This document shows positions 1 to 64,000 of a DNA stretch of 64,000 nt, in pieces. A program made the translations under genes and the position numbers. The stretch covers positions 4,930-68,929 of the forward strand of contig JADGFA010000020.1 of assembly GCA_016744065.1 (NCBI GenBank), read 5' to 3'. Below the pieces are notes generated by a model. That model searched no databases and was not told where the DNA came from. It saw nothing but the letters and a program-made list of their open reading frames with translations. The stretch is from Gammaproteobacteria bacterium. GTDB lineage: Bacteria; Pseudomonadota; Gammaproteobacteria; SZUA-229. Numbering within the stretch: position 1 is the first letter of the stretch; the number at the start of each line of letters is the position of its first letter.

Positions 1-107
1 CGCAAAAAGCGAGTGTAAAGCATTGTCAGTATCCAGTTTAATGAGTAAGCCTGTTAGTAAAGCCCTGTTAACAGACAGGGCTTTACTATTGAGGTTAATC
101 GCCTTAT

Positions 108-767
108 TTATACTTTATTACGTGTGCGTGCGACACCTGCAAGGCCAAGCAGCCCAGAGCCAAATAACCAGACAGCGGCTGGAAGTGGAACGGCTGAAAC
201 AGCAGATGCTGATGCCTGGCCATCCCAGGTGGGTTCAAATGGGAATGGAAAACCTGACCATGACGGTGTACATTCAGGTGTACCATCATTACAACCCGCT
301 ATGGTACCGGCAAAGCCATTACCATCACCATCAGCAGTGACCATGGCCAGATTACCCATGCCATCATCGGTAATATCCCAGGTAATTTCCAGCCAGGCAC
401 GGGGGTTGCCAAACCCGGGGTTGTATACCTGGAAGTCGAGCAGGCCTGTGTAGGTGCCATCGCCATTATCGGTAAAATTAATAGCATCTGCATTATGCAG
501 TTCATAAGGAACACCGATAGTCAGTGCGTGCTGGCCAGGCTCAAAAGTTGCTGTGCCTGTATTAAAATCCCAGCTCCATATTTGCCTGTCAATGGCCTGT
601 CCCATAAAGACAGGTGTATTATCAGGGTTGCCGTCGGTGTGCGCCATTGCGATCATCTGGTAATCACCCGAATAAGTCCCGGTAATGCCCACTGTGCCCG
701 CATAAGGTGTTGTCATAAAGCCCAGTAAAGTTGCCGTTGTTACGGCTGTAAATCTATTTTTTATCAT
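108..767 (-). CDS. PEP-CTERM sorting-domain secreted protein (219 aa)
   Basis: N-terminal signal peptide (MIKNRFTAVTTATLLGFMTTPYAG). C-terminus VPLPAAVWLFGSGLLGLAGVARTRNKV is a (V)P(E/L)P motif + TM helix + basic tail, i.e. a PEP-CTERM/exosortase sorting signal. Confidence 0.7.
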   Translation of the reverse strand: MIKNRFTAVTTATLLGFMTTPYAGTVGITGTYSGDYQMIAMAHTDGNPDNTPVFMGQAIDRQIWSWDFNTGTATFEPGQHALTIGVPYELHNADAINFTDNGDGTYTGLLDFQVYNPGFGNPRAWLEITWDITDDGMGNLAMVTADGDGNGFAGTIAGCNDGTPECTPSWSGFPFPFEPTWDGQASASAVSAVPLPAAVWLFGSGLLGLAGVARTRNKV

Positions 768-1116
768 GTTAAAACCCCTTAACTCGTTAGTATCTAAACC
801 GGTTTTGAATGGTTTTTTAAAATCCGGCTAAAATATTTGCCTTAGCTTGAGGGGGGGCATAGCGGTTAAAGCTATGACACAGGCCAGACAAGGATTGTTC
901 TTTGGCTGGCTGGATGCAGAACTGCATGTGGCTACTCTGTATTCCTCTTAAATTAACAGGAAGTGAACCAAAGTCATTACATGCTAATGATTCTCATTTG
1001 CCTTGTCAATTGTATCGACGACAAATATAAGCATTAATTGATATATGTTAAACAATAATGATAATGATTCGTGTTAATGTGTATAAAAATCAGAATATAG
1101 AGTAAGGATTTGTAAA

Positions 1117-2121
1117 TTGTTAAAACTAATAAATATAAAACAATTAAAAATACGGCTGTTAGTGGTACTGTTTTTGAGTTGTTTACCGTTGGCATCGCAA
1201 GCAGAGAAACTTAAAAAACTGATTCTTTCAGGCCCATTTGCTGCCGTATCCGATCCGTTAATTCATATGGTTAATTCGGGCGCACTTAACGATATTGCAG
1301 AAGAAGTCACCTTTGTTACCTGGACTAATCCAGATCAGTTACGTGCAACGGTTATCGGTAATAAAGCCGATTTCATTGCCATTCCCAGTAATGTGGCAGC
1401 AAATTTATATAACCGGGGTGTTGATATAAAGCTGCTAAACATTTCTGTCTGGGGCGTGTTATGGATGGTATCTCGGGATGATAACCTGAAAACCCTGGCC
1501 GATTTTAAGGGTAAAGAAATTGCCATGCCATTTCGTGCCGACATGCCAGATATCGTATTTACCCAGTTAGCCAGAAAACAGGGACTTGATCCTAAAAAAG
1601 ATTTTAATTTAAGGTATGTATCCAGCCCACTGGATGCCATGCAACTGTTAATTATGCGCCGGGTGGATCATGCTTTATTAGCCGAGCCAGCTATTTCAAT
1701 GGCATTGCGCAAAACAAAGTCTTTTCCTGTCAATATTATTGCACCCGATTTATTTCGTAGTGTCGATTTACAAAAAGAATGGGGTAAGCTGTTTAACCGG
1801 GAATCACGCATGCCACAGGCAGGCATGGCAGCATTGAAAAATGTACTGCAAAAACCAGAGGTGATTAAGCGCTTTAATGAAGAGTATGAAAAATCACTGC
1901 AATGGTGTTTGAATAATCCTGTAGAAGCCGGCGTAATGGTTGCTGAGCGCATTGATATGTTAACACCCGAAGCAGTGACCGATGCGATAAAGCTAAGTCA
2001 GTTTAATTATGTAAACGCACAGGATGCAAAACAGGATCTGGAATTTTTTTATAGTCAGTTAATGGAAGATACACCGGCCGTTGTTGGTGGAAAATTACCT
2101 GACGACAAGTTTTATTTTTAA
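1117..2121 (+). CDS. ABC transporter substrate-binding protein, NMT1/SsuA/TauA-like (NitT/TauT family)
   Basis: Signal peptide (LLVVLFLSCLPLASQA). ~330 aa periplasmic binding protein architecture. Immediately followed by cognate permease and ATPase. Start is TTG at 1117 (non-ATG). Confidence 0.7.
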   Translation: MLKLINIKQLKIRLLVVLFLSCLPLASQAEKLKKLILSGPFAAVSDPLIHMVNSGALNDIAEEVTFVTWTNPDQLRATVIGNKADFIAIPSNVAANLYNRGVDIKLLNISVWGVLWMVSRDDNLKTLADFKGKEIAMPFRADMPDIVFTQLARKQGLDPKKDFNLRYVSSPLDAMQLLIMRRVDHALLAEPAISMALRKTKSFPVNIIAPDLFRSVDLQKEWGKLFNRESRMPQAGMAALKNVLQKPEVIKRFNEEYEKSLQWCLNNPVEAGVMVAERIDMLTPEAVTDAIKLSQFNYVNAQDAKQDLEFFYSQLMEDTPAVVGGKLPDDKFYF

Positions 2122-2144
2122 ACACGTATTTGCATTAATATTTA

Positions 2145-2930
2145 ATGAATTTATTACGCCTGTGGTTACGTGATTTACCCGCTTATTTATGGAGCGGGTG
2201 GGGGGCAATTTCCAGTTTATTTTTATTACTCGCTTTATGGCAGTGGGGTAACCAGGTGTATGGTGACCTGGTATTTCCAGCACCGCTTGATGCCTTTATC
2301 GTTTTAAAAAAACTGCTATTAACTGAACAGGCAAGAACTGAGTTACTAACCACCGGTTGGCGAGCATTTGCAGGATTCATTATTTCAATTATTATTGGCA
2401 GTGTACTGGGTATTACCGCAGGTTTATCCGTAACCGCATCCATAATGTCGCGTCCTATTGTAACCGTGCTGGTCGGTATGCCACCCATTGCCTGGATTGT
2501 GTTAGCCCTGCTATGGTTTGGTGCAACAGACATGACACCCATTTTTACCGTAACGGTTGCCTGCTTTCCAATTGTTTTTGTCGGCGCACTACAGGGTGCG
2601 CGTACTTTAGATGGTTCACTTAAAGATATGGCCCGTGCATTTAAATTACCGCCTTATATGATTTTTCTGGATGTATATTTACCACATATTATTTCTTACC
2701 TGTTTCCAGCCTGGATCAGTGCTCTGGGTATGTCATGGAAAATAGTTGTTATGGCAGAGCTGCTTGCGACCAGTGATGGTGTGGGGGCTGCACTGGCAGT
2801 GAGTCGTTCACATCTGGATACTTCCGCAACCATGGCATGGATTGTTGCCGTTGTCGGTTTATTATTAATCATTGAGTACCTGTTGCTGGAACCTGTAAAA
2901 CGACAAATTGAGCGTTGGCGTAATGAGTAA
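2145..2930 (+). CDS. ABC transporter permease (NitT/TauT family, SsuC/TauC-like)
   Basis: 261 aa with 6 predicted TM segments. Binding-protein-dependent transport inner-membrane component signature region (EAA-like loop ...AMAELLATSDGVGAAL...). Confidence 0.8.
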   Translation: MNLLRLWLRDLPAYLWSGWGAISSLFLLLALWQWGNQVYGDLVFPAPLDAFIVLKKLLLTEQARTELLTTGWRAFAGFIISIIIGSVLGITAGLSVTASIMSRPIVTVLVGMPPIAWIVLALLWFGATDMTPIFTVTVACFPIVFVGALQGARTLDGSLKDMARAFKLPPYMIFLDVYLPHIISYLFPAWISALGMSWKIVVMAELLATSDGVGAALAVSRSHLDTSATMAWIVAVVGLLLIIEYLLLEPVKRQIERWRNE

Positions 2931-2948
2931 TTTACAGGTTATTATATT

Positions 2949-3695
2949 TTGAAATTACTTAATGTTGAACAGGTATCACATTCCTTTGGAATAACAGAGG
3001 TTCTAAAAAAAGTTAACCTGAAAATTAAATCAGGGCAGGTTGTAGCTCTGGTTGGGCCATCGGGCTGTGGTAAAACAACGTTATTGCATTTGTGTGCCGG
3101 TTTATTAAATTTAACCAGTGGTCATATTTCCAGCAACTTTGAAAGCACAGCGTTTATGTTTCAGGAACCCCGGTTACTTCCCTGGAAAAATGCAATTGAC
3201 AATATTGCATTAGGGCTTAAAGCACGAAAAGTTGCAAAGAAAAAAATTAAGCTTATATCCACTGAAATTGGTTTAACAATGGGGCTGGCAACAGATGACC
3301 TTGAAAAATTCCCCCATGAGCTAAGTGGCGGCATGCAGCAACGGGTTGCACTGGCGAGAGCGCTGGTATTACAACCGGATTTATTATTACTGGATGAGCC
3401 GTTTTCAGCGCTGGATATTGGTTTGAAAACAGAGCTATACGGTCTGTTAATTGAACAGTTTATACAACGCAATGCCGCTGTTTTAATGATTACTCACGAT
3501 CTAATGGAAGCGGTTCGACTATCCGACTGTATTTTATTAATGGCGTCAAATCCAGGGCGAATTGTTAAAGAATTTTTTCTAGATAAAAGTATATCTGAAC
3601 GAGATGATAGTTGGGTTTACCAGACGACTGCCGAACTTATTCAAACTAAAGAAGTACGTAATAGTTTTGAGCTAACACCAGCAATTAGCACCTGA
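2949..3695 (+). CDS. ABC transporter ATP-binding protein
   Basis: Walker A GPSGCGKTT. ABC signature LSGGMQQRVALARAL. Walker B LLLLDEPFSALD. H-loop ITHD. Non-ATG (TTG) start. Confidence 0.85.
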   Translation: MKLLNVEQVSHSFGITEVLKKVNLKIKSGQVVALVGPSGCGKTTLLHLCAGLLNLTSGHISSNFESTAFMFQEPRLLPWKNAIDNIALGLKARKVAKKKIKLISTEIGLTMGLATDDLEKFPHELSGGMQQRVALARALVLQPDLLLLDEPFSALDIGLKTELYGLLIEQFIQRNAAVLMITHDLMEAVRLSDCILLMASNPGRIVKEFFLDKSISERDDSWVYQTTAELIQTKEVRNSFELTPAIST

Positions 3696-3699
3696 AAAT

Positions 3700-4905
3700 A
3701 TGAAATTGATTAATAACACATCGGCACTTTTTAGTTGCGGTTTTCGACCCTTTTTTTTACTCGCATCAATCTATGCCATTGTGTTAATTTTTTTCTGGGT
3801 ATTGTTCTGGAATGGTGTGATGATCTTGCCAGAAACCCTGGGCGGGCCTGTTGCATGGCATGTATATGAAATGCTTTATGGTTTTATGCTGGCGGTTATG
3901 CTGGGATTTATTAGCACAGCCATTTATGAGTTTGTGAGCTTTACAGGAATAAGTCGACAGCAACTTATGGCTCTGGTTTTATTATGGCTGCTGGGGCGTA
4001 TCAGTTTCTGGCTTTCTGGCATTGTGGGGCTTATTCCTGCTGCTGTATTTAATCTTACATTGCTCATGTATTTACTGGTTCTGTTAACACCGTCACTCTG
4101 GCGTGATCCCGGTCGCCCCCATATGAGTTTTATCTACACTTTTGTCGGGCTATTACTAATAGAGTGCGGGTTTTATTATAGTGCTTTAACCGGGCAAGCG
4201 GTGATGCCCTGGTTATATACCAGCATTGGTTTAAGCATGATTATGATTATTATAGCCATGAGCCGAATTTCCATGCGCGTTATTAATGGCATGGAAGAAG
4301 GTGTGCAATTATTTAAACAGGATGTAGAGTATCTGGCACGGCCACCCAGGCGTAAAATTGCTATTTTTACAATTGCACTTTTTAGCCTGGCAGAGCTAAT
4401 CATGCCGGGTAACTTAATTAATGGCTGGCTGGCACTGGCAGCAGCAGCCGCCATGCTTAATCTGTTAAATGACTGGCACATAGGTCGCCCATTATTTAAT
4501 CCCTGGGTGTTTAGCATGTATGCTGTGTACTGGTTAATGGCATCAGGGTATTTATTTATTGGCTTATCAATACTTTCAGATGTGCCAGAAATAAATGGTG
4601 CACGCCATTTATTGACCACCGGTGCAATGGGCCTGGCCATTTTTATTATTATGACGTTTTCAGGGCAGGTTCATACAGGTTATGGCGTAAATTACCGACC
4701 GTGGATTTTAATCAGTACACTGGCTATTTTAGTGGCAACACTTAGCCGGGTATTAATAGCCTGGCCAACAATGATGGAACACAGTGCATCTTTAATATTA
4801 ATTTCGAGTATTGCATGGATGCTTGCATTTAGTTTATTTATTATTTTTTTCTGGCGTCTGTTAACCGGCGCTGCGATTGATGGCAGGGAAGGCTGCCTGG
4901 ATTGA
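3700..4905 (+). CDS. nnrS: NnrS-family membrane protein
   Basis: 401 aa polytopic membrane protein. N-terminal ...LFSCGFRPFFLLASIYAIV... matches the characteristic FRPFFL start of NnrS (haem-copper protein of the NO stress response). ~12 TM helices. Confidence 0.6.
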   Translation: MKLINNTSALFSCGFRPFFLLASIYAIVLIFFWVLFWNGVMILPETLGGPVAWHVYEMLYGFMLAVMLGFISTAIYEFVSFTGISRQQLMALVLLWLLGRISFWLSGIVGLIPAAVFNLTLLMYLLVLLTPSLWRDPGRPHMSFIYTFVGLLLIECGFYYSALTGQAVMPWLYTSIGLSMIMIIIAMSRISMRVINGMEEGVQLFKQDVEYLARPPRRKIAIFTIALFSLAELIMPGNLINGWLALAAAAAMLNLLNDWHIGRPLFNPWVFSMYAVYWLMASGYLFIGLSILSDVPEINGARHLLTTGAMGLAIFIIMTFSGQVHTGYGVNYRPWILISTLAILVATLSRVLIAWPTMMEHSASLILISSIAWMLAFSLFIIFFWRLLTGAAIDGREGCLD

Positions 4906-4957
4906 GTTTTTCTAAAATGCAGCACACAGCTTATTGAGCATGTATTACGGAATAACA

Positions 4958-5235
4958 ATATTCTCTTCAGCCCTGAATATACGGTTATTCGGTGTCGTAA
5001 TAATCAGAGTAACTGAGTAGGTTCCACTCGCAGCATAGATGTGTTCAGGGTGAGCAATATTTTACATAATGGCTGAACCATCACCAAAGTCCCACTGTAA
5101 AATGCTTGCTGTTATCACCCGGCTATAATTATTAAAAGAAACCCGTGTGCCTGCTGGTGCGTTATTTGTTGCAATGTCAGCAAAAATTCTACGTCGATAT
5201 CGACCTGTTGCGCCTGGAACTTGATATTGTAATCC
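4958..5235 (-). pseudogene. Remnant of a PKD-domain protein gene (C-terminal fragment with an internal stop)
   Basis: Reverse-strand translation gives ...ATNNAPAGTRVSFNNYSRVITASILQWDFGDGSAIM*NIAHPEHIYAASGTYSVTLIITTPNNRIFRAEENIVIP*, a textbook PKD domain (WDFGDG...H.Y...G.Y.V.L) interrupted by TAA. No start codon or N-terminal part is present. Confidence 0.55.
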
Positions 5236-5480
5236 TCAAAATGAGTGATTTATCATGCCTTCCTGGCAAGTGTATTATCAATTTATAATATGATAGGGTG
5301 CTTCACACCTGATGTGGAAGTATATAAGAGGGAAGCGTTGATATTGTAATATCCCCTGGTTTGATGTCATGGCAGGCATAAATTTAACTATCAACATACC
5401 AAGAATTTGGTATTTATCCCATTTCAACTTCCTAATAGAATAGTTCCATAATAAATAAACTCAATATAGCTGCTATAGGT

Positions 5481-5984
5481 ATGTCTGGCCTGAAAAATAG
5501 AATGTTAAAAATGAAACTTACATCTTATCAAAACAGTATCCGTCTACTTGCTAGCCTTGCATTTCTTATGTTATCTGCCTGTGGCACACCGGGTGGCGTT
5601 ATTCACTCTGGAACACACACTCAAAAGCATATAAAAATTACCGGTGGAAGTACTTCCGGTCAGTTATCGATTGAAAGATTAGAGCTAACCGATCAAAGCG
5701 GTAGAAATAGCTTTAATGTAGTTAAGGGGAAAAAAATAACCCCTTTGGCAACAATTAAATTTTCTGGCCGAGGCGTATTAACTGGTCAATGGCTGGTTGA
5801 TGGAAAAATAATTGAACAGATAAATGTTAATTTAAGTCATGGTTCATTGCTAAATTTAAGGCTTAAACCGTCAACGCGAATACCTGCCTTTATACCGGGC
5901 TCCCATAAATTACAGTTGAAAATTAATCAGCCCGCAGTGAATTTTAAGTACCCTGTATTGAAATTCTTTGTAACAGCCAAATAA
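5481..5984 (+). CDS. Lipoprotein, paralogue of the N-terminal domain of the adjacent giant protein
   Basis: Lipobox LMLSAC. Residues ~55-167 align with giant-protein residues ~45-150: IERLELTDQSGRNSFNV / VERIELSFPNNRASQTVNL; GQWLVDGKIIEQ / VRWKVDGRVISQ; GSHKLQLKI / GSHVVTLEL; KYPVLKFFV / PTIKYFV. Confidence 0.6.
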   Translation: MSGLKNRMLKMKLTSYQNSIRLLASLAFLMLSACGTPGGVIHSGTHTQKHIKITGGSTSGQLSIERLELTDQSGRNSFNVVKGKKITPLATIKFSGRGVLTGQWLVDGKIIEQINVNLSHGSLLNLRLKPSTRIPAFIPGSHKLQLKINQPAVNFKYPVLKFFVTAK

Positions 5985-6128
5985 ACAAATTATGTACTTT
6001 TAGCGAAAGTTAAATATCTGGTGTATTTAATAGCCAGGATAGAGAGTGATCCAGAATCCGTCTGGCCTCGCTTAAAATGATATGAAATAAAATGTATTTT
6101 CAGGAAGATGAGAATAATTTAAAGAGGA

Positions 6129-9100
6129 ATGGTTTTGTTTGCAATAAATATAAGATTTATATTTTTATCTCTAGTTATAGGTCTTATACCTGCATATAGC
6201 TCCGCATCAATAGATATTAGCGTTGATGTAACCGGCACTGACAGGGGGGCATCTAGCGCCGCCAGCAAGGTTTTTGTAGAACGCATTGAACTTAGTTTCC
6301 CTAATAACCGCGCATCGCAAACGGTTAATTTAAACAGCAAAAAATTATATGCCAGAGCAAAATTTAAATACCTGGGTAATGGCCCATTAATTGTTCGCTG
6401 GAAGGTGGATGGTCGTGTTATTTCACAAAGCTCCGAAATTTTAACCTTTGGCAAAGAAGTTGAAATTCGTTCAGATAAAAATAAAACCTTTTTACCTACT
6501 TATCAACGTGGTTCCCATGTTGTTACTTTAGAGTTGCGTAATAGTAGTGGCTTAATTGATGTAACAGTACCCACTATCAAATACTTTGTAGCCGATGGTG
6601 TAGCGGGGCTGGAAACGGATACACCATTAAGGCTAATGTATCCTTCTGCAGCACAGGTCGATCCAGCCAAAGTTTATTTTCGTTGGCAGGGTCAGTCCTT
6701 ATTTAAAGCTTACTCTATTGAAGTGCAGCGCATAGCCAGCAAAACGGTCAGCGCAGCAACACTTATAAAGGCCATCAGTGATATTGATGTTTATTCCCCT
6801 ACAGATAAAACACGCTCAGAGTTTGTAGCCGCTGATTATCGTTGGCGGGTTAAGGGTATATATCAGGGTAAGAAATTAAAACCCTTAACATCTAAGTGGG
6901 CAAATTTTAGTGTGTCTAATGATGCATTATCTGGTGGCTTATTTATTCGACAGATTAGTGCAGAAACATCCATTTCTGATACAGGTTTATCTGCACAGTC
7001 TTTGCAGATAAAGCAGCAAATTATAAATAATTCACAGCGATTAATATCCCCTCAACATGTGGTTTCTCAGGGCAATATTACAGCGGGAAGTGGTTATCAA
7101 TTAAATATTGAGTTGCAGAACTCAGGCTTTATTGATGCGAATAATGCCGCAGTAGAAGTGCATGATCACTCAGGGTTAATAGGTCGATATCCAGTGACTG
7201 CAGCGGTTAATAATAATGTATCTGTTTTAATTTCGTTAGATGCAGATAGTAACAACCAGATCAGTTATGAAAATTTAAATATTATTTTATTAAATAATAA
7301 CCATGTTATAGATGAAGGTGCAATTAACTTAACCATCAGTCCTGAGTTACGTTTAGATGCACTAGATTTTGATGAAATAAATACTCAGCTAGGCGAAGTA
7401 GTTGCCATTGCTAACCCTTGTGGTAGTACATCTCCTGCGCATAATTTAGCTTTTAGTCGTATGGTTTCTGCACGATCACTACAATCTACACAATCTGTAT
7501 TAGACACGGGATCTTTTACCTTTGTAAAAAATCAGAATATAGAGTTCACAGCTTACTTAAAAGATAAAGGCCTGGGCAACTGGTTTGCATCATCACGCAA
7601 TAATTGCGGGATTTCACCCTTATCGCCTTTTGATCGTAGAGCATTAAACGATGAAATTGATGACTTACTGGCATTAGTTCAGCAATGTTATTCAGAGCAT
7701 ACAGGTAATAACCCTGATAAAAGCTGTAAGAACCAGATCAATGCATTAAGTGCAGCTCAGGAGCAACGTAATCAGGATGATATTTATAATGGTAATGCTT
7801 TTCATCTACAGTTTATTGCACATCCTTTAGACCAGTATGGCCAGCTATCAGGTGAGCCGATTGAAATCGGTCAGGTTACAGTTAATAAAAATAATGATGG
7901 TTTAGTAAAAAGTCCTTTCTGGAAAGTTCCTGAATCAGGTCAATATAAAATAACGTTAAATGACATTAGCGAACCGGTTGATTTGTTTGCAACCAATATC
8001 AATGGTCTGCCTAAATATATACATGCAGGTGGATTTGTTTTAGAGCTGGATCAAGTACATTCAAGCTCTGATATAACGAATATGAATCCGCGCCAGGCCA
8101 GTATTAATGGTGTGGCTTATACCCACTGGGCAGGTGATAGCTCACAACAAAGGTTATTACTGGATTTAGATAATGTATCCGTCACAATGCAGGCAAATCC
8201 GCTACATGGGGTTTTAAGTGGGGGTGAACTTAATTTAAAAGAAAACCAGTCAATTACATTGGCGTTAAAAGATGTATCCATGCAATTAAACCAGTTGCAA
8301 TTAAATATTAGCGGCGCAATAGCTGATCTGGCATATAAAATGCCGGGTTATAACCCCAGTATGTTTTCTAATATAACTTCATATTCGTTCACTAAAGGTG
8401 GAAAAGGTGAAGTAATACAAAATTCTATACCCAATAATGGCAACATTAAATTTCAGCAGTTGAAAATATTTAATGGCGGTGAATTTGTTGCACGTTATGA
8501 TTTTGACAATAGTTGGGCTGATACACGTTTAAATAATGATGATTTAGCACTTCGTTTAAAAGGTAGCACGCTAGTTATTGATGCCTCAAAGCATTTTAGT
8601 TTTACTGACTACACCAGTGAAGAAGAGTTTACTGGTATGGGATTTTATAATGCACTTGTACGGCTTAAAGTAAATAACTCAAATGGATTGTTTAGCTTAG
8701 TTGATGCAGAGCATGGGTTTATTTATGGCCGAGCTAACTGGTTAAATTATTCAGAAAACAATGTAAGTGGTGAAAATATTGAAGTGGTTTCAGCAGTGAA
8801 TGTTGCTGATTTTTTTAATCAGACAGTTGCTACTGAATTTGAGTTATTGCAGCCATTTGGCTTTAAGTTAAAAATAACAGGGGGTGTTTTTAGTCTTGAA
8901 GATTCACAGATTGGTGGACTAGACCTGTCCGGTTCAGTAAATTTACCTGGCAGTAATGATAGCGATGAGAATGCATTGTCCCATGTTATCTCTAATCATG
9001 AGTTTGTTTTTCAGCACTTGCATCGTCGAGCTTCAGCTACCGGTGTGAATTTGTTTAGTACTGAATTAGTCGATGATTCATCAATCAATTTCTCAGTTGG

Positions 9101-18100: not shown

Positions 18101-19982
18101 AAAAAATGGTGTGATGGGTAGCGGTGTGAATAGTTTTATTGTATTGGGAATGCAGGGCAATTCACTTACACCAGAGCAAGCATTAAGTGTGGTTAGCGGC
18201 GTTAGTGTTACTGCCAGTGAAATTGTTGAAAGTTTAACGAGTGCCAATGACCCAACTGCAGTATTTATGCGTATTTTAACGGGTAATGTAAAACAGGCAG
18301 ATATGTTGCCACCCGATCGTATGCTGGGAAGTGGACAGGCTTATGCTATTCCTAACGCCATTTTGGCAATATTGGGGCAAGTACGTAAAGTCGTTAAACC
18401 CTTACCTTCGCCTGACGCATATGCATCAGATAATACCTGGGGCTATTTAAAAACTGTGCCATTTATGAACTGGAATAACAGCTCAGCACAATTATCTGAT
18501 GCGGGCCATTATGCAGAAGATATGAATGAAATGATTGGTATGGCCAGTGGTTTTAATGCGGCAGGTGCTGCTAACCAGGGGACAGAAGTCGTACAGAAAG
18601 TCATGATAGCAGGAGCTGATATTGCACGTTTAGGCATTACAGGTATAGCTCCATTGATTGACCCCGATCCGAACAATCATCAGGCTGTGGCGGCAATTCA
18701 ACAACGTGCACTGTTTGACACATTGGCAGGTGATACACCGGGTTTCTCAGGTGTATCCGGCGGTTTACAACGTGAGTGGTTTATTGAAAACCCCAGTCAG
18801 CCAGGTGATTTAACCTTAGAAATGTATGGCCAACTCGTCTTCCCATTCTTTGGTCGTCATGTAGGCATGATGCAGTTAATCACGCAAGGTGATACGGCAG
18901 TATTAGATTTTCAATCAGCGAACGCAACAGAAGCCATAGGTGATTTTGTTGGTGGACTCACAGGAGGAGTGCATGCTCAGTTCTCAGTGGATGATCATGG
19001 CGCATTAGGCCTGGCATATCAGGGAAATACCAAACTGGAAATATTATCTAACACGATTGCTGAAGGTGCAGCTAGTGGGTTCATCCGTGATTTTAATGTG
19101 CCAGGCAGTGAGAATTTAACGCCTTTGCAATATGCTAAAAAACAGGCGGAAACAATTGATATTTTACAGTGTGCTTCATTAGAAACACAAATTGTTCCAT
19201 TTCCTCTTTCATTAACCGGTGTGGGTGCAACGGCAAATATAGGCGGCTTTATGGAAAAAACTGACCTGGGTGCGACGTTTGGTAGCCGAGTTGGTTTAAG
19301 TGGAAATTTAAATTTTCCAGTGATTACTTCTTTATTAGGTATTACATTGGATGGTGATATTACATCAGCCTATGGTGGCAGTTTAAACCCCGTTACCGGA
19401 CAGGTTGAGTTAAGCAATCAAACATGTGTTAACCCGGATATTAGTTTGACCGTATTTGGGCAGAGCTTTTCACTAACCGGTGTTAATGCTGAAGTGGCGA
19501 GCTTTATTGAAGGTGACTTAACTACGCTTAATCCTGCTGCCGGTATTAAAATGAAAGTAAGTTTAAATAGTGCTGTGGTAACCGCTATTAAAACAAACTT
19601 AGGCTGTTTTAATGAATCATTCGAACCCTTTAAATTGCTCGGTGATTTTGTATCTGATCCGACAGGTACATTAACTGAACAAGGCATTTGTACCGTACTG
19701 GATGCAGCTTCTACGGCGAGTATGTGGGTTGTTCTTAGAAATGAATTCCCGGCTAAAGCACAGATGATTCTCGGTTTTGGTGAGCTTCCCGCTAAGCAAC
19801 GTAACACAGTAGAGCCGTTCTTCATTGCTAATTACTCAATAGGTAATAATGGCAATATTACCCCGGGGTTAATTGAAATTAGTAAGCAGGCCGGTGACTG
19901 GGGCGGTTGGCCGGGATCGAAAAATATAAATATCTGTAATAAACAAATGTGTAACCTGAGTCAGTTTGAGGCTTTGCAGTAG
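6129..19982 (+). CDS. Giant secreted protein (4617 aa), function unknown
   Basis: Single uninterrupted 13.85 kb ORF. N-terminal Sec signal (FIFLSLVIGLIPAYSSASID). Beta-rich N-terminal ~1400 aa (Ig/CARDB-like composition). ~2000-aa L/Q/N/A/E-rich helical core. Internal Gly/Ala-rich hydrophobic segment (GLGAGADIVKATLAGV...VAVAVAVTGGTAGLGA). G/T/S-rich beta-like C-terminal ~900 aa. No RTX nonapeptides, cadherin, YD or obvious tandem repeats. AGGA sits directly before the ATG, so the true start may be the TTG two codons downstream. Confidence 0.9.
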   Translation: MVLFAINIRFIFLSLVIGLIPAYSSASIDISVDVTGTDRGASSAASKVFVERIELSFPNNRASQTVNLNSKKLYARAKFKYLGNGPLIVRWKVDGRVISQSSEILTFGKEVEIRSDKNKTFLPTYQRGSHVVTLELRNSSGLIDVTVPTIKYFVADGVAGLETDTPLRLMYPSAAQVDPAKVYFRWQGQSLFKAYSIEVQRIASKTVSAATLIKAISDIDVYSPTDKTRSEFVAADYRWRVKGIYQGKKLKPLTSKWANFSVSNDALSGGLFIRQISAETSISDTGLSAQSLQIKQQIINNSQRLISPQHVVSQGNITAGSGYQLNIELQNSGFIDANNAAVEVHDHSGLIGRYPVTAAVNNNVSVLISLDADSNNQISYENLNIILLNNNHVIDEGAINLTISPELRLDALDFDEINTQLGEVVAIANPCGSTSPAHNLAFSRMVSARSLQSTQSVLDTGSFTFVKNQNIEFTAYLKDKGLGNWFASSRNNCGISPLSPFDRRALNDEIDDLLALVQQCYSEHTGNNPDKSCKNQINALSAAQEQRNQDDIYNGNAFHLQFIAHPLDQYGQLSGEPIEIGQVTVNKNNDGLVKSPFWKVPESGQYKITLNDISEPVDLFATNINGLPKYIHAGGFVLELDQVHSSSDITNMNPRQASINGVAYTHWAGDSSQQRLLLDLDNVSVTMQANPLHGVLSGGELNLKENQSITLALKDVSMQLNQLQLNISGAIADLAYKMPGYNPSMFSNITSYSFTKGGKGEVIQNSIPNNGNIKFQQLKIFNGGEFVARYDFDNSWADTRLNNDDLALRLKGSTLVIDASKHFSFTDYTSEEEFTGMGFYNALVRLKVNNSNGLFSLVDAEHGFIYGRANWLNYSENNVSGENIEVVSAVNVADFFNQTVATEFELLQPFGFKLKITGGVFSLEDSQIGGLDLSGSVNLPGSNDSDENALSHVISNHEFVFQHLHRRASATGVNLFSTELVDDSSINFSVGVFDYQPENITFYIGEEDRPAYHSLNNPALDQLEQWEHEALTHWQESISNVLTERAGLLMSNGRFGKSWQVIASNEDTLDGFHRGAFLVNSQGFTGQWIDAGDTRHYQSNGFDSKVTASWIKFEGSSLVDSYVKGQLIVPYPVDQKFAFTGKLDQEAGFNIPENALQMPSENNWDLSYWKARLHVPEDETTEILTPTYNAITRSELPVVAPSHLYFDSDNQRIKIQGLGLSLLVSDESGGEEFTAIESDIPFNIDTYILPDGQLTETYITPNANIQFIGQAFEPDSHDAIQFLPYLGNHQAPADDVTATSQPLIQIQGNISFSVFGPRTVTIHHTASGAKVPEISRSPNIDEYYGEGDAIRVNAQLKFINTYARSAEGVASQVSQSTGETSENLQAFKAFVGTADLVMMNAVSIKGLAEAGIHQQSVLQRNDDNNGIFVPVAGGEQVAYERLGLGAGADIVKATLAGVRGLETATKLGGAAVSAVAGVDGTGQQVVDLGVDAVNFIESVAVAVAVTGGTAGLGAEEIRHAIDNGLATTDSAIKLLKIICDQQPGCLEDTSLQLDVASLFVRIAGGVSHFEQLTAEEIASISLQMMDTGIPLLRGIPVGQVADVPVNDIKDASLSAAHMVVGAARTLVDNNGRIAFADFLKISRRAVHMASDIRHINGLVQAGDEQKLLDLSISLANESIDMVDAFNNSGGINSVKLNGLTNQMIKLMCSQSENINPLFHKAGLAQANDQFIKPILSFSSQVLEKVETEGLPQNEQQAVSTFLINLLQSLSEGTGSIEGCETSQMQAMPAVQAMLKIAAHSLKPMKGALNNEGKQIAWALDGVSLSIDAVNEFSQQLNGNSFAEAQQIKTLLNNLSATFNNLQTDLSENQNNTDKGRTILRLAKGIPEAFQDLVSTGSPQAAELMDIYIALMRELEILISNAENISANELEGIDLFALPLALINETQDLSMLNQCQKYALSNLTNIISMSREVAKDSPSLSQIVSYSRSIHNNIKSCDQTGFSRNPELEKLMVLLELSASMLNNNQQTALLVKNSLPQLLPLFVDGSVRMLESVQAFIMALPIIDFTQDDLTPVLDDTLIKLLNEAESRSSSSTTKNAIRKARSIISHADFNIIGLTLTRDDTGNVTSMKQIRADGSERFYDFSLGWFKQIYPEGHPDYTGGVDELYSAGSLSYENLSAADKLDMFSENWNAEYANGDIHIRKYKDALGNYIIADNTNGADFVFITDAVSYGATTPERLIQVNGLPDVNTLASDINIESIWRASFYLPDNDSDCPFAGGCIVKFQNSLTYLTIHSVVNSSNLVVYTDSEENMVDSLDEIRPEGQLMLFNGRIISTQNNWNPLWQVNYRSDGVISIKKSDSIEVLNIGDANLIDSISEIINLVTSANNFVYRRVITGNDIWDYRPKDNRAIHSFGNGQWAVYHMDSVLADGIAVPAPEQILPMSELSLQFEGDANGLTENSNLPGVAENMLVDGDIQIPSENPGDVIVITLSGTGAGSVTVGGVPLDIVADNSAASSEPDGMGSRPLQDDGSYIVNGSNGNSSHYIGSNKDNMKIIRSTSASGIRTVDITFCSNPSLSLAMCAGGDESYSANYLVSSNYEIFYLPVRPVITPASGINQAIKHQLWLDVFELERQLKINPSEELLNRLAMLIDNAEDQGLPADELLAQHKHIAATAIKKLIMLQFEYYENNVSNLQTQQGWETNPDSSPAHKIKQLIERGESSGLAISIHANSFKQRFYEMQVLNYRSQLHQLMALNLSASDTSSIEKFKTHISALGDATITMSALGDNEILSTLSEYVCGKLEQVENDIIQPLVSDTNRVVFKSDIKFALDVMAYSDEYGCENVDFIAEVSSLTDRLLVGSESDSLSLQVSSVMLEKMILNQNPETGDYNHSGGLSSDDLIRFYMDKAWHGSNVENLNPPEANQYSLWAQQIQVLDRAIELIKSERIRRSNNGLTVYFYESSVEDLKTSMVNKLKLAWEAEWNRLFTQFRNNKTNKLDDLKGLAVHYELTAQLNAALKLTLSKDLIEVDSQQYLRSKENGSWNSPLNQMKDQQQAWIDEIWLTNNTVDVNKQNLHQQDDVIAFLKNTFPEDRLAGIKVSEKILMERLNQEMDNLEVAIARPDIDDILDDILKPVTDIDKLLSKLQIDSLRQRMDERVQTLLDQAVERVRTSSNDVLNLEIQKIIAIQTKHNGNINGIVNNQNIMSALANACDTAQQAMISQSTVDDLSHIQRFINVANMQESLGVESDQACSLSEAAEVMGHLLQEAFAELVRTQDINQVVPYLNLAEHAVALGNETDIGMAEIGVIIDRHRLQILSCVDTKNCTINNIKDYIKAAAQAQSLGVVDINLGADIDSMTSSSPDTMPGSIQRESDLPDLAQLVKSDASGSNGRSIASNILLSLGASLDLTNAQARKSINSIIARLKSLGSLTIPASFNKPVQINDPLFNAADDLQLKFDTWLEQATQQLADALNEDPGILVTDAVDGSASTIEGLGFTDEEIENILLPALNGNPGDDRIEPGNKYRLAATALEEINDLDGTAFLNLSYRILKNIPDPDITAEGDYRLAGIAQLTTFIFARSGEFVVSAGQVLSEDDIKDLPAANVLFTLLNLPAQQDPLQALATTIETQLISPLINGENASMSCAQGVGPCVLSSGLQIVAISLDSLIVTAQESDLENSDNGTANKQQKLIVYLNQLATKLSAVSNDGSAEAFWFSLGGEGLGISLMMFEQNIDLEKKLALRGLQLANKLFTHSQVDQFVSGLVQPVPMAFYFVRDSSVFLQQQLSENNDQNLPVAMARLVQGAVVDTMQSIDPALASFGNELMGWQLDFADANWELISAGTIEANEWMAALVSDKGVASLNCRVNASTNLSIPPALSLSPFVAAQSLINNRALLGRTENSPKLLADLSADLSNLWFAKIENSHCDNVSVPVITADNDQPTAKLLRQLGSIDMSKGADLAAVQVVGNFGIGAINMLLPETSLSNVMNLVWNGSTEKNGVMGSGVNSFIVLGMQGNSLTPEQALSVVSGVSVTASEIVESLTSANDPTAVFMRILTGNVKQADMLPPDRMLGSGQAYAIPNAILAILGQVRKVVKPLPSPDAYASDNTWGYLKTVPFMNWNNSSAQLSDAGHYAEDMNEMIGMASGFNAAGAANQGTEVVQKVMIAGADIARLGITGIAPLIDPDPNNHQAVAAIQQRALFDTLAGDTPGFSGVSGGLQREWFIENPSQPGDLTLEMYGQLVFPFFGRHVGMMQLITQGDTAVLDFQSANATEAIGDFVGGLTGGVHAQFSVDDHGALGLAYQGNTKLEILSNTIAEGAASGFIRDFNVPGSENLTPLQYAKKQAETIDILQCASLETQIVPFPLSLTGVGATANIGGFMEKTDLGATFGSRVGLSGNLNFPVITSLLGITLDGDITSAYGGSLNPVTGQVELSNQTCVNPDISLTVFGQSFSLTGVNAEVASFIEGDLTTLNPAAGIKMKVSLNSAVVTAIKTNLGCFNESFEPFKLLGDFVSDPTGTLTEQGICTVLDAASTASMWVVLRNEFPAKAQMILGFGELPAKQRNTVEPFFIANYSIGNNGNITPGLIEISKQAGDWGGWPGSKNINICNKQMCNLSQFEALQ

Positions 19983-19984
19983 CA

Positions 19985-21337
19985 ATGAAAAATATGAAAA
20001 AATTAAAGGCTTTAGTTATCCCTGAATATATTTGTCGAAAACTTAATGAGTGTGAATCGAAATCTGTAGAATACGCTAACAGTAGTCTGGTGCTAAATAT
20101 ATTTATACGAAAATTGATATTAGCATCTATTGTTTTTTTTCTACCCATCAATGCATTCGCAGATATCACGGGATTTCAGGTGAAATCCACAGAAAAATCA
20201 ATTTTTTTAAAATGGCATAAAACCGATAAAATAATCAGTTTGTATCGTAAGGCATATCAGTTACCCATAGCATGGGAAAAGCAGAAAAGTAAAAAAATAG
20301 ATAAAGGCGAAAAAATTGCAGAATTAAAATCAGGTGAATCAGAATATATAGACAATAATGTAAAAGAAAATACACGATATTATTATCGACTTCAATATGC
20401 CAACGATAAAAAAACGACTTTATCTTCTGCTCTGGTTTCATCCTTAAAAGACACAACGCCACCTGATGCAGTAAAAATAAATACCGCAAAAGCAGTTAAT
20501 TACAGTAAGCTGATATTAAACTGGAGCGCAAGCAAATCACCCGATGTGGTTGCATATCGAATTTATCGATCACAAAAAAACACATCACCAAAAATAATAA
20601 AAATAGTAAATTTTAATAACAAAAGCAGCAAACAAATAACCACAGAAATACTACAGAAAAAGAATGCTCAAATTGAATATAATTACTTTATTTCCGCAGT
20701 AGATGGCGCGGGAAATGTATCCCCATTATCAAGCTCAATTGCATTGCAGTTACCCGATACAATTGCACCTCAATCACCGTTGCAGTTAACCGCAACACAA
20801 ACAGAAAAGGGTCTGGAGTTACACTGGCTAGCTGATCTTGTAAATGATGTATCTGGTTATGCTGTGTATCGCAAAAGCAGTAATGACGAAACATTTAAAA
20901 AACTAAATAATGACTTGATTTATACACCTGTTTTTATCGATACAGAAATACAGGCTAATAAGAAATATCGTTACCGTGTCGTCGCAATCGATCAATTCGG
21001 AAATGAAAGCAAACCGACTAAAGGTTTGCTGGTTTTTATAAATAATAAATATTTTAGTGTTATTGCTCCAGATAGTTTTCTCATTACTACAACACAACAG
21101 GGAAGACCTGCCTTAAACTGGGCATTAAAAAATAATCAGTCAATTTCAGGTGTTATTGTACTGCGCAGTGAAGGTGATGGTTTTAAGGTGGTTTCTAAAC
21201 TGCTTAAAAATAATGCCTTTGTCGATGATTCCGTTAAGCTTAACCGCAGTTATAAATATAAGCTTAAAACCCTGGCGACCAATGGAGAACAATCGGTTGG
21301 TTCTAATGTGGTGCTGTGGAAAGGGGCAATGAAATGA
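19985..21337 (+). CDS. Secreted protein with ~4 fibronectin type III-like domains
   Basis: 3-nt gap after the giant gene. Internal signal-like segment LILASIVFFLPINAFA, so the true start may be downstream of 19985. FN3 hallmarks: ...LNWSAS..PDVVAYRIYRS..., ...LHWLADLVNDVSGYAVYRK...YRYRVVAIDQFGNES... Confidence 0.65.
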   Translation: MKNMKKLKALVIPEYICRKLNECESKSVEYANSSLVLNIFIRKLILASIVFFLPINAFADITGFQVKSTEKSIFLKWHKTDKIISLYRKAYQLPIAWEKQKSKKIDKGEKIAELKSGESEYIDNNVKENTRYYYRLQYANDKKTTLSSALVSSLKDTTPPDAVKINTAKAVNYSKLILNWSASKSPDVVAYRIYRSQKNTSPKIIKIVNFNNKSSKQITTEILQKKNAQIEYNYFISAVDGAGNVSPLSSSIALQLPDTIAPQSPLQLTATQTEKGLELHWLADLVNDVSGYAVYRKSSNDETFKKLNNDLIYTPVFIDTEIQANKKYRYRVVAIDQFGNESKPTKGLLVFINNKYFSVIAPDSFLITTTQQGRPALNWALKNNQSISGVIVLRSEGDGFKVVSKLLKNNAFVDDSVKLNRSYKYKLKTLATNGEQSVGSNVVLWKGAMK

Positions 21338-22398
21338 AATGGCTTGTTAACCCATCTTCTTCTAGATTCCTGTCTGTTTTATTAGCTATATTATCAAGTG
21401 TATCGCCATTAAAATCTGAAACACTGTTAACTCTGCCTGGGTTTACAGCAACAGCCAACATACAATTAGAGAATAACCCTGATGAAAGCCTGGTTTACGT
21501 TTCTGGCACCGTTAAAAAAATAAATACGCCGTCAGCAGAAAATATAATTGCCCCCAATATAACCGTGCGTTTCTGGCAGCCAGAAAATCCGGGCTCTTAT
21601 GTTACCGCAATAACAAATGAAAATGGTGTGTATACCATTGGTTTAACAGAAGGGGCCTGGCAGGGAGAGGCCTGTGGTTCTGATGCAGCTTACTATCCGT
21701 CAAGCTGGCAAGTGCTGGTGCAGGATAAAAAATTATTACAGTTACAGGCACATGATCAAAAAACAATTGAGCTGGATATGTTAACGCCAAGTAACCTTAT
21801 TAATCAACATAATACGGTAACCCTGACAGGGCGTGGATTTGGCTGTAATGGATCACTGGTTTTTACCTATTCCAATTCAGTTGATATTTGTAACAAGTCT
21901 TCAGATATCGAGTATGACCATGAAGTTATAACGTTAAATGATTTTTCATATCGCACTGATACGCAATTGCGTTTTGCTATGCCAGAGCTTTCAGACGTAC
22001 GCGATGTACACAAACACATTGCTTATGTTCGATACCAGCAGGGTAATTATAAAAGTCGATACATTGGTATTGGTGAAATGGTTTTGGCATCACAGTCCTC
22101 GAATGTGATTCTTTGTCAGGGTGGGCAAGTAGCTAACCAGTCTAATGTTGCCATATTAAACGGCACCCTGGGAATGCAGGGCATTGTCACTCAGATTGGA
22201 GGAACTGCTTTTAATAATGCTGGAGCAGGGGTTGTATCCGGTGTTGTTGGTGATACGCATCTGGGTGGCGGTAATAACCCGCAATTGACAGGCAGTGATT
22301 TTGCATCGGAAATGAGTTTTCAAAATTTAGAAATTGAGGGTGTGTCTGGCATCATGCAGTTTAATGGACAAGTGCCAAATATGGAGTTAAATCAATGA
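21334..22398 (+). CDS. Secreted protein, possible carboxypeptidase-regulatory-like (transthyretin-fold) N-terminal domain
   Basis: Overlaps the preceding stop, suggesting translational coupling. Signal peptide MKWLVNPSSSRFLSVLLAILSSVSP. VSGTVKKI...ITVRFWQPENPGSYVTAITNENGVYTIGL resembles a CarbopepD_reg/Cna-B-like beta-sandwich. Confidence 0.5.
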   Translation: MKWLVNPSSSRFLSVLLAILSSVSPLKSETLLTLPGFTATANIQLENNPDESLVYVSGTVKKINTPSAENIIAPNITVRFWQPENPGSYVTAITNENGVYTIGLTEGAWQGEACGSDAAYYPSSWQVLVQDKKLLQLQAHDQKTIELDMLTPSNLINQHNTVTLTGRGFGCNGSLVFTYSNSVDICNKSSDIEYDHEVITLNDFSYRTDTQLRFAMPELSDVRDVHKHIAYVRYQQGNYKSRYIGIGEMVLASQSSNVILCQGGQVANQSNVAILNGTLGMQGIVTQIGGTAFNNAGAGVVSGVVGDTHLGGGNNPQLTGSDFASEMSFQNLEIEGVSGIMQFNGQVPNMELNQ

Positions 22399-24581
22399 GA
22401 GTACTTTTGTTTTTAGGCTTATCGTATATGATGTTGCCTGTTGTATCTCATGCTGAGATAAAGCAATCAGTTATGCAGGGGCAGCGTGTTGAATTATATC
22501 AGGTTGATGATATTTCTATTCAGTTTGCTAATTTATTTTATCGATTAGAGGGAAGCCAGAAATTTATTCAACAGCCTTTATCAAGAAAGGGTAGTCAATG
22601 GTCTGCACAGCTTAAAGGGCATCAAGTACGTGTTCCTGGTATTGAGTATTATGTTCAACTGACATATAAAAATGGGTCGATAAAAACAGATCCGCCGGCT
22701 CATCCTGAATATAATCCAGAGCGTTTAAGTGTAAATACACTATCTACAGACACAATTCATATTACTAATATGAAAAACAATAAAAATGATAGCATTGAAT
22801 TTATAGTTAATGGTTATGTAGATACTGAAACACGCGTATTTATGGGTGATACTGATATTACAGATATGATGCGCCGTGATAATGATAAATGGACATTAGA
22901 AAATGTAAGTCAGCTATTTGATGGTCCGCAGTCAATTCAGCTAGTTAACACGCAGGGTAATACCATTGCCAAAAGTGCAATAAATATAAGTAATTCTGAT
23001 GAAACGCCCGCTGCTAAAAATGGAGAATTCGTTTTACGCGGTAGTGCCAGTTTTAATATTGGGGGGCAATCGGATGATGATTCAACTACAGATGAATCAT
23101 TAGTCGTTACAGGTAATTTACACATAGAAACAGAATATACTCACAATGATTTTTCTTCTCACTTTTCTGGCGTTGATGTTAATTATGATCATAGTGCCGA
23201 TAAAGAATTCGATTTATCGTCAGGATTTTTATTTACCAATAGTTATAAAAAAACATCACTGGAATTAGGTGATGTGAATGTTAAAGGTACGCCTTTAGTT
23301 CTGTCGGGGTTTTCTCGTCGTGGTTTTGTCGCAGCGACAGAAGGTGAAACATGGAAGGGATCTGTGTTTAATGTAAGAACCAGCACGGTGGATGGATTTG
23401 AATCGGGTATATCATTTGATGACAGGCAAACCTATGGTGCATCGTATGAACAGACAATAGGTGATTCAGGCAATACAAATATTCAGATATCAGCCGTAAG
23501 CGGTGACTTACAACAGCCAGAAACCAGTAATGTAGGGTCTGCAAACACAAATGCACAGGCTGGTGATACATTGGGTTTATTAGTTTCATCAGAGTATGCA
23601 GGTGTCAATATTAATGCGGAGCTAGCAAGTTCTAAATTTGATCTAGATACAAATGATGTCAATAATGCGGTGTCTGATGAGGCCTATGAAGTTCACTTCA
23701 CAAAAAACATTTATGGCTTGGCCTCGTCTTTAGGTTATCAACATTATGGTGCAAATTATGCCACCATTGCAAACCCGAATTTCTCCGGTGATAGAGAGGG
23801 GTTAAATTTATCCTTTGGCAGTAACTGGAAGGCCGTTAGCTGGACAGCTTCACTTTCAAGTATTGAGGATAATGTGGATAATGATCCACTGCGCCCAGTG
23901 GTTACATCTGATAATGCAGGCTTAAGCCTGGATTTTGTTATTGAAAACTGGCCAGCTATTAATATTGGTTTTAATCTAACGAACCAGTCATCTGATAATG
24001 AACCAGATGCAACTGCTGAAGTGGACAATAAAGGCCATGATGTATCATTAGGTTTATCGAATAGTTTTGATGCTTACAACCTGGCCTGGAGCAGTTCTAT
24101 TGGTGAATTAAATAACAAACTGGACGTAACTAATGACAGTGAAACCTCCAGTCATTCTTTAACCATGGGTTATAACTTTGATGCTGCCGATGTTAATTTA
24201 AACCTGTCACAGAATAAAAATGAAACAGATTTTATTCTGACTTCAAATTTAGCTAATCTTTCATTAAATATACCTCTTTTTTCTGACAATGTGGTTTTAA
24301 ATACGCAATTTTCAGCGCAACAGAATGAGGCGGATAATAATTCACAGAATAATGAAATTATTGGCGGCAGTGCCAGAGTTTCCTGGACTTTACACGATAT
24401 TATTATTTTTAAGTCGATGGACTGGGTTAACCCACAGTTTGGTATTAGCTGGACTATGAACAAAACATCAGATCAGATAGATAGCAGTCTGAATGAGTCT
24501 GACAGCACCATTATGTTTGACTTTAGTTTTGGTGCACCAATCAGCTTTGAACAACGTTGGCAGTTTGATGATGAAACTTAA
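22395..24581 (+). CDS. Putative outer-membrane beta-barrel protein (728 aa)
   Basis: 4-nt overlap with the upstream gene. Signal peptide MRVLLFLGLSYMMLPVVSHA. C-terminal ~450 aa made of short alternating hydrophobic/polar strands separated by D/N/S/G-rich loops (LSLDFVIENWPAINIGFNLTN..., SHSLTMGYNFDAADVNLNLSQ...). Ends ...RWQFDDET. Confidence 0.45.
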   Translation: MRVLLFLGLSYMMLPVVSHAEIKQSVMQGQRVELYQVDDISIQFANLFYRLEGSQKFIQQPLSRKGSQWSAQLKGHQVRVPGIEYYVQLTYKNGSIKTDPPAHPEYNPERLSVNTLSTDTIHITNMKNNKNDSIEFIVNGYVDTETRVFMGDTDITDMMRRDNDKWTLENVSQLFDGPQSIQLVNTQGNTIAKSAINISNSDETPAAKNGEFVLRGSASFNIGGQSDDDSTTDESLVVTGNLHIETEYTHNDFSSHFSGVDVNYDHSADKEFDLSSGFLFTNSYKKTSLELGDVNVKGTPLVLSGFSRRGFVAATEGETWKGSVFNVRTSTVDGFESGISFDDRQTYGASYEQTIGDSGNTNIQISAVSGDLQQPETSNVGSANTNAQAGDTLGLLVSSEYAGVNINAELASSKFDLDTNDVNNAVSDEAYEVHFTKNIYGLASSLGYQHYGANYATIANPNFSGDREGLNLSFGSNWKAVSWTASLSSIEDNVDNDPLRPVVTSDNAGLSLDFVIENWPAINIGFNLTNQSSDNEPDATAEVDNKGHDVSLGLSNSFDAYNLAWSSSIGELNNKLDVTNDSETSSHSLTMGYNFDAADVNLNLSQNKNETDFILTSNLANLSLNIPLFSDNVVLNTQFSAQQNEADNNSQNNEIIGGSARVSWTLHDIIIFKSMDWVNPQFGISWTMNKTSDQIDSSLNESDSTIMFDFSFGAPISFEQRWQFDDET

Positions 24582-24605
24582 TAAAAATTTAAATATGGAA
24601 GTCTT

Positions 24606-27251
24606 ATGAGTTTAATAAATAAACTAACAATTATGTTTTTAATACTGATTATCAGTGCCTGTTCATCTGAGTCATCAGAAAATGACTCAAAAGAAGGCCT
24701 GGCAAGTATAAAAGTCAGTATACCTGGTCTGGAAAATAATAAATTTATCAATAAAACCAGTTTGGGTGAATCATCACAGGCAATAGATAATGCCAGTGTT
24801 CCGGCTGAAGTTGATTCAATTATAATAGATGTTCTTGATAACCGATCTAATGTTTTAGATGCTGCCGATATACTGGCCAATAATGGTGAAGTCACTTTAA
24901 ACATTGTAGCGGGCAAAAATTACACCGTCAGGGGCAGGGCTTTTGCAAATAATGAAGTTTTATTTTCAGGTACAAGTGAAATTGATTCAATTGTGACGGG
25001 TGATCGAATTTCAGTAAGTCTTTCATTACTCGATCAGATACAACTATCATTGACGGCTTTTGCTAATACACCTGTAGGCACCGCTGAAACTGACGTATCA
25101 TTTAACTTAAACGGTTTAAATGATATTTCAATAAACTGGTACATTAATGGCATTCTGGGAGGCAACGCTCAATTTGGCACTATTAATACAGCTGGTCAAT
25201 ATACAGCACCATCGATACTTCCACTTAACACAACAATAACGGTGACCGCTGAACCTGTTAATGCACCTTCATTTGCTCAGTCGTTTACTTTTCAGTTGTT
25301 ACCCGCTATTAATATTCCCCCGGTTGCTAATGCTGGAGCTGATGTAATGGTAAATGATGGAATCACAGTTAACCTTAATGGTAATGCAAGTACTGATATT
25401 GATGGCACTATTAGTACCTATAGCTGGCTAAGAATATCCGGTGATTTTAATCCCGTATTAAATGTTGTTAATTCCACGACAGTTAGTTTTACCTCTCCAG
25501 CCATGCAGTTCGGTGGAGCAGCAACCTTCAGGCTAACCGTAACAGATAATGAGGGTGCAACTGACACAGATGATGTAATCATTACAGTTAATGGCACGGA
25601 TCAACCTTTGCTTGCCAATGCGGGGCCCGATCAAACGGTAAATGAAGGTGATTCAGGCATTACACTAACAGCTAGTGCCAGTACCGATCTGGATAATACA
25701 ATTACAGGCTATCTATGGACACAGCTGTCAGGTACTTCTGCTTTATTATCCAGTACATCTGCTGTCTCACCAACTTTTGTAGCACCTGATGTGAGTATTG
25801 ATGAAAATTTAGTTTTTCAGTTAACGGTCACCAATGATGCTGGTTTGCAAGATACAGATACTGTTACTATCAGGGTTAATAACACAGTAGTGACTACCGA
25901 GAAAATTTATTTTTCTGCACTTTCAACAGGGTTTAATCAAAATATATGGGTAACTGATGGCACTGCTCCGGGCACATTTCAGTTAGCATCCGTGGCGGTT
26001 GAAAATAATGAATTTGCACGTTTTGAAACTCTCAATAATGATTTGTATTTTCAGGGAAATGATGGTGTTAACGGACGTAAATTGTGGCGCACCGATGGTA
26101 CATTAGTTGGTACTGAGTTAGTGGTATTAGATGATGGCTCTGTAACGAATGTAGACCCTAATAATTTTGCAGTACTGGGAGACTTATTATTGCTTGGGGC
26201 TAATACCTCTTTTAATGGTTCATTTAATATACCTGAATATATTTCACTTAATAGCACTAATGATGTAATAACGCCTTTATTTAATAGTCGGCCCACAGGT
26301 GGTTATGGTGTGCATAATAATGAGCTTGGAAAAATGGATGGCTTTATTTATTTTAACGATACGACCTTTACACCCTTAGTTAGCACCAACCTCTATCGTA
26401 CCGATGGCATTAATGCTGCTACGAGTATTGCAACTGGTTTTTTTGATACTCGTATGACAGAGTTTACCGAGTTCAATAATGAACTGTATTTTGTTGTTGG
26501 TCAAAAAGAGCTCTGGAAAACAGACGGTACAAATTTAGGTACTGTTTTATTAAAAACGTTTAGTGGTCATGTCGGCTATTCCTCATCATCGAGCTTAAGC
26601 GGGGTTTATAATGGCGGCATGATCGTATTTAATAATCAGTTATTTTTTGTTGCTGATGATGGGCAGGGAAGTGAGCTTTGGGTCAGTAATGGTGTAAGTG
26701 GCAATAGCCCGGATACTCTACTGATTAAGGACCTGGATAATAATACCAGCACATCTTCCTACCCTTATGAATTTAGAGTGGTTAATGGTAATTTGCTTTT
26801 CTTTAGTGCAGAAGGTGATGCCAGTACCGATGGGTTATGGATTACTGATGGCACATCGGTTGGTACTACACGGCTTCGGGCATTATCTGTAGGCAATACG
26901 GACAGCAGTTATTTTACTCAGGGTTACGATACAGCCGTACCAACTGTTGTAAATATTAGTAGTCAGGATTTATTATTTTTTGTCGCAAATGATGGCATAA
27001 CAGGTAATGAACTATGGGTAACAGATGGAACTGTGGGCGGTACTAATCTGGTAAGTGATATCAATAGTAGTAGTCACAGTTTTCCTGCTATATTTAAGGC
27101 AGGTAATAATAAATTGATATTTTCTGCACAAGATGATGATGGGCGTGCAAAACTATGGCAAACCGATGGTACCGCAATCGGTACCTCTTTAATACTTGAT
27201 ATATGCCCTGGCTGTTTTGGGCAAGGTGCATTTTTCAGGCCTGCAGGATAA
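24606..27251 (+). CDS. Lipoprotein with tandem PKD/Big-like domains and C-terminal ELWxxDGT repeats (881 aa)
   Basis: Lipobox LIISAC. Repeated PVANAGADVMVNDGITVNLNGNASTDIDGTISTYSW / LANAGPDQTVNEGDSGITLTASASTDLDNTITGYLW modules. Then >=7 repeats of the type ELWVTDGT, KLWRTDGT, ELWKTDGT, GLWITDGT, KLWQTDGT (the ELWxxDGT beta-propeller-like repeat). Confidence 0.7.
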   Translation: MSLINKLTIMFLILIISACSSESSENDSKEGLASIKVSIPGLENNKFINKTSLGESSQAIDNASVPAEVDSIIIDVLDNRSNVLDAADILANNGEVTLNIVAGKNYTVRGRAFANNEVLFSGTSEIDSIVTGDRISVSLSLLDQIQLSLTAFANTPVGTAETDVSFNLNGLNDISINWYINGILGGNAQFGTINTAGQYTAPSILPLNTTITVTAEPVNAPSFAQSFTFQLLPAINIPPVANAGADVMVNDGITVNLNGNASTDIDGTISTYSWLRISGDFNPVLNVVNSTTVSFTSPAMQFGGAATFRLTVTDNEGATDTDDVIITVNGTDQPLLANAGPDQTVNEGDSGITLTASASTDLDNTITGYLWTQLSGTSALLSSTSAVSPTFVAPDVSIDENLVFQLTVTNDAGLQDTDTVTIRVNNTVVTTEKIYFSALSTGFNQNIWVTDGTAPGTFQLASVAVENNEFARFETLNNDLYFQGNDGVNGRKLWRTDGTLVGTELVVLDDGSVTNVDPNNFAVLGDLLLLGANTSFNGSFNIPEYISLNSTNDVITPLFNSRPTGGYGVHNNELGKMDGFIYFNDTTFTPLVSTNLYRTDGINAATSIATGFFDTRMTEFTEFNNELYFVVGQKELWKTDGTNLGTVLLKTFSGHVGYSSSSSLSGVYNGGMIVFNNQLFFVADDGQGSELWVSNGVSGNSPDTLLIKDLDNNTSTSSYPYEFRVVNGNLLFFSAEGDASTDGLWITDGTSVGTTRLRALSVGNTDSSYFTQGYDTAVPTVVNISSQDLLFFVANDGITGNELWVTDGTVGGTNLVSDINSSSHSFPAIFKAGNNKLIFSAQDDDGRAKLWQTDGTAIGTSLILDICPGCFGQGAFFRPAG

Positions 27252-27253
27252 AT

Positions 27254-27895
27254 ATGACACCGTATTCACTGACGATAGTAGAAGATGAAACAATAGTAAG
27301 GGAGCGTCTGGTTAAATTAATTACCGAGCACTCTCAATTTAATTTATTGGGTGCAGCGGCTGATGTGGCAGGTGGTATTGCTGATTTAATAAAATACAGT
27401 CCAGATATTCTATTAACCGATTTAGGTTTACCCGACGGTTCGGGGATTGAAATTATTAAAGCAATTGAAATTAATCACCTTGATACTGAAGCTATGGTTA
27501 TTTCCGGATTTCAGGATGAGCATAATGTATTTAATGCACTGCAGGCGGGTGCCAGCGCTTATATTCATAAACACGATAAAAACCAGAAAATAACCGATGC
27601 TATTTTATCTATGATGCAGGGGGGGGCGCCTATAAGCCCGGTTATTGCGCGATTGATGCTACAGAAATTTCAAAAACCACAGCCTGTTAAACAATTACCA
27701 GAAGCATTAACTGAACGACAGATAAAAATATTAAAGCTGGTAAGTCAGGGGTTTTCATCAAAAGAAATAGCTGAAAAACTTAATATTAGTTATTACACAG
27801 TGACCACGCATATTAAGAATATTTACAATAAGTTGCAGGTTAATAGTCGGACTGAAGCCTTGCATGAGGCGGTTAAACTGGGTTTGCTGGAGTAG
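27254..27895 (+). CDS. Response regulator, NarL/FixJ (LuxR-type HTH) family
   Basis: REC domain (IVEDE...LLTDLGLPDGSG). C-terminal LuxR HTH (LTERQIKILKLVSQGFSSKEIAEKLNISYYTVTTHIKNIYNKL). ATG at 27254 chosen over the 27203 track start, which overlaps the upstream gene. Confidence 0.85.
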   Translation: MTPYSLTIVEDETIVRERLVKLITEHSQFNLLGAAADVAGGIADLIKYSPDILLTDLGLPDGSGIEIIKAIEINHLDTEAMVISGFQDEHNVFNALQAGASAYIHKHDKNQKITDAILSMMQGGAPISPVIARLMLQKFQKPQPVKQLPEALTERQIKILKLVSQGFSSKEIAEKLNISYYTVTTHIKNIYNKLQVNSRTEALHEAVKLGLLE

Positions 27896-28019
27896 GTTTT
27901 CGTTATGTTATTTTTGAATATCCCCCTTTAAATATACAGTTGAGATTATTCATATAACTAAAGTATGTGACCTGAAGGAACACCCGCAGGATAATTAAGA
28001 TACACAGTGGAGCAGTATC

Positions 28020-28730
28020 ATGAAATCATTTAAAAAGAATTTAATACTTATCGTTAGTTTATTGTTTTTGATTCCAAACGCCCAGGCAACTGAGCTACTG
28101 CAAGGTGTAGAATATAACAGCGGTGAAAATCTTACTGCATCAAAAGCAGGTATTAGCTTTACGCTTCCTCAGGACTGGTCAGGCTCTGTATCTACAGAAG
28201 GTGATTTCATCATGAAATCAAACCAGCATTACGGTATGTTAATCCTGACGTCATCGCAGACCAGTGATAGACACGCTATGGCTGGCAACCTTACAAGAGA
28301 GTCTCTGGATATTGGCTCAGGCTTTGTTTTTTACCCTTCAGGTAAAGCAAATATTGAAACAAATGGGCTTACCCAGAACTATCAGGGTAAAGATCCAACA
28401 AGTGGAGCCGCCTTATCAGGCCATTTACATATACTTGAAGGAAAGTATGGCCAGTCAGTCACTATTGTCATTATGGGAACCCTGTCTGACAGTAATTATA
28501 ATAACCAGTTATTACATAACACATTGAATACAGTGAGTTTTTTTGATCAGAATGTAGGAATGCAACAAACTCAGGGAAAGCAGCAGAAAGAGGCTATAAA
28601 GCCGGCTCAACAACGTCGACCAGTTATTGAAAACTGGAGTGGAGGCGGCTATGTGCAAGGCATCAATAATGAAGGGCGTAACTGTTCCTATGTGACTGTT
28701 CAGGGAATGAGCATGAGAAGTTGCGACTAG
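28020..28730 (+). CDS. Secreted protein of unknown function (236 aa)
   Basis: Signal peptide LILIVSLLFLIPNAQA. No recognisable catalytic motif. Sits between the RR and HK genes. Confidence 0.45.
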   Translation: MKSFKKNLILIVSLLFLIPNAQATELLQGVEYNSGENLTASKAGISFTLPQDWSGSVSTEGDFIMKSNQHYGMLILTSSQTSDRHAMAGNLTRESLDIGSGFVFYPSGKANIETNGLTQNYQGKDPTSGAALSGHLHILEGKYGQSVTIVIMGTLSDSNYNNQLLHNTLNTVSFFDQNVGMQQTQGKQQKEAIKPAQQRRPVIENWSGGGYVQGINNEGRNCSYVTVQGMSMRSCD

Positions 28731-28887
28731 CGTCACTTTTCAGTAGCATAGGATAAATCATGGTACAGGTATCTTAATCTGGCTCTTTGTTTAGCTAAAA
28801 GGAGGTACTCTAGTTTTCATATCTTGTTATTCTATAAAGCGCCCTGATAAAACGATGTTATTTTTTGCTGGCTAGAATGATAATTTT

Positions 28888-30753
28888 ATGTGGTTGAGTA
28901 ATACTAAAAGCAGTGCATTTATATTTTTATTTGTTTACTGGTTAGCTTTTAATTTTCTGGTGCTTCATACACCTTTCACCGTTTTTAACTCACCCGATGT
29001 GAGTGCAATTAATTATGTGCAGTATATAAACAGTAATGCACAATCCCCTGACGAAATAAAACAACAAAACTGGCAAACCATATCGCTACCAGATGACTGG
29101 TATAACAATCATAAAAACATAAAACAGGTATGGTACAGAGCTAACTTAACTTTGGATAAAGACAGTGAAGAGCAGGTCTGGGCTGCTTATCTGCCCTCAG
29201 TAACCCATAATGCGGCTGTATATATTAATGGATTCTGGGTAGGACAGGGCGGGCAGTTTACTGATCCGGTTTCCCGCAATCAAAATAAACCTTTGTTATT
29301 TAGCTTTTCATCAAAATTATTACATCAGGGCAACAATCAAATAGATATAAGAGTTAAGGCCGCATTTTTTGAGCAGGGTTTAATGGATGAGTTTTACCTT
29401 GCTCCCGAGTCCCAGTTACATGATGCCTATGTATGGAAAAAAATCATACGTGTTGACCTGGTTCGCTGGATGACGATGGTTATGTATGTACTGTCATTAA
29501 TTGTTTTTGCATTCTGGTTAGCTCGTCCGCAGGACAGTATTTACGGCCTGTTTGCATTAGAACTGTTTATCTGGGCAACACATAATTTAAATTTATTTGT
29601 ATCAGATATTCCTGTATCAGTTAGTATCTGGGAAGCCATGACCATAAGCACACTTGGCTGGACGGTGGTTGCGATGATATTTTTTAATCATCGATTTGTT
29701 GGTGAGAAAAATATTATTGTAGAAAAAGTAATTGTAGTTTTTTCTGTACTCGGTATAGGTATATTTTTTCTTCCTGATATAAGTAGCATTATGCATATTG
29801 GCTATAGCATATGGGATGCATTCGTTATGATTTTTGGTATTTATGCCATTGTTCATCTTATAAGGGTATATCAGCATAAGGGTGATTCTGATGTGTTTTT
29901 GATGTTAGTGGTGGGCATACCTATACTGGTTTTTGGTTTTCATGATATCTTGATGATCAATCACTTCATTGATAGACGTGACGGCTTGACTATTCAGTTT
30001 AGCGTTATACCTTCAGTAATATTATTTAGCTGGTTTCTTGTGCGTCGATTTGTACAGTCAATTAATAAAGCAGAACACCTGGCTGAAACATTAGAGCAAC
30101 GAGTCAATGAAAAGCAGCAGGAATTACAGTTACAGTACGAAAAATTAAAATCGATGGAAAAAGACAGTATTCTTTCAGAAGAACGGGAACGCATTATGCG
30201 TGATATGCACGATGGTATCGGAGGGCAGTTAGTCTCTGTTGTTATGATGTTACAGGAACAGACAGGCGAGGTATTTACCCATGTATGTGAAAAAGTACAA
30301 CACAGTTTAACTGATTTACGTTTTGTAATTGACTCGTTAGATCCCTTATTAAGTGACCTTCCTACGCTGTTAGGGATGATGCGTATACGCCTGGTTGACC
30401 AACTGGAAGCGGCAAACATTGAGCTGGAATGGGCCGTTACTGAACTACCCGAAGTGGCAAACATGAGCCCTCGACGTAGTTTGCATATTATGCGAATAGT
30501 GCAGGAAGCGATAACCAATAGCATAAAACATTCAGGTTCTGAAAAAATGACATTAGCTACAGGCGTAATAAACGATAATATTTATATAGATGTAATAGAT
30601 TATGGAAAAGGATTTAAATCGTCTGAAAAAAATGAGGGCAGGGGCATTAAAAACATGCATTACCGTGCTCAGCAATTAAAAGCAGGCCTGGAATTTAATT
30701 CATTAACTAATGGGGTGTCTATTCGTTTATTGCTTGGTATTAATACTAAATAA
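28888..30753 (+). CDS. Sensor histidine kinase, 7TMR-DISM type with HisKA_3/HATPase_c
   Basis: N-terminal signal + periplasmic domain (7TMR-DISMED2-like). Seven TM helices (residues ~200-400). H-box ERERIMRDMHDGIGGQL typical of HisKA_3 kinases that partner NarL-type regulators. C-terminal HATPase G-boxes (VIDYGKGF). Confidence 0.8.
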   Translation: MWLSNTKSSAFIFLFVYWLAFNFLVLHTPFTVFNSPDVSAINYVQYINSNAQSPDEIKQQNWQTISLPDDWYNNHKNIKQVWYRANLTLDKDSEEQVWAAYLPSVTHNAAVYINGFWVGQGGQFTDPVSRNQNKPLLFSFSSKLLHQGNNQIDIRVKAAFFEQGLMDEFYLAPESQLHDAYVWKKIIRVDLVRWMTMVMYVLSLIVFAFWLARPQDSIYGLFALELFIWATHNLNLFVSDIPVSVSIWEAMTISTLGWTVVAMIFFNHRFVGEKNIIVEKVIVVFSVLGIGIFFLPDISSIMHIGYSIWDAFVMIFGIYAIVHLIRVYQHKGDSDVFLMLVVGIPILVFGFHDILMINHFIDRRDGLTIQFSVIPSVILFSWFLVRRFVQSINKAEHLAETLEQRVNEKQQELQLQYEKLKSMEKDSILSEERERIMRDMHDGIGGQLVSVVMMLQEQTGEVFTHVCEKVQHSLTDLRFVIDSLDPLLSDLPTLLGMMRIRLVDQLEAANIELEWAVTELPEVANMSPRRSLHIMRIVQEAITNSIKHSGSEKMTLATGVINDNIYIDVIDYGKGFKSSEKNEGRGIKNMHYRAQQLKAGLEFNSLTNGVSIRLLLGINTK

Positions 30754-30765
30754 ATACTTATATTT

Positions 30766-30794
30766 AACCATTAAAAATGGAGAATTTAATGGTT
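30766..30794 (+). terminator. Perfect 10-bp inverted repeat (AACCATTAAA-n9-TTTAATGGTT) just after the kinase stop. No U-tract.
   Basis: Read directly from the sequence. AT-rich stem and no trailing T-run, so a weak or intrinsic-terminator-like hairpin at best. Confidence 0.3.
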
Positions 30795-30963
30795 AGTAAA
30801 AATGTACAGATTCAGTATAAGGTTCCATGGATTTATGTCTGATCTCTTATATGTGATTTAGTGATATAATCTTATCCAGTCTTTAGCTTCTTGGTGCTAC
30901 GGTATCTATGTTATTGCAGTTTTTCATGTTCATTGTTTTTTACAGATAAACTTTATCGTTTTA

Positions 30964-31260
30964 TTATGCATTATCTACTTCAATGTTCCATTCTTTCTCA
31001 TAACCTGATTTTTCTAAATAACCACCTAAAGAATTATATAATTTTTCGGTCCAATATTGTGAGCTTCCATCACATGGTAATGTGATGTTGCCTTCGGCAG
31101 ATTTATTAATCATTTCCCAGAAAAACTTACTTAGTATAGTTGCTTCTTCCCTGGATGATACAGATCCAAGTGTTATGATTTCTTTTGCTTTAGAGTTTTC
31201 TAGTAGGTTAGCAAAATATAAAGCCACTACTTTTTCTTCTTCGTAATTATATTCGATCAT
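30964..31260 (-). CDS. Hypothetical cytoplasmic protein (98 aa)
   Basis: ORF in an AT-rich islet. No signal peptide and no recognisable family. Could be an orphan immunity-type protein. Confidence 0.35.
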   Translation of the reverse strand: MIEYNYEEEKVVALYFANLLENSKAKEIITLGSVSSREEATILSKFFWEMINKSAEGNITLPCDGSSQYWTEKLYNSLGGYLEKSGYEKEWNIEVDNA

Positions 31261-31421
31261 AGTGCTTTCCTTGCGTCTTTCATTACAGACATGCGATATG
31301 CTACCATTTTTAATTTTTGTACTAGTTGATATAATGTCATTGGTTCAGTTATTGTAAGTAAGAAATGTCCTTTTTTCTTTTTATCAGGCATGAACTTCAT
31401 ATGTTGTGATATAAGCGAGGA

Positions 31422-31820
31422 TCAAAGCACTGGACACTCAACTATTTCATAATTTGATAAGTCACCATTAGGCCCATACTTTTCATCATTAGCCAGTTCA
31501 CTTAACTTTTCGGTACTTTCGTAACCAAGTGGTTCGGCGTCAATTAAGCTTTCAAAGTGAATTTTATGAATATTTATCTGTCCTGTGATATTGGGACACT
31601 GTTGTGTCCATACTGCATCTATAATAACGGCACAGGAAGAAGATAGTACATCTATACCTGCATCAGTTAGTTCCTGAGCACTTTGCTCAAGTGTTTCATT
31701 GTCTGGATAATCGCAACCAAGAATAAGATCCGTATCGTAGATATAAAGGCTATCTTCAGGTGAGCTTTCAGAGCAAGCTGTTATAAATAATCCAATAAAA
31801 ATTAGTGGTATATATCTCAT
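31422..31820 (-). CDS. Lipoprotein (132 aa), candidate immunity protein
   Basis: Lipobox LFITAC. Acidic, Cys-containing periplasmic domain. Lies downstream of the Tlde1-like toxin gene on the same strand. Confidence 0.5.
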   Translation of the reverse strand: MRYIPLIFIGLFITACSESSPEDSLYIYDTDLILGCDYPDNETLEQSAQELTDAGIDVLSSSCAVIIDAVWTQQCPNITGQINIHKIHFESLIDAEPLGYESTEKLSELANDEKYGPNGDLSNYEIVECPVL

Positions 31821-31852
31821 ATAAAACTCCGTTCTAGCTGATAAGTGTTAAT

Positions 31853-32437
31853 TTATTTGTTAGAATTTTCACTGAAGCTATCAACACATATTTTATACTG
31901 GTTAGCATTTAATGCTTTTTTAAAATAAACTTTATTTTGTTCAAGAAATATGGGCTTATTTTCTATGTGTTTTCCTTCAAAGCCAAAGTATGCGTTTAAT
32001 CTATTGCAGTTTGATAGAGTTAAGAAAGGGAGTTGATTTAAAATATTTAAGAATACATCTTTATTTTCAATATATATTGGCATTAAGTCTGATGCCAGAT
32101 ATTCATTAAATGCTCCCGATTTTTTTTCATGAGCATAAAATGCATAAAACATTATAATTTTCAATCGTTTGGTGCTATGTTTATTATCAGAAAGATCAGC
32201 TTTTATGTTATTTATGTATATGTCTTCAAGTTCCTTAAATTTTTTTAATGAGTCTGGTTGTTTTTTTCCTTTTGCGTCAATATATGTATATTTGTCTTCG
32301 TTTAAATTTAAAAGATTTGACAGAATAGTTGAGTATTCATTTTCTTTATTCTTATCTGTATTTGATGCGTTTATAGACGAGCATGCTGATATTAGAATAA
32401 GTAATATTAATAGTATGCTTTTCATAGGATTAACCAT
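31853..32437 (-). CDS. Lipoprotein (194 aa), candidate immunity protein
   Basis: Lipobox LILISAC. 8-nt overlap with the upstream Tlde1-like gene, suggesting translational coupling. Confidence 0.5.
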   Translation of the reverse strand: MVNPMKSILLILLILISACSSINASNTDKNKENEYSTILSNLLNLNEDKYTYIDAKGKKQPDSLKKFKELEDIYINNIKADLSDNKHSTKRLKIIMFYAFYAHEKKSGAFNEYLASDLMPIYIENKDVFLNILNQLPFLTLSNCNRLNAYFGFEGKHIENKPIFLEQNKVYFKKALNANQYKICVDSFSENSNK

Positions 32438-32789
32438 TTATCACAACTGTTACGTTATGCCCGTTCTTTGGCGTGATTGCATTATGTATTTTAATTATCT
32501 TATCTTCATCTATAACAATACAACCATCAGACCACTTTTCATATGGCGGTTTTCCCATATGTATAAATATTTCAGAAAAACCTGCGACATTAGGTAAAAA
32601 TACTGCTTCTCGCGGCATGCCTTTCGAGTTCTTTTTTCGTGTCATTGTGGTTGCTGAACAACTCATGTACGTGCCGGCTGGAATTTTTTTAGTTGCATTC
32701 CAATAACATTGAGTCGTAATGATCTTTCCTGCTGAGGTAAATGTTAAAGTACCGTTTTTAGCTAATCTTTTTATTGTAATTTTGTACAT
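32430..32789 (-). CDS. Tlde1/DUF2778-like L,D-transpeptidase-fold toxin domain protein (119 aa)
   Basis: No signal peptide. Pattern C..........IPAGTY ... FIHMGKPPYEKWSDGCIVID reproduces the conserved CxxxxxxIPxGxY and H...(S)xGC(I) catalytic His/Cys arrangement of YkuD-like LDT domains and the T6SS Tlde1 effector family. Confidence 0.5.
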   Translation of the reverse strand: MYKITIKRLAKNGTLTFTSAGKIITTQCYWNATKKIPAGTYMSCSATTMTRKKNSKGMPREAVFLPNVAGFSEIFIHMGKPPYEKWSDGCIVIDEDKIIKIHNAITPKNGHNVTVVING

Positions 32790-33283
32790 GACTTTGAGTT
32801 CTTCAGTATTTGATGAGGTTTTTTGATATCTTTTTTTGCTTCACGGTGAAGTATTACATTATATGTCATTTTCTTTTTCCCTTCTCTGGCAGCCCTAGCT
32901 CCTTTTTGAGGTCTGAAAGAGATGACGATTGCTTAGTTTTCTTTTGTATATCCATTTCGAGTTTACGTCTAGCTATCTCGGCGCGTTCTTCACTTGTCAA
33001 CTGGAGATCTTCAATATTATTCATTTATCAAGTTCCTTTTTGAAGTCATTTAAATTTTGTGCTCCATTTTTGTCATCAGCTCGAGTACTAATAGCTTCAA
33101 TATTCTGCTGTGCATCTAATTGGTCTAAAAACAAGTCATACTGCTCGGCTGTCAGTATTGCTCCAATATTTTTCCGTTAGAGGAGAGGACTGGCTCCGTT
33201 TTTTGATGCTTGAGTGATTTTACAAACTCTAATATTGAGTCAGTATCACTGACATCTTTTTCTTTATATTCATCGACACTCAT
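32771..33283 (-). pseudogene. Decayed type II toxin-antitoxin locus: frameshifted Phd/YefM-like antitoxin, a 52-aa antitoxin-like ORF, and a 32-aa RelE/ParE N-terminal stub
   Basis: Minus-strand translations: MSVDEYKEKDVSDTDSILEFVKSLKHQKTEPVLSSNGKILEQY* then, after a +1 shift, LTAEQYDLFLDQLDAQQNIEAISTRADDKNGAQNLNDFKKELDK* (Phd/YefM-like). ATGA-overlapped MNNIEDLQLTSEERAEIARRKLEM...SLSDLKKELGLPEKGKRK*. ATGA-overlapped MTYNVILHREAKKDIKKPHQILK...*, a RelE/ParE-type start truncated where the Tlde1-like gene begins. Confidence 0.4.
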
Positions 33284-33911
33284 ATGCTTTTCCTTTATTG
33301 GTGTTGATATAGAGCTAAACGCTTTGCTAAGGGGCTGTTAACCCAGTAGTTATAGCTTTTATTGTAGTGGTTAGTAGTGTAACCCGAAAATGTAGTAGAA
33401 GTTAAGGGGTGAACGCATTAGTGTCCACTGAAACAAAGGAAGTCCAAAAACAAATATTGAGCTGTCTATTCATCTAGTTTAAAGTCTTGTCAAGATCAAG
33501 CAGATTCAACTGAAAAGCATATATAAACGGGCACTATAAAGGCGTTGGAAGGGCCGTTACGTCATACTGGCAGCTTATTGCTGATTAATTGCCTCCTTCT
33601 AATAAAGAAACAAAAGAATGTCTAATGAAACGCCTTTAAAAGTGGGGTTGTGATGTAAAAGCGGATAGGCAGGGGCACAGTACACTATATTATTCAAATA
33701 CCCATAATTATGAAACGGTGCAGGATGTCATTGTCGAGCATTACGCGGTGTTGTAAAATATCGAGCTCACGGTAGAAGGTATTATTAAAATACACATACT
33801 ACTTAAGTGGGATTAAAGTTCGAAATACATTAAGAGCACTATAAATTTTTTTTAAAATGATAGTATTGTGGCTATCGGTAAAAATTAAAATGCAATTACA
33901 AATGGGAAGCT

Positions 33912-34490
33912 ATGAAAAATAAACACTATATGATGGTTGGCATCATCATTGTCGGTATAACCCTTCTTCTGTCTTTTTTTATCAGTCTGTTAATGAGTGG
34001 GCTGGTTGGTATTGTGTCTGGATTAGTTGTCTATTTTATTCTGAAGCAGGGTAAAGACGATGCGACTCAATCAACGCCATCAAATGAACCTGCACCAAAA
34101 AATGACAGTGAGCAAGGCATTGAGTTATTGCTTGTGGCGAATATCACATTACGAAAAGCAGTCATACCTGAAAAGATTCGTGATGTATATGAAGAGATCA
34201 TTGATCAGTTAATCGCACTTCTCCCTCGCGTTAATGAGTCAAGTCCTGATGGGGAACTGGCCTGGGTTATTAATCGTATGGCAACCGAGTATCTGCCCCA
34301 AAAGTCAATTAAACCGTATCTTGCTTTGAGTGAAGGTGAACGCCAGGATAAAGATGTCATTGAAAAAGTTATTGAATCATTATCGGGTATGAAATCTGAA
34401 CTGGAAGATGTTAAAGATATACTCAGCCAGCGAAAAACAAATGAATTTAATACGAAAGCCAAATTTTTGAAACAACGTTTCAATATCTAA
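33912..34490 (+). CDS. Membrane-anchored protein, possibly XpaC-like (5-bromo-4-chloroindolyl phosphate hydrolysis protein family)
   Basis: Two N-terminal TM helices followed by a ~140 aa charged helical domain. Sits directly upstream of a TelA-like gene, the same xpaC-yaaN(TelA) pairing as in Bacillus. The family call is from memory and not verified. Confidence 0.35.
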   Translation: MKNKHYMMVGIIIVGITLLLSFFISLLMSGLVGIVSGLVVYFILKQGKDDATQSTPSNEPAPKNDSEQGIELLLVANITLRKAVIPEKIRDVYEEIIDQLIALLPRVNESSPDGELAWVINRMATEYLPQKSIKPYLALSEGERQDKDVIEKVIESLSGMKSELEDVKDILSQRKTNEFNTKAKFLKQRFNI

Positions 34491-34503
34491 TACGAGAGAG
34501 ACT

Positions 34504-35652
34504 ATGGATACTCAAAAGAAAGCACCGAAGTGGGCTAATGAAATTGATCTAAGCAATATGAAAGATCGCTCTACGTCATTGATGGTGAAAGTTAAAGAAA
34601 AATCAGGTCCGGCAATGATGCGCCTCATCGATAATATCGGAGGTAACTCACAGAAAAAAATGGCCGCCGCTAATGATCTTATGACTAACAGTGTGGCATC
34701 ATTATTAAAAGGTTTAGACGGTAAATCGCCGACCGGTGAAAAATTGCTTGAGTTGCGCTCAGCTATGGATGATCTAAATCCACATTCATTGAGTAATGCA
34801 TGGTGGTTTTCATGGATGCCAAAAGGTATTAAGCGAAAAGCAATTGGACGATTTGTACACCGCTATGAGCCCATGCAAAAACATGTCAATGGTATTTTAG
34901 CTGGATTACGTGCAGGTAAAGATGATTTGCTTGAAACCAGTATCGAACTTGAGCATCAGTACACGGAAATCGAAGGTGCACAAAAAGAAATTCAAGCTGA
35001 AATTTTTATTGGCGAGCTGTTTCTTGATGATGTAGAAATCCAGGAAAAGTCGGTAGATTCAACGGATATTCAGGAAGTACAAAAACTGTCATCAGTTAAA
35101 AATAAAGCTGCAAGGCGTATCCGTGATTTGCGTACAATGGAACAGGCGGCTGTGCAGTTTTTTATCAGTATTGATCAAACGGTCGCCACCAATGAATTGT
35201 TGAGTGAGCAAATTGACAGTGCGTTAACCGTGGGACCGATGGTGATGACCAATGCCCTTAGAATTCAGGTTGCACTAGCCAAACAGGATACGGTTAAAAA
35301 AGCTGTGCAGGGTTTTCAGGAAGGGCTTGGTGATATGATGGCGCAAAATGCAGCGGCGGTAAATCAGGCGGCCAGTGAAGTGGGGGATATGTATAACAAC
35401 CCTGTCATTGCCTTAGAAAAAATGGAAGAAGGCTTTGATCAATTAATGAAAGCGGTACAAACAGCCAATGAAACCATGGCAAACAGTACACTCAAAGCAC
35501 GAGAAGCAAGTGCTCGTTTAGCAAAAATGACCGCAGAACTGTCACCTGTTGCAGCAGGTTTACGTGAGTCACGTGACGATGAAAAAGAAAGTGAAAAAGA
35601 GAATGAAAAAGTGATTGAAGCTGAGGTAGTTGGCCAGGATAAAGCAGAATGA
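34504..35652 (+). CDS. telA: TelA-like toxic anion resistance protein (382 aa)
   Basis: Size, all-helical composition and conserved central region (...RFVHRYEPMQKHVNGILAGLRAGKDDLLETSIELEHQYTEIEGAQKEIQ...) are consistent with the TelA/KlaB/YaaN family. Confidence 0.5.
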   Translation: MDTQKKAPKWANEIDLSNMKDRSTSLMVKVKEKSGPAMMRLIDNIGGNSQKKMAAANDLMTNSVASLLKGLDGKSPTGEKLLELRSAMDDLNPHSLSNAWWFSWMPKGIKRKAIGRFVHRYEPMQKHVNGILAGLRAGKDDLLETSIELEHQYTEIEGAQKEIQAEIFIGELFLDDVEIQEKSVDSTDIQEVQKLSSVKNKAARRIRDLRTMEQAAVQFFISIDQTVATNELLSEQIDSALTVGPMVMTNALRIQVALAKQDTVKKAVQGFQEGLGDMMAQNAAAVNQAASEVGDMYNNPVIALEKMEEGFDQLMKAVQTANETMANSTLKAREASARLAKMTAELSPVAAGLRESRDDEKESEKENEKVIEAEVVGQDKAE

Positions 35653-36296
35653 AAAATATTACTGAGCGATTAACCGCCATTAGAGGTTTAAACCCAATGG
35701 TTGAAAAAGCGCGAACGGGATTTGATATTACGTCTATTAATCAAGGTGGATATATTGAGCTTAATGATCAAACCTGGAAGGTCATTAATAAATTTAAGTA
35801 TCTTGATGTGAAATGGAGTAGCTTTAAGCGCCGAAAAACAGATTACTGGGTAACCGAATTAGAGCTTTTTTCGCTCAATACAGGTGAATCAATTTATATT
35901 GAATGGGAGAGGGATGATACCTTAGAAATTTGTCAGACAGATGCGGTACTTAAGTTACGTGATATTAAATATAACGGAAAAAGTATAAAGCAAAAGGATC
36001 TTGAGGCTATCGCTGATGAAGAAGAAGGTGAGGTTGTCGTGAATGGAACGTCATATGCATATAGTGAAGATGATACGTGGGCAGGTCTGTTTTTTAAAGA
36101 TACCAGCGATAATGATGGTATCCCCATGAGAGCATATGAGTTTGAATCGAGTAATGGGGACTATTTAACTGTCGAGACATGGCATGAAGATGACCATGAG
36201 GGTGATGATAATCGACCCGATCGAGAAGCATTTCTAAGTCATGATATTACGCAACAATCAATGGCTATTTTACAAATTGAAGGTACTCAAAAATAG
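35649..36296 (+). CDS. DUF4178-like protein (215 aa)
   Basis: 4-nt overlap with telA-like. Soluble, acidic. YIELNDQTWKVINKFKYLDVKWSSF...DYWVTELELFSLNTGESIYIEWERDD resembles DUF4178 (YdjH-type, found in PspA/stress clusters). From memory. Confidence 0.4.
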   Translation: MKNITERLTAIRGLNPMVEKARTGFDITSINQGGYIELNDQTWKVINKFKYLDVKWSSFKRRKTDYWVTELELFSLNTGESIYIEWERDDTLEICQTDAVLKLRDIKYNGKSIKQKDLEAIADEEEGEVVVNGTSYAYSEDDTWAGLFFKDTSDNDGIPMRAYEFESSNGDYLTVETWHEDDHEGDDNRPDREAFLSHDITQQSMAILQIEGTQK

Positions 36297-36328
36297 TCAC
36301 TTGCTATGTTTCGTCAAAGCTTTAAATC

Positions 36329-37990
36329 ATGGAGAATAAATTGAAAAACAATAACAACAGCGTATGGGGTTTTATTGCCCTGATCGTCGCTATGTTTGTA
36401 TTAAATGGTTGCGCAGGACTGCCCGATGGGCAAGTGCATAAAGTTGAAAGTATGACATATACAATCAAGCAACAGGCGGAATTCTTAGATGCCAGAAAAC
36501 AATATTTTGATACACTAAATAAACATGCTGAGTGGGAGTTTATCAAGCCTTATTTAGAGAGTGAGAAATGGTCAGATTATTTAGTGCTTGCACATAAGGA
36601 ATACAATGCAGCAAAAAATACTTATACCAATGAGTTACTGCCCATGCTGGATCGGGATGATCCAGAAGAGACCAGTGCCTTTACGCTTTTAATTATACAA
36701 TTTAATTCGCAAATAGAATCATCAACAAACCATGCGATGCGCATAGAAAAGCGTATTGAATTCTTACTTAAAACACGTGATAACGTACCTGCTATTTATA
36801 CTCACGCAAATGATGAATATTCACAAATCAAAACAATCCAGAAAATGCTTATCCAAAAAGCAGAACAGGCATATACAGATTATCCCAATAAAAAAGATGA
36901 TATTAAAAAACGTATCGAGATCCTGAATGAACTGGTTAATCAGGCCTCTGAGTCAAGATCCCATATTACGCAACAATTTGCTAAAAAACGGGATGCTAAT
37001 TATGCCGTGTTTGGTGATGAGAGCGTCAAGATCAGTCAGCTCTTAATAAAATCAATAGACTATCAAAAACAGACAAATACAAAGCTTGATCAATTATATA
37101 GAAGTTATACCAAAGTCTTAGCAGATCAACGTATTGAATATTTTATTGTCGTGGGCCGAGCCAATTGGTGTGAAAGTGATTATTGTGGTGGGGGCTCAAG
37201 CAGAAGTTATCCGCCCTCACAAGTGGACGATAAAGTGTATGAATATTTCGACACTTTACGCACTGATACTATTGCCACAATGCGTTCGAGTTGGGGTAGC
37301 TTAAATTTTGAATTAGCGATACCGCAGGCTCAGTGGAACGCACTGGGCATTGAAAAACAATGGCGTTGGCCACGTGGTGATAATTATGCTGATTACTGGA
37401 TTGAAAAGTCATACACCCATACGTATCACAAATACATTGAGATTGTGAATGACAAAATGACGGAAGGGGAGTGGGTGAAGGTCGATGAGGTCAGCTTCTG
37501 GAATGATTACGACAATCTGGGAATGGCCATTTTAACAAAACCATATGGCTTTTATGAATCCGACTCTATTACAGACGCACAGCCAGCAGGTATTGCAAAT
37601 ATTGCAACACCTATTATGAGCAATGGCGTACCTACCGGTTCCAATCAATACGGTGAATGGCGACATTCAAATGGCAGTTCATTCTGGTATTACTACGGAA
37701 TGTATCGCATGTTTGGTGGACTTGGCCATTCTCGTCGATACAGCTATGGTGACTGGTCTTCCTATAATAATCGAGCGCGCGGGAAACCTTATTATGGTCG
37801 GAATCAGGGATATGGAACCTATGGGGCTTACACTTATAGCAATTCACGTTATCAGAATAGTGATTATGCAAAACGAAATCCAGGTGAAGTGAGGTCAAGT
37901 AAATCAGATCGCTCATCAAAAACTAATTCATCTATCCGTGGAGCTGGGGCTTCGACACGAAGTCGCGGTGCAGCTGGCGGCGGAAAATAA
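36329..37990 (+). CDS. Lipoprotein with Gly/Tyr/Ser/Arg-rich low-complexity C-terminal tail (553 aa)
   Basis: Lipobox VLNGCAG. Helical N-terminal half. C-terminal ~120 aa of YGxY/RSR/GGG low-complexity sequence. Confidence 0.6.
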   Translation: MENKLKNNNNSVWGFIALIVAMFVLNGCAGLPDGQVHKVESMTYTIKQQAEFLDARKQYFDTLNKHAEWEFIKPYLESEKWSDYLVLAHKEYNAAKNTYTNELLPMLDRDDPEETSAFTLLIIQFNSQIESSTNHAMRIEKRIEFLLKTRDNVPAIYTHANDEYSQIKTIQKMLIQKAEQAYTDYPNKKDDIKKRIEILNELVNQASESRSHITQQFAKKRDANYAVFGDESVKISQLLIKSIDYQKQTNTKLDQLYRSYTKVLADQRIEYFIVVGRANWCESDYCGGGSSRSYPPSQVDDKVYEYFDTLRTDTIATMRSSWGSLNFELAIPQAQWNALGIEKQWRWPRGDNYADYWIEKSYTHTYHKYIEIVNDKMTEGEWVKVDEVSFWNDYDNLGMAILTKPYGFYESDSITDAQPAGIANIATPIMSNGVPTGSNQYGEWRHSNGSSFWYYYGMYRMFGGLGHSRRYSYGDWSSYNNRARGKPYYGRNQGYGTYGAYTYSNSRYQNSDYAKRNPGEVRSSKSDRSSKTNSSIRGAGASTRSRGAAGGGK

Positions 37991-38015
37991 CTTAATTTTA
38001 TAACGAGGAAGTTCA

Positions 38016-38867
38016 ATGAATATCGAACAGTATGTGTACTACATTTTATACGCATTAGTCTATTTAATGTTAGCAACTGTAATGAAATATATTTTAAATA
38101 TACGATCTGCAAGTCATTACTCAGCAGATGATCAAATCGCGGAAGGTAACATGGCTGTTGGCTTACGTCGATCAGGAGCACAGCTTGGCCTGGCCATAGC
38201 AATGATTGGCGTGATGTCAGGTAATAGTCATCCTGACTTAATCAACGACCTTATCGGTACTGTACTCTATGGTTTGTTAGCCATTGGCTTTATGCTAGTT
38301 TCACTTTTTATTACCGATAAAGCGGTTCTACCTAAAGCAAACAATACTGAAGAGTTAAAGCAAGGAAATATTGCCATTGGGTTAGTTGAATTTGGCACAC
38401 TCGTAATGACCGGTATATTAGCCTTTGCAAGTATAAAGGGTGATGATGGAGGTATATTGTCGTCGATAGTTTATTTTATTGCCGGACAGATTACATTAGT
38501 TTTACTGGTGTTGATTTATGAAAAAGTATTAGCACGTAAAATTAATCCTGTTGCATGTGTTCTGGATAAAAATTTATCAGCAGGTATTTATTTATCTGGA
38601 AAAATCATTGCTTATGGATTGATTTTACAAAGTGCAATTATTGGTAATGGCAATGTAAAGCCGCCTGTGGATGCACTTATTGAATACCTAGTGGCCGCAG
38701 CTGCGGGTATGGTCATGTTGTATATTTTTGAAATACTCATTGATAAGTTGCTCATCACATCGACAACGGTAACTGACATTATTATAAATGATCAACGTGT
38801 TGCTGCGGTTCAGTTATCACTGGCGAAAGTGAGTATGGCACTGATACTTGGTATGGCTATTCTCTAA
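38016..38867 (+). CDS. Membrane protein with four DUF350 repeats
   Basis: Four ~60-aa modules, each starting with an N/D-x-A-x-G motif followed by a hydrophobic helix (DQIAEGNMAVGLRRSGAQLGLAIAMIG; ELKQGNIAIGLVEFGTLVMTGILAF; DKNLSAGIYLSGKIIAYGLILQSAI; NDQRVAAVQLSLAKVSMALILGMAIL). This is a YjfL/DUF350-like architecture. Confidence 0.55.
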   Translation: MNIEQYVYYILYALVYLMLATVMKYILNIRSASHYSADDQIAEGNMAVGLRRSGAQLGLAIAMIGVMSGNSHPDLINDLIGTVLYGLLAIGFMLVSLFITDKAVLPKANNTEELKQGNIAIGLVEFGTLVMTGILAFASIKGDDGGILSSIVYFIAGQITLVLLVLIYEKVLARKINPVACVLDKNLSAGIYLSGKIIAYGLILQSAIIGNGNVKPPVDALIEYLVAAAAGMVMLYIFEILIDKLLITSTTVTDIIINDQRVAAVQLSLAKVSMALILGMAIL

Positions 38868-40544
38868 ATGAGTACACCGCGTTACTTACCTGTATTGCTC
38901 GCATTTTGCATGTTCTCAACTGGTGCCAGTGGCCTGGTGAATGAATATGTACTCGCGACAATTACAACTTATATTTTAGGTAATTCGATAGAACAGTTTT
39001 CTATCGTGATTGCCTGCATGATGTTTATGATGGGGGTATCAGGTTTTGTTCAAAGCAAAATGTCAGATGATAATCTGATCTATAAGTTCATTACCGTTGA
39101 AGTGCTTATGGCATTGCTCGGTGGGTTTGCACCCCTGGTGATTTACACTGCTTATGGATACATGGAAGATCATTTCTACCTCGTGCATTACTTCTTTGTC
39201 CTGGCTATCGGTTTTTTAATAGGCTTTGAAATTCCGATTGTGATGCGCATCATCGAGCAGAATAAAATTAACTTAAAGACAAATTTAACACTTGTATATG
39301 CAATGGATTACATTGGCGCTTTTATTGGCGCGCTTATCTGGGTTAACTATTTATTAAAACATTACCCTTTAACAGAAATCAGTTTTATTGTTGCAGGATT
39401 TAACTTTTTCGTAGCTTTACTCACTATTCTATACTTTATGTACACGCAGGTGATTAAACACCGTTTTATACCAATAAGTGCAGCAGCATTAACAATAACA
39501 GCATTAGTGGCTGGGGTATTGAATAATAGAGAGTTAAGTAATTTGTTTGAGCAGCAATTTTATGAAGACCCTATTGTATTTAAAACCACAACGAAATATC
39601 AGCACCTTGTCATTACTGAAAATAAGTCCATTGATGACATTCGATTATACATAAATGGCAATACCCAGTTTTCATCATTAGATGAAAAACGATATCACGA
39701 CCTGTTAGTACACCCGGTTATGACACTATCACCTAATATAAAGCATGTACTGATTTTAGGCGGAGGTGATGGCCTGGCTCTGCGTGAAGTATTAAAATAT
39801 CAAGGGGTTGAGTCTATCACCCTGGTTGACCTCGATCCCGAGATGGTAAAAATTGCTTCCAGGAATGACTATTTAAGAAAACTAAATAACGATGCATTTA
39901 AGGATGCTCGACTTTTTGTACAGGATGCAGAAGGTATTGAAAGCGTAAATGTTAAAGGTCTGTACATGGAGACGAATAATGCAACAAAAGAGGGGATAGC
40001 TGACACTCAATGGGTTGCTTCACTTCATATTTATAATATAGATGCCGATCTTTTCATTAAAAAACAAGCCAATAAACTATGGGATGTGGTGATCATTGAT
40101 TTCCCCGACCCTTCATCAGTAGAGCTCAGCAAGTTATACAGCAAACAATTTTATCGCCATTTAAAACAACACATGTCGCCTTATGCGTATGTTGCGATTC
40201 AATCAACCTCACCCTACCATGCAAAAGAAGCATTTCTAACTATTGGTCATACACTTGAGGCTGCCGGGTTATCATCGCTACCATATAGGCAAAATGTTCC
40301 ATCATTTGGTGACTGGGGTTATTACCTTGCCTGGAAAAACCCCTCGACACCAGACACGGTGAAAGCAACACTAGCTAATTTAACAGAATTTCCTGTGAGC
40401 ACAGATTTTATAACACCGGAATTAATGATGGCGTCGTTTGCATTTGGAAAAGGTGAATTAACGTCTGAATCACATTGCATTAACACCATTATGCAACCTT
40501 GTCTCGTCACACAATATTTAGATTACAGCTGGAAGGTTGAATAA
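38868..40544 (+). CDS. speE: Polyamine aminopropyltransferase (spermidine synthase-like) with N-terminal polytopic membrane domain
   Basis: Stop of the upstream gene abuts the ATG. ~7 N-terminal TM helices. C-terminal SpeE core: GGGDGLALREV (AdoMet-binding GGGDG), VDLDPEMV, IIDFPDPS (D-x-x-D substrate motif). Confidence 0.8.
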   Translation: MSTPRYLPVLLAFCMFSTGASGLVNEYVLATITTYILGNSIEQFSIVIACMMFMMGVSGFVQSKMSDDNLIYKFITVEVLMALLGGFAPLVIYTAYGYMEDHFYLVHYFFVLAIGFLIGFEIPIVMRIIEQNKINLKTNLTLVYAMDYIGAFIGALIWVNYLLKHYPLTEISFIVAGFNFFVALLTILYFMYTQVIKHRFIPISAAALTITALVAGVLNNRELSNLFEQQFYEDPIVFKTTTKYQHLVITENKSIDDIRLYINGNTQFSSLDEKRYHDLLVHPVMTLSPNIKHVLILGGGDGLALREVLKYQGVESITLVDLDPEMVKIASRNDYLRKLNNDAFKDARLFVQDAEGIESVNVKGLYMETNNATKEGIADTQWVASLHIYNIDADLFIKKQANKLWDVVIIDFPDPSSVELSKLYSKQFYRHLKQHMSPYAYVAIQSTSPYHAKEAFLTIGHTLEAAGLSSLPYRQNVPSFGDWGYYLAWKNPSTPDTVKATLANLTEFPVSTDFITPELMMASFAFGKGELTSESHCINTIMQPCLVTQYLDYSWKVE

Positions 40545-41006
40545 ATGAAGACAGAACATGCTAATAATATTTCACATATGGATACAAGTGATCAGCAATG
40601 GCCGGTTCATCAGCAGAAAAAAATCAGCCATGAAGCAACAGATCATTTTATGGAACGAGAAGGCGTGGTGTTTGCAGGAGAGCATATCATAATCGATTTA
40701 TGGGGCGCGCGTTATCTTGATGATTTAGCTTTAATGGAAAAGGTGTTACGTGCGTGTGTAAAGCAAGCGGGCGCTCATTTATTACATATTCATTTACACC
40801 ACTTTACATCCACAGGTGGCATATCTGGGGTCGCGGTATTAGCAGAGTCACATATCAGTGTGCACACCTGGCCTGAAAAAGGTTATGCTGCGTTTGATGT
40901 GTTTATGTGTGGTGATGCAAAACCTGAAAAAACGATTTCAGTTATGAAAGCAGCCTTTTTACCTGAGAAAGTTAATATCAAAAATCTTATGCGCGGCATT
41001 AAATAA
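40545..41006 (+). CDS. speD: S-adenosylmethionine decarboxylase proenzyme, pyruvoyl class 1 (SpeH/SpeD-type)
   Basis: 1-nt gap, suggesting coupling to the upstream gene. AESHISVHTWPE contains the E-S cleavage/pyruvoyl-forming serine motif of small bacterial/archaeal AdoMetDC. Size 153 aa. Confidence 0.8.
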   Translation: MKTEHANNISHMDTSDQQWPVHQQKKISHEATDHFMEREGVVFAGEHIIIDLWGARYLDDLALMEKVLRACVKQAGAHLLHIHLHHFTSTGGISGVAVLAESHISVHTWPEKGYAAFDVFMCGDAKPEKTISVMKAAFLPEKVNIKNLMRGIK

Positions 41007-41233
41007 AAATAAGACTATATAAGTATGAATGAAATTTGGTTAACAGAGGATTAATTTAAAGAAAGATCACATGGTCTTAAGGAAAAAACTGGTTCAGTAT
41101 ATGAATCAATTCAATCTAAACAAAGATATCCCTATTAAGATAAAGCTTGAAATTATCGATTCTATATTTTAGAACTATACTCCCAAACACGCTATTCCAA
41201 TTGGAATACTCATCGCGTTTTCTGGAGTTAATA

Positions 41234-42142
41234 CTACATCCATAAATTATTTTTACTGATAATCAATTTTAAAAATTCATCATGTAAGTAACTCTTTGTA
41301 CGTTGTTTCTTGTATCCTACATCAATTGTTAACGTAACAGCTTTACTTTTTTTCGGCAGCAATTGGATCATGGCGCCTGTTGATAGCTCATCTTTTACTA
41401 TTTCTTCAGGTATAAGTGCCATGCCATGGCCCTGCCTGACTAACTCTTTTAGCACCAGGTCATTCTTTACAGAAACAGTTGGAATCTTCTTTTTAGCTTC
41501 GGCAAATAGCCAGCGTGCATTTTCTTTAACCCATATACTATAAGATGCATAATCTTGTGAATAATCAACAAGGTCCAGGGGTAGTGTGTCTTCTATGGTT
41601 CTTATGCGCTTTCTTTTAAGAAGATACTCGTTTGATGTAACTAATATAAGCTTACGACGCAGTACTGGTTGAGTATTGATTAATTTACGGTTATTCACAT
41701 AAACAAAAAAACCAAAATCTATTTCATTATTAAGTAAGGCTTTTTCAAGTTCAACATCAATACCGAGTAATACCTCAAATTTAACCCTGGGGAATTGTTG
41801 TTTAAAGGCAGTAACAATATAGGGCAGGTATCCAGTACTTTGCTCCATCCACAGGCCAAGTCTTATTGTTCCTGTTGCTGATGTTTTATCCGATTTCATG
41901 TGATAAACCGAGTTTTCCATTTGCAGGAAGGCTGACTTAAACTCTTTGTAGAGCGTCTCTCCCTGTCGAGTAAGTACTATTTTTGGGCCATTACGGTCAA
42001 AAAGTATCAGTTCCAGCTCTTCTTCTAACGACTTAAGCTGTAGTGATATTGCTTGTTGCGTTCGAAAGAGTTTAATTGCTGCTTTTGTAACACTACCGGA
42101 ATCAACGACCTCTATAAATGTTTTTGCTTTGTTGAAATCCAT
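41234..42142 (-). CDS. LysR-family transcriptional regulator
   Basis: N-terminal LysR HTH (MDFNKAKTFIEVVDSGSVTKAAIKLFRTQQAISLQLKSLEEEL). ~300 aa with a C-terminal substrate-binding domain. Confidence 0.85.
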   Translation of the reverse strand: MDFNKAKTFIEVVDSGSVTKAAIKLFRTQQAISLQLKSLEEELELILFDRNGPKIVLTRQGETLYKEFKSAFLQMENSVYHMKSDKTSATGTIRLGLWMEQSTGYLPYIVTAFKQQFPRVKFEVLLGIDVELEKALLNNEIDFGFFVYVNNRKLINTQPVLRRKLILVTSNEYLLKRKRIRTIEDTLPLDLVDYSQDYASYSIWVKENARWLFAEAKKKIPTVSVKNDLVLKELVRQGHGMALIPEEIVKDELSTGAMIQLLPKKSKAVTLTIDVGYKKQRTKSYLHDEFLKLIISKNNLWM

Positions 42143-42271
42143 GACATTTCCTTAATTATTTAAATAATTATCACAAGTATTATTATAGTAAAAAAGTAAT
42201 TTTACTAGTTTTACTTGTTTATAAGTATTGCAGATAATTCATCTTTATTACAAAATCTAGGAAATAATAAA

Positions 42272-42595
42272 ATGAGCAATATAACAAATAAGACAAATAC
42301 TTATCTATGGGTTGAAGTTTCGAGCTCACCCAGTCGAGAAACGGATAAAGCTGAGTACATACAAAAAGCAGGTCCAATTACAGCAAGTTATGGTGGAAAA
42401 CCAGTTAAAACATTCAAAACATCCAGTGCCCTTGACCATGGGCATGCACTGCAAGTTGCTATTCTCTATTCGTTTCCAGATCAACAATCAATTGATAATT
42501 TATTTTCCGATCCTGAATACATCAAACTCATTCCTGTACGAGAGAAAGCATTTAGTGAGATTCGATATACCATACTTGAAGAAATAGAAGTATAA
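42272..42595 (+). CDS. DUF1330-like protein (~107 aa)
   Basis: Divergent from the LysR gene. Pattern ...AEYIQKAGPITASYGGK...ILYSFPDQQSIDNLFSDPEYIKLIPVREKAFS...ILEEIE fits DUF1330. The internal ATG at 42272 is preferred over the 42215 track start. Confidence 0.45.
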   Translation: MSNITNKTNTYLWVEVSSSPSRETDKAEYIQKAGPITASYGGKPVKTFKTSSALDHGHALQVAILYSFPDQQSIDNLFSDPEYIKLIPVREKAFSEIRYTILEEIEV

Positions 42596-42771
42596 AGCAG
42601 CAATGAAATCTATATAAATAGTTTGTTACCTGGAAGGTATGGTGCTTTAAGCATTAGATTGATTTGACAGTTTTATGTAATCTATGCCTTCATGTTGAGT
42701 CAATTAAGTTGTAAGGCAATTTAATTATAATTTATTATTGACATATTCCGATATAGGAATATGATAGATTA

Positions 42772-43119
42772 ATGTCCAGATTAAAAACAACACACGATGT
42801 ATTCAGCGCAATAGGTGAGCCTAAGCGCAGGTTATTAATCGAGCAACTTGTCATTAAAGAAATGACTGTTAATGAGCTGGTTGACATTTTTGACTGGTCC
42901 CAGCCGACTGTATCGAAACATTTAGGTGTATTAAAGAAGGTTAAAATTGTTTCTGAGAGAAAAGAAGGGCGGTTTAGATATTATCGAATTCAACCAGATG
43001 AATTACGTCCCATTCAAGAGTGGATGCATCAATTCGAAAAATATTGGGGTAGTACCATGGACCAATTAGATAACTATTTAAATCAAATTCAAGTAAAGGG
43101 AATAGACAGTGAGCACTGA
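42772..43119 (+). CDS. ArsR/SmtB-family transcriptional regulator
   Basis: Winged-helix ...ELVDIFDWSQPTVSKHLGVLKKVKIVSERKEGRFRYYRI.... Confidence 0.8.
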   Translation: MSRLKTTHDVFSAIGEPKRRLLIEQLVIKEMTVNELVDIFDWSQPTVSKHLGVLKKVKIVSERKEGRFRYYRIQPDELRPIQEWMHQFEKYWGSTMDQLDNYLNQIQVKGIDSEH

Positions 43120-43615
43120 TAAAATAATAGCTTCAAAGATAATTCGAGAATTTAATGCACCAAGACAGCTTGTTTTTGATGCCTGGACTCAAACAAAGCA
43201 CCTTAAAAACTGGATGTTCCCAATGGTGGGTTGTAAGTGCGAATTTGTATCTGCGAATATCATTGATGGTGGTACTTCATTGCATAAAGTTACTATGCCA
43301 AACGGACATGAGATGTGGCTTTACACTAAATATGAAGAAGTATTATCACCTGAAAAACTTGTTTTTTTACAATATTTTTCCAATGAAAATGGGGATATTG
43401 TTTCCATGGATCATATTCCTAATTGGCCAAAGGATATGCTTGCTAGCTTATTCTTTGAAGAGGTTTCTAGCAATAAAACTAAACTAACTTTTCTCTGGGA
43501 GCCACGAAACCCCACTGAAGAAGAACTTAAAGCGTTTGAAGCCACGCGATCTGATCATGGAAATGGTTGGGGAGCAGGTATGGAACAACTTCATTGTTAT
43601 CTGGAATCTTTATAA
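43109..43615 (+). CDS. SRPBCC-superfamily protein (Aha1/AHSA1-like)
   Basis: Overlaps the ArsR stop. N-terminal ...IIREFNAPRQLVFDAWTQTKHLKNWMFP... is typical of ArsR-associated Aha1-domain proteins. Confidence 0.7.
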   Translation: MSTDKIIASKIIREFNAPRQLVFDAWTQTKHLKNWMFPMVGCKCEFVSANIIDGGTSLHKVTMPNGHEMWLYTKYEEVLSPEKLVFLQYFSNENGDIVSMDHIPNWPKDMLASLFFEEVSSNKTKLTFLWEPRNPTEEELKAFEATRSDHGNGWGAGMEQLHCYLESL

Positions 43616-43662
43616 AATTAAATTGAATAACAACATTACAAAAGCAGAGTTAAACCAAAAAT

Positions 43663-44172
43663 ATGAAAAAAATATTCATAATAATTAGTGTCTTAATATG
43701 TATCAGTATCATTTACCTGGTAATAGAAGGAAGAAATATGCAAACAATAAAAACTGAAATAGAAATTTCAGCATCGCCATCTAAAGTCTGGGGCATCATA
43801 ACAGACATTAACAAATGGCATGAATGGAGTCCTACCATAAATTATTCTCAGGGTTATGCTTCAACTGGGTCAACGCTAAGTATAACAATGGCAGGAAAAG
43901 ATGAAGGTACGGATGGTCCAAAATATAATCCAGAAATTATAAAATTAGATGAACCTAATTACTTTCATTGGCGCGCTCATATGATGTCGAGCTTTATTTT
44001 CACCAATGATAAGATAATTGAACTGAAAGAAACTAGCACGGGTACGAAAGTAATTCATACAGAAACATTTAAAGGGATACTCGCACCGTTATTTAGTGGT
44101 CAAATGAAAAAAGGGGTACCGCCTATGTTAAATTCTATGAATAAAGCACTAAAAAAACTAGCTGAACAATAG
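43663..44172 (+). CDS. SRPBCC/polyketide-cyclase-like protein with N-terminal hydrophobic segment
   Basis: ...MQTIKTEIEISASPSKVWGIITDINKWHEWSP... (Bet v1-like start). An upstream TM-like leader may mean the true start is at 43738. Confidence 0.55.
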   Translation: MKKIFIIISVLICISIIYLVIEGRNMQTIKTEIEISASPSKVWGIITDINKWHEWSPTINYSQGYASTGSTLSITMAGKDEGTDGPKYNPEIIKLDEPNYFHWRAHMMSSFIFTNDKIIELKETSTGTKVIHTETFKGILAPLFSGQMKKGVPPMLNSMNKALKKLAEQ

Positions 44173-44183
44173 ACCATACGTAT

Positions 44184-44606
44184 TTAAATTTTATTGTTTT
44201 TAAGGCGTTTTAAAAGTTCACGAATAAGCCTATCTTTATCTTTGTTATATTGCTGAATAAAAGATTTTGGCGTGGCTGTGTCTTGATCGTATTTTGCACC
44301 CCATGCAATCATTTCAATTAACATTGGCATAAGATCGAGCCCTTTCGATGTAAGGCTATATATTTTTCTAGAATTATTCTCCTCATCAATTGTTTTTGAA
44401 ATGAGGCCTGCATTTTCTAATTTTTCTAAACGATCAGCTAAAATATTAGTCGATATTTTTTCATCTGAAAGTAGAAACTCACCATAGTACTTTTTATTCT
44501 TGAACATCAGATCTCGTATGATCAGTAGACTCCACTTGTCACCAAATGTTTCCTGAGCAAAGTTAATTGGGCAGTGGGATCGGTATTTTTTAGATTTAGT
44601 TTTCAT
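44184..44606 (-). CDS. HxlR-family transcriptional regulator
   Basis: ...CPINFAQETFGDKWSLLIIRDLMFKNKKYYGEF...ISTNILADRLEKLENAGLISK... matches the HxlR/DUF24 winged helix. Confidence 0.75.
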   Translation of the reverse strand: MKTKSKKYRSHCPINFAQETFGDKWSLLIIRDLMFKNKKYYGEFLLSDEKISTNILADRLEKLENAGLISKTIDEENNSRKIYSLTSKGLDLMPMLIEMIAWGAKYDQDTATPKSFIQQYNKDKDRLIRELLKRLKNNKI

Positions 44607-44707
44607 TACACCATACTAACACTTGCAAAAGGCAAGTAGAAGGCCTAGTATTATTCTACTTTCATTATGCAAGTGCCTGTAGATAATTAATTAAAGAGGA
44701 AAAACAA

Positions 44708-45019
44708 ATGCTAAATTTTATGCTTGCCTATCACGGTGGAAAAATGCCTGAAAGCCCTGAGGAAGGTGCTGAACATATGGTTAAATGGGAAGCCTGGGCA
44801 GAAGGTCTGGGTGAGTCACTGGTTAACCGGGGCACACCACTAGGTCAGTCTAAAAGTGTTAATACAAGCGGTATTACAGAAGGTGCTGGTGTTGATCCCA
44901 TGATTGGTTATTCAATCTTAAACGCTGATAATTTAGAAACTGCAGTGAAAATGTTCGAATCAAGTCCACATGTTAATTACGGTGGCACGATGGTCGTTTC
45001 TGAAATGATGGAAATGTAA
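44708..45019 (+). CDS. Small protein, possibly YciI-like dimeric alpha/beta-barrel
   Basis: Divergent from HxlR. 103 aa. C-terminal ...ADNLETAVKMFESSPHVNYGGTMVVSEM... pattern. Weak call. Confidence 0.3.
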   Translation: MLNFMLAYHGGKMPESPEEGAEHMVKWEAWAEGLGESLVNRGTPLGQSKSVNTSGITEGAGVDPMIGYSILNADNLETAVKMFESSPHVNYGGTMVVSEMMEM

Positions 45020-45024
45020 ATTAG

Positions 45025-45438
45025 ATGAATATCAAAAAAGTTATTCTTGCTACAGTTTCGTATATCGGGATAACGATGTTGATTGCATATCCCTGGCATA
45101 TGATCTGGTTTCATGACTTATATTCTGGGATGGGTGCTTATACAAGACCTGAACCTGATATTGTATTAGGCATGCTTTCCATGTTGTTTCAGGGGGTTAT
45201 TATTGCTTACCTCTATCCTGTTTATTACCGAGATGGACATCCCGTTATACAGGGGATTAAGTTTAGTCTGATCATGGGCGCAATTGTATATTCAGTGATG
45301 GGGTTCGCGATGGCAGCAAAAATAGATATCAATCCAATATCTACCTACTTACTTTATAACTTGATGTTTCAAAGCATTCAGTTTGTTTTAACGGGTAGCA
45401 TACTTGGATTAATTTACGGCCGTATTAAACAGATATAA
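45025..45438 (+). CDS. Small integral membrane protein (4 TM)
   Basis: 137 aa. Hydrophobic segments throughout. Begins 6 nt after the upstream gene. Confidence 0.4.
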   Translation: MNIKKVILATVSYIGITMLIAYPWHMIWFHDLYSGMGAYTRPEPDIVLGMLSMLFQGVIIAYLYPVYYRDGHPVIQGIKFSLIMGAIVYSVMGFAMAAKIDINPISTYLLYNLMFQSIQFVLTGSILGLIYGRIKQI

Positions 45439-45469
45439 AGTATTTAGCTATTAAAAATTATCTTTAGCC

Positions 45470-45877
45470 TTAATGCAGAAAGAGCCATCCTGCTGGAATA
45501 AGCAGTGCTGCATACGTTGCAAGCATTCCAGTAATTCTTGGTAAAGGGTAATGGGGATTGATTAACATGCCAGCCACATGTAACACTCTGCCTACGACAA
45601 AAGAAATTCCTAGTGACCAAATTAAAGTAGGGGACGCACCACTGGCTTCAATTAAGGCAAGCATAATAAGACACATAGGTGCATATTCAGTAAAATTACT
45701 GAAACTACCAATACGTCGTTTTAAATTCTCGTTGTTTCCATCATGAATTGGGTATTTAGCGACATCACCTTCAGCCTTTCCTAAATTAATCCGCCCCATA
45801 GAAACCATTAGTGATAATCCGAACATGAGGAATGCAAGTGTTGCTGCAATCATTGAAGTAATAGGTAAATAATTCAT
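45470..45877 (-). CDS. MAPEG-family membrane protein
   Basis: 135 aa, 4 TM. ...RRIGSFSNFTEYAPMCLIMLALIE...VGRVLHVAG... is consistent with MAPEG (microsomal GST-like). Confidence 0.55.
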   Translation of the reverse strand: MNYLPITSMIAATLAFLMFGLSLMVSMGRINLGKAEGDVAKYPIHDGNNENLKRRIGSFSNFTEYAPMCLIMLALIEASGASPTLIWSLGISFVVGRVLHVAGMLINPHYPLPRITGMLATYAALLIPAGWLFLH

Positions 45878-45880
45878 AAT

Positions 45881-46354
45881 TTAGTCCTGTTTGTTTGATA
45901 ACTTGATAAGAAAGTTATCGAGGCGTCGTAAAGCGCCATTCCATCCCTGGGTGTGTCGTTCGACTACCTGTAACATTGAAAGGTTCTCATGTGTAATGAT
46001 GAGCCTGGTATATTCCCCATGATCTAAAAAATCAGCCGTAACTAGAGAATTAATACCCGCATGTATATCTGGCTTTTCCCAAACCCAGGTGAAGCAAATT
46101 TGCTTATGACGTTCGATATGTACGTATTCACCTGCTAGAAATAAAGTTCCAACCTCAGGTACAGTAAATTCTATTCTGTACTGTCCACCAATTTTAAATT
46201 CATGTATCAATATATTCGTATTAATTTCATTAGATGGTGCGACCCATTGTTCAAATGCTGCTTTGTGAGAAAATGCATCGAATACCTTTTTGACAGGGTG
46301 CTTGTATATCCTTTCTATAACGATAGGTTCTATTTTGTTGTTAATCGCGCTCAT
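45881..46354 (-). CDS. SRPBCC-superfamily protein (Aha1-like)
   Basis: 157 aa. ...IVIERIYKHPVKKVFDAFSHKAAFEQWVAP.... Downstream of an ArsR gene and co-oriented with it. Confidence 0.65.
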   Translation of the reverse strand: MSAINNKIEPIVIERIYKHPVKKVFDAFSHKAAFEQWVAPSNEINTNILIHEFKIGGQYRIEFTVPEVGTLFLAGEYVHIERHKQICFTWVWEKPDIHAGINSLVTADFLDHGEYTRLIITHENLSMLQVVERHTQGWNGALRRLDNFLIKLSNKQD

Positions 46355-46359
46355 TTGGA

Positions 46360-46731
46360 TTATTTCTCATCAGAATCTAAAAATTGCCCCAGTCTATCCA
46401 GGCTATTTTCCCAATAAACAAGGTGACGATTGATCCAGCCATCTGCTTCTTTTAATCCATTTACACCTAAAGCAAAAACATGATGTCGGCCTTCGATATG
46501 TCGAGTAACTAATCCTGCATTTTCAAGAACCTTCAAGTGCCTGGAAACAGTGGGTTGAGAAAAGCTAAATAATTTAACGAGTTCTCCCGCTGTGCAGCGT
46601 TGTTTCTGACTAATCATCGCCAAAATTTTACGCCGAGACTCATCCCCTAAAGCGTGAAATGTCTTATCTAGTGAATTAGTATTTTGTATAGCCATATGGC
46701 TATATATTAGATAATATAGTATAGATGTCAA
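46360..46731 (-). CDS. ArsR/SmtB-family transcriptional regulator
   Basis: ...GELVKLFSFSQPTVSRHLKVLENAGLVTRHIEGRHHVF.... Confidence 0.8.
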   Translation of the reverse strand: MTSILYYLIYSHMAIQNTNSLDKTFHALGDESRRKILAMISQKQRCTAGELVKLFSFSQPTVSRHLKVLENAGLVTRHIEGRHHVFALGVNGLKEADGWINRHLVYWENSLDRLGQFLDSDEK

Positions 46732-47286
46732 GGAAATAAATCTGTATCTTAATTACACTCGTGAATGAATTCTCATTCGAAGTACTATTGGCAGGTTGAT
46801 CAACAGCGATTCTGGCGACGATATATGGAACATATCGTATTTTATTTTTTGTCATTTTCCTTAAAATTAAGTTATCTATATGGATTAGGGTTCACCACAG
46901 TAAGTACTAAAGTATCAGCATACACGGAACAGTAACGAATATACGAGCTTTCACGTAATCAATAACTCAACCTCACTATGGATCTATGGCTCTTTAATAG
47001 GTGAAGATGCATTAATTGAATTTAAGTGTCATCAATTGTCCGCGCCTAAACATATTGGCGAATATGTATGAGAATAAGTTTTGATCAAAAAAGATTTGCC
47101 TTTTAATTATGATAATGCGTAAAGATTATATATTTATTTTGAAGAGTTTTCTGGTAAAGTTACCAGTATCTTAATAATCTGGGGTTGGTCTGGGCAACAG
47201 TTGCCAGTAATTTGGAAGTCGTAGAAGTAAGATTGGAATAAAATAAGAATAGTTAAAAATAAAATATTTATAAAAGGAGACGACTA

Positions 47287-47787
47287 ATGAGTGAAACTAT
47301 ATTTTACCGTTGGATAAAGAATGGATCATATGATCTTATGAAGGCACTAGAGCATAATACACTAACGTATACGGAATATGATAAAACTAAAAAAGCTCCA
47401 AGGGTTAGTAATAAAGCCAGATGGATTTTTATTAAAGGAGGCAGTTATTTTGGAAGTAAAAACATTATGAAAGATCGTTTGCTGGTGGTTTTTACTCTCT
47501 CAATTGATTCTTCTCAAATTATAACAAACAGTAAAAATCACGTTAATTTTGAAGATGATTTTGTAGGGGAGGCTAAGCACCTAAACAAAATAATAGTTAA
47601 AAATAATGAGCCAGGTGCTTATGGTGTTGGGTGTTCAATATGTCCTCATCTTAATATAATATCAACCAGAGTAGCCACAAAAAAAGAGTATGCTAGGGTT
47701 ATAGGTTGCAATACTATAGAAATAAAAAATGGATTTGATAAAATTAAAAAGTTTAATATTGAAACTAAATTAATTGTTTCAGTTTAA
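47287..47787 (+). CDS. Orphan hypothetical protein (166 aa) in an AT-rich, gene-poor stretch
   Basis: Good RBS (AAAGGAG). Lys/Asn-rich. No recognisable motif. Flanked by >500 bp of non-coding AT-rich DNA on both sides. Confidence 0.35.
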   Translation: MSETIFYRWIKNGSYDLMKALEHNTLTYTEYDKTKKAPRVSNKARWIFIKGGSYFGSKNIMKDRLLVVFTLSIDSSQIITNSKNHVNFEDDFVGEAKHLNKIIVKNNEPGAYGVGCSICPHLNIISTRVATKKEYARVIGCNTIEIKNGFDKIKKFNIETKLIVSV

Positions 47788-48407
47788 AAAAGCTAGTCTT
47801 AAAGTTGCGGCTATCTAATGAAAGCCAGCAATGCCAGAGACATGTGTACAACCATTTAATCTATATAGTTAATAATAAGACTTCACGCAGTAGATAAAGG
47901 CTTAAGTTTTATCTTAAAATACGGATTGATATTAGATAATATCCTCTCTATCTCCGATTCAGAGGTTGATCTCATTTTTTACTAAGTCAATGTCATCATT
48001 TTGGTACTTGATTATTCATATTCTAATTTCTTTATTCAATTAACCTGAGCTTGTAGGATGTTAAGGGAAATATAACCCAATCAATTGAAGATCCACGTAT
48101 TAGAGAGCTTGATTGGGAGCACCTACGACATTCTGATGACAATGAGTAATAATCAGGCTTATAAGTAATCTGGAAACGAGAAATTAAGAGTGTTAATGAG
48201 CGCCTAATGCAAAGGTAGTTTCTATCAAAAACATCTCTGGTTAATAGCTTTAGTGGTTGTTGTGTCATTTTAGTATTTATTGTGGAATTCTTTAGCTTCT
48301 TTACTCTAACCCCAAATAACTGTCACCAACAGTACTTTAGTATGAGGCCGCTTTGTTGGGCTTAAAGTACAGTTGCATTAAATTTAAACTAAAAAAGGAT
48401 TAATTTA

Positions 48408-50258
48408 ATGCAATATTCAATTTCTAACTTAAAAAATACCTCAATAGCTGCATTATGCAGTACCTTAATAGCATGTGGTGGCAGTGGAAATGGTGTCCAA
48501 ACAGGTGTTTTTTTGGATAGTGCTGTTGAAGGATTGCATTATGAAACAACGAGCCAGTCAGGCTTAACGAATGATGCGGGTGAGTTTACATATAAAGAAG
48601 GCGAAACAGTCACTTTTTCGGTAGGTGGTATTACGTTAGGAAGCGTATCAGGCTCTGCTCAGGTGACGCCATTTGATTTGTTTCAACTAGCAGTACCAAC
48701 AACAGAAGCCGAAGTACTTGCAATATTAAGAAGTGTTTCAGAAGTAAATGACTATGACAGAGTAATAAATATAGCAGTATTTCTAACGTCATTAGATCAG
48801 GATGGTAATCCTGAAAATGGGATTGATTTGACGGGTTGGGAAGCGGCTTTAAGTAATGCCTCTCTAAGTTTTGATCACAATAAAAACAGTTTTTCTTTTA
48901 AAGAGTTTAACCCGTTTGTTAAACAGTTTGGTATTAAACAGCAAAAATCATTAGCAACGGCATTAACGCATGTTATTGGCTCTTTAAATATTAACATTCC
49001 TGTTAGTTTAGTTACTAAAATAGAAGTCGATACAGGAAATGATGGTTCGATTAATGAAGTGACCAACCAACACTATGATACCAATGGTCGCTCAACAAAC
49101 AGACAGTTTGATTCAGATAACGATGGTAATTTTGAGCAGATAAGTAATATTACGTTTAATGCCCAGGGATTGGTGACACAAATTGAGGGTTTATTTGATT
49201 TTGATGGCTTTGGTGGTCAGGACATCACTAATTCTAATACCAGTAATAACACGTATGATGTGAATGGAAATCAAACAGGGTCTGTTCAAAATACAGATTT
49301 TGATGGTGATGGTGATATAGATGAGCGTATAACCACAACGTTTAACTATGATGACAAGGATAATAATATTCGAAAAACAACTCTTAGGGCGACAGTTAAC
49401 CCTGTTTTAGGTGATGTGTTAGAGAGTTCAGAGGTTGAAACACGAACCTTTGATAATGCTGGAAGAGAGTTAACCTTTAGATTAGAGATAGATAGCCCTG
49501 TTGATGATGTGGTGGATACTATCTTGACGACAACTAAAGCCTTTAATACGGGTGGTGAATTAACCAGTATGACGAGAAATCGAGATAATGACGCTGACGG
49601 TACACCAGAAACAACAGAAGTAACAACATTGACTTATGATACCAATGGAAATAAGTTAACAGAACTAAGAGAGCTTGATAATACCACGAGTAATGATGGG
49701 CCTGATGATATTACATCACGTGTTTTTACTTATAATGCTAATAACCAAATATTAACTGAAGCACTTGAATTAACCAGTCTTGATGTTGATATAACAAGAC
49801 CTTATCGAAAAAGAGTTAAAACATTTTTTTATAATTCTAAAAATCAACAAGTACGTATTTTTGAAGAGGTTGATTCTGATAATGATGGCACTGTCGATAG
49901 AACTTTTTTAGATGAATTCGAATATAATGATTTTGGGCTTGTTAGCAAAAAAAACAGAACAACAGATGGCAGCCCTTTGATCGATGGTTTTAGCTCTAAA
50001 AGTAGCAACACTCGAACGTTTGATAGTGATGGAAATCAGCTAACAAATGCCTTTGAAAAAGACAGTAATGGCGATGGTGATATAGACCTCACATCAATGC
50101 AAACATTCGTTTTTGTGGATGGACGTCAGCAAAGCAGTCTGTTTGAAGAAGATACGAATAATGATGGGATTTCAGAAACAAGTATTAAAACGACATTTAG
50201 TTATACGGTTTTTTCAGGTGGGCTGTTAGGATTAATATTGCAAAATATTCTTTTATAA
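48408..50258 (+). CDS. Lipoprotein with ~10 tandem DxDxDG calcium-binding-type repeats
   Basis: Lipobox LIACGG. Recurring ~45-aa units, each with an EF-hand/thrombospondin-like loop: DSDNDGNFEQISNITF, DFDGDGDIDERITTTF, DNDADGTPETTEVTTLTY, DSDNDGTVDRTFLDEFEY, DSNGDGDIDLTSMQTFVF, DTNNDGISETSIKTTFSY. Confidence 0.6.
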   Translation: MQYSISNLKNTSIAALCSTLIACGGSGNGVQTGVFLDSAVEGLHYETTSQSGLTNDAGEFTYKEGETVTFSVGGITLGSVSGSAQVTPFDLFQLAVPTTEAEVLAILRSVSEVNDYDRVINIAVFLTSLDQDGNPENGIDLTGWEAALSNASLSFDHNKNSFSFKEFNPFVKQFGIKQQKSLATALTHVIGSLNINIPVSLVTKIEVDTGNDGSINEVTNQHYDTNGRSTNRQFDSDNDGNFEQISNITFNAQGLVTQIEGLFDFDGFGGQDITNSNTSNNTYDVNGNQTGSVQNTDFDGDGDIDERITTTFNYDDKDNNIRKTTLRATVNPVLGDVLESSEVETRTFDNAGRELTFRLEIDSPVDDVVDTILTTTKAFNTGGELTSMTRNRDNDADGTPETTEVTTLTYDTNGNKLTELRELDNTTSNDGPDDITSRVFTYNANNQILTEALELTSLDVDITRPYRKRVKTFFYNSKNQQVRIFEEVDSDNDGTVDRTFLDEFEYNDFGLVSKKNRTTDGSPLIDGFSSKSSNTRTFDSDGNQLTNAFEKDSNGDGDIDLTSMQTFVFVDGRQQSSLFEEDTNNDGISETSIKTTFSYTVFSGGLLGLILQNILL

Positions 50259-50318
50259 AAGAAGAGGGTGGGTATGAGATCTTACTTATACCTATCCCAT
50301 CGAATGGAAAATAGATAA

Positions 50319-52055
50319 ATGGCAGATCTTTCAAATCAACAAAAAGTCCATGAGGCTCAAATTGCTTTATTACTAAAGCAGTTCCGAGTGACGGGTTTAT
50401 CCAATGTTTTTATATTAAGCATTGCTGCTGCCGTTATCTGGTCAATGACTCAGAGCCTTTTTGTATTGCCCTGGCTTATAGTGGGTTATGGTTTGGTCGC
50501 ATTAAGGCCTTTAGTCTTAGGGCTACAAAATAAAGCTCAAAATAAGCAATTAACAGGGTCTCAATTAGAGCATACGGTTACATTGTTATTAGTCATGTCC
50601 GCATTGCATTGGGGTGTCATTGTTTGGGAGTATTATGATGTCAATAATATTGAGCTTTTTCTGTTTATATCAGCTATCTATTTAGGGCTGGTATCTGGTT
50701 CGATGCCCAGTTTATCTGTACGCTTTCCAGTATGGATGATTTATGCCATAAGTATGTTTTTAACACTCGTTATTAAAATGCTTTATTTAAGTAGCTGGTC
50801 TATGGCAATGATGCTGTCTATTTACTGTACCGCTTTTATTTATTTTGGACGTAATTTATCTAAAAAAATAGAGCATTCAATTACTCTTGATTTAAAAAAT
50901 ACAGAGCTATTAAAAGAGGTTAATCTAGCAAAAGAGCATGCCGAAAAAGCAAATTTAGCAAAGTCAAAATTTATGGCTTCAGCAAGTCATGATTTGCGCC
51001 AGCCTTTGCACGTGCAAAGCATGTTGCTCGAAGTGTTAAGCTTACGTTTAGAAGATAAAAAGCTAGATCAGGATGAATTAAAAAATCTAGTGAATAAAAT
51101 AACTCAATCTAATAGTGCATTAAATAAACTGTTTAATGCACTATTAGAAATTTCTCAGTTAGATGCGGGTACTTTAAAAGTCAATTTAAGTCATCAAAAT
51201 TTAAATGAATTAAGTGCTAATTTATTTGAAGAGTATCGAATTTTGGCGCAACAAAAGGGCTTGTTATTTAAAGTGGAGGTGGAAGACTGTACCGTCATTA
51301 GTGACCCTATTTTGCTACAGCGAATTCTGAGCAACCTACTAAGTAATGCATTAAAATTTACAGAAAAAGGATGCATATCCATCAGTGTTAAAAACAGGCT
51401 GGATGATGTTGAAATTATTATAGCAGATACGGGTATTGGTATAGATGCTACCCAGTTTGAAAGAATATTTGAGGAATATGAACAAGTTGGTAACCAGGCA
51501 AGAGACAGGAATAAAGGCATTGGCCTGGGTTTGGCCCTGGTGTCTCGCTTGTGTGAGTTATTAAATCATAAGGTTGACGTCACCTCAAAATTGTTAAAAG
51601 GTTCTGAGTTTAAAGTAACGTTGGCACGTGGTGATGAGCCTAAAGTGATTAGCGTTGATACTGATATTAACTATAATCAAATAGATAACACTCAAATACT
51701 CCTCATCGATGATGAGCAAGACATTGTTAATGCAATGTCGCTGATATTGACAAATTGGGGAGCTAGAGTACAAGGTGTATCCTCAATAGAGGAGGCTTTG
51801 TGTTTGATTGAAAGCAGTCAGTATGAACCTGATTTAATTATTTCTGATTATCGCTTAAAGAGCAAAGAAACAGGGCTTGAAGGATTGTCTTTAATTAATA
51901 ATAGAATAGGAAAAACTATTCCTTCATTACTGATTTCAGGTGATACAGACCCTGAGTTATTAGAAAAAATTAATAAACAAAATTTATATATATTGCATAA
52001 GCCAGTAAAAGCACAGTTGTTAAAAAAAGTAATTAATATATTGTTAAAGCAATAG
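50319..52055 (+). CDS. Hybrid sensor histidine kinase (membrane sensor + HisKA + HATPase_c + REC)
   Basis: ~6 N-terminal TM helices. H-box ASASHDLRQPLH. N/G boxes (LSNALKFT, DTGIGI, GIGLGLALV). C-terminal receiver (LLIDDEQDIV...ISDYRL...HKP). Confidence 0.8.
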   Translation: MADLSNQQKVHEAQIALLLKQFRVTGLSNVFILSIAAAVIWSMTQSLFVLPWLIVGYGLVALRPLVLGLQNKAQNKQLTGSQLEHTVTLLLVMSALHWGVIVWEYYDVNNIELFLFISAIYLGLVSGSMPSLSVRFPVWMIYAISMFLTLVIKMLYLSSWSMAMMLSIYCTAFIYFGRNLSKKIEHSITLDLKNTELLKEVNLAKEHAEKANLAKSKFMASASHDLRQPLHVQSMLLEVLSLRLEDKKLDQDELKNLVNKITQSNSALNKLFNALLEISQLDAGTLKVNLSHQNLNELSANLFEEYRILAQQKGLLFKVEVEDCTVISDPILLQRILSNLLSNALKFTEKGCISISVKNRLDDVEIIIADTGIGIDATQFERIFEEYEQVGNQARDRNKGIGLGLALVSRLCELLNHKVDVTSKLLKGSEFKVTLARGDEPKVISVDTDINYNQIDNTQILLIDDEQDIVNAMSLILTNWGARVQGVSSIEEALCLIESSQYEPDLIISDYRLKSKETGLEGLSLINNRIGKTIPSLLISGDTDPELLEKINKQNLYILHKPVKAQLLKKVINILLKQ

Positions 52056-52086
52056 GCTTATAGTTATTAATGTTGATGAGTAAATA

Positions 52087-52728
52087 ATGAAAAATATTTT
52101 AGTAATAGATGATCATCCAGTTTTTGTTGATGGCATTACATCATTTATCAGAAATGTATTGCCAAACTCAAATATAGTTACTTGTGTAAATGGTGATGAA
52201 ACGTTAAAGCAGCTACATAGATCAATTGGTTTTGACTGGATTTTTTTAGATATCAATTTACCTGATGTTTCTGGACTTGAATTATTAAAACAGTTTTTAG
52301 AACTTAAAGTTTTAGCTAATGTTATTGTTGTCTCAAGTGATGAAAACCCTGAAACAATACATGCTGCGTTAGAACTTCATGCCAATGGTTTTATTTCTAA
52401 GCAATTTAATACGGATGTTTTTAAAAAATGTATGCAAACGATTGAGAGAGGGGGCGTCTATCTTGACAAACAACAGGCTCAGTCGTTAAAAAATTACAGA
52501 GAAGGGATCTTTATCGAAAAAAAATACATCCAGGAGAACATCAGTGAGCGGCAGCAAGAAGCTTTGCTCATGATTTCTAAGGGATTAAGCAACCAGGAGA
52601 TTGCTGCACTGATGAATATTTCGGAAAGTACAGTAAAAACACATATCTCATTATTAATGAATTTATTTGAGGCTGATAATCGCTCTCATTGTGTTGCAGA
52701 AGCAAAACGACTTGGTTTTACTCTTTAG
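52087..52728 (+). CDS. Response regulator, LuxR/FixJ family
   Basis: REC (ILVIDDHPVFVDGI...IFLDINLPDVSG). C-terminal LuxR HTH (ISERQQEALLMISKGLSNQEIAALMNISESTVKTHISLLMNLF). Confidence 0.8.
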   Translation: MKNILVIDDHPVFVDGITSFIRNVLPNSNIVTCVNGDETLKQLHRSIGFDWIFLDINLPDVSGLELLKQFLELKVLANVIVVSSDENPETIHAALELHANGFISKQFNTDVFKKCMQTIERGGVYLDKQQAQSLKNYREGIFIEKKYIQENISERQQEALLMISKGLSNQEIAALMNISESTVKTHISLLMNLFEADNRSHCVAEAKRLGFTL

Positions 52729-52857
52729 ACAGGCGAAACATATCTGGATAGTATTAATGTAATAAACACTATTCTACAGAGCATCAAGTCGCTATAGACG
52801 TCAAAAGTTTACTAAGGCTATATATAGATAGTTTCACTTTTTTTACGTCAAAAACGT

Positions 52858-54558
52858 TTAACGAATAAAACTTAGAAATAAATAACTAGCAAGAATCACA
52901 GCAACCCACATAACCATACTGCCTGCTGGATATGTGCGTGAAAGTAAACCACAGATTCCCTCATGTCTTTTAGAAAGAAATGACAGACACTGATTTAACC
53001 TTATGAGAAATGCCTGACGTAAAGCACTGTCTACCTGCCATATAACGGAAAACATTTGTTGTAATGTGTTGGGCAATACACGGCGATAAATCCAGTCAAA
53101 ATCTAGATTTGTAGAACGTAATTCGGGGGGATACATTCCTTTGAGATTAAGCCAGACAAAAGCCAGCGCAGAGAAGAACAGCAACTGAGTCTGTGCTAGT
53201 ACGTGGGTTGCATCATAAGGGTTGTAACTCGTGTTGTAAGGTAACAAAGAGTACAGGGCTGATGGATAGACCCCAATCGCAATACAAAGAACGGCAGCTA
53301 TCAGCATTGCTAATAACATGTTGTTGGGTGGATCACTTGCGCGGATGCCTGAGTCGTGAGCGAAGAAAGCAAAGTAGGGGATTTTAATACCCGCATGATG
53401 AAAAACCCCTGCTGAGGCAAATAACAGCATTAGCCATATCCAGTCATAACCATTTTCCAGGGCAGCGGACATCACCATTGATTTGCTCACGAAACCACTG
53501 AATAAAGGGAAAGCCGATATAGATGCAGCCCCTACAATGCACAGCACTGTGGTCTTAGGCATGGTTTTATATAAGCCACCAAGGTCAGAGCCATTGATGC
53601 GCCCTGTCATATGCAGCACGGCTCCCATTGACATAAATAACAAACCTTTAAAAATGACATCATTAAAAGCATGTGAAATTGCGCCATTAAGCGCGAGAGC
53701 GGTTCCAATACCGATACCGACAACCATAAACCCAACCTGATTGATAAGGCTATAGGCCAGCACCCGGCGTAGATCGTTTTCTATTACTGCAAAAAATATC
53801 GGGAAGCAGGTCATAGCTGCGCCAATATAAACCAGCAACTCTGTGCCAGGGTACCCACGAGCTAATGCATAAACGGCTACTTTGGTAGTAAACGCGCTGA
53901 GAAAAACAGTGCCTGTAACAGTGGCTTCAGGGTATGCATCAGTGAGCCAGTTGTGGGCCATAGGAAATGCACACTTAATGCCAAAGGCGATAAAGATCAA
54001 CCACCCTGAAACACCCTCTAGACCTATGTGACCGAACTCTAAAGTGTTGTTTTCGGAGGCATAAAATAGTGCGCCTGCAAGAAGAATGACACCGGATAAA
54101 ACTTGAATAATGAGGTAGCGCATACCAGCAACATAAGAGCTTTTAGTTCTGCGCGCCCAGATAAGAAATACTGAGGTAAATGCCAGTAATTCCCAGAAGA
54201 CAAATAACGTTAATAAATCACCCGCAAAAACAGCCCCCAGGCCACTGCCTGCATACAACATAGCAGCCATTTGTTGCATTGTGTCGCGAACGTGCAGGGA
54301 GTAGATAATGGCAATAAATGCGGCGAGGTGAAAAACGTAACCGAACATGAGGCTCAGCTTATCAACACGGTAAGGCGTTAGTTGATAATCTAGAAAAGTG
54401 AAATGTAAATGGATTCCTTCAGCTACTCCCCAGAGGTGGAGGGCACTCAGTACAGGTATTGCTAGCATAATCACATTGCGCAAAATACCTCGGGTGAACA
54501 GGACAATTAGTGCGCCTATAAAGAAAGGCAGAAAAGGGGGGATCTCAGGCATCCACAT
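52858..54558 (-). CDS. Proton-conducting antiporter-like membrane subunit (NuoL/MrpA N-terminal-like), third large subunit of the Mrp-type cluster
   Basis: 566 aa, ~16 TM. Proton_antipo_M-like core (…FVFWELLAFTSVFLI…, …GFMVVGIGIGT…). Last gene of the minus-strand operon. Confidence 0.7.
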   Translation of the reverse strand: MWMPEIPPFLPFFIGALIVLFTRGILRNVIMLAIPVLSALHLWGVAEGIHLHFTFLDYQLTPYRVDKLSLMFGYVFHLAAFIAIIYSLHVRDTMQQMAAMLYAGSGLGAVFAGDLLTLFVFWELLAFTSVFLIWARRTKSSYVAGMRYLIIQVLSGVILLAGALFYASENNTLEFGHIGLEGVSGWLIFIAFGIKCAFPMAHNWLTDAYPEATVTGTVFLSAFTTKVAVYALARGYPGTELLVYIGAAMTCFPIFFAVIENDLRRVLAYSLINQVGFMVVGIGIGTALALNGAISHAFNDVIFKGLLFMSMGAVLHMTGRINGSDLGGLYKTMPKTTVLCIVGAASISAFPLFSGFVSKSMVMSAALENGYDWIWLMLLFASAGVFHHAGIKIPYFAFFAHDSGIRASDPPNNMLLAMLIAAVLCIAIGVYPSALYSLLPYNTSYNPYDATHVLAQTQLLFFSALAFVWLNLKGMYPPELRSTNLDFDWIYRRVLPNTLQQMFSVIWQVDSALRQAFLIRLNQCLSFLSKRHEGICGLLSRTYPAGSMVMWVAVILASYLFLSFIR

Positions 54559-54877
54559 CGGGTCTACCTATTTCGTCATTTTGTTTTTTATCAACACTAC
54601 TGAGTTTTTCACCAATATCTGCTTTGCCTTCATTGGCATAATAATCTTCCGAGCGCATAAGAAAAGTACGCATCCATGTGGCGATTAACACCAGCACAAC
54701 GCAGCCAACAAAACCATAAAGCGGATAGAATCCCCAAAGGTTTTCCCAGTTGTGCATGACGTGACGATGGATAACAAAGTCCAATACAAAAAGAAGTACA
54801 CAACTCCCATAGAGAAAATACAAAAGTCGTTTTATATTTTTAGGATTATCAAAAAGATATTTTTTTTTATTTTCCAT
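54545..54877 (-). CDS. Small membrane protein (110 aa) embedded in the Mrp-type operon
   Basis: Two TM helices. Overlaps neighbours on both sides, suggesting translational coupling. No family recognised. Confidence 0.45.
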   Translation of the reverse strand: MENKKKYLFDNPKNIKRLLYFLYGSCVLLFVLDFVIHRHVMHNWENLWGFYPLYGFVGCVVLVLIATWMRTFLMRSEDYYANEGKADIGEKLSSVDKKQNDEIGRPDVDA

Positions 54878-54880
54878 GAG

Positions 54881-56362
54881 TTACTCCGGGGTTGCCAAAA
54901 TGGCCTTAGCCAATTCATATAACGGTTGTGGATATACAAAAAGAACCACGCAACCCACAGTGGTAATACTCAATGCAATTAATGATGCTAGTGGAGCTTC
55001 TTTTATCTTGGTGCCTGTATTCGCAAATGGAATATTATTTTTAGAGAAAAAGGCATGAAAAGGTATGGGTAATAGATAAGCAATATTCAGCAAAGAGCTG
55101 ATCATAAGTACCACCATAAGAATCCATTGCTCAGTTTCCAGAGTACCCATTAGCAGAAACCACTTGCTCCAGATTCCCCCGGCGGGGGGGACACCAATGA
55201 TGCTGAGGCTGGCAATAAAAAATGCCGCCATGGTAATTGGCATTTGCAGGCCAAGGCCACGCATTTCACTTATTTTTGATTTATGTGCTGTGACCAGAAT
55301 GGCACCTGCACAGAAAAACAGGGTGATCTTGCCAAAAGCATGTGTGGCAATATGCATTGAGCTACCAATAACGCCCGCCGATGTCGCCAACAATGCGCCA
55401 ATAGTGATATAGCCCAGTTGGCTTATGGTTGAGTATGCCAGTCTGGCTTTTAAATTGTCCTGGCGCATAGCCACCAGTGAGGCCAGTAATACAGATGCAC
55501 CTGCTAGATAGAGTAAGAACTGCGTGGTTGGCAGTATCGATAACAAATCAATGCCAAAGATAAATAGACATACTTTCAATATGGTGAATACGCCAGCCTT
55601 TACCACGGCTACAGCATGCAGCAGAGCACTCACGGGTGTTGGTGCAACCATTGCCGCCGGTAACCAGCGATGAAAAGGCATAATTGCGGCTTTGCCAATA
55701 CCAAAAATAAACAGCACCAATATTACACCTGCAACGGTGGTATTAACGTCAGAATCAAATATGCCACCGGGTTTAAAGTCTAATGTGCCGGCCACAAACC
55801 AGGTACTGATAATGGCTAAAAGGAAAAAGACAATTGAAGTACCCAGCAATACTCCAAGATAAACTCGTCCGCCTTTTTTTGCCTTTTCAGTACCCGCATG
55901 GGTAACTAATGGGTAGGTGGACAGGGTTAGTGTTTCGTAGAAAATAAATAGGGTGAATAGGTTTTCGGCAAATGCAATCCCCATCACGCTGCCAATGGCG
56001 ATAGCAAAACAGGCATAGAATTGAGTTTGATTCTGTTCCTCATGGTGGCGCATATAACCGATGGAGTAGACAGTGGTTATTAGCCAGAGAAAGCTGGCAA
56101 TTAAAGCAAACAGCATTCCCAGCGGTTCAATGTTAAAGCTTATCTGTAAATTGGGTAAAAGCGGCCACCAGGTCACACTGATACTTTCACCCTGTTTGAT
56201 TCCCTGATAAAGATTAACTGAAAGGTAGAGCAGTATTAAACTGCTAATAATGGTCACAGCCTCACGCAAGTTGGGTTTGTTGCCTGTTGCCACAATAGCC
56301 AGCGTCGTTAATATGGGCAGGATAATACTCAGTTGTAGCATGGATTCCAGAGAAAGAGTCAT
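54881..56362 (-). CDS. mrpD: Mrp antiporter subunit D-like (NuoM/N-like) membrane protein
   Basis: 493 aa, ~14 TM, Proton_antipo_M core. 4-nt overlap with the upstream mrpD-like gene. Confidence 0.75.
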   Translation of the reverse strand: MTLSLESMLQLSIILPILTTLAIVATGNKPNLREAVTIISSLILLYLSVNLYQGIKQGESISVTWWPLLPNLQISFNIEPLGMLFALIASFLWLITTVYSIGYMRHHEEQNQTQFYACFAIAIGSVMGIAFAENLFTLFIFYETLTLSTYPLVTHAGTEKAKKGGRVYLGVLLGTSIVFFLLAIISTWFVAGTLDFKPGGIFDSDVNTTVAGVILVLFIFGIGKAAIMPFHRWLPAAMVAPTPVSALLHAVAVVKAGVFTILKVCLFIFGIDLLSILPTTQFLLYLAGASVLLASLVAMRQDNLKARLAYSTISQLGYITIGALLATSAGVIGSSMHIATHAFGKITLFFCAGAILVTAHKSKISEMRGLGLQMPITMAAFFIASLSIIGVPPAGGIWSKWFLLMGTLETEQWILMVVLMISSLLNIAYLLPIPFHAFFSKNNIPFANTGTKIKEAPLASLIALSITTVGCVVLFVYPQPLYELAKAILATPE

Positions 56363-57837
56363 GGATTCACCCCGAACAAACTCTGCGATGCGGCCTGTGC
56401 AACCTCAATGCTAAGGCGCGTATCTATGCCGAAATAAATGTTGGCCATTACCAGTATCCAGATGGGAACCAGCAATGAAAATGGTGCTTCCTTAATGTTT
56501 TCATTGCTGGTTAATGGAGGCCTAAAATAAGCCATTTCAACGATTCGCCACACGTAAACAACGGCTAAAAGTGAGCCTAGTAGGATAAGTAATGCAACAG
56601 GCCACCAGCCACTTTCAATCACCGCCAGAATCAGATACCACTTGCTAACAAAGCCAACAGTGAGTGGCACCCCTATTAAACTTAAGCCGCCTATTACAAT
56701 GGCTGCCATAGTGATGGGCATTTGACGACCCAGACCCTGAAACTGACTCAGTTGAACACTACCTATACGGTACATCACTGCACCTAGTGCTAAAAACAGG
56801 GCGCTTTTCATTAAAGCGTGATTAAACAGGTGCAATAAGGTCGCCATTAAACCGGTTGTTGTACTAACGCTGAATCCAACAATCATGTAACCGATCTGAG
56901 CGATACTTGAGTAGGCGAATAGATGTTTGACATTTTTTTGATAGATCGCCGCAATTGAGGCTGCAAATATTCCTGATAGACCCAGCACCAAAAACAGAAT
57001 ATGTAGGGGCAGGGCTGTAAAAGAAAAGGAAAGCCCGAATACTGAAAAGGTAAAGCGAATAAGTAAATAAATAGCAACTTTTGTTGCCGTAGCCGCAAAG
57101 AATGCCGTTACTATTGAAGGCGCATAAGCATAGGCATTAGGCAGCCATAGATGCAATGGAAACAGTGCCAGTTTCAGGCAGATGCCCACAATAACAAAGG
57201 CAAAAGCAGTAAAAACAGTTCGAGTATGCGCCACCTCTGGCAGACGTATAGAAAGGTCATGCATATTCAGGGTGCCGGTCATCTGGTACATCAAACCTAT
57301 ACCTATCAGGATAAATGTGGCACCAATGGTTCCCATAATTAAATACTGATAGGCTGCCCAGAGCGCGCGTCTGTCTTTGCCCAATGCGATTAAAGCGTAA
57401 GCTGACAGGGAAGAAATTTCCAGAAATACAAAGACATTAAAAGCATCACCTGTCGCAACTATGCCAAGCATTCCGGCCAGAGATAACAGGTATAAAATAT
57501 AAAAATAGCTATGTTTTTCTGCGGGAATTTCCTTTTGTATACTGGTATCAGCGGCAAGTAGTACAACAGTACTAACCGATGAAATAATCAGTAACAGGAA
57601 TGCATTAAGATGATCGATACGATATTCAATACCCCAGGGTGCATCCCATCCCCCCAGTTCGTAAATAATAATGCCCGAAGTCATTACCTGCTGCAGTAAA
57701 AGGGCGCTGATCAAAAAAGCTAAACCACTTACCATTAAAGCGAACAGCCATACCAGGCGTGATCGTGTTAGAAACAGGCACAAAGGTGCAGCCATAAGCG
57801 GCACAATAACTTGTAAAACTGGCAAATGCGTTAACAA
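56359..57837 (-). CDS. mrpD: Mrp antiporter subunit D-like (NuoM/N-like) membrane protein
   Basis: 492 aa, ~14 TM. …LIMGTIGATFILIGIGL…, …AYSSIAQIGYMIVG…. Confidence 0.75.
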   Translation of the reverse strand: MLTHLPVLQVIVPLMAAPLCLFLTRSRLVWLFALMVSGLAFLISALLLQQVMTSGIIIYELGGWDAPWGIEYRIDHLNAFLLLIISSVSTVVLLAADTSIQKEIPAEKHSYFYILYLLSLAGMLGIVATGDAFNVFVFLEISSLSAYALIALGKDRRALWAAYQYLIMGTIGATFILIGIGLMYQMTGTLNMHDLSIRLPEVAHTRTVFTAFAFVIVGICLKLALFPLHLWLPNAYAYAPSIVTAFFAATATKVAIYLLIRFTFSVFGLSFSFTALPLHILFLVLGLSGIFAASIAAIYQKNVKHLFAYSSIAQIGYMIVGFSVSTTTGLMATLLHLFNHALMKSALFLALGAVMYRIGSVQLSQFQGLGRQMPITMAAIVIGGLSLIGVPLTVGFVSKWYLILAVIESGWWPVALLILLGSLLAVVYVWRIVEMAYFRPPLTSNENIKEAPFSLLVPIWILVMANIYFGIDTRLSIEVAQAASQSLFGVNP

Positions 57838-58184
57838 TCCAGGTTGTCCTTTTTTTGTATTTCTTCTTCTTCAATGCTTCCATAGGTTTCTTTAATGCGC
57901 ACTGCCAGTGCGAGTCCCAAAGCGGTGGTGGCAATGCCAACTACAATTGCAGTGAGAATTAAAACGTGTGGTAAGGGGTTTGAATATTGAGTTATGCCAT
58001 CAGCTAAAATGGGAGCAGTGCCACCATCAACCTTAGCCATACTGATATAAAATATAAAAACTGACGTCTGAAAAATGCTCAGCCCAACAATCTTCTTAAT
58101 AAGATTGCCATGAGCGATAACGATGTAAAACCCGACCATCATCAGCACCACCACAATCCAGTAGTTATAGAGTCCCATTAACAT
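57831..58184 (-). CDS. mrpC: Mrp antiporter subunit C (NuoK-like)
   Basis: 117 aa, 3 TM. MLMGLYNYWIVVVLMMVGFYIVIAHGNLIKKIVGLSIFQTSVFIFYI matches MnhC/NuoK. Confidence 0.8.
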   Translation of the reverse strand: MLMGLYNYWIVVVLMMVGFYIVIAHGNLIKKIVGLSIFQTSVFIFYISMAKVDGGTAPILADGITQYSNPLPHVLILTAIVVGIATTALGLALAVRIKETYGSIEEEEIQKKDNLDC

Positions 58185-59248
58185 TACTTTTTGTTATTTT
58201 CCTTGAGGTTATTTTCTATGCCGTTACTTTCAAGGTTTTGACCGTTATCTTTGCGGTCTGCAAAACTGAAAAAGATGATGACCATAACCGATGCAACCGT
58301 GCAGCCAACGCCCAGTTCGATTAAAAGTATGCCCAGGTGTTGGCCTGCAATTGGGTCAACAGATAAAGCGCTGTAATCAAAAAAATTTTTGCCGTTTAAC
58401 AGGGAAACAACACCTACACTGCCGTATAGCAAAACGCCGATAGCTGCTAGCAACTGAATAAAGGACTGATTAATCACTCGACGTGCGGTACTCATGCCAA
58501 ACAACATGGCATACAGGAAAATGGCTGAGGCAAAGATCACGCCGGCTTGAAAACCACCGCCTGGGCCATAATCTCCATGAAACTGTACATAAAATGCATA
58601 GAGAAAAATAAAAGGAATCAGCATTTTGGTTACAATGCGCAGAACTAAATGTTGCTCGTGCATTGAGTCATTGATCAAGTCAATTTTTGCAATATCTCTG
58701 GCTTTATCCCCTGTTGTATTTTTGGGACGACGCACCACTGACAAAAGCGCCAATACTCCCATGCCTGCGGTAAAAATTACGACCACTTCACCAAAAGTAT
58801 CGAATGCTCTATAGCTTGCGAGCACAGAAGTTACGATATTTGGTACGCCTACTTCCTCTATAGAATCGTTAATGTAACGAGGTGCAACATGTTGGTGAAC
58901 TGGGGCTTGTGCAGAGCCAAAATACGGCATATCCAGAGTGCCATAGATCAACAGGCTGCCGGTGATAATCACTACAGCTAAAGCTAAAAAAGGTTTATGA
59001 CGAACCGGATGCTCTGAACGTCCTGTCATGGCAATTGTTACCAGCATGAGCAGAGTAGAAATCCCCGCACCCACGGATGCTTCTGTAAATGCCACGTCAA
59101 CAGCATCCATCGCGACAAAAAAACTAGCTGATAACAAACCGTAAATGCCTAATAGCATAATCACCGCTAGCAGGTCTTTCATCCAGACAATGGCAAAGGC
59201 AATACCTACCAGAAAGGCCAGTAAGACTATATCAATCAGGGATTCCAT
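58184..59248 (-). CDS. mrpB: Fusion of MrpA C-terminal region (DUF4040 + MnhB-like domain) with MrpB
   Basis: 354 aa. N-terminal DUF4040-like TM pair. Middle ...NIVTSVLASYRAFDTFGEVVVIFTAG... (PF04039-type). C-terminal ...FHGDYGPGGGFQAGVIFASAIF... (the MrpB GPGGGF motif). Confidence 0.7.
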   Translation of the reverse strand: MESLIDIVLLAFLVGIAFAIVWMKDLLAVIMLLGIYGLLSASFFVAMDAVDVAFTEASVGAGISTLLMLVTIAMTGRSEHPVRHKPFLALAVVIITGSLLIYGTLDMPYFGSAQAPVHQHVAPRYINDSIEEVGVPNIVTSVLASYRAFDTFGEVVVIFTAGMGVLALLSVVRRPKNTTGDKARDIAKIDLINDSMHEQHLVLRIVTKMLIPFIFLYAFYVQFHGDYGPGGGFQAGVIFASAIFLYAMLFGMSTARRVINQSFIQLLAAIGVLLYGSVGVVSLLNGKNFFDYSALSVDPIAGQHLGILLIELGVGCTVASVMVIIFFSFADRKDNGQNLESNGIENNLKENNKK

Positions 59249-59577
59249 GGCTTCACCTGTTCACTGTCTGGTTTCTCATTATTCTTTTGTGAAAAATCAT
59301 TGCGCATTGCAGCGCTGGCTAGAGCATGGCTTGCTGTGGGGCTAATAAATAAACTCATGATCAGGATGATCATGAGTTTAATATCCACAAAAAAATCTGG
59401 ATTGTGTAACATTAAACCGATTAAAATCATCGCAGTGGCTAAAGTTTCAGTCACACCAACCGCATGCATTCGAGTATAAAAATCTGGAAAGCGTAAAATA
59501 CCAACCCCGCCCGATATGCACAAAAAACTGCCTGTTAATAAAAACACTGAGCTACTTATATTTATGAAAGTATCCAT
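59236..59577 (-). CDS. mrpG: Mrp antiporter subunit G
   Basis: MDTFINISSSVFLLTGSFLCISGGVGILRFPDFYTRMHAVGVTETLATAMILIG is the MnhG/PhaG signature. Internal ATG at 59577 preferred over the 59694 track start, which overlaps mrpF by ~100 nt. Confidence 0.75.
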   Translation of the reverse strand: MDTFINISSSVFLLTGSFLCISGGVGILRFPDFYTRMHAVGVTETLATAMILIGLMLHNPDFFVDIKLMIILIMSLFISPTASHALASAAMRNDFSQKNNEKPDSEQVKPWNP

Positions 59578-59593
59578 TATAAATTTTTTTTCA

Positions 59594-59869
59594 TTATTTT
59601 TTCTGTTGATTGCTGTGCTTAAATATTGAACTGTCTGAATAACGCAACACGCCAATAACACTGATAAAATTAATGAGGGCGTAGACGATAGCAATATCCA
59701 GAAACTCGGGGCGCCCCATCACAAAACCTAACAGTGAAATGAGCAGAACTGTCTTAGTGCCAAACATATTGACGGCAAGGATACGGTCGTAGAGCGTAGG
59801 CCCCATGATCCCTCGAGTGATGGCCATAACCATGACAATAAGAATGGCTAAGGTTGCAGCTATTAGCAT
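59594..59869 (-). CDS. mrpF: Mrp antiporter subunit F
   Basis: 91 aa, 3 TM. ...AITRGIMGPTLYDRILAVNMFGTKTVLLISLLG... matches MnhF. Confidence 0.75.
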   Translation of the reverse strand: MLIAATLAILIVMVMAITRGIMGPTLYDRILAVNMFGTKTVLLISLLGFVMGRPEFLDIAIVYALINFISVIGVLRYSDSSIFKHSNQQKK

Positions 59870-60339
59870 TAATTTTCCAGTTGAGCGACGCGGCGATCCA
59901 TTTCACCGGCTTTAAGTTCTTTTATCGATTCCTGTAATAAAGCGTGTACCATAAATTGGTCACCTTGCAAATTTACGGTAACGGTACCCGGTGTCAGCGT
60001 AATAGAATTTGCGTAGATAACTTTTCCTATATCCGTTTTCTGACTGGCAGTAATGGTTGTAAAAGCGGGAGATATAGACTTGTTGCCAAGCCAGATATGT
60101 TTAACAACCAGGAAATTTGCGAGAATGATTTCTTTATTCAGCCATGCATAGAAGCCAGGAAGTTTTAGCGTGAGATGCATGGGTTGAGATTCGTGGTCGA
60201 CTACATCCATTCGGTGGGCGATGTATATAACAAAGACAATCGAAATCATGCCAAGTGACAGCATGAGTGTGGTGTTGTGACCTGAGTTAAGTAACCAGAA
60301 AGTAACTAAAGTCAGAGATAGAATAATGGTATGTCGCAT
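59869..60339 (-). CDS. mrpE: Mrp antiporter subunit E
   Basis: 156 aa. MRHTIILSLTLVTFWLLNSGH... matches the MnhE N-terminus. First gene of the minus-strand operon. Confidence 0.75.
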   Translation of the reverse strand: MRHTIILSLTLVTFWLLNSGHNTTLMLSLGMISIVFVIYIAHRMDVVDHESQPMHLTLKLPGFYAWLNKEIILANFLVVKHIWLGNKSISPAFTTITASQKTDIGKVIYANSITLTPGTVTVNLQGDQFMVHALLQESIKELKAGEMDRRVAQLEN

Positions 60340-60433
60340 TAGTTAGCCCTGCTATTTTAAATTGCGTAATCGGGGCATTCCAGAGTGAGTCTTATGATGT
60401 AAAGAATGAAAAAACATCGTTGATTCAGATCGT

Positions 60434-60868
60434 TTAATTTTGACTAAGTTGATTACACGGGTATTCAGTTTTAAATATCTTTAAAATGGTATCTCTTAGC
60501 ATTTTAACGCTAACAATTTGAGGTGATAGTTGCTTTGCAACCGTCTTTATAACAAGTTCATTCGATTCATTAACGGGTATGCAAAAATGATAAAAACCGC
60601 TGGGTAATGTTCGACCCTTAGTGCGATAGGGTTTATATTTTTTGTTAGTCTGTTCATCTTTAACTAAAGAGTTAATGGCTTGAGCATTGGCAAGAAAGCC
60701 TTGAATAAAATACTTACAGGATTCGGTATTTTCATGCTCTGATGTGGCTATTAAAGACTGACAGGATGAAAGTAAGTGGAGATCGTCATTTTGCCTGATT
60801 TTTTCAGTTGCAAAAACTGACAATGAAGCAAATGATGCAATAACAAATAGATACGCCCTGAATTTCAT
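60434..60868 (-). CDS. Secreted hypothetical protein (144 aa)
   Basis: Signal peptide MKFRAYLFVIASFASLSVFA. No family recognised. Confidence 0.4.
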   Translation of the reverse strand: MKFRAYLFVIASFASLSVFATEKIRQNDDLHLLSSCQSLIATSEHENTESCKYFIQGFLANAQAINSLVKDEQTNKKYKPYRTKGRTLPSGFYHFCIPVNESNELVIKTVAKQLSPQIVSVKMLRDTILKIFKTEYPCNQLSQN

Positions 60869-61028
60869 CTAACTATCTCCAGTTTATGATCTTTGTATTT
60901 ATAACAAATTTAACTTATTCGTATGCATCCGTAAATTCGAAAAATATTTTGTTATTGTTCGGATAATTCGAATTGTGTGAGTTTAGAATTTATCTGTTAA
61001 TTTTGAAGTTGTTGAATTCAACATATTG

Positions 61029-61757
61029 TTATGCCTTTGTCTTCAGCAGAAGTATCTCTTCCAGCCGGAGTCTTGTCAAACCTTGAATGGTGCGCCATAA
61101 GTAATAGAGAATAGCTAGCATCATCAACATGGAGGGAATGACTATGACAGGATAGCTCAGCAAGGTCATTTGCCCTAACTGCTCATTAAACGCACTACTA
61201 CCTGCAGGGCTTTTGACGATCCATCTGGCAAGAATGTAGTTCATAATTGCAGAAAAGAAAAAGGTAGTGCTTAGCAAGTAAGTGGCTTTTAACAGGTGGG
61301 CTTCAAATAGAGCCACATTATTAAATTCATCTAATCTCTTTTTAATTCTATCGATATTCATAACTTTCGGATTATAAATAAGCGTTCTGATCAGAGGGTA
61401 GCGAGTTCTGGTTGAAATAAGTACCGCGATTCCAATTAATGCGGGTATTGATGCTTCTTTAATCGCTAACCATTGACTATCTAGTTGTAATAAACCAATA
61501 CCACCTGTCGACAAAACGCTGATTAAGCCGAGCAAAGCAATAAAATTAAATTTTCTATATTTAGTAAACTCGTACAGTCCCAGGCTTATAGGAAAACATA
61601 AAGCAACTAGCAGTGCATTTGTTGCGCCCAGGTCATCTTCGCCACTGAATTTCATCAAAACAATCGAAGGAATTATAATGCTAAACATCAACTCAATAAG
61701 TGGGTGTTGTTTATGTTCAGATGATTTTTGAGTAACAGCTTCGGGAGTGTTAGTCAT
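61029..61757 (-). CDS. Integral membrane protein (242 aa, ~6 TM), family unknown
   Basis: Hydrophobic helices throughout. Basic loops. Confidence 0.45.
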   Translation of the reverse strand: MTNTPEAVTQKSSEHKQHPLIELMFSIIIPSIVLMKFSGEDDLGATNALLVALCFPISLGLYEFTKYRKFNFIALLGLISVLSTGGIGLLQLDSQWLAIKEASIPALIGIAVLISTRTRYPLIRTLIYNPKVMNIDRIKKRLDEFNNVALFEAHLLKATYLLSTTFFFSAIMNYILARWIVKSPAGSSAFNEQLGQMTLLSYPVIVIPSMLMMLAILYYLWRTIQGLTRLRLEEILLLKTKA

Positions 61758-61786
61758 TTATTTTATCTATGTCTAATTTATTTTTC

Positions 61787-62200
61787 TTAAAAACGAACCT
61801 GTGTCACAGGATGCCCATCTTTAATCCACTGGGTGATGCCGTCACGCACATTATAAATGCGGGTGTAGCCCAATTTTTCAATCAGATGAGTTGCTAATTT
61901 TCGAGTGCGGTTACCGGTGCGACAAATTAGAATGACCGGGCTGTTTTTATTTACAGCACTTGAAAAGTTGGGCATAAAGTCTGGATTTACCCTGGCTTCT
62001 TTATCAATAATAGTAAGAAGTTTGCTGCCCTTGATCACGCCTGTTTGACTCCATTCATCAACGCGACGTACGTCATAAACGGGTACGCCCTGTTCAATCA
62101 TTGTTTTTAGCTGCGCATTATTTAGATTTGTATAAGGTGGTTCCGTGCAACCAGTTAATATAAGGAGCAACAGGTAAAGCCCCGGTAGTCTAAAAGACAT
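61787..62200 (-). CDS. Rhodanese-domain lipoprotein (thiosulfate sulfurtransferase-like)
   Basis: Lipobox LILTGC. Active-site loop ILICRTGNRT (Cys-Arg-x-Gly-x-Arg) is typical of single-domain rhodaneses. Confidence 0.75.
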   Translation of the reverse strand: MSFRLPGLYLLLLILTGCTEPPYTNLNNAQLKTMIEQGVPVYDVRRVDEWSQTGVIKGSKLLTIIDKEARVNPDFMPNFSSAVNKNSPVILICRTGNRTRKLATHLIEKLGYTRIYNVRDGITQWIKDGHPVTQVRF

Positions 62201-62808
62201 GTTTAATATTCCAGTTTAATATGACTTATAAATAAAAATGCATAAACGGTTGTAGCCATTTAATTAGCATTGCTAATAGAGGGGCTTCAATTTAACCTTA
62301 GTTTTTTATGAGCATGATTTTGCTGAAGGCAATCTGATTTATTAATACGTACTCTGACAGGTGCGGGGACTGGATCGATAAACATATTGATCGTCTCTAG
62401 CCACTGCATGAAAGTGGCAAGTATTTTTTTATAAAAGTGAATCAACATAACTATCTCTCTGAAAAATTACAGGTTTACTTACAATAAGCATATTAACGAT
62501 TGAGATAGAGCTGGTTAAGTCGAATCTTATACATCATTAGTTCGGATTTTTCGATTATTTGAAAAAAATAGTATGTTTTTCATAGAAAAACCAATAACTC
62601 TCTGTCTGTTTTATATCGGTTAGTTCGTAAAATACGATGTTAATGCTGTATATATTCGAATTAACTTATGATTATGTACGCTGTAATATATATATTACAG
62701 CGTACAGTGCTATACCGTTACCCGTATTATAAAGCTATTAGGGTTATAGAGCTGTCAAGGCTATAAACTGTAGGGCAACTATATTTATAAACTAAAACAG
62801 GTAAAACA

Positions 62809-64000: not shown

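What the first reader, a model, noticed from the sequence alone, without database searches (positions are those of the whole stretch)
5481..27251. ~21.8 kb co-directional cluster built around a non-repetitive 4617-aa secreted giant protein with dedicated envelope partners
A 4617-aa Sec-signal protein is followed at 3-nt, overlapping, overlapping and 24-nt spacing by four genes. These encode a multi-FN3 secreted protein, a secreted beta-sandwich-like protein, a 728-aa putative outer-membrane beta-barrel, and an 881-aa PKD/ELWxxDGT surface lipoprotein. A paralogue of the giant protein's own N-terminal domain precedes it as a separate lipoprotein.

The giant protein is not a repeat-built adhesin. 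Its >2000-aa central region is helical and low-complexity-free, flanked by beta-rich ends. It has no RTX, cadherin, Big, YD or haemagglutinin repeats. It has no T1SS C-terminal signal and no TpsB or autotransporter partner.

The architecture is a large secreted helical 'shell' protein plus an outer-membrane barrel plus lipoprotein and FN3 accessories. This does not match any named secretion or adhesin system I recognise. It is a candidate for a new surface-assembly or toxin-delivery machine.
Basis: partly seen in the sequence, partly recalled or inferred. Interest (0 to 1): 0.9.

Follow-up and report, generated by a model that had tools for sequence, protein, structure and literature searches.

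The report
Orphan giant envelope protein with dedicated barrel
An uncultured marine bacterium carries a conserved gene cluster for a 4617-residue, non-repetitive exported protein with no recognisable relatives, its own very large outer-membrane barrel, two lipoproteins and two small beta-sandwich proteins; it fits no described secretion or adhesin system, so it may be a new kind of cell-envelope machine.

Summary
All ORFs lie at the stated coordinates, are tightly packed, and carry Sec or lipoprotein signals.

**The giant.** It has no hit in Pfam, NCBIfam, PDB sequences, PADLOC or PHROGs. It has no internal repeats, even by profile-profile comparison. An exhaustive HMMER scan of 1.84 billion representatives found only about 11 relatives. 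All are 4188-4854 aa and all come from metagenomes or MAGs.

**Synteny.** The same gene types recur in at least 7 further independent loci, down to 20% giant identity, with the order permuted in distant ones:
- a small lipoprotein paralogous to the giant's N-terminus;
- the giant;
- an FN3 protein;
- a two-beta-sandwich protein;
- a barrel;
- an Ig-repeat plus beta-propeller lipoprotein.

**The barrel.** The 728-aa protein models (pLDDT 79) as two Ig-like domains plus a barrel of about 26 strands. It resembles MtrB, LptD and ushers only generically.

**The handle.** The giant's first ~400 aa are shared with shorter cargo proteins in sister systems, where the lipoprotein's domain is fused to the barrel. 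The one giant lacking this handle also lacks a barrel nearby.

**Best reading (inferred, ~0.4).** This is a new barrel-centred export or anchoring module for a giant surface protein. The giant itself was never folded, so its function is open.

The parts
5481..5984 (+). g0: 167-aa lipoprotein (lipobox LSAC|G) made of one Ig-like 'handle' domain, paralogous to the giant's N-terminus
   Evidence: BLASTP against giant aa 23-154 gives 29% identity, E 6e-14. The HMM of alignment A4 scores E 2e-49. Lipoprotein orthologues precede the giant in L012, L013, L016 and L009. In sister system L010 the domain is fused to the barrel's N-terminus.
6129..19982 (+). Giant protein, 4617 aa, with a Sec signal peptide (aa 1 to about 25). 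It is an orphan family.
   Evidence: ORF. No Pfam, NCBIfam, PDB, PADLOC or PHROGs hit. Only 14 hits among 1.84e9 representatives, of which 11 are giants of 4188-4854 aa. Collinear at 43% identity over 4579 aa with the giant of L004/L006. Signal peptides are present in all 12 family members, and 12 Cys columns are conserved.
6204..7328 (+). Giant aa ~26-400, the N-terminal 'handle': a g0-like Ig domain, an FN3-like domain and a CARDB-like domain
   Evidence: hhalign of A5 against the 831-aa protein of L010 gives probability 99.6, E 1.5e-23, over giant aa 21-396. That protein's matching segment hits Pfam CARDB. The handle matches L009 y238 at 40% identity, E 1.5e-45. It is missing only in P0046, whose locus lacks the barrel set.
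7326..10328 (+). Giant aa 400-1400: a beta-rich region that holds most of the family's invariant residues
   Evidence: Invariant residues are dense here. Beta periodicity. Profiles A7 and A8 find nothing in PDB.
10326..12458 (+). Giant aa 1400-2110: helical region I. It includes the family's most conserved stretch, the Gly/Ala-rich aa 1436-1512.
   Evidence: 69% identity to the L004 giant in aa 1401-1500. Helical periodicity. Profile A11 finds nothing in PDB.
12456..13988 (+). Giant aa 2110-2620: a non-helical (beta or mixed) insert
   Evidence: Periodicity. Profile A12 gives only a weak cerebellin/C1q hit, E 0.0037, with no stretch passing on its own.
13986..18713 (+). Giant aa 2620-4195: helical region II. 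Its aa 2700-3500 portion is the fastest-evolving part.
   Evidence: 24-35% identity to the L004 giant in aa 2700-3500, against roughly 40-69% in the first 2100 aa and at the C-terminal end. Helical periodicity.
18711..19979 (+). Giant aa 4195-4616: a conserved beta-rich C-terminal domain ending in WGGW...C..C
   Evidence: Alignments A9 and A10. The BPIFA1 (6baq_A) hit at E 3.6e-4 with 5 sequences falls to E 0.21 with 12, so it is not robust.
19985..21337 (+). g2: an exported multi-FN3 protein, the giant's most constant neighbour
   Evidence: Pfam fn3, E 5.7e-12. It lies directly downstream of the giant in every locus read that includes that side, including L015, which lacks the other partners. 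The start may be the GTG at 20090.
21334..22398 (+). g3: an exported protein with two beta-sandwich domains (CarboxypepD_reg-like and IPT/TIG-like) and a variable tail
   Evidence: Alignment A13. Family members give weak Pfam hits: TIG 1.2e-4 and CarboxypepD_reg 1.9e-4. Conserved in L005, L006, L008, L011, L012, L013 and L016.
22395..24581 (+). g4: an outer-membrane protein with a signal peptide, two N-terminal Ig-like domains (aa 25-198) and a barrel of about 26 strands (24-28; aa 211-723)
24606..27251 (+). g5: an 881-aa lipoprotein with a conserved N-terminal ~320 aa, two PKD domains and seven ELWxxDGT repeats (probably a beta-propeller)
   Evidence: Orthologue in L006 at 49% identity and in L010 at 48%. 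In L008, L012, L013 and L016 only the N-terminal region is conserved, and the rest is replaced by cadherin, Calx-beta, FG-GAP or PD40 modules. Absent in L005.
27254..27895 (+). LuxR/NarL-type response regulator, 2 nt after g5
   Evidence: Pfam Response_reg and GerE. 75% identity in L006 and 69% in sister system L010, at the same position.
28888..30753 (+). Membrane sensor kinase: an N-terminal sugar-binding-like domain, several hydrophobic segments, HisKA_3 and HATPase
   Evidence: Pfam and NCBIfam hits. 59% identity directly after the regulator in L006; 29% identity on the opposite strand in L013. The intervening 236-aa ORF at 28020-28730 has no homologue in any related locus and is not counted as a part.

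Best explanation
**What is shown.** This is a conserved, previously undescribed cell-envelope gene module of uncultured, mostly marine, Gammaproteobacteria. Every component is exported. The giant and its 11 aligned family members carry Sec signal peptides and conserved cysteine pairs, so they fold in an oxidising compartment. g4 is an outer-membrane barrel of about 26 strands with two N-terminal Ig-like domains. g0 and g5 are lipoproteins. The six gene types co-occur across loci in which the giants have diverged to 20% identity.

**What is inferred.**
1. The giant's N-terminal ~400-aa 'handle' (a g0-like Ig domain, an FN3-like domain and a CARDB-like domain) is the module that couples the cargo to the barrel complex on the periplasmic side of the outer membrane.
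2. The g0 lipoprotein is a free copy of the same Ig domain, and in sister systems that copy is fused to the barrel's periplasmic N-terminus. It probably acts there as a docking or priming partner through Ig-Ig contact.
3. After Sec export, the rest of the giant is passed through, or lodged in, the wide barrel and displayed on the cell surface. The handle stays behind as a retention plug.
4. The FN3 protein (g2) and the two-sandwich protein (g3) serve as periplasmic escorts or stalk pieces.
5. The g5-type lipoprotein (Ig repeats plus a beta-propeller, variable between lineages) is a surface-exposed binding partner.
6. The adjacent LuxR-type two-component system controls expression.

**Net function proposed.** A dedicated, barrel-centred export-and-anchoring system for one giant surface protein, probably used for contact with particles, surfaces or other cells.
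For: **Export signals.** All products carry export signals.

**The barrel.**
- Model and fold class. The nearest structures are the largest single-chain barrels, which hold or pass macromolecules: MtrB, LptD, FimD/PapC.
- The family C-terminus ends in WQF.

**Co-occurrence of the gene set.**
- L006: giant, FN3, g3, barrel, g5, response regulator.
- L013: g0, giant, FN3, g3, barrel, g5-like.
- L005: four-gene core.
- L008.
- L012 and L016: barrel, g0, giant, FN3, g3, g5-like.
- L011: barrel, giant, FN3, g3 at 20% giant identity.

**The handle as a transferable coupling module.**
- It heads an 831-aa protein next to a barrel in L010 (probability 99.6).
- It heads a protein cut off by the contig end, next to a barrel and a g0 gene, in L009.
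- In L010 the g0 domain is fused to the barrel's N-terminus (38% identity, E 2e-22). By established outer-membrane-protein topology, that end is periplasmic.
- 11 of 12 giants carry the handle. The one that lacks it (P0046, homology starts at aa 437) sits in a locus without barrel, g0, g3 or g5.

**Pattern of conservation.** The ends are conserved and the helical middle evolves fast. This is the pattern expected of an anchored, exposed protein.

**Regulator.** The response regulator is conserved at 69-75% identity beside both giant-type and sister systems.
Against: - No experiment or structure shows where the giant ends up. It could stay in the periplasm.
- A disulfide-bonded, largely helical 500-kDa protein is an awkward substrate for passage through a barrel without an energy source. 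Known Sec-dependent barrel exporters (TPS, ushers) rely on beta-rich folding or polymerisation outside the cell.
- The handle-barrel co-absence rests on a single locus, and only 10 kb on each side was seen.
- g5 is not universal, and g0 was not seen in L011.
- Barrel similarity to MtrB, LptD and ushers is generic (TM-scores below 0.5).
- The giant was never folded.
Confidence: 0.4

Rival explanations
1. **Periplasmic or outer-membrane-tethered scaffold.** The giant never crosses the outer membrane. It is a periplasmic structural or protective protein tethered under the barrel and g0 through its handle, with the FN3 and beta-sandwich proteins as further periplasmic parts. The barrel is an anchor or an unrelated conduit.
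For: - The g0-type domain is periplasmic where it is fused to the barrel (plus established outer-membrane-protein topology).
- Conserved Cys pairs fit periplasmic folding.
- No energy source or known translocation motif is present.
- The giant's length is strikingly constant at 4188-4854 aa, as expected of a structural ruler or scaffold.
Against: - A barrel of about 26 strands is an expensive anchor.
- The partner g5-type proteins carry PKD or cadherin repeats and beta-propellers, which are typical of surface-exposed binding proteins.
- The fast-evolving helical middle suggests exposure to the environment.
Confidence: 0.22
2. **Uptake or capture complex.** The barrel is an import channel for a large substrate, by analogy with SusC or MtrB. 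g5 is its surface binding lipoprotein. The giant is an extracellular or periplasmic capture or processing scaffold. A kinase with a sugar-binding-like sensor domain switches the complex on.
For: - The kinase has a weak Glyco_hydro_2_N-like sugar-binding match.
- The g5-type lipoproteins resemble the binding lipoproteins of uptake loci.
- The source is a bone-degrading biofilm rich in polymer degraders.
Against: - The g4 family has no plug domain, TonB-box family signature or Pfam TonB_dep_Rec hit.
- No hydrolase, lyase or peptidase domain or motif appears in any component.
- No inner-membrane transporter is conserved with the set.
Confidence: 0.12
3. **Toxin or effector delivery.** The giant is a large pore-forming or Tc-like toxin. 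Its conserved Gly/Ala-rich helices (aa 1436-1512) insert into target membranes. The barrel releases it and g5 binds the target.
For: - The most conserved stretch of the family is a Gly/Ala-rich amphipathic segment.
- The protein is large, helical and non-repetitive, like TcA, lymphostatin and the large clostridial toxins (my own knowledge, not tested).
Against: - No Pfam or NCBIfam toxin domain is found: no TcA/VRP1, no glycosyltransferase, no protease, no RHS/YD partner.
- Known toxins of that kind are not Sec-dependent.
- The conserved segment contains regularly spaced charges and barely reaches a transmembrane-like hydrophobicity.
- No immunity-like gene is conserved.
- The hosts appear to be free-living biofilm, sediment and vent bacteria.
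Confidence: 0.08
4. **Lipid or hydrophobic-molecule transfer.** The giant's C-terminal domain has a BPI/TULIP-like fold and handles lipid or lipopolysaccharide at the outer membrane.
For: A 5-sequence profile of aa 4195-4617 hit BPIFA1 (6baq_A) at E 3.6e-4. A conserved Cys aligned to the BPI-family Cys.
Against: - The hit falls to E 0.21 with a 12-sequence profile.
- No Pfam LBP_BPI_CETP hit appears in any of the 11 giants scanned, the window's and the 10 of alignment A6.
- Only about 85 residues align.
Confidence: 0.04

Closest known systems
Two-partner secretion (type Vb: TpsA exoprotein plus TpsB barrel)
   Same: A very large Sec-dependent exoprotein is encoded beside its own outer-membrane barrel. 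A conserved N-terminal module of the cargo is the likely recognition element.
   Different: The barrel has about 26 strands and Ig-like N-domains, not a 16-strand Omp85 barrel with POTRA domains. The cargo has no TPS (Haemagg_act) domain and is not a beta-helix repeat protein. Four further conserved partners exist.
Chaperone-usher pathway (FimD/PapC ushers)
   Different: There is no Usher (PF00577) or PapD-like chaperone family match. The cargo is one 4617-aa chain, not polymerising pilins. The structural match is generic (TM about 0.3).
MtrCAB porin-cytochrome complex
   Different: No CXXCH haem motif appears in any component. There is no sequence similarity.
LapA/MpIBP-type giant adhesins retained in their outer-membrane pore by an N-terminal retention module (T1SS)
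   Same: A giant surface protein proposed to be held in an outer-membrane channel by a folded N-terminal module.
   Different: Those adhesins are Sec-independent, repeat-built and RTX-containing. They are exported by ABC/MFP/TolC components with LapG/LapD control. None of these features is present here.
LptD-LptE (barrel plus lipoprotein plug)
   Same: A 26-strand barrel is the top Foldseek hit by E-value. A small lipoprotein partner (g0) could sit at or in the barrel.
   Different: There is no OstA/LptD family match and no beta-jellyroll N-domain. The TM-score is only 0.24.

Membership tests
Two-partner secretion (T5bSS) | TpsB partner: Omp85-type 16-strand barrel with POTRA domains (Pfam ShlB/Bac_surface_Ag, POTRA_2) | tested here: not met
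   g4 and its 33 homologues have no Pfam domain. The model shows about 26 strands and Ig-like N-domains.
Two-partner secretion (T5bSS) | N-terminal TPS domain (Haemagg_act) and beta-helical repeats in the cargo | tested here: not met
   No Pfam hit in the giant or in 10 homologues. No internal repeats.
Chaperone-usher pathway | Usher family barrel (PF00577), PapD-like chaperone and pilin subunits | tested here: not met
T1SS RTX/LapA-like giant adhesins | RTX nonapeptide repeats, a C-terminal secretion signal, no Sec signal, and neighbouring ABC/MFP/TolC genes | tested here: not met
   The window's giant has no GGxGxD motif, and the other 11 have none or one. All 12 have Sec signal peptides. 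The only ABC transporter nearby is an NMT1/SsuA-type importer.
Tc toxin complex (TcA/TcB/TcC) | TcA domains (VRP1, TcA_TcB_BD, neuraminidase-like) and an RHS/YD-repeat TcB-TcC partner | tested here: not met
   No such Pfam or NCBIfam hits in the giant, its homologues or its neighbours. The fold itself was not tested.
MtrCAB-type porin-cytochrome | Multihaem (CXXCH) periplasmic and surface partners of a 26-strand barrel | tested here: not met
   The barrel size class is met. No component has a CXXCH motif.
TonB-dependent / SusC-like transporters | N-terminal plug domain (PF07715) inside a 22-strand TonB_dep_Rec barrel | tested here: not met
   No Plug or TonB_dep_Rec hit. The N-terminal domains model as beta-sandwiches outside the barrel.
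ELWxxDGT repeat proteins (TIGR04534), for g5 only | Tandem ELWxxDGT repeats of about 47 aa scoring above the NCBIfam cutoff | tested here: met
   214.7 bits against a cutoff of 65, 7 repeats. The family has no described function, and no paper in the held library mentions it.
BPI/TULIP lipid-binding fold (giant C-terminus) | Sequence or structural match to LBP/BPI/CETP/PLUNC domains | tested here: inconclusive
   BPIFA1 scores E 3.6e-4 with a 5-sequence profile and E 0.21 with 12 sequences. No Pfam hit.
Known anti-phage defence or phage structural modules | Match to PADLOC or PHROGs families | tested here: not met
   PADLOC gives none. PHROGs gives only generic FN3/PKD matches to tail proteins.

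The most novel reading that the evidence does not exclude
The cluster encodes a new type of Sec-dependent outer-membrane export and anchoring system. It would be defined by three things: a barrel of about 26 strands with Ig-like periplasmic domains; a small Ig-domain lipoprotein (free or fused to the barrel); and cargo proteins recognised through a homologous N-terminal Ig/FN3/CARDB 'handle'. The system would be modular. It would serve ~830-aa cargoes in sister systems and a structurally novel, non-repetitive ~4600-aa helical surface protein here.
Probability: 0.35. Interest if true: 0.9.

Novelty: categorically new. Interest (0 to 1): 0.74.

Why it matters
Nearly all giant bacterial proteins are repeat-built adhesins or NRPS/PKS enzymes. 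This one is a 4.6-kaa, non-repetitive, constant-length protein family with no recognisable domain, and it is tied to its own unclassified barrel of about 26 strands. If the barrel-handle coupling is real, it adds a new route for placing very large proteins at the Gram-negative cell surface.

It also supplies a portable targeting handle and a new class of large outer-membrane barrel. The sister systems, which have the same barrel, handle and regulator but small cargoes, offer a tractable entry point.

The giant's fold is likely to be new structural territory. Even if the function proves mundane, the family gives a defined, testable gene set for an abundant kind of metagenomic 'dark matter'.

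Tried and rejected
**Searches and jobs that failed or found nothing**
1. A full-length giant query to the search for homologous proteins timed out.
2. The aa 1-1400 query found only a frameshifted fragment from the same organism as L004.
3. The aa 1381-1680 query found nothing, not even itself, although the giants are in the collection. The word index evidently does not surface them.
4. A single-sequence AlphaFold2 run on g4 was useless (pLDDT 31). It cost one of the two structure jobs. The second went to g4 with an alignment, so the giant was never modelled.
5. The afdb50 fold library was unavailable.
6. Profile searches of five giant tiles and of the g0 domain against PDB sequences gave nothing robust. 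The BPIFA1 lead did not survive a deeper profile.
7. Pfam on 10 other giants gave zero hits.
8. I tested whether the small proteins of sister system L010 are detached pieces of the giant. hhalign of all giant tiles against all accessory proteins matched only the handle. This idea is rejected.
9. The promoter and terminator scans, Rfam and the tRNA search found nothing above chance.
10. Literature searches for ELWxxDGT and for new barrel-dependent secretion of giant proteins found nothing relevant.

**Explanations considered and rejected**
- Assembly or ORF artefact. The ORF is intact in two assemblies, and homologues have the same length.
- Repeat adhesin, T1SS, TPS, usher, Tc toxin, porin-cytochrome, TonB transporter, defence system and prophage. 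See the membership tests.
- g7 (28020-28730) as a system component. It has no homologue in any related locus.

Full report
**1. The observation**

Junctions are tight:
- giant to g2: 2 nt with the longest g2 ORF, although a GTG at 20090 would give a cleaner signal peptide;
- g2 to g3 and g3 to g4: 4-nt overlaps;
- g4 to g5: 24 nt.

A LuxR/NarL-type response regulator begins 2 nt later (27254-27895), and a HisKA_3 sensor kinase lies at 28888-30753.

Translations show these export signals:
- a Sec signal peptide on the giant, g3 and g4;
- lipoboxes on g0 (LSAC|G) and g5 (ISAC|S);
- an internal signal peptide on g2.

The upstream genes are an NMT1-type ABC importer and NnrS. The downstream genes are a TelA/DUF350/spermidine-synthase set. 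Both sets are unrelated to the cluster. G+C content is unremarkable across the cluster.

**2. The accessory proteins**

- **g2** has FN3 domains.
- **g5** has two PKD domains and seven ELWxxDGT repeats (TIGR04534, 214.7 bits).
- **g3** family members give weak CarboxypepD_reg, IPT/TIG and NOMO1-like beta-sandwich hits.
- **g4** has no family hit, but 33 unnamed homologues were found, none with a Pfam domain.
  - With that alignment, AlphaFold2 gives a pLDDT-79 model. It has a signal helix, two beta-sandwich domains (aa 25-198) and a barrel with 28 DSSP strand elements, which I read as about 26 strands (aa 211-723).
  - Foldseek ranks the largest single-chain barrels first: LptD, MtrB (TM 0.44/0.49) and FimD/PapC. 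All TM-scores are below 0.5.
  - The family consensus ends in WQF, a typical outer-membrane-protein C-terminal signature.
  - g4 is therefore a real, very large outer-membrane barrel of no described family.
- **g0** is a paralogue of giant aa 26-154 (29% identity, E 6e-14). A profile of the domain finds only these two copies in the window. It gives only insignificant Ig-like hits in PDB and Pfam.

**3. The giant**

Database hits:
- It has no Pfam, NCBIfam, PDB-sequence, PADLOC or PHROGs hit.
- Ten other family members also have no Pfam hit.

Sequence features:
- Self-BLAST finds no internal repeat. hhalign between all non-adjacent 300-aa profile tiles finds none at probability 50 or more.
- Low-complexity sequence is nearly absent.
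- It has no CXXCH, HExxH or RTX motif.

Size of the family:
- An exhaustive HMMER scan with aa 1301-2500 against 1.84 billion cluster representatives found 14 proteins. Eleven of them are giants of 4188-4854 aa, including the query itself, and the rest are fragments.
- The family is therefore real, extremely rare, and constant in length.
- A 12-sequence alignment (A5) shows Sec signal peptides in all members and 12 conserved Cys columns. This indicates folding outside the cytoplasm.

Variation along the chain:
- Compared with the L004 homologue, identity peaks at 69% in a Gly/Ala-rich stretch (aa 1401-1500). It drops to 24-35% in aa 2700-3500.
- Crude hydrophobic periodicity suggests beta for aa 1-1400, helical for 1400-2100, mixed for 2100-2620, helical for 2620-4200 and beta for 4200-4500. 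This is the only support for the 'helical centre'.

Tile profiles against PDB sequences found nothing robust. One hit of the C-terminal tile, to BPIFA1 at E 3.6e-4, faded to E 0.21 with a deeper profile.

**4. Conservation of the gene set**

Related loci were reached through a genome scan, a metagenome scan and look-ups of g4 and giant homologues.

| Locus | Giant | Gene content, in order |
|---|---|---|
| L006 (uncultured gammaproteobacterial MAG) | 43% identity, collinear over 4579 aa | giant, FN3, g3, barrel, PKD-ELWxxDGT lipoprotein (49%), response regulator (75%), kinase (59%) |
| L013 | P0039, 4578 aa | g0-like lipoprotein, giant, FN3, g3, barrel, cadherin/PD40 protein whose first 325 aa match g5 |
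| L005 | 4564 aa | giant, FN3, g3, barrel, then unrelated genes |
| L008 | cut by contig end | giant end, FN3, g3, barrel, PKD/Calx-beta protein |
| L012 | P0044, 4854 aa | barrel, g0, giant, FN3, g3, g5-like |
| L016 | P0045, 4643 aa | barrel, g0, giant, FN3, g3, g5-like |
| L011 | P0049, 20% identity | barrel, giant, FN3, g3 |

The set therefore survives deep divergence and rearrangement. g5 is the least constant member: only its N-terminal ~320 aa are conserved. g7 (28020-28730) has no counterpart anywhere.

**5. The handle**

Distant g4 homologues (28-33% identity) sit in sister systems without a giant.
- **L010.** The barrel carries a g0-type domain fused to its N-terminus (38% identity to g0, E 2e-22). 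The next gene is an 831-aa protein whose first 344 aa align to giant aa 21-396 (hhalign probability 99.6, E 1.5e-23). That protein hits Pfam CARDB at its aa 254-342. The locus also has small CarboxypepD_reg-like proteins, a g5 orthologue (48%) and the same regulator (69%).
- **L009.** The order is barrel, then a g0-like lipoprotein, then a protein starting with the handle (40% identity, E 1.5e-45) and cut off by the contig end.
- **Handle presence.** Of the 12 giants, 11 carry the handle. The exception is P0046 (4188 aa), whose homology starts at giant aa 437. Its locus (L015) has only the FN3 gene, with no barrel, g0, g3 or g5 within 10 kb.
- **Rest of the giant.** No other part of the giant matches any accessory protein.

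The handle is thus a transferable N-terminal module whose presence tracks the barrel set. The FN3 protein tracks the giant itself.

**6. Mechanism (inference)**

The N-terminal extensions of outer-membrane barrels are periplasmic (established topology). The g0-type domain therefore works on the periplasmic face. I propose these steps:
1. The giant is exported by Sec.
2. It docks through its handle to g0 and the Ig-like domains of g4.
3. It is threaded into or through the wide barrel.
4. It is displayed at the surface with the handle as a retention module.
5. g2 and g3 act as periplasmic escorts.
6. g5-type lipoproteins act as variable surface binders.
7. The two-component system controls expression.

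I put this at about 0.4. The main rivals are these:
- a purely periplasmic scaffold (0.22);
- an uptake or capture complex (0.12);
- a toxin (0.08);
- a BPI-like lipid handler (0.04).

The weakest point of the preferred model is energetic. No known Sec-dependent barrel exports a disulfide-bonded helical protein of this size.

**7. Comparison with known systems**

Functionally, the nearest analogies are these:
- two-partner secretion (cargo plus a dedicated barrel, with an N-terminal recognition module);
- the chaperone-usher pathway (a large barrel with Ig-like domains and Ig-like cargo modules);
- MtrCAB (a 26-strand barrel sheathing a protein, plus a surface lipoprotein);
- LapA-type adhesins (an N-terminal retention module).

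Every membership test that could be run failed:
- no POTRA/Omp85, TPS domain, usher, PapD-like chaperone, RTX or T1SS genes;
- no Tc domains, haem motifs or plug domain;
- no PADLOC or PHROGs match beyond generic FN3/PKD.

Only g5's ELWxxDGT repeats belong to a named family, and that family is uncharacterised. No paper in the library mentions it.

**8. Source and novelty**

The window comes from a 71-kb scaffold of a marine bone-degrading biofilm metagenome (SAMN14086998; Borchert et al. 2021, PMC7883544). Relatives come from other metagenomes and MAGs. The few that carry a name are labelled only Gammaproteobacteria. The neighbours of L015 look like those of an anaerobe.

I rate the cluster as categorically new at the level of system families. 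The caveat is that the giant's fold is untested and could still reveal a known kind. Interest is 0.74. The gene set is unusual and well defined, and its sister systems make it testable. Its function is inferred only, and all hosts are uncultured.

Noticed in passing
L010:508-13030 (ENA ERZ23486430 ALNE18-1 scaffold_959); also an 81.7-kb JGI 3300072015 contig (no DNA held): A sister system without a giant. It has a barrel with a fused g0-type domain, an 831-aa handle-plus-CARDB protein, six small secreted proteins of 106-351 aa (three with CarboxypepD_reg-like ends), a PKD-ELWxxDGT lipoprotein (48% identity to g5) and the same LuxR regulator (69%). It is probably the more tractable relative of the system.
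   Followed up: partly
L015:10001-24271 (NCBI GCA_016208165.1, JACQYL010000013.1): A 4188-aa family member that lacks the ~400-aa handle. It is accompanied only by the FN3 gene, and its neighbours look like those of an anaerobe (AFOR, rubrerythrin). The family may therefore extend beyond Gammaproteobacteria.
   Followed up: partly
L009:3780-6959: In this sister locus a 1059-aa STAND ATPase with Trans_reg_C and BTAD domains precedes the barrel, instead of the LuxR two-component pair. Regulators differ between lineages.
   Followed up: no
window 19985-20090: The longest g2 ORF has about 40 residues ahead of its signal peptide. A GTG at 20090 would give a canonical signal peptide and a 107-nt gap after the giant. 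The homologue in L006 also has an N-terminal extension.
   Followed up: partly
window 28020-28730: A 236-aa secreted protein lies between the regulator and the kinase. It has no family hit and no homologue in any related locus. In L006 the kinase follows the regulator after a 321-nt gap with no ORF of 90 aa or more.
   Followed up: yes
window 108-767 (- strand): A 219-aa ORF with a sub-threshold PEP-CTERM match at its C-terminus (E 0.0045, 17.5 bits against a cutoff of 20.7). This hints at an exosortase system in this organism.
   Followed up: no
window 33912-41006: A co-directional set of genes: an unknown 192-aa ORF, TelA, DUF4178, an unknown 553-aa ORF, a double DUF350 protein, a spermidine-synthase-like protein and a 153-aa ORF. 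From memory it resembles the E. coli yjf-type stress cluster. This was not tested.
   Followed up: no
window 30000-34000 and 42000-52000: Stretches of markedly lower G+C (0.33-0.35, against 0.38-0.43 elsewhere) with many small ORFs. One has a weak DUF5675 hit in the same region of L001. A 616-aa protein without any family lies at 48408-50258, next to a hybrid histidine kinase. This could be island or phage-remnant DNA.
   Followed up: no
L003:180-6213 (ENA ERZ1283888 k141_251806): P0001 (1879 aa) is the N-terminal part of the L004/L006 giant (99.8% identical). It ends in a frameshifted tail, which is likely an assembly or sequencing error rather than a shorter family member.
   Followed up: yes
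The search for homologous proteins versus listing of cluster members: The word-indexed protein search never returned any ~4600-aa giant, not even the query's own protein. Yet these sequences are in the collection and were found by the exhaustive HMMER search. Very long proteins seem to escape that tool.
   Followed up: partly

Follow-up and report, generated by a model that had tools for sequence, protein, structure and literature searches.

A lipoprotein paralog of the N-terminal domain of a giant secreted protein, with a predicted outer-membrane barrel as its most likely partner

Some large outer-membrane barrels hold a folded protein domain, as in LptD/LptE and MtrB/MtrA. The LPS translocon LptD-LptE consists of a 26-strand barrel with a lipoprotein plug, whereas MtrCAB combines the 26-strand MtrB barrel with the lipoprotein MtrC and the inserted MtrA; the plug domain of ushers provides, alongside LptE in LptD, a further precedent for the filling of such pores. 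When an outer-membrane barrel has an even number of strands, both of its termini face the periplasm. Type 11 secretion (Slam/DUF560) of surface lipoproteins relies on a DUF560 barrel with a TPR domain that is found beside its lipoprotein cargo (PMC8406197).

Few parts of bacterial genomes are as poorly understood as giant proteins without recognizable domains. Here, we analyzed a 64,000-nucleotide stretch of gammaproteobacterial DNA (the window) in which a small lipoprotein gene (LP) precedes the gene for one such protein (the giant; Table 1), and compared this locus with its relatives. LP is a free-standing ancient paralog of the first domain of the giant, and the LP-giant pair is a conserved feature of a widespread gene cluster, not a local oddity. 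We found no description of this gene cluster in the literature. The comparison turns an anonymous 4617-residue ORF into a checkable three-part hypothesis that comprises a barrel, a lipoprotein, and a cargo N terminus.

Table 1. Features of the cluster, with positions in the window and the basis of each assignment
Feature	Position	Strand	Length or residues	Basis and remarks
Lipoprotein (LP) gene	5481..5984	+	167 aa	ORF; signal peptide with lipobox
LP lipobox cysteine	5580-5582		Cys34	End of signal peptide; followed by a linker of ~15 residues
LP domain D1	5628-5975		residues ~50-165	
Giant secreted protein	6129..19982	+	4617 aa	ORF; signal peptide, residues 1-26
Giant D1 copy	6219..6608	+	residues ~31-160	Paralog of the LP domain
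Giant D2	6618-6908	+	residues ~164-260	
Secreted multi-fn3 protein	19985..21337	+	450 aa	Pfam fn3, E = 5.7e-12; conserved core partner directly 3' of the giant
Secreted 360-aa protein	21316..22398	+	360 aa	Conserved core partner
p728, predicted outer-membrane barrel	22395..24581	+		Signal peptide, beta domains, barrel model
Second lipoprotein	24606..27251	+	881 aa	Lipobox ISAC, PKD domains, 7 ELWxxDGT repeats
LuxR/GerE-type response regulator	27203..27895	+		Cluster associated
Sensor histidine kinase	28888..30753	+	621 aa	Homologs annotated 7TMR-DISM_7TM; pairs with the regulator at 27203..27895

The shared domain of LP and the giant

A sequence-only reading of the window had proposed that the small ORF encodes a lipoprotein, and that this protein shares a beta-rich domain of ~110 aa with the N terminus of the giant. 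Both proposals were upheld. The LP signal peptide ends in FLMLSAC, and its lipobox L-S-A-C conforms to the pattern [LVI][ASTVI][GAS]-C of the Lgt/LspA substrate class; on a near-identical contig, the gene caller picks Met8 as the start, giving a protein of 160 aa. The lipobox was present in 27 small LP homologs, and the residue at +2 was G, A, S, or V, with D in none of them. Under the E. coli Lol sorting rule, a residue other than Asp at +2 leads to outer-membrane sorting, so that all 27 homologs would be sorted to this membrane. LP is thus probably lipidated and sorted to the outer membrane, but the +2 rule is enterobacterial and may not be transferable.

BLASTP of LP against the first 300 aa of the giant paired LP residues 42-164 with giant residues 23-154 (29% identity, 52% positives, 132 columns, E = 6e-14). 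The Smith-Waterman score of LP against the N-terminal region of the giant was 140, compared to 28.4 ± 4.9 (maximum 56) for 2000 shuffled sequences (z = 23), which lies well above the controls by which the sequence-only reading had proposed to judge the homology; against the whole giant, z was 19.5. The domain, termed D1 herein, spans ~115 aa and contains, in both proteins, all four of the motif blocks noticed at the outset (ERxEL, WxVDGxxIxQ, GSH, and K[FY]FV). A two-sequence HMM identified a single D1 copy in the giant and no further copy within this protein or anywhere else when all six reading frames of the window were translated. The earlier statement that the domain has no assignable name also proved correct, as neither LP nor the giant had a match in Pfam (E ≤ 10) or NCBIfam, and the D1 profile had no sequence match in the PDB. 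The label of "tip domain" was not supported because the N terminus of the giant could equally be its base.

Beyond D2, the giant consists of ~4350 nonrepetitive residues without a known domain. No convincing transmembrane segment was identified beyond the signal peptide, and its 30 Cys residues are arranged as 15 sequential close pairs. PDB sequence searches with the giant, or with a profile of six full-length giants, gave nothing useful, and a word-indexed homology search with its first 800 aa returned nothing. Giants with a D1 N terminus span 4537-4854 aa and are collinear and conserved along their full length, and they lack a variable C-terminal cassette.

D1 defines a family of ~115-aa predicted beta-sandwich domains with the motifs R-x-E-L-x-F, G-x-G-x-L-x-x-x-W-x-V-D-G, L-P-T-F-x-P-G-x-H, and Y-F-V, which are matched by both copies in the window. 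Word-indexed searches with LP or with a 23-sequence D1 alignment returned only 1 and 5 close matches, respectively, and it was an exhaustive profile search that revealed the family, which reached 474 clusters at E ≤ 1e-3, 188 of which also passed E ≤ 1e-10. Current domain databases miss this family, which numbers more than 470 clusters. It comprises three clades, namely small lipoproteins, the N termini of giants, and the C-terminal ends of secreted Ig-array proteins, all of which retain the charged and aromatic motifs R-x-E-L, W-x-V-D-G, and P-G-x-H. D1 occurs together with D2 at the C terminus of many secreted PKD/He_PIG arrays and with subtilases, and hence may be a general binding module and not a dedicated docking domain. 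BiPBP_C was detected below its gathering threshold in 5 of 23 D1 family members (best E = 0.0026); LP and the giant matched neither it nor other named Ig-like Pfam families at E ≤ 10.

The LP domains form one clade apart from the D1 of giants. An LP had an identity of 0.316 to its own giant versus 0.31 to other giants, and LP-LP and giant-giant identities were correlated (r = 0.81). Because this one LP clade co-diverged with the giants, the duplication was single and ancient. Recent duplication and LP-giant gene conversion were both considered and rejected, since an LP resembles its own giant no more closely than it resembles other giants.

Gene order and the cluster barrel

A search for related loci with closer sequences identified 3 genome loci and 2 metagenome loci. 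In all 9 LP lineages that were informative (window/L001, L005, L006/L013, L007, L008, L009, L014, L016/L017, and L018), the LP gene immediately precedes that of a D1-bearing giant, at distances that range from overlapping to 144 bp; in the window, no predicted terminator separates the two genes. Distant loci have the gene order barrel-LP-giant. LP was not seen in the available sequence of four giant lineages (L010, L011/L012, L004, and L003, the last with only 1.7 kb upstream), which implies that it is either dispensable or encoded elsewhere in some lineages. Barrels at LP-less loci are of the same length and have no extra plug domain. Direct lipidation of the giants at these loci was considered and rejected; a Cys is present in the hydrophobic core, but AxA-type SPase I sites precede a conserved A-I-D-[IV] strand.

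The core of the cluster consists of the giant, the fn3 protein, a ~350-aa protein, and a ~720-aa protein. Homologs of the fn3 protein follow the giant in L009, L010, L011, and L012, and in L016 a ~222-aa gene sits between the two. The L009 homolog of the 360-aa protein had weak CarboxypepD_reg and TIG matches. The second lipoprotein is an accessory component that is conserved in several loci, and homologs of the response regulator (71-73% identical) adjoin the giant in L007, L011, and L012. No Rfam matches were found in the window.

The ~720-aa core protein of the window, p728, carries a signal peptide and is predicted to consist of two small N-terminal beta domains (residues ~30-200) followed by a ~26-strand outer-membrane beta-barrel (residues ~211-723). 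AF2 models of D1 and p728 were of moderate confidence (pLDDT 68-69; D1, 69) and based on shallow alignments; for p728, an alignment of 4 sequences gave 26-27 long antiparallel strands with a pLDDT of 80-94 in the barrel. The modeled barrel is closed, and p728 homologs end in F, W, or Y, the C-terminal aromatic beta-signal of outer-membrane barrels. Its top fold matches were FimD, PapC, MtrB, AlgE, and LptD. The likeness to FimD and PapC is at the level of the barrel (TM 0.24-0.46), and MtrB had the best target-normalized TM-score among full-length chains (0.44), with a FimD translocation-domain fragment (3ohn_A) reaching 0.46. Searches of Pfam and NCBIfam assigned p728 to no usher, LptD, or other family.

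LP-type D1 is fused to a p728-like barrel in three protein clusters. P0027 (848 aa) and P0084 (840 aa) combine a signal peptide, an LP-type D1, and a full-length p728 homolog, and P0140 (812 aa) is a p728 homolog with a C-terminal D1. The P0084 and P0140 fusions come from protein sequences. The P0027 fusion was seen on contigs of three samples, with the giant beginning 28 bp later, and the 4.7-kb contig (L020) that covers the start of the giant behind it carries no separate LP; here, the fusion replaces the separate LP gene before the giant. Because the termini of an even-stranded barrel face the periplasm, the fused D1 would lie on the periplasmic side. Given that LP-type D1 is naturally fused to this barrel, the most likely partner of LP is p728, on the periplasmic side of the outer membrane.

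A docking model and its alternatives

We propose, with about even confidence, that LP is an accessory, periplasm-facing subunit of a p728 barrel complex at which the homologous N-terminal domain of the giant docks. LP would be exported by Sec, lipidated, and then sorted to the outer membrane, where its lone D1 beta-sandwich would be positioned at the periplasmic face of the barrel or inside it. The giant would also be exported by Sec, and its mature N terminus, the ancient paralog of LP's D1, may dock onto this complex, with LP's D1 as its pairing partner or at an equivalent site on the barrel, an interaction that the shared D1 fold would enable. Docking could then anchor the 0.5-MDa giant at the outer membrane or initiate its transit through the barrel. 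Among the roles first suggested for LP (chaperone, decoy, immunity, or docking), only docking gained support, in a more specific form that derives from the fusion of LP-type D1 to the cluster barrel.

The same fusions and barrel model also accommodate a plug or gate that works by cargo mimicry, in which LP's D1 fills the lumen or periplasmic mouth of p728 in the absence of cargo until the D1 of the giant displaces it and takes the same site, so that the two compete and do not pair. A ~26-strand barrel is wide enough for a ~115-aa domain, and the core motifs, which are identical in LP and the giant, are compatible with one shared binding site. However, the barrels of LP-less loci lack an extra plug domain, the placement of D1 in the lumen is conjecture, and the same data fit pairing; we regard competition as credible but unlikely. 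A different and rather doubtful explanation is that D1 is a CBM- or Ig-type beta-sandwich with which LP and the giant recognize a common ligand (LPS, capsule, peptidoglycan, or an external polymer) but make no contact with each other, their adjacency reflecting only shared function and regulation. This would suit the recurrence of the D1-D2 module in secreted arrays and beside subtilases, the subthreshold BiPBP_C matches, the motifs kept across three clades, and the top Foldseek hits to the D1 model, which were the Wzt carbohydrate-binding domain, CARDB, and GH3 fn3-like domains (E ~1e-4), although these matches are generic, with a TM of ~0.5 and a model pLDDT of 69. Ligand binding leaves unexplained both the repeated fusion of LP-clade D1 to the barrel, with replacement of LP there, and the immediate adjacency in 9 of 9 lineages over deep divergence.

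An Ig-like LP might instead act as a periplasmic chaperone of the chaperone-usher type that first stabilizes the N-terminal domain of the giant, e.g., through strand complementation, and then hands it over to a barrel of usher-like type. We consider this quite improbable because PapD (PF00345/PF02753) and usher (PF00577) families were unmatched even at E ≤ 10, known chaperones of this type are soluble two-domain proteins and not lipoproteins, neither D1 copy appears to lack a part when the two are aligned, and a domain covalently fused to a barrel could not shuttle. Least probable is that LP is an immunity protein or decoy that protects the producer against a toxic giant, a reading that draws on the general precedent that small lipoproteins beside large secreted toxins can be immunity factors. 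PADLOC gave nothing useful on the cluster proteins, and toxin, polymorphic-toxin, and defense families were not found among them. Polymorphic toxin systems are expected to have a downstream immunity gene and a variable C-terminal toxin domain, whereas the small gene here is upstream and resembles the N-terminal module of a giant that is collinear end to end, not an effector; moreover, LP is missing at several giant loci and is barrel fused in some genomes.

Extending the docking model to the whole cluster, we tentatively suggest, as a possibility short of probable, an undescribed Sec-dependent system for the outer-membrane export or anchoring of ~0.5-MDa nonrepetitive proteins, in which a lipoprotein mimic of the cargo N terminus would prime or gate a dedicated ~26-strand barrel and the D1-D2 module has been reused at the C termini of Ig-array proteins and proteases. 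If this were the case, these D1-D2 Ig-array proteins and proteases would be further clients of such barrels.

Relation to known secretion systems

The proposed arrangement would resemble the LapA-type retention module, in which a giant surface protein is retained at the outer membrane because its small, folded N-terminal domain remains periplasmic to the channel. LapA-type T1SS adhesins, however, use ABC/MFP/TolC, have no Sec signal peptide, and are highly repetitive. The giant shares none of these features and also departs from RTX/Bap-like adhesins, as it has a Sec signal peptide and no internal self-similarity by BLAST, and its cluster contains no T1SS genes. With regard to type 11 secretion, p728 had no DUF560 match at E ≤ 10. 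Chaperone-usher systems (FimD/PapC) differ by their usher and PapD families and by pilin-like polymerizing subunits, all without a counterpart here, where the putative substrate is a single 4617-aa nonrepetitive protein and the Ig-like partner is lipid anchored and, in some genomes, joined to the barrel.

Two-partner secretion (TpsA/TpsB, FHA/FhaC) likewise involves a very large Sec-dependent exoprotein and a dedicated adjacent outer-membrane barrel, which recognizes the N-terminal domain of the exoprotein. No TPS (Haemagg_act) domain, POTRA domain, or Omp85-type 16-strand barrel is present here (p728 has ~26 predicted strands), the N-terminal domain is modeled as a beta-sandwich and not a beta-helix, and no lipoprotein mimic of the targeting domain is known from two-partner systems. 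The large barrel of MtrCAB also sheathes or docks folded partner proteins, which include a lipoprotein, but there are no cytochromes or sequence similarity to MtrCAB in this cluster, and MtrC is surface exposed and unrelated to the inserted partner.

LptD-LptE differs in that no LptD (OstA) or LptE family matches were found here in Pfam or NCBIfam, the proposed cargo is a protein and not LPS, LP is optional in some lineages, and the paralogy of LP to the cargo N terminus has no counterpart in LptE. The two systems are alike in having a very large outer-membrane barrel with one or more N-terminal periplasmic beta domains and a small (~150-190 aa) outer-membrane lipoprotein, and LptD was among many structural barrel matches of p728. 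If the docking model holds, the barrel and its cargo-mimicking lipoprotein would form a new machine by which large proteins are placed at or beyond the Gram-negative outer membrane.

The paralogous pair and its shared domain

The sequence-only reading had placed a common domain in LP, a small lipoprotein, and the N-terminus of a giant secreted protein encoded downstream. BLASTP bore this out (E=6e-14): residues 42-164 of LP pair with residues 23-154 of the giant, with 29% identical and 52% positive positions. The local alignment score of 140 lay far above 2000 shuffled controls (28.4 ± 4.9; z=23), LP against the whole giant gave z=19.5, and every motif block named earlier was recovered. This ~115-aa domain, D1, occurs once in the giant, with no further copy in the window beyond the pair. 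Pfam and NCBIfam gave no match to either protein at thresholds as loose as E≤10, in agreement with the earlier judgement that no name could be assigned. LP starts with a basic n-region and hydrophobic core followed by the lipobox L-S-A-C (Cys34, 5580-5582), and the giant with a classical signal peptide ending between YSSA and SIDISVDV.

We found no repeats, internal TM segments or PDB sequence relatives of the giant. Its 30 cysteines fall into 15 sequential close pairs (e.g., 1539/1545, 2273/2279, 3316/3322, 4603/4608). Most pairs are invariant across the six giants compared; this suggests conserved disulfide bonds and fits an oxidising extracytoplasmic location. No terminator-like site separates the two genes in the window, and the gap 5' of LP, presumably the site of the cluster's regulated promoter, showed no promoter or terminator signal above background. 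Elsewhere in the window, the VPLPA-CTERM signal of a secreted protein scores 31.8 bits with TIGR03370 (cutoff 25.35), which implies that the organism has an exosortase system.

Window features and homologous loci with an LP-giant pair
Feature	Locus	Position	Strand	Details
Secreted protein	Window	108-767	-	219 aa; C-terminal VPLPA-CTERM (PEP-CTERM-type) sorting signal
Non-coding gap	Window	4906-5480		575 bp, 5' of LP gene
LP ORF	Window	5481-5984	+	167 aa
Giant ORF	Window	6129-19982	+	4617 aa
p728	Window	22395-24581	+	Predicted ~26-strand outer-membrane barrel
Second cluster lipoprotein	Window	24606-27251	+	881 aa; lipobox ISAC, PKD domains, seven ELWxxDGT repeats
Conserved-looking cluster	Window	33912-41006	+	192-aa protein, TelA, DUF4178, 553-aa protein, DUF350, spermidine-synthase-domain protein, S-adenosylmethionine decarboxylase
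Regulatory genes and neighbour	Window	48408-52728	+	616-aa protein (weak SslE/AcfD-like N-terminal match), hybrid histidine kinase, second LuxR-type response regulator
Mrp/Mnh-type cation/proton antiporter subunits	Window	52858-59694	-	Run of genes (Proton_antipo_M x3, MnhB/MbhD/MbhE)
LP-giant pair	Window, L001			Near-identical
LP-giant pair	L005, L006/L013			LP ~56-63%, giant ~58% identity to window's
LP-giant pair	L007			LP 46%, giant 42% identity to window's
LP-giant pair	L008			
LP-giant pair	L009			NCBI GCA_054014815.1
LP-giant pair	L014			
LP-giant pair	L016/L017			NCBI GCA_002450975.1; large protein 2655 aa
LP-giant pair	L018			
Shorter giant relative (~2655 aa)	L016	10453-18420		Same cluster type
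Shorter giant relative (~2655 aa)	L017	6075-11621		Same cluster type

Distribution of D1 and age of the duplication

Exhaustive searching of 1.84 billion representative proteins with a profile built from the two window copies retrieved 474 clusters at E≤1e-3, 188 of them at E≤1e-10; the profile had no match among PDB sequences. An AF2 model of D1 (pLDDT 69) is an all-beta sandwich, with Foldseek matches at E~1e-4 to the Wzt carbohydrate-binding domain, CARDB, the GH3 fn3-like domain and RhoGDI, all of them generic Ig-like or CBM-like sandwiches. A Pfam scan gave sub-threshold matches to BiPBP_C only, in 5 of 23 diverse members. D1 is a real and widespread domain that carries no name.

Three architectures were found: giants of 4537-4854 aa and shorter relatives (~2620-2830 aa), which start with a signal peptide and have D1 at the extreme N-terminus; lipoproteins of ~147-182 aa, nearly all with a lipobox Cys; and secreted PKD/He_PIG Ig-domain arrays, some with subtilase, where D1 lies internally or close to the C-terminal end. 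Ten full-length giants aligned end to end at 20-44% identity, with D1 among the best conserved regions. Giant residues ~160-260 (D2) are homologous to a ~105-aa tail located after D1 in the array proteins (E down to 2e-16), so that the N-terminal D1-D2 of the giants is the module that ends those arrays; LP has D1 only. P0040, P0046, P0053, P0059, P0069, P0081 and ~70 further clusters have D1-D2 at or near the C-terminus; these secreted proteins are PKD/He_PIG arrays, and a subtilase S8 domain is present in some.

In a neighbour-joining tree built from 151 D1 sequences the three groups are separate, with the lipoproteins as one coherent clade. Across ten paired loci, LP is no closer to the D1 of its own giant (0.316 identity) than to that of other giants (0.31), and LP-LP and giant-giant identities are correlated (r=0.81). 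By these comparisons LP had a single, ancient origin and co-diverged with the giants, and is not the product of a recent local duplication.

The LP gene lies directly 5' of a D1-bearing giant in all nine lineages with readable context (the L015 contig, too short to judge adjacency, is outside this count), with spacing from overlap up to 144 bp. No LP was found in the available sequence of giant loci L010, L011/L012, L004 (10 kb upstream) or L003 (only 1.7 kb upstream). The conserved core consists of the giant, p728 (~720 aa) and two further proteins, one with fn3 domains and one of ~350 aa. LP is a variable member, as are a PKD/ELWxxDGT or cadherin/FG-GAP protein and the pair of a LuxR-type response regulator and a 7TMR-DISM-type histidine kinase. 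In the LP-less L004, L011 and L012, homologues of the 881-aa lipoprotein (46-47% identity) lie upstream of the giant in divergent orientation. More distant loci have the order p728 homologue, LP, giant; L016/L017 encode the barrel, LP, the large protein, a 222-aa protein and the fn3 protein, beside a BTAD/AAA_16 regulator in place of the two-component system.

Barrel fusions and the proposed role of LP

Three non-small proteins fall inside the LP clade. P0027 (848 aa) and P0084 (840 aa) join a signal peptide and LP-type D1 to a full-length p728 homologue (P0027 against p728: 32% identity over 760 columns), and in P0140 (812 aa) D1 follows a p728 homologue, at the C-terminus. Contigs from three different samples carry the P0027 gene; on the one that reaches far enough, L020 (4.7 kb), a giant N-terminus starts 28 bp after it, and no separate LP gene is present. 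In the P0027 lineage the fusion is, judged from sequence, a replacement for the LP and barrel pair, with the barrel rather than lipid as predicted tether. Both termini of an even-stranded barrel are periplasmic, so D1 fused at either end would also face the periplasm. At the +2 position, next to the lipidated Cys, 27/27 LPs have G, A, S or V and never Asp, which by the E. coli Lol rule indicates probable sorting to the outer membrane.

LP is thus best read, on computational grounds, as a subunit, facing the periplasm, of a complex of barrel and lipoprotein that serves the giant specifically. LP would be bound to a p728-type barrel, and the giant's N-terminal D1, of the same fold, would dock on LP's D1 or an equivalent barrel site, whereby the giant would be tethered to the outer membrane or its passage begun. 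A close variant makes LP a plug of the barrel, from which the D1 of the cargo would displace it. Docking is accordingly the best supported of the four roles offered by the sequence-only reading. Its chaperone proposal, in PapD-like form, conflicts with the lipid anchor of LP and the covalent D1-barrel fusion, and an immunity or decoy role finds no support, given collinear giants and no toxin or defence matches. A third reading, D1 as an independent ligand-binding module, draws on its presence in array proteins and its CBM-like fold matches but leaves both the barrel fusions and the strict LP-giant adjacency unexplained.

Comparison with known systems

All tests of sequence-level membership in known systems, among them LptDE, two-partner secretion and chaperone-usher, failed, and p728 resembles known barrels at the level of a large outer-membrane barrel only. 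We found no published description of this cluster in the literature, and to our knowledge no system has an accessory lipoprotein paralogous to the targeting domain of its cargo. That the cluster represents a novel kind of system for outer-membrane export or anchoring is a tentative, rather doubtful suggestion from computation. The likenesses are functional: to LptDE and MtrCAB as a barrel-plus-lipoprotein machine, and to two-partner secretion and chaperone-usher systems, where a dedicated barrel recognises a large Sec-dependent cargo by its N-terminal domain.

Follow-up and report, generated by a model that had tools for sequence, protein, structure and literature searches.

The gene at 24606..27251 (+) of the window, the whole stretch of 64,000 nucleotides that was analysed, encodes an 881-aa lipoprotein in which two N-terminal β-sandwiches (N1-N2), a pair of PKD domains, and an array of nine ELWxxDGT units were recognised from the open reading frame, Pfam and NCBIfam matches, and an AF2 model. 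Its constant partner in related loci is the upstream gene for p728, a predicted outer-membrane β-barrel, rather than the gene for the giant protein of the same cluster. We tentatively propose, at something short of an even chance, that the lipoprotein serves a surface complex built around the barrel as its stalked binding arm and is a fixed subunit of an uncharacterised envelope cluster.

Results

Domain Organization of the Lipoprotein

Direct reading of the N-terminal sequence, MSLINKLTIMFLILIISAC, identifies a putative type II signal peptide (24606..24662, +). Its hydrophobic region and lipobox, LILIISAC, fit the SPase II pattern [LVI][ASTVI][GAS]C, with the lipobox ISAC ending in Cys19 and a Ser at +2. 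The lipobox cysteine is aligned in 19/19 N-terminally complete orthologs, which agrees with the lipid anchor predicted in the earlier note. The +2 Ser, with no Asp retention signal, argues for sorting to the outer membrane, as judged by the E. coli rule only. The earlier note had overlooked ~205 aa (aa 30-235) that separate the lipobox from the first PKD domain. DSSP analysis of the AF2 model resolved them into two extra β-sandwich domains, N1 (aa 30-142) and N2 (aa 143-235; together 24693..25310, +). The N1-N2 region had no match in Pfam and is specific to this family, being conserved in all orthologs along with an invariant motif, G197-Y199-P202...F223-A224.

The PKD-like modules reported previously were recovered as a pair of K319L-like PKD domains (aa 236-330 and 331-427; 25311..25886, +). 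PF22352 (K319L-like_PKD) matched the stretches aa 236-327 and 339-424 with an E-value of 3.6e-34 and 117.1 bits, against a Pfam cutoff of 27 bits for PKD matches on this protein. PF18911 (PKD_4) also exceeded its gathering threshold (E 3.4e-11, 43.5 bits), and PF17963 (Big_9) matched with E 1.1e-6. The orthologs, about 20 of them full-length (44-58% identity) and all from metagenome-assembled genomes, are named "PKD domain-containing protein" by NCBI. They carry between 2 and 5 PKD copies at a pitch of ~96 aa, both protein ends being constant, so these domains form a variable-copy spacer.

The remainder of the protein is dominated by the ELWxxDGT region (aa 430-870; 25893..27215, +), a predicted β-propeller delimited by TIGR04534, motif positions, and DSSP. 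TIGR04534 (ELWxxDGT_rpt, NCBIfam) matched in seven stretches with E 8e-65 and 214.7 bits, where the curated cutoff, a whole-protein score, is 65 bits. A regex identified seven canonical [LI]WxTDGT-type motifs (aa 447, 493, 636, 691, 744, 803, and 850) and a degenerate motif, LYRTDGI, near aa 596. A ninth, fully degenerate unit at ~aa 527-579 was assigned from the AF2 secondary structure and is spanned by a 103-aa interval between motifs; the spacing of the units is otherwise about 40-59 aa, with a first interval of 46 aa. The earlier count of at least seven repeats is therefore sound, with seven found by profile and nine units by structure (seven canonical and two degenerate, each 46-59 aa long). 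The Pfam and NCBIfam E-values make chance matches implausible by a wide margin, and no second ORF in the window contains an ELW motif. The protein ends in a C-terminal tail (...GAFFRPAG; 27216..27248, +) that is conserved in the ortholog alignment, with F876 invariant, and that possibly provides the ring-closing strand. Conservation is even across the protein, with a majority-residue frequency of 0.61-0.71 in every domain, and for this reason no interface stands out.

Predicted Fold and Distribution of the ELWxxDGT Repeat

The AF2 model of the full-length lipoprotein (pLDDT 86.5) is all-β and places four β-sandwich domains ahead of nine four-stranded units. In the ELW region, DSSP assigned 35 strands to nine units of four (three in the last), mostly with pLDDT >90. 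The model thus contains repeated four-stranded antiparallel blades of the kind expected in a β-propeller, and the head is probably a propeller, consistent with the propeller-like fold suggested earlier. Foldseek comparison of the full-length model with the PDB returned only generic tandem-Ig chains (TM ≤0.22) and nothing informative on the ELW region. A single-sequence search of the PDB gave no match, and a PDB profile search matched the T9SS sorting domain of some alignment members, never the repeats. Across the wider family, the number of repeats ranges from 5 to 15 (modes of 8 and ~12) with a period mode of 48 aa.

A homolog search placed the ELWxxDGT repeat in >2,288 proteins. The description "rarely annotated" in the earlier note does not apply to databases, since both NCBIfam and JGI name the repeat, but it is fair for publications, as no mention was found in the literature searched. 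No function has been described for the family, and sequence searches detect no solved structure of it. Among 120 ELW-domain homologs listed, a hand count found a T9SS C-terminal sorting domain in 41 and RTX repeats in 17.

The Operon and the p728 Barrel

Intergenic gaps in the run of genes that begins with the giant gene and ends with the response regulator gene range from -22 to +24 nt. The lipoprotein gene had been taken for the last of the operon. This is contradicted by a NarL/LuxR-type response regulator gene (27254..27895, +; PF00072 and PF00196) that starts 2 nt past its stop codon, with no convincing terminator between the two. Further downstream are p236 (28020..28730, +), which encodes an exported protein and is found in only some loci (a 242-aa gene occupies its position in the P0018 locus, and it is absent from L003), and a gene for a sensor histidine kinase (28888..30753, +) assigned by Pfam, with HisKA_3 and HATPase_c domains, multiple membrane spans, and the 7TMR-DISM type of architecture. 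The extracytoplasmic domain of the kinase gave a GH2_N-like match below cutoff (E 1.6e-4). Its orthologs in L003, L006, and L007 are 57-60% identical, and that in L007 has a weak match to PF07695 (7TMR-DISM_7TM).

Upstream of the lipoprotein gene, p167 (5481..5984, +) is a small predicted lipoprotein (lipobox LSAC) homologous to the N-terminal domain of the giant protein, which itself (6129..19982, +; 4,617 aa) has a signal peptide, is non-repetitive, and contains no known domain. The fn3-containing p450 (19985..21337, +; PF00041, E 5.7e-12) is exported or membrane-anchored and is a conserved member of the cluster, sharing 34-39% identity with orthologs in L003, L005, L006, and L070. Another conserved member by ortholog comparison (35-47% identity) is p360 (21316..22398, +), an exported protein without a known domain whose translation probably begins at the ATG at 21334. 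Searches of Pfam, NCBIfam, and the PDB with the giant protein, p360, and p728 gave no matches. The three are families without a Pfam model and are confined to uncultured Gammaproteobacteria; for the C-terminal 1,200 aa of the giant protein, only 18 matches were found among 1.84e9 representatives. The cluster is flanked by genes for an ABC transporter, NnrS, TelA, and an Mrp antiporter. These are ordinary chromosomal genes, and a mobile-element or phage origin was therefore dropped.

The 728-aa p728 (22395..24581, +) was assigned as an outer-membrane β-barrel from its AF2 model, Foldseek matches, and ortholog termini. It has a signal peptide, two N-terminal β-sandwich domains, and about 26 (26-28) predicted transmembrane strands (pLDDT 78.9), and its orthologs terminate in WQF or WKF, the former a C-terminal β-signal. 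The top Foldseek matches of the model were all outer-membrane barrels, with MtrB (6r2q_B) the best (TM 0.45/0.49), followed by LptD, FimD, and PapC (TM 0.33-0.35 for FimD and PapC). MtrB, LptD, and FimD are outer-membrane secretion proteins of similar size, LptD having 26 strands and FimD 24 (PMC7198977). As modelled, p728 represents a new outer-membrane barrel family with roughly 26 strands per barrel. The family is small, comprising only 33 clusters among 5.8 billion; a search of the genome collection with the p728 alignment recovered a single locus (L006), and a metagenome scan returned ~60 loci that share just the ~80-aa N-terminal domain, most of them encoding unrelated proteins of 210-260 aa.

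Synteny Across Loci

The cluster is rare. The ELW gene was found in 11 loci (44-58% identity), all from uncultured Gammaproteobacteria. The barrel gene accompanies it within the cluster in 10 of these and is inferred in the eleventh. The giant gene is adjacent to the ELW gene or in the same operon in 9/11, and this linkage is kept after a rearrangement that leaves the two genes divergent, so the genetic link proposed in the earlier note is borne out. A LuxR-type regulator gene is directly 3' of the ELW gene in 8/11 loci. Regulator orthologs with 69-75% identity occupy this position in L003, L006, L007, and L071, and a Response_reg+GerE gene does so in L074, L075, and the JGI 3300072015 contig. 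In L007, where the layout is divergent, the genes for the regulator (70% identity) and for the kinase (58%) travel with the ELW gene and not with the giant-barrel operon. An adjacent two-component system is missing from L001 and L073, and in L005 the kinase is a different, hybrid one; all three nonetheless keep the ELW and barrel genes.

Two clusters lack the giant gene and retain the barrel and ELW genes; in these, the giant is replaced by a ~830-aa protein. In the replacement protein (831 aa), similarity is confined to aa 26-242 of the giant (~220 aa, E 1.6e-20), and an N-terminal module of ~240 aa is common to the giant protein, p167, and the replacement. The p167 sequence aligns with aa 23-154 of the giant (29% identity, E 2e-13) and with the N terminus of the L071 barrel (38% identity, E 2.5e-22). 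In the giant-less clusters a p167-like domain is fused to the barrel N terminus, and in L008 and L072 p167 homologs adjoin the barrel. The ELW ortholog of a giant-less cluster (P0007) is 49% identical to the lipoprotein studied here, compared with 50% for one from a giant-containing cluster (P0009). Because an equally similar ELW ortholog and the barrel persist in giant-less clusters, the conserved partner of the ELW protein cannot be the 4,400-aa body of the giant.

Discussion

In the proposed complex, the lipoprotein would be an outer-membrane protein that acts as a tethered arm, with an N-terminal acyl anchor, a stalk of four Ig-like domains composed of the two family-specific β-sandwiches and of PKD spacers whose number varies, and a C-terminal head formed by a nine-unit ELWxxDGT propeller. 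The other constant components would be the p728 barrel, a p167-type Ig-like domain, and a cargo with the same N-terminal module, either the ~4,600-aa giant or the ~830-aa protein, and a LuxR-type regulator and 7TMR-DISM kinase would usually accompany the cluster. The barrel would provide a conduit or an anchor in the outer membrane for the cargo, whose N-terminal module would dock on the N-terminal β-sandwich domains of the barrel. The lipoprotein would occupy the cell surface next to the barrel, and its propeller would provide a platform for binding a protein or ligand, holding either an external ligand or the part of the cargo-barrel assembly that is conserved. We counted in favour of this proposal the domain matches and lipobox, the stalk-like behaviour of the PKD region, variable in number between constant ends, the extracellular use of the ELW module in homologs bearing T9SS or RTX signals, the barrel fold of p728, the synteny of the 11 loci, the make-up of the giant-less clusters, and the tight packing of the genes. 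Counted against it were the dedicated route that a proteobacterial lipoprotein needs to become surface-exposed, the tight adjacency of the ELW and regulator genes and the regulator pair in L007, which suit a signalling role equally well, together with the generic tandem-Ig matches of the full-length model in Foldseek and the even conservation across domains.

That signalling role could be filled by a periplasm-facing sensor, with its anchor in the outer membrane's inner leaflet, whose Ig stalk of ~16 nm would cross the periplasm so that the propeller contacts the extracytoplasmic domain of the 7TMR-DISM kinase; by analogy with RcsF or NlpE, it would report the state of the barrel and cargo apparatus. 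Proteobacterial lipoproteins face the periplasm by default, and this orientation, the regulator gene 2 nt past the lipoprotein stop codon and in the same position in most loci, and the retention of regulator and kinase beside the ELW gene in L007 all favour such a sensor. We nevertheless consider it unlikely, given that in other proteins the ELW module is joined to signals for extracellular export (T9SS CTD, RTX), that L001, L073, and L005 keep the ELW and barrel genes with no adjacent two-component system or with another kinase, and that a regulator gene next to an operon under its control is common and needs no physical link. The kinase appears in a different light if the cluster is a PUL-like nutrient-uptake locus, in which the barrel would import a polymer or its fragments, the lipoprotein would be an SGBP-like surface binder, and the kinase, with a domain like those that bind carbohydrates, would sense the substrate. 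A lipid anchor, tandem Ig domains, and a C-terminal binding domain resemble SGBP-B (6e57; Foldseek E 3.3e-10), and the subthreshold GH2_N-like match of the kinase, of 7TMR-DISM type, hints at sugar binding. The SGBP match has a TM of just 0.08-0.17, however, as expected of generic Ig-chain similarity; genes for a glycoside hydrolase, a lyase, a TonB-dependent plug, or a SusD-like protein were found in none of the loci; and a secreted protein of 4,600 aa without an enzyme domain has no role in such a system, all of which makes this reading distinctly improbable.

The earlier note had suggested that the lipoprotein may be a receptor or anchor for the giant protein. As a tether dedicated to the giant, its propeller would bind the body of the 4,617-aa protein and keep it on the cell. 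The linkage of the two genes in 9/11 loci, even after rearrangement, supports an association, but the interpretation is too specific: giant-less clusters keep the ELW and barrel genes, their ELW ortholog is no less similar, and only the first ~240 aa of the giant are common to the replacement protein. A tether dedicated to the giant therefore seems very unlikely. A broader possibility, though a rather doubtful one, is that the cluster encodes an undescribed outer-membrane display or secretion system in which ~26-strand barrels export or anchor proteins of ~830 to ~4,700 aa that start with a p167-type Ig-like module, with the ELW lipoprotein as an obligatory surface co-receptor or holdfast.

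If the lipoprotein were such a co-receptor or holdfast, the ELWxxDGT repeat, widespread but unstudied, would for the first time have a functional context, and if the barrel is the conduit for the cargo, it would constitute a new way of bringing very large proteins to the Gram-negative cell surface. The ortholog family described here already gives a repeat found in thousands of exported bacterial proteins a fixed genetic context, a new barrel family and its cargo, and converts an anonymous repeat into a testable hypothesis, that of a stalked binding arm in a barrel-centred surface complex.

Several characterised systems resemble the cluster in part. MtrB and LptD each pair with a lipoprotein, MtrC at the surface and LptE as a plug, and MtrB sheathes MtrA in its lumen. 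The predicted p728 fold resembles both barrels, with ~26 strands and a partner lipoprotein gene, but identity is 8-10% with no sequence similarity, neither the LptD/OstA nor the MtrB Pfam families matched p728, and p728 has two N-terminal β-sandwiches instead. The MtrAB complex has been described (PMC7198977); a porin-cytochrome (MtrCAB-type) reading of the cluster was rejected because all nine cluster proteins contain zero CXXCH heme motifs. Slam proteins combine a TPR domain with a 14-strand DUF560 barrel, and in that family a barrel gene adjoining a lipoprotein gene predicts barrel-dependent surface display (PMC5449769). The present cluster likewise has an outer-membrane barrel gene directly beside a lipoprotein gene. 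It differs from Slam and type XI secretion (T11SS) in that p728 has β-sandwich N-domains and no DUF560 or TPR match, and the ELW protein has no TbpB-like fold; membership was rejected because the adjacent barrel lacks any Pfam match and has ~26 strands vs. 14.

Two-partner secretion and chaperone-usher systems share the logic of a huge exoprotein, or of Ig-like subunits, with a conserved N-terminal module and a dedicated outer-membrane barrel. TpsB is a 16-strand barrel and p728 is larger, and no TPS, POTRA, or ShlB matches (Pfam, NCBIfam, E ≤0.01) were found on the giant protein or p728, which led us to reject two-partner secretion. The ushers FimD and PapC are among the structural matches of p728, but the cluster lacks C-terminal usher domains; with no usher (PF00577) or chaperone (PF00345) matches, the likeness of the barrels is at the level of fold only and a chaperone-usher system was rejected. 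SGBP-B of Bacteroides has a comparable lipid anchor, tandem Ig-like stalk, and distal binding domain. It belongs to another phylum, the distal domain of our lipoprotein is the ELW array, and there is no SusC/SusD partner; a SusC/SusD locus was rejected because TonB_dep_Rec, Plug, and SusD matches are missing from the cluster and related loci.

At the level of domains, the two PKD domains above threshold (PF22352, PF18911) place the lipoprotein among PKD proteins, although here they serve as a variable-length spacer rather than the defining functional part. It also belongs with the TIGR04534 proteins, which are likewise exported and all-β, with tandem ~48-aa units and the motif L-W-x-[TS]-D-G-T. 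Whereas those proteins are mostly anchored or exported by a T9SS CTD or RTX repeats, the protein described here is a predicted lipoprotein with its own N1-N2 domains and is tied to one gene cluster.

A lipid-anchored PKD protein with a predicted β-propeller

The ORF at 24606..27251 (+), whose limits are exactly those of the earlier note, encodes a genuine, well-supported ELWxxDGT/PKD lipoprotein of 881 aa, preceded 6 nt 5′ of its ATG by a plausible ribosome-binding site (GGAAG). It carries a TIGR04534 match, PKD domains, and a lipoprotein signal. A type II signal peptide forms the N terminus (MSLINKLTIMFLILIISAC), with the lipobox cysteine at position 19 and serine at +2. The Pfam model PF22352 (K319L-like_PKD) matched two stretches, aa 236-327 and 339-424, far above threshold (E 3.6e-34; 117 bits, cutoff 27), and matches to PF18911 and PF17963 support the PKD assignment. 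The NCBIfam model TIGR04534 (ELWxxDGT_rpt) matched seven stretches (E 8e-65; 214.7 bits, cutoff 65), in agreement with the at least seven repeats counted in the earlier note. The two HMM checks proposed in that note, for PKD and for ELWxxDGT, thus both came out clearly positive. Canonical [LI]WxTDGT-type motifs lie at aa 447, 493, 636, 691, 744, 803, and 850, and a degenerate LYRTDGI is found near aa 596.

The earlier note missed the ~205 residues that separate the lipobox from the first PKD domain. The AlphaFold2 model of the protein (mean pLDDT 86.5; input alignment of 86 sequences) is all-β and places two β-sandwich domains (aa 30-142 and 143-235), neither matched by a Pfam model, ahead of the two PKD domains. 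From aa 434, the model shows 35 short strands that fall into nine four-strand units, the final one with only three; the units represent the seven canonical repeats and two degenerate ones (~aa 527-579 and 580-625). Units of ~48 aa with four antiparallel strands apiece are the signature of propeller blades. The ELW region is thus predicted to form a β-propeller from nine four-strand units, consistent with the propeller-like fold previously suggested, and the strand closing the ring could come from the invariant C-terminal FF tail. A Foldseek search with the full-length model gave nothing beyond generic Ig-chain similarity, and no solved structure was detectable in sequence or profile searches. 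The coding region contains at its 3′ end, 66 nt ahead of the stop codon, a terminator-like hairpin (GGTACCGCAATCGGTACC; 27168-27185 (+); 7 bp, five of them GC); its T-run is weak and it overlaps the last repeat's GT..GT codons. It is probably coincidental, although it could attenuate read-through into the following gene.

About 20 full-length orthologs were identified (44-58% identity), every one of them metagenome- or MAG-derived, and two are named [quoted passage not shown] by NCBI. Their alignment revealed a fixed plan of lipobox, conserved N-terminal region, PKD modules, ELW region, and a conserved ...FF..G tail. The lipobox cysteine is aligned in all 19 complete sequences. Orthologs carry between 2 and 5 PKD modules (pitch ~96 aa) while both protein ends are constant, so the PKD modules behave as a spacer. 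More than 2,288 proteins match the ELW region alone at E ≤ 1e-5, many of them named "ELWxxDGT repeat protein" by JGI. Among 120 such homologs listed, 41 have a type IX secretion system (T9SS) C-terminal sorting domain (PF18962) and 17 have RTX repeats (PF00353), indicating that many extracellular proteins use the module and that the export signals joined to it are interchangeable. No mention of "ELWxxDGT" or "TIGR04534" was found in the literature searched. The motif, earlier described as rarely annotated and of unknown function, is common yet unstudied.

A tightly packed cluster containing families without models

The lipoprotein alone is ordinary at the level of annotation; interest comes from its setting, a gene cluster that is both strictly conserved and very rare. 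Three protein families of this cluster have no model, among them a new family of large barrels and a giant protein with no recognised domain. The giant gene (6129..19982 (+)) is followed after 2 nt by the p450 gene (19985..21337 (+)), encoding fn3 domains identified by Pfam. The p360 gene (21316..22398 (+)) overlaps p450 by 22 nt, or by 4 nt if counted from an internal ATG, and in turn overlaps the p728 gene (22395..24581 (+)) by 4 nt; p728 and the lipoprotein gene are 24 nt apart. All five products have export signals, and the giant, p360, and p728 gave no sequence match in Pfam, NCBIfam, or the PDB. Some start codons are less clear: that of p450 is uncertain, with ~40 residues ahead of its hydrophobic segment, and the listed GTG start of p360 (21316), which creates the 22-nt overlap, has an alternative ATG (21334) that yields a cleaner signal peptide and the 4-nt overlap.

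Only 2 nt separate the lipoprotein gene from a regulator gene (27254..27895 (+)), and no convincing terminator was found between them; the lipoprotein gene is therefore not the final gene of the transcription unit, contrary to the earlier note. The mechanical ORF of the regulator begins at 27203, giving a 49-nt overlap with the lipoprotein gene, but orthologs and the receiver-domain alignment place the real start at the ATG at 27254. The cluster has ordinary chromosomal flanks (1117-4905, 34504-35652, and 52858-59694) encoding ABC transporter components, NnrS, TelA, a spermidine-synthase-like protein, and a minus-strand Mrp/Mnh-type cation antiporter operon, and no mobile-element signatures were found around it. 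Two further ORFs in the window (36329-37990 and 48408-50258) had no Pfam match.

Matches to p728 comprise only 33 clusters in 5.8 billion, none with a Pfam domain. Its orthologs terminate in WQF or WKF, which is the classic C-terminal β-signal. In the window, four residues (DDET) extend beyond the ...RWQF signal; two orthologs inspected by residue (L003 and L005) end exactly at Phe, and the 33-member consensus also stops at ...WQF. In the AlphaFold2 model (pLDDT 78.9), two β-sandwich domains at the N terminus precede 26-28 long antiparallel strands, and the top Foldseek matches were all outer-membrane barrels. The best superposition was with MtrB (6r2q_B; TM 0.45/0.49) and the best E-value with LptD (8h1r_D; 1.2e-8), with lower scores for the ushers FimD and PapC (TM 0.33-0.35). 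The MtrAB structure paper likens MtrB to other outer-membrane secretion proteins, of about the size of LptD (26 strands) and FimD (24 strands) (PMC7198977). As modeled, p728 is a large outer-membrane barrel of ~26 strands representing a new family. Some 60 metagenomic loci (L009-L069), many drawn from a small number of JGI sample series, match only p728 aa 12-96, sharing an ~80-aa N-terminal β-sandwich domain (22-40% identity). Most of the 33 examined encode 207-262-aa proteins with Pro/Thr-rich C termini, which appear to be a separate uncharacterised family of small proteins; in L009, L011, and L013 the domain lies within long ORFs of 1,542-2,956 codons.

The giant is an exported, non-repetitive protein of 4,617 aa. 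Its family is very small: the C-terminal 1,200 aa gave only 18 matches in 1.84 billion representatives, all 4,188-4,854-aa proteins or fragments. By impression from the sequence rather than computed prediction, helix seems to prevail in the middle ~2,700 aa, with β-rich ends. The small lipoprotein p167 (5481..5984 (+); lipobox LSAC) is encoded 144 nt 5′ of the giant gene and resembles giant aa 23-154 (29% identity, E 2e-13). Elsewhere its domain is fused to, or encoded beside, the barrel, tying p167 to the system.

Conservation of the cluster core

Synteny was compared across 11 distinct loci with an ortholog of the ELW lipoprotein, the window included. Seven (the window, L003/L004, L005, L006, L073, L074, and L075) share a colinear layout of giant, fn3 protein, ~350-aa protein, barrel, and ELW lipoprotein. 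In two more (L001 with L070; L007) the ELW gene is divergent from a giant-fn3-344-barrel array, so the linkage of giant and lipoprotein survives rearrangement. Compared with the window proteins, identity is 36-40% for the giant, 34-39% for p450, 35-47% for p360, 45-55% for the barrel, and 44-50% for the ELW lipoprotein.

The remaining two loci (the JGI 3300072015 contig and L071) have a giant-less layout. The barrel (840-857 aa) comes first, followed by a protein of 815/831 aa, seven small proteins, the ELW lipoprotein, and the regulator; a 242-aa gene and then a kinase follow in the JGI contig, while the L071 contig stops within the regulator gene. Genes 5′ of the barrel in the JGI contig are unrelated (BacA, VanZ), indicating that the giant gene is truly absent there. 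The 831-aa protein resembles giant aa 26-242 (29% identity, E 1.6e-20), and the L071 barrel has an extra N-terminal domain 38% identical to p167 (E 2.5e-22). Two short contigs (L072 and L008) encode the barrel, a p167-like protein, and a protein with the giant's N-terminal module before they end. Comparison of these layouts defines a constant core of barrel, p167-type domain, cargo with a common N-terminal module, and ELW lipoprotein; the giant's 4,400-aa body is dispensable.

An adjacent two-component system

The NarL/LuxR-type regulator 3′ of the lipoprotein gene is followed by genes for an exported 236-aa protein (28020..28730 (+)) and a HisKA_3 kinase (28888..30753 (+)). The kinase matches a GH2_N-like extracytoplasmic domain and its L007 ortholog weakly matches 7TMR-DISM_7TM; these domain matches suggest a carbohydrate-type signal. 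A LuxR-type regulator lies directly 3′ of the ELW gene in 8 of the 11 loci. Identity to the window regulator is 69-75% in the four compared (L003, L006, L007, and L071), and the gene straight after ELW encodes a Response_reg and GerE domain pair in the other four; kinase identity is 57-60% (L003, L006, and L007). In L007, the regulator pair is kept beside ELW on the strand opposite the giant operon. A different, hybrid kinase is encoded in L005, and no adjacent two-component system was found in L001 or L073. The position of the 236-aa protein is taken by a 242-aa gene in the P0018 locus but not in L003. At the usual regulator position in L001, a gene 3′ of the ELW ortholog (12728-13522 (+)) encodes a product ending in ...VPAPSVLFLLAGGLAGLTYFRRKLA, which looks like a PEP-CTERM-type sorting signal.

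A model for the lipoprotein and its alternatives

We tentatively favor, at a likelihood somewhat short of even, a surface-displayed, stalked propeller arm beside a barrel-cargo assembly. The lipoprotein would be sorted to the outer membrane, as the lack of Asp at +2 suggests. It may then be displayed at the cell surface, given that ELW modules elsewhere are extracellular and that the adjacent large barrel offers a possible route or docking site, as in MtrCAB and Slam. There, the predicted propeller, carried on a stalk of ~16 nm whose length is adjustable, would serve as a binding platform for either an external ligand or the conserved portion of the cargo-barrel assembly. The barrel would most plausibly anchor or conduct the cargo, whose N-terminal module may dock onto the barrel's N-terminal domains.

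The earlier note suggested that the protein may form a receptor or anchor for the giant. Linkage in nine loci fits such a tether, but the giant-less clusters retain ELW, and the ortholog from L071 (P0007; 49% identity) is as close to the window protein as that from giant-containing L003 (P0009; 50%), making this reading improbable. The protein might instead be a periplasm-spanning sensor arm serving the adjacent kinase; the distribution of the regulator is compatible with simple local regulation and a signalling role of the lipoprotein alike, and we consider a sensor arm unlikely. Substrate capture by the lipoprotein in an uptake locus is judged quite unlikely. Beyond the propeller arm itself, the cluster could constitute a new kind of display or secretion system centred on the barrel, in which the ELW lipoprotein would act as co-receptor, a possibility on the doubtful side.

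Membership in known systems was also considered. Slam/T11SS was rejected, as p728 has no DUF560 or TPR and ~26 strands against the 14 of Slam, and the cluster proteins lack the CXXCH motifs of porin-cytochrome complexes. The defining domains of two-partner secretion, chaperone-usher, and SusCD systems were absent in Pfam and NCBIfam searches. All five are functional analogies to the cluster and nothing more.

Follow-up and report, generated by a model that had tools for sequence, protein, structure and literature searches.

The window, by which we mean the whole 64,000-nucleotide stretch of gammaproteobacterial DNA that was analysed, contains an AT-rich islet on its minus strand, where the GC fraction is 0.26-0.34 over 31800-32800; the kinase and TelA genes that flank it have 0.37-0.41. 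As the first-pass annotation had described, an ORF of 119 aa is followed on the same strand by two lipoprotein genes, and the islet comprises the following features:

33152-33283, minus strand: leader ORF of 43 aa (ORF list)
32866-33024, minus strand: leader ORF of 52 aa (ORF list)
32790-33283, minus strand: upstream leader of the islet (ORFs and blastn against the related locus L015)
32430-32789, minus strand: predicted effector, a 119-aa minimal YkuD/L,D-transpeptidase (LDT)-fold Cys-His enzyme (ORF, no signal peptide)
31853-32437, minus strand: predicted cognate immunity protein, a 194-aa lipoprotein (ORF, lipobox ISAC)
31422-31820, minus strand: 132-aa lipoprotein, islet passenger (ORF, lipobox ITAC)
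31257-31400, minus strand: small ORF of 47 aa (ORF list)
30964-31260, minus strand: small ORF of 98 aa (ORF list)

As annotated, the 119-aa and 194-aa ORFs overlap by 8 bp; the true start of the lipoprotein is likely Met5 at 32425, a start used in several homologues, which leaves a gap of 4 nt. The 194-aa and 132-aa ORFs are separated by 32 nt, and the 47-aa and 98-aa ORFs overlap by 4 bp. The latter two had zero matches in Pfam, NCBIfam, PHROG and PADLOC and were found in none of the related loci, which places them outside the conserved module, and no ORF of the islet gave anything meaningful in NCBIfam or PADLOC. An empty site was sought through the neighbouring histidine kinase. The synteny of response regulator, p236 and kinase was kept in the closest relatives and no relative without the islet was found; TelA was not downstream in any of them, so that comparison provides no empty site and leaves the islet boundaries undefined. 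In a scan for promoters and terminators, promoter-like sites were no commoner than chance, and some terminator-like matches turned up.

The N-terminus of the 119-aa protein (MYKITIKRLAKNGTLTF) has no hydrophobic segment, and neither such a segment nor an export signal was present in the window protein or its relatives of about 120 aa, in agreement with the earlier reading of an ORF lacking a signal peptide. The sequence contains C28-x7-I36PAGTY41 and H77-x9-S87DGC90, with 13 residues from His to Cys; these spacings replace the x6 before IPAGTY and the x15 between His and SDGC given in the first pass. His77 and Cys90 are candidates for the catalytic pair, with Cys90 lying in W86-S-D-G-C90. When the window protein was aligned with 36 homologues (44-82% identity), C28, I36, P37, Y41, H77, W86, S87 and C90 were invariant and A38, D88 and G89 at least 90% conserved. 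H77 and the stretch S87-D88-G89-C90-I91 are thus conserved, with H77 and S87-x-G89-C90 kept family-wide. The motif has S-D-G-C for (S/T)-H-G-C, and no Arg or Asn follows the Cys-hydrophobic pair, so that the activity could differ from that of known LDTs.

Fold comparison, on a predicted model, gave the 119-aa protein the beta-rich YkuD fold, with Csd6, Pgp2 and ordinary LDTs as the best structural matches, and together with the alignment it bore out the proposed YkuD-type LDT fold with a conserved His/Cys pair. These matches came from fold comparison alone, as PDB sequence searches returned nothing at E ≤ 10, whether the query was the protein alone or the family profile. On the profile level, the YkuD proposal stood for the fold and fell short in the score: the YkuD catalytic domain profile (PF03734; MEROPS C82) gave the window protein 21.2 bits (E = 4.5e-4, profile positions 42-142 of 146), below the gathering score of 23.4 bits. 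All 37 aligned members matched PF03734 at E ≤ 1 (best 5.8e-7), and longer relatives exceeded the threshold (P0126, 24.0 bits; P0135, 24.9 bits; P0171, 26.6 bits). The best Pfam match was DUF5675 (PF18925), with 24.5 bits and E = 2.6e-5 against a gathering score of 26.7 bits; all 37 members matched it at E ≤ 1 (best 1.6e-7), and hhalign against a true DUF5675 member gave 30% probability.

Membership of the Pfam Tlde1/DUF2778 family, the original assignment, was rejected. The window protein had no match to PF10908 (Tlde1_dom, formerly DUF2778; gathering score 30.1 bits) at E ≤ 1, only 16 of the 37 aligned members matched it, all weakly (best E = 0.006), and hhalign against a genuine Tlde1_dom protein (L015, 13187-13645; PF10908 E = 4.8e-31) gave 5.5% probability over 20 columns. 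Tlde1a (PDB 7UMA), with its capping subdomain, was not the closest structure, the structural Z to it being only 7.6. In hhalign, H77 and S87-x-G89-C90 fall on the H...GC motif of genuine DUF5675 and genuine Tlde1-domain proteins alike. A family profile search found 134 clusters among 1.84 billion representatives without reaching into the large DUF5675 or YkuD families. The toxin family is small and separate, apparently undescribed, and related to but distinct from Tlde1. Some of its members are fused to muramoyl-alanine amidase domains (Amidase_3 in P0134, Amidase_2 in P0137), which points to peptidoglycan as the target.

The 194-aa protein begins with a signal peptide read from the sequence (MKSILLILLILISAC, followed by SS; ISAC lipobox, Cys19), and its mature part is predicted to be all-alpha with no C-terminal membrane helix. 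Known spanins are unlike a protein of this size and build. Cys144 and Cys184 are invariant in close homologues and at least 90% conserved across the species loci, and the protein had no DUF2195 match, no meaningful Pfam match and no known family. A homologue lies directly downstream of the toxin gene in 39 of 45 species loci, and in nearly all loci a partner homologue with a lipobox or Sec signal is found 0-13 nt downstream or overlapping. The pairwise identities of toxin and partner correlate (r = 0.80, a value reached by 0 of 2000 Mantel permutations), with the partner evolving faster across the species loci (mean identity 35% against 56% for the toxin). The 194-aa lipoprotein is, on this comparison of sequences, a conserved and co-diverging partner; in the window an effector candidate without a signal peptide shares a bicistron with an exported protein. 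Of the two lipoprotein immunity candidates first put forward, only this one holds. The 132-aa protein also carries a signal peptide read from the sequence (MRYIPLIFIGLFITAC, followed by SE; ITAC lipobox); it was rejected as a second immunity gene, since a search of 5.8 billion proteins gave a single homologue (53% identity), whose neighbouring genes are unrelated and include no LDT-like gene, and since all 45 related loci lack the 132-aa protein.

The pair occurs mainly in marine Gammaproteobacteria, and also in Planctomycetes and Ignavibacteria. Its insertion contexts are unrelated: it follows aroE or glmS at some loci and lies in integron arrays or T6SS clusters at others. The closest relative, L015, whose protein is 89% identical, carries the pair as an integron cassette bounded by GTTAGGC and GTTAGAT cores, flanked by attC-like inverted repeats (10953-11017, 12408-12524 and 13925-13992) and next to an IntI-type integrase (Phage_int_SAM_4 + Phage_integrase, 7418-8395), in an array that also holds the true Tlde1_dom gene. 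A plain inverted-repeat scan, which recovered L015 as its positive control, showed that attC-like repeats also follow the pair in L047, L048 and L054 and that L037 has a short hairpin; the window showed no attC-like inverted repeat and no integrase.

T6SS genes (TssF/G, ClpV, TssM, TssC, Hcp or VgrG, Pfam-verified) were found within 10 kb of the pair in 10 of the 45 species loci (L024, L026-29, L035, L036, L040, L053 and L055), plus L007, with Kangiellaceae, Planctomycetes (Brocadia) and Phycisphaerae among the hosts. One cultured bacterium whose copy is linked to T6SS is Aliikangiella marina GYP-15. The other 35 loci had no T6SS gene within 10 kb, many of these contigs being short. The linked copies often adjoin Hcp or VgrG, typically just after Hcp or before VgrG, and in L007 the pair sits between the two, beside two more gene pairs, each coding for a small enzyme and an exported partner. 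The form found in T6SS clusters is the free-standing one of about 120 aa, as in the window. The reported absence of T6SS and VgrG genes from the window was confirmed: Pfam scans of 30 larger ORFs and the islet ORFs showed no T6SS, VgrG or Hcp gene, and tblastn of the window with T6SS proteins from the related loci found none. A T6SS version of the orphan effector-immunity island that the first pass had suggested is the best reading of the locus, since T6SS clusters hold relatives of the pair.

We consider that the core of the islet is probably a two-gene antibacterial effector-immunity module, orphan in the window and belonging to a new LDT-fold family. The 119-aa cysteine peptidase would be made in the cytoplasm, carrying no export signal, and would be toxic by attacking peptidoglycan peptide stems in the periplasm of a rival cell. 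By analogy with Csd6, Pgp2 and Tlde1, its most likely catalytic activity is L,D-carboxypeptidase or D-amino-acid exchange, with L,D-endopeptidase as a possible alternative. The 194-aa lipoprotein in the periplasm of the producer would bind and neutralise incoming or leaked enzyme. Given that an effector of about 13 kDa would fit inside the Hcp tube and that the pairs adjoin Hcp or VgrG, we infer Hcp-borne T6SS delivery. The window pair itself is a horizontally acquired orphan at a synteny break, with no secretion gene within 64 kb. It could either work with a T6SS located in another part of the genome or persist mainly for the immunity gene.

The last of these thoughts can be carried further: in a host without T6SS, a horizontally acquired lipoprotein could guard against neighbours while the toxin is silent or decaying. 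The lack of secretion genes in the window would be consistent with such a relic, as would the state of the 5' region. DNA similarity to the L015 cassette spans 32789-31847 only, beginning precisely at the start codon (ATG) of the LDT-like gene, which indicates that the native 5' region has been replaced in the window; with a weak ribosome-binding (Shine-Dalgarno) context as well, expression of the window copy is uncertain. By eye, the replacing leader gives the impression, and only that, of Phd/YefM-like and RelE/ParE-like toxin-antitoxin debris, for which Pfam offers no support even with frameshift-corrected sequence. Decayed copies do occur elsewhere: in L035 conserved positions are substituted and the partner is truncated, and L034, L037, L056 and L057 have split or truncated toxin ORFs. 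Orphan immunity genes are a familiar feature of T6SS systems. The Tlde1 preprint treats one such case, an orphan Tai6/Rap1a (10.1101/2020.02.18.954545). However, the toxin ORF in the window is intact and has the consensus residue at every family-conserved column, which argues for continuing selection or very recent arrival, and we regard the relic as unlikely.

More unlikely still is a housekeeping or stress remodeller, that is, a cell-shape or stem-trimming L,D-carboxypeptidase of the Csd6/Pgp2 kind, or an LDT, acting on the producer's own wall, with the lipoprotein as its regulator or outer-membrane tether. The closest structures are indeed the shape-determining Csd6, Pgp2 and ordinary LDTs, and in some family members the enzyme is fused to a multi-pass membrane anchor, which might suit action on its own cell. 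Nevertheless, the 119-aa protein has neither signal peptide nor anchor and so cannot reach its own periplasm by Sec, and the patchy distribution of the family, the unrelated contexts of the pair and the atypical base composition in the window also speak against such a role.

Delivery by another route, through a giant-protein system beside the membrane-anchored variants, in outer-membrane vesicles or by release on lysis, seems highly improbable for the window pair. Most loci have no T6SS gene within 10 kb, and the members with an N-terminal multi-pass membrane domain include P0132 and P0126, which directly follow ORFs of 2025-3808 aa without Pfam domains instead of T6SS genes, so that T6SS is not the only context of the family. 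However, the free-standing form is the one in T6SS clusters, often beside Hcp or VgrG, with no sign of a link to any other secretion machinery. A lysis or defence module of phage origin, consisting of a DUF5675-type endolysin-like enzyme and a spanin-like or superinfection-exclusion lipoprotein, has the least chance of all: phages do carry DUF5675 domains, for which a role as C82-like lysins has been proposed (bioRxiv 10.64898/2026.04.11.717860; Vibrio phage Virtus ORF1, PMC9229204), and there are a weak match to phrog_1501 (E = 0.0015) and fold-level matches to phage proteins (TM 0.72 at 18% identity), but phage origin was rejected with no sequence relatives in 2.9 million IMG/VR contigs, 50,697 GenBank phage records or PLSDB plasmids, no holin, terminase, capsid or other phage genes in the neighbourhoods examined, no PADLOC match, and a partner that does not resemble known spanins.

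T6SS effectors that act on peptidoglycan supply new cell-wall chemistry and antibacterial enzymes, and the literature searched describes one LDT-fold effector family only, Tlde1. If the effector-immunity reading is true, the window pair would represent a second, structurally minimal family with an unrelated immunity protein, its 119-aa scaffold could be used to study the minimal needs of a YkuD domain for catalysis, and LDT-fold weapons would extend to marine Gammaproteobacteria and Planctomycetes. It would also document effector-immunity pairs moving as integron cassettes and allow about 100 annotations as 'hypothetical', 'DUF5675' or 'L,D-transpeptidase family' to be corrected. A bolder picture, which we hold only tentatively and think rather doubtful as a whole, is that the LDT fold was recruited as a weapon a second, independent time, yielding the smallest known YkuD-type enzyme, of about 119 aa, together with a new immunity family of all-alpha lipoproteins. 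The pair would move as a self-contained integron cassette, passing between T6SS clusters and chromosomal arrays in phyla that range from Gammaproteobacteria to Planctomycetes and Ignavibacteria; the S-D-G-C site of the enzyme might differ from Tlde1 in bond specificity, for example by L,D-endopeptidase cleavage of 3-3 cross-links, and the membrane-anchored variants by giant ORFs might use an undescribed delivery route.

Among the closest known systems is Tlde1 (Tae5/6/7) with Tldi1 (DUF2195) of the Salmonella SPI-6 T6SS. Tlde1 and the window protein are small single-domain LDT-fold proteins with a His...S-x-G-Cys motif, no signal peptide and a neighbouring gene for an exported protein; both occur in T6SS clusters, and the action expected of them is alike, with peptidoglycan stems in the target periplasm trimmed, or subjected to exchange, at mDAP3-D-Ala4. 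Tlde1a carries the LDT motif H-x(n)-(S/T)-H-G-C-h with essential H121 and C131, a distance of 10 residues by the published values against 13 in the window protein, and its motif reads S-H-G-C instead of S-D-G-C. Tlde1 has 171-173 aa against 119 aa, and size and predicted secondary structure suggest that the capping subdomain of Tlde1a is probably absent. The window partner is an all-alpha lipoprotein encoded downstream, whereas that of Tlde1 is a DUF2195 protein encoded upstream, and the Tlde1 hosts are enterics and Burkholderia, whereas those here are mainly marine Gammaproteobacteria, with Planctomycetes and Ignavibacteria as well.

Csd6 (H. pylori) and Pgp2 (C. jejuni) are Sec-exported, vertically inherited housekeeping L,D-carboxypeptidases of the periplasm, and LdtMt2 and Ldtfm are canonical YkuD L,D-transpeptidases, likewise Sec-exported, multidomain, housekeeping and vertically inherited. 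Accessory domains are carried by Csd6, LdtMt2 and Ldtfm. Pgp2 is multidomain too, with an NTF2-like domain (PMC8038945). In contrast, the window protein, which shares 13-16% sequence identity with these enzymes, is a bare, mobile catalytic domain that lacks an export signal and has a putative inhibitor as its partner. DUF5675, an uncharacterised YkuD-clan (MEROPS C82-like) domain of bacteria and phages, is similar in its size of about 115-120 aa and its aligned H...GC motifs, and differs in its phage members, of which the window family showed none in IMG/VR or the GenBank phages. Along with the member of the present family, the Hcp-VgrG interval of L007 holds a genuine DUF5675 gene, which has an exported partner of its own.

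The 119-aa protein, which has an L,D-transpeptidase (LDT, YkuD) fold, and the 194-aa lipoprotein encoded next to it form a real and coherent module, and its most economical reading is that of an antibacterial effector-immunity pair. The two genes lie in an AT-rich islet of the following layout:

Genes of the islet and its neighbours
28888-30753, plus strand: histidine-kinase gene, convergent neighbour of the islet
ending at 30964, minus strand: two small ORFs of 47 aa and 98 aa, within the islet
31422-31820, minus strand: 132-aa ORF, lipoprotein
31853-32437, minus strand: 194-aa ORF, lipoprotein, with an 8-bp overlap with the 119-aa ORF
32430-32789, minus strand: 119-aa ORF, LDT-like gene
32866-33283, minus strand: two small ORFs of 43 aa and 52 aa, upstream of the 119-aa ORF
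33912 onward, plus strand: TelA-type operon, divergent neighbour on the other side

The GC content is 0.26-0.34 over 31800-32800, compared with 0.37-0.41 in the flanks. A start of the 194-aa ORF at Met5, as in several homologues, would turn the overlap into a 4-nt gap. Lipoprotein signals are clear in the 194-aa (…LISAC/SS) and 132-aa (…FITAC/SE) products, and the N-terminus of the 119-aa product has no hydrophobic segment. The first-pass annotation had recognized the AT-rich islet, the missing signal and the two lipoprotein genes, all of which stand, but its motif spacings (C-x6-IPAGTY and H-x15-SDGC) were wrong, as the sequence reads C28-x7-IPAGTY and H77-x9-SDGC90.

The small ORFs upstream of the LDT-like gene (32790-33283, minus strand) resemble toxin-antitoxin debris, one being similar to a frameshifted Phd/YefM-like antitoxin (…EPVLSSNGKILEQY/LTAEQYDLFLDQL…) and another to a RelE/ParE-like N-terminus (MTYNVILHREAKKDIKK) cut off 6 nt before the ATG of the LDT-like gene; this likeness is an impression from the sequence, and Pfam gave no matches for these ORFs. 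On the histidine-kinase side, positions 6129-27251 (plus strand) hold a 4617-aa ORF and then genes of 450, 360, 728, and 881 aa, a group including fn3- and PKD/Big_9-domain proteins, after which lie genes for a response regulator of the LuxR type, a protein of 236 aa and the kinase abutting the islet. The arrangement suggests a giant surface-protein locus served by a two-component system of its own.

By Pfam profile, the 119-aa protein falls just under the thresholds of both DUF5675 (24.5 bits, cut-off 26.7) and YkuD (21.2 bits, cut-off 23.4), and it has no match to Tlde1_dom (PF10908, formerly DUF2778), the family to which it had been likened at first. Among 5.8 billion proteins, 82 homologues of about 120 aa were found (47-100% identity), annotated as 'hypothetical', 'DUF5675' or 'L,D-transpeptidase family'; those with a named organism come from marine gammaproteobacteria (Teredinibacter, Aliikangiella, Paraglaciecola). 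An alignment with 36 homologues contains 21 invariant positions, including H77, W86, S87, C90, C28, and C44, and all 37 members match DUF5675 and YkuD weakly, while just 16 touch Tlde1_dom (best E=0.006). In hhalign, H77…GC90 was aligned to the H…GC motif of a genuine DUF5675 protein with 30% probability, and WSDGC to ISQGC of a genuine Tlde1-domain protein with 5.5%. The family profile retrieves just 134 clusters at E<=1e-3 among 1.84 billion cluster representatives; the family is thus small and tight, separate from the large YkuD and DUF5675 families. In some other members, the LDT-like domain is joined to a muramoyl-alanine amidase domain (Amidase_3 or Amidase_2), which points to peptidoglycan as the probable substrate.

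The 194-aa lipoprotein has no match in Pfam, NCBIfam or PADLOC, and none of its 32 homologues contains a Pfam domain. Scanning one genome per GTDB species gave 45 loci that code for relatives of the 119-aa protein. At 39 of these, a lipoprotein homologue bearing a lipobox or Sec signal peptide is encoded directly downstream, mostly at a distance of -8 to +13 nt. Named carriers of the pair include Aliikangiella marina GYP-15 (L028) and Simiduia litorea KMM 9504 (L020). Across 32 loci, the pairwise identities of the two proteins correlate (r=0.80, with none of 2000 Mantel permutations as high), and the partner diverges faster, at a mean identity of 35% versus 56% for the LDT-like protein. Both lipoproteins had initially been put forward as immunity candidates, and only the 194-aa protein proved a conserved partner: the one homologue of the 132-aa lipoprotein (53% identity) occurs among unrelated genes, and the protein is missing from all 45 species loci; it is read as a passenger in the islet, and a role as second immunity gene is not supported.

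Open reading frames of the related loci were clustered, and recurrent neighbours were verified by Pfam. [quoted passage not shown] This proportion (22%) represents a strong enrichment over the roughly 1% of genomes in which a random gene would be so close to a T6SS, as estimated from typical cluster and genome sizes. The pair is placed between ClpV and TssC in four Kangiellaceae genomes and shortly after Hcp in L024, L035, and L036. In L007 (2470-9680 of CAZBIS010000002.1, GCA_964491635.1; also L008 and L009), three successive pairs of a small enzyme and an exported partner lie between Hcp and VgrG: a 92-aa candidate LAS-type peptidase (weak LAS/Hedgehog-N-like match) with a lipoprotein, a true DUF5675 protein with a 164-aa secreted protein, and a member of the present family with a 180-aa partner. 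The same interval also holds a SIMPL-domain gene.

In two planctomycete loci (L040 and L055, one of Candidatus Brocadia), the LDT-like gene is flanked by ClpV and a TssC gene and lacks the lipoprotein partner. There, the gene before it encodes a conserved protein of 166-182 aa that carries an NHCAHFV motif and has no Pfam match, and a related 219-aa protein comes after the LDT-like gene in L036; the hosts of the three loci belong to Phycisphaerae, Planctomycetia, and Candidatus Brocadia pituitae. To judge by the motif alone, this protein may be a further effector of the Cys-peptidase type. Within the T6SS clusters of L024 (6778-7340) and L035 (9309-9871), Hcp is separated from the LDT-like gene by a gene for a HicA toxin (Pfam E=2.5e-9) and a probable HicB partner. 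The L035 copy appears to be decaying, since conserved positions are substituted and its partner is truncated.

We infer that the effector, a bare Cys-His peptidase of about 13 kDa synthesized without an export signal, would be carried by Hcp and delivered by the T6SS into the periplasm of a rival, because the gene of its relatives adjoins Hcp or VgrG and the protein is small enough for the Hcp lumen. There, it could remove or exchange the D-Ala at the end of tetrapeptide stems, or cleave L,D bonds; D-Ala trimming or exchange is proposed since Tlde1 acts in this way and the nearest structural neighbours of the 119-aa protein are L,D-carboxypeptidases, Csd6 and Pgp2 first. The 194-aa lipoprotein would wait in the periplasm of the producer as a stoichiometric inhibitor. 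Pairing, export signals, fold, conserved residues and T6SS linkage are observed, whereas toxicity, catalysis, specificity, inhibition and the route of secretion are predicted.

As initially noted, no T6SS genes and no VgrG carrier were found in the 64-kb window, and the pair is an orphan there. An immunity-only relic is plausible for this copy in particular, and is compatible with the effector-immunity reading of the module, although in its 119-aa ORF every position conserved in the family alignments still has the consensus residue. The closest relative, with a protein 89% identical, is a cassette of a chromosomal integron adjoining metG (L015, 7418-13992 of JAKISP010000048.1, from the MAG Gammaproteobacteria bacterium D96SM.bin.20), with an IntI-type integrase upstream of the pair, attC-like inverted repeats after its cassette and two others, and GTTAGGC and GTTAGAT cores at its borders. 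DNA similarity to L015 (82.6% identity) covers exactly 32789-31847 of the window, starting at the first gene's ATG and ending 6 nt beyond the second gene's stop, and the native 5' region of the window pair has been replaced; no attC-like repeat or integrase was found in the window. Three cassettes beyond the pair, L015 has a genuine Tlde1_dom gene (13187-13645, E=4.8e-31) with an 87-aa membrane protein, so that one array holds two distinct putative LDT-fold toxin modules; its cassettes also include an FRG-domain gene.

Other related loci are orphan insertions at unrelated sites, such as after aroE in Teredinibacter, after glmS beside an integrase, or in islets with YoeB/YefM or HicA toxin-antitoxin genes. 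In L014/L032 (8001-11940 of OZ246012.1), the pair has glmS on one side and the 3' end of an IntI-type integrase gene on the other. It is not part of the cassette array, which extends from the far side of the integrase and holds genes matching T6SS_Tdi1_C and ParE_toxin.

Delivery by a non-T6SS route is suggested only for membrane-anchored variants, in which an N-terminal domain of about 200 aa, multi-pass membrane-like by sequence and with a conserved ERSVEVYL motif, is fused to the LDT-like domain (P0132, P0126, P0130, P0135, P0140, P0161). Giant ORFs of 2025-3808 aa without Pfam domains directly precede such variants in L142 (1-9017) and L143 (1-8972), possibly representing a different delivery or anchoring context. 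A housekeeping cell-wall enzyme is unlikely because the 119-aa protein has no signal peptide, its distribution is patchy and its contexts are mobile. A phage lysis module is not supported, and no relatives were found in IMG/VR viral contigs, GenBank phages or PLSDB plasmids.

The module is proposed to work like the Tlde1-Tldi1 pair, but it differs from the Tlde1_dom family in profile, structure rank, spacing, and immunity type. Apart from Tlde1, the full-text literature searched described no T6SS effector family with an LDT fold, an absence that is no proof of novelty, and it mentioned DUF5675 solely as a phage or lysin domain whose function is unknown. Given the DUF5675 protein and secreted partner between Hcp and VgrG in L007, DUF5675 proper may also be a T6SS effector family.
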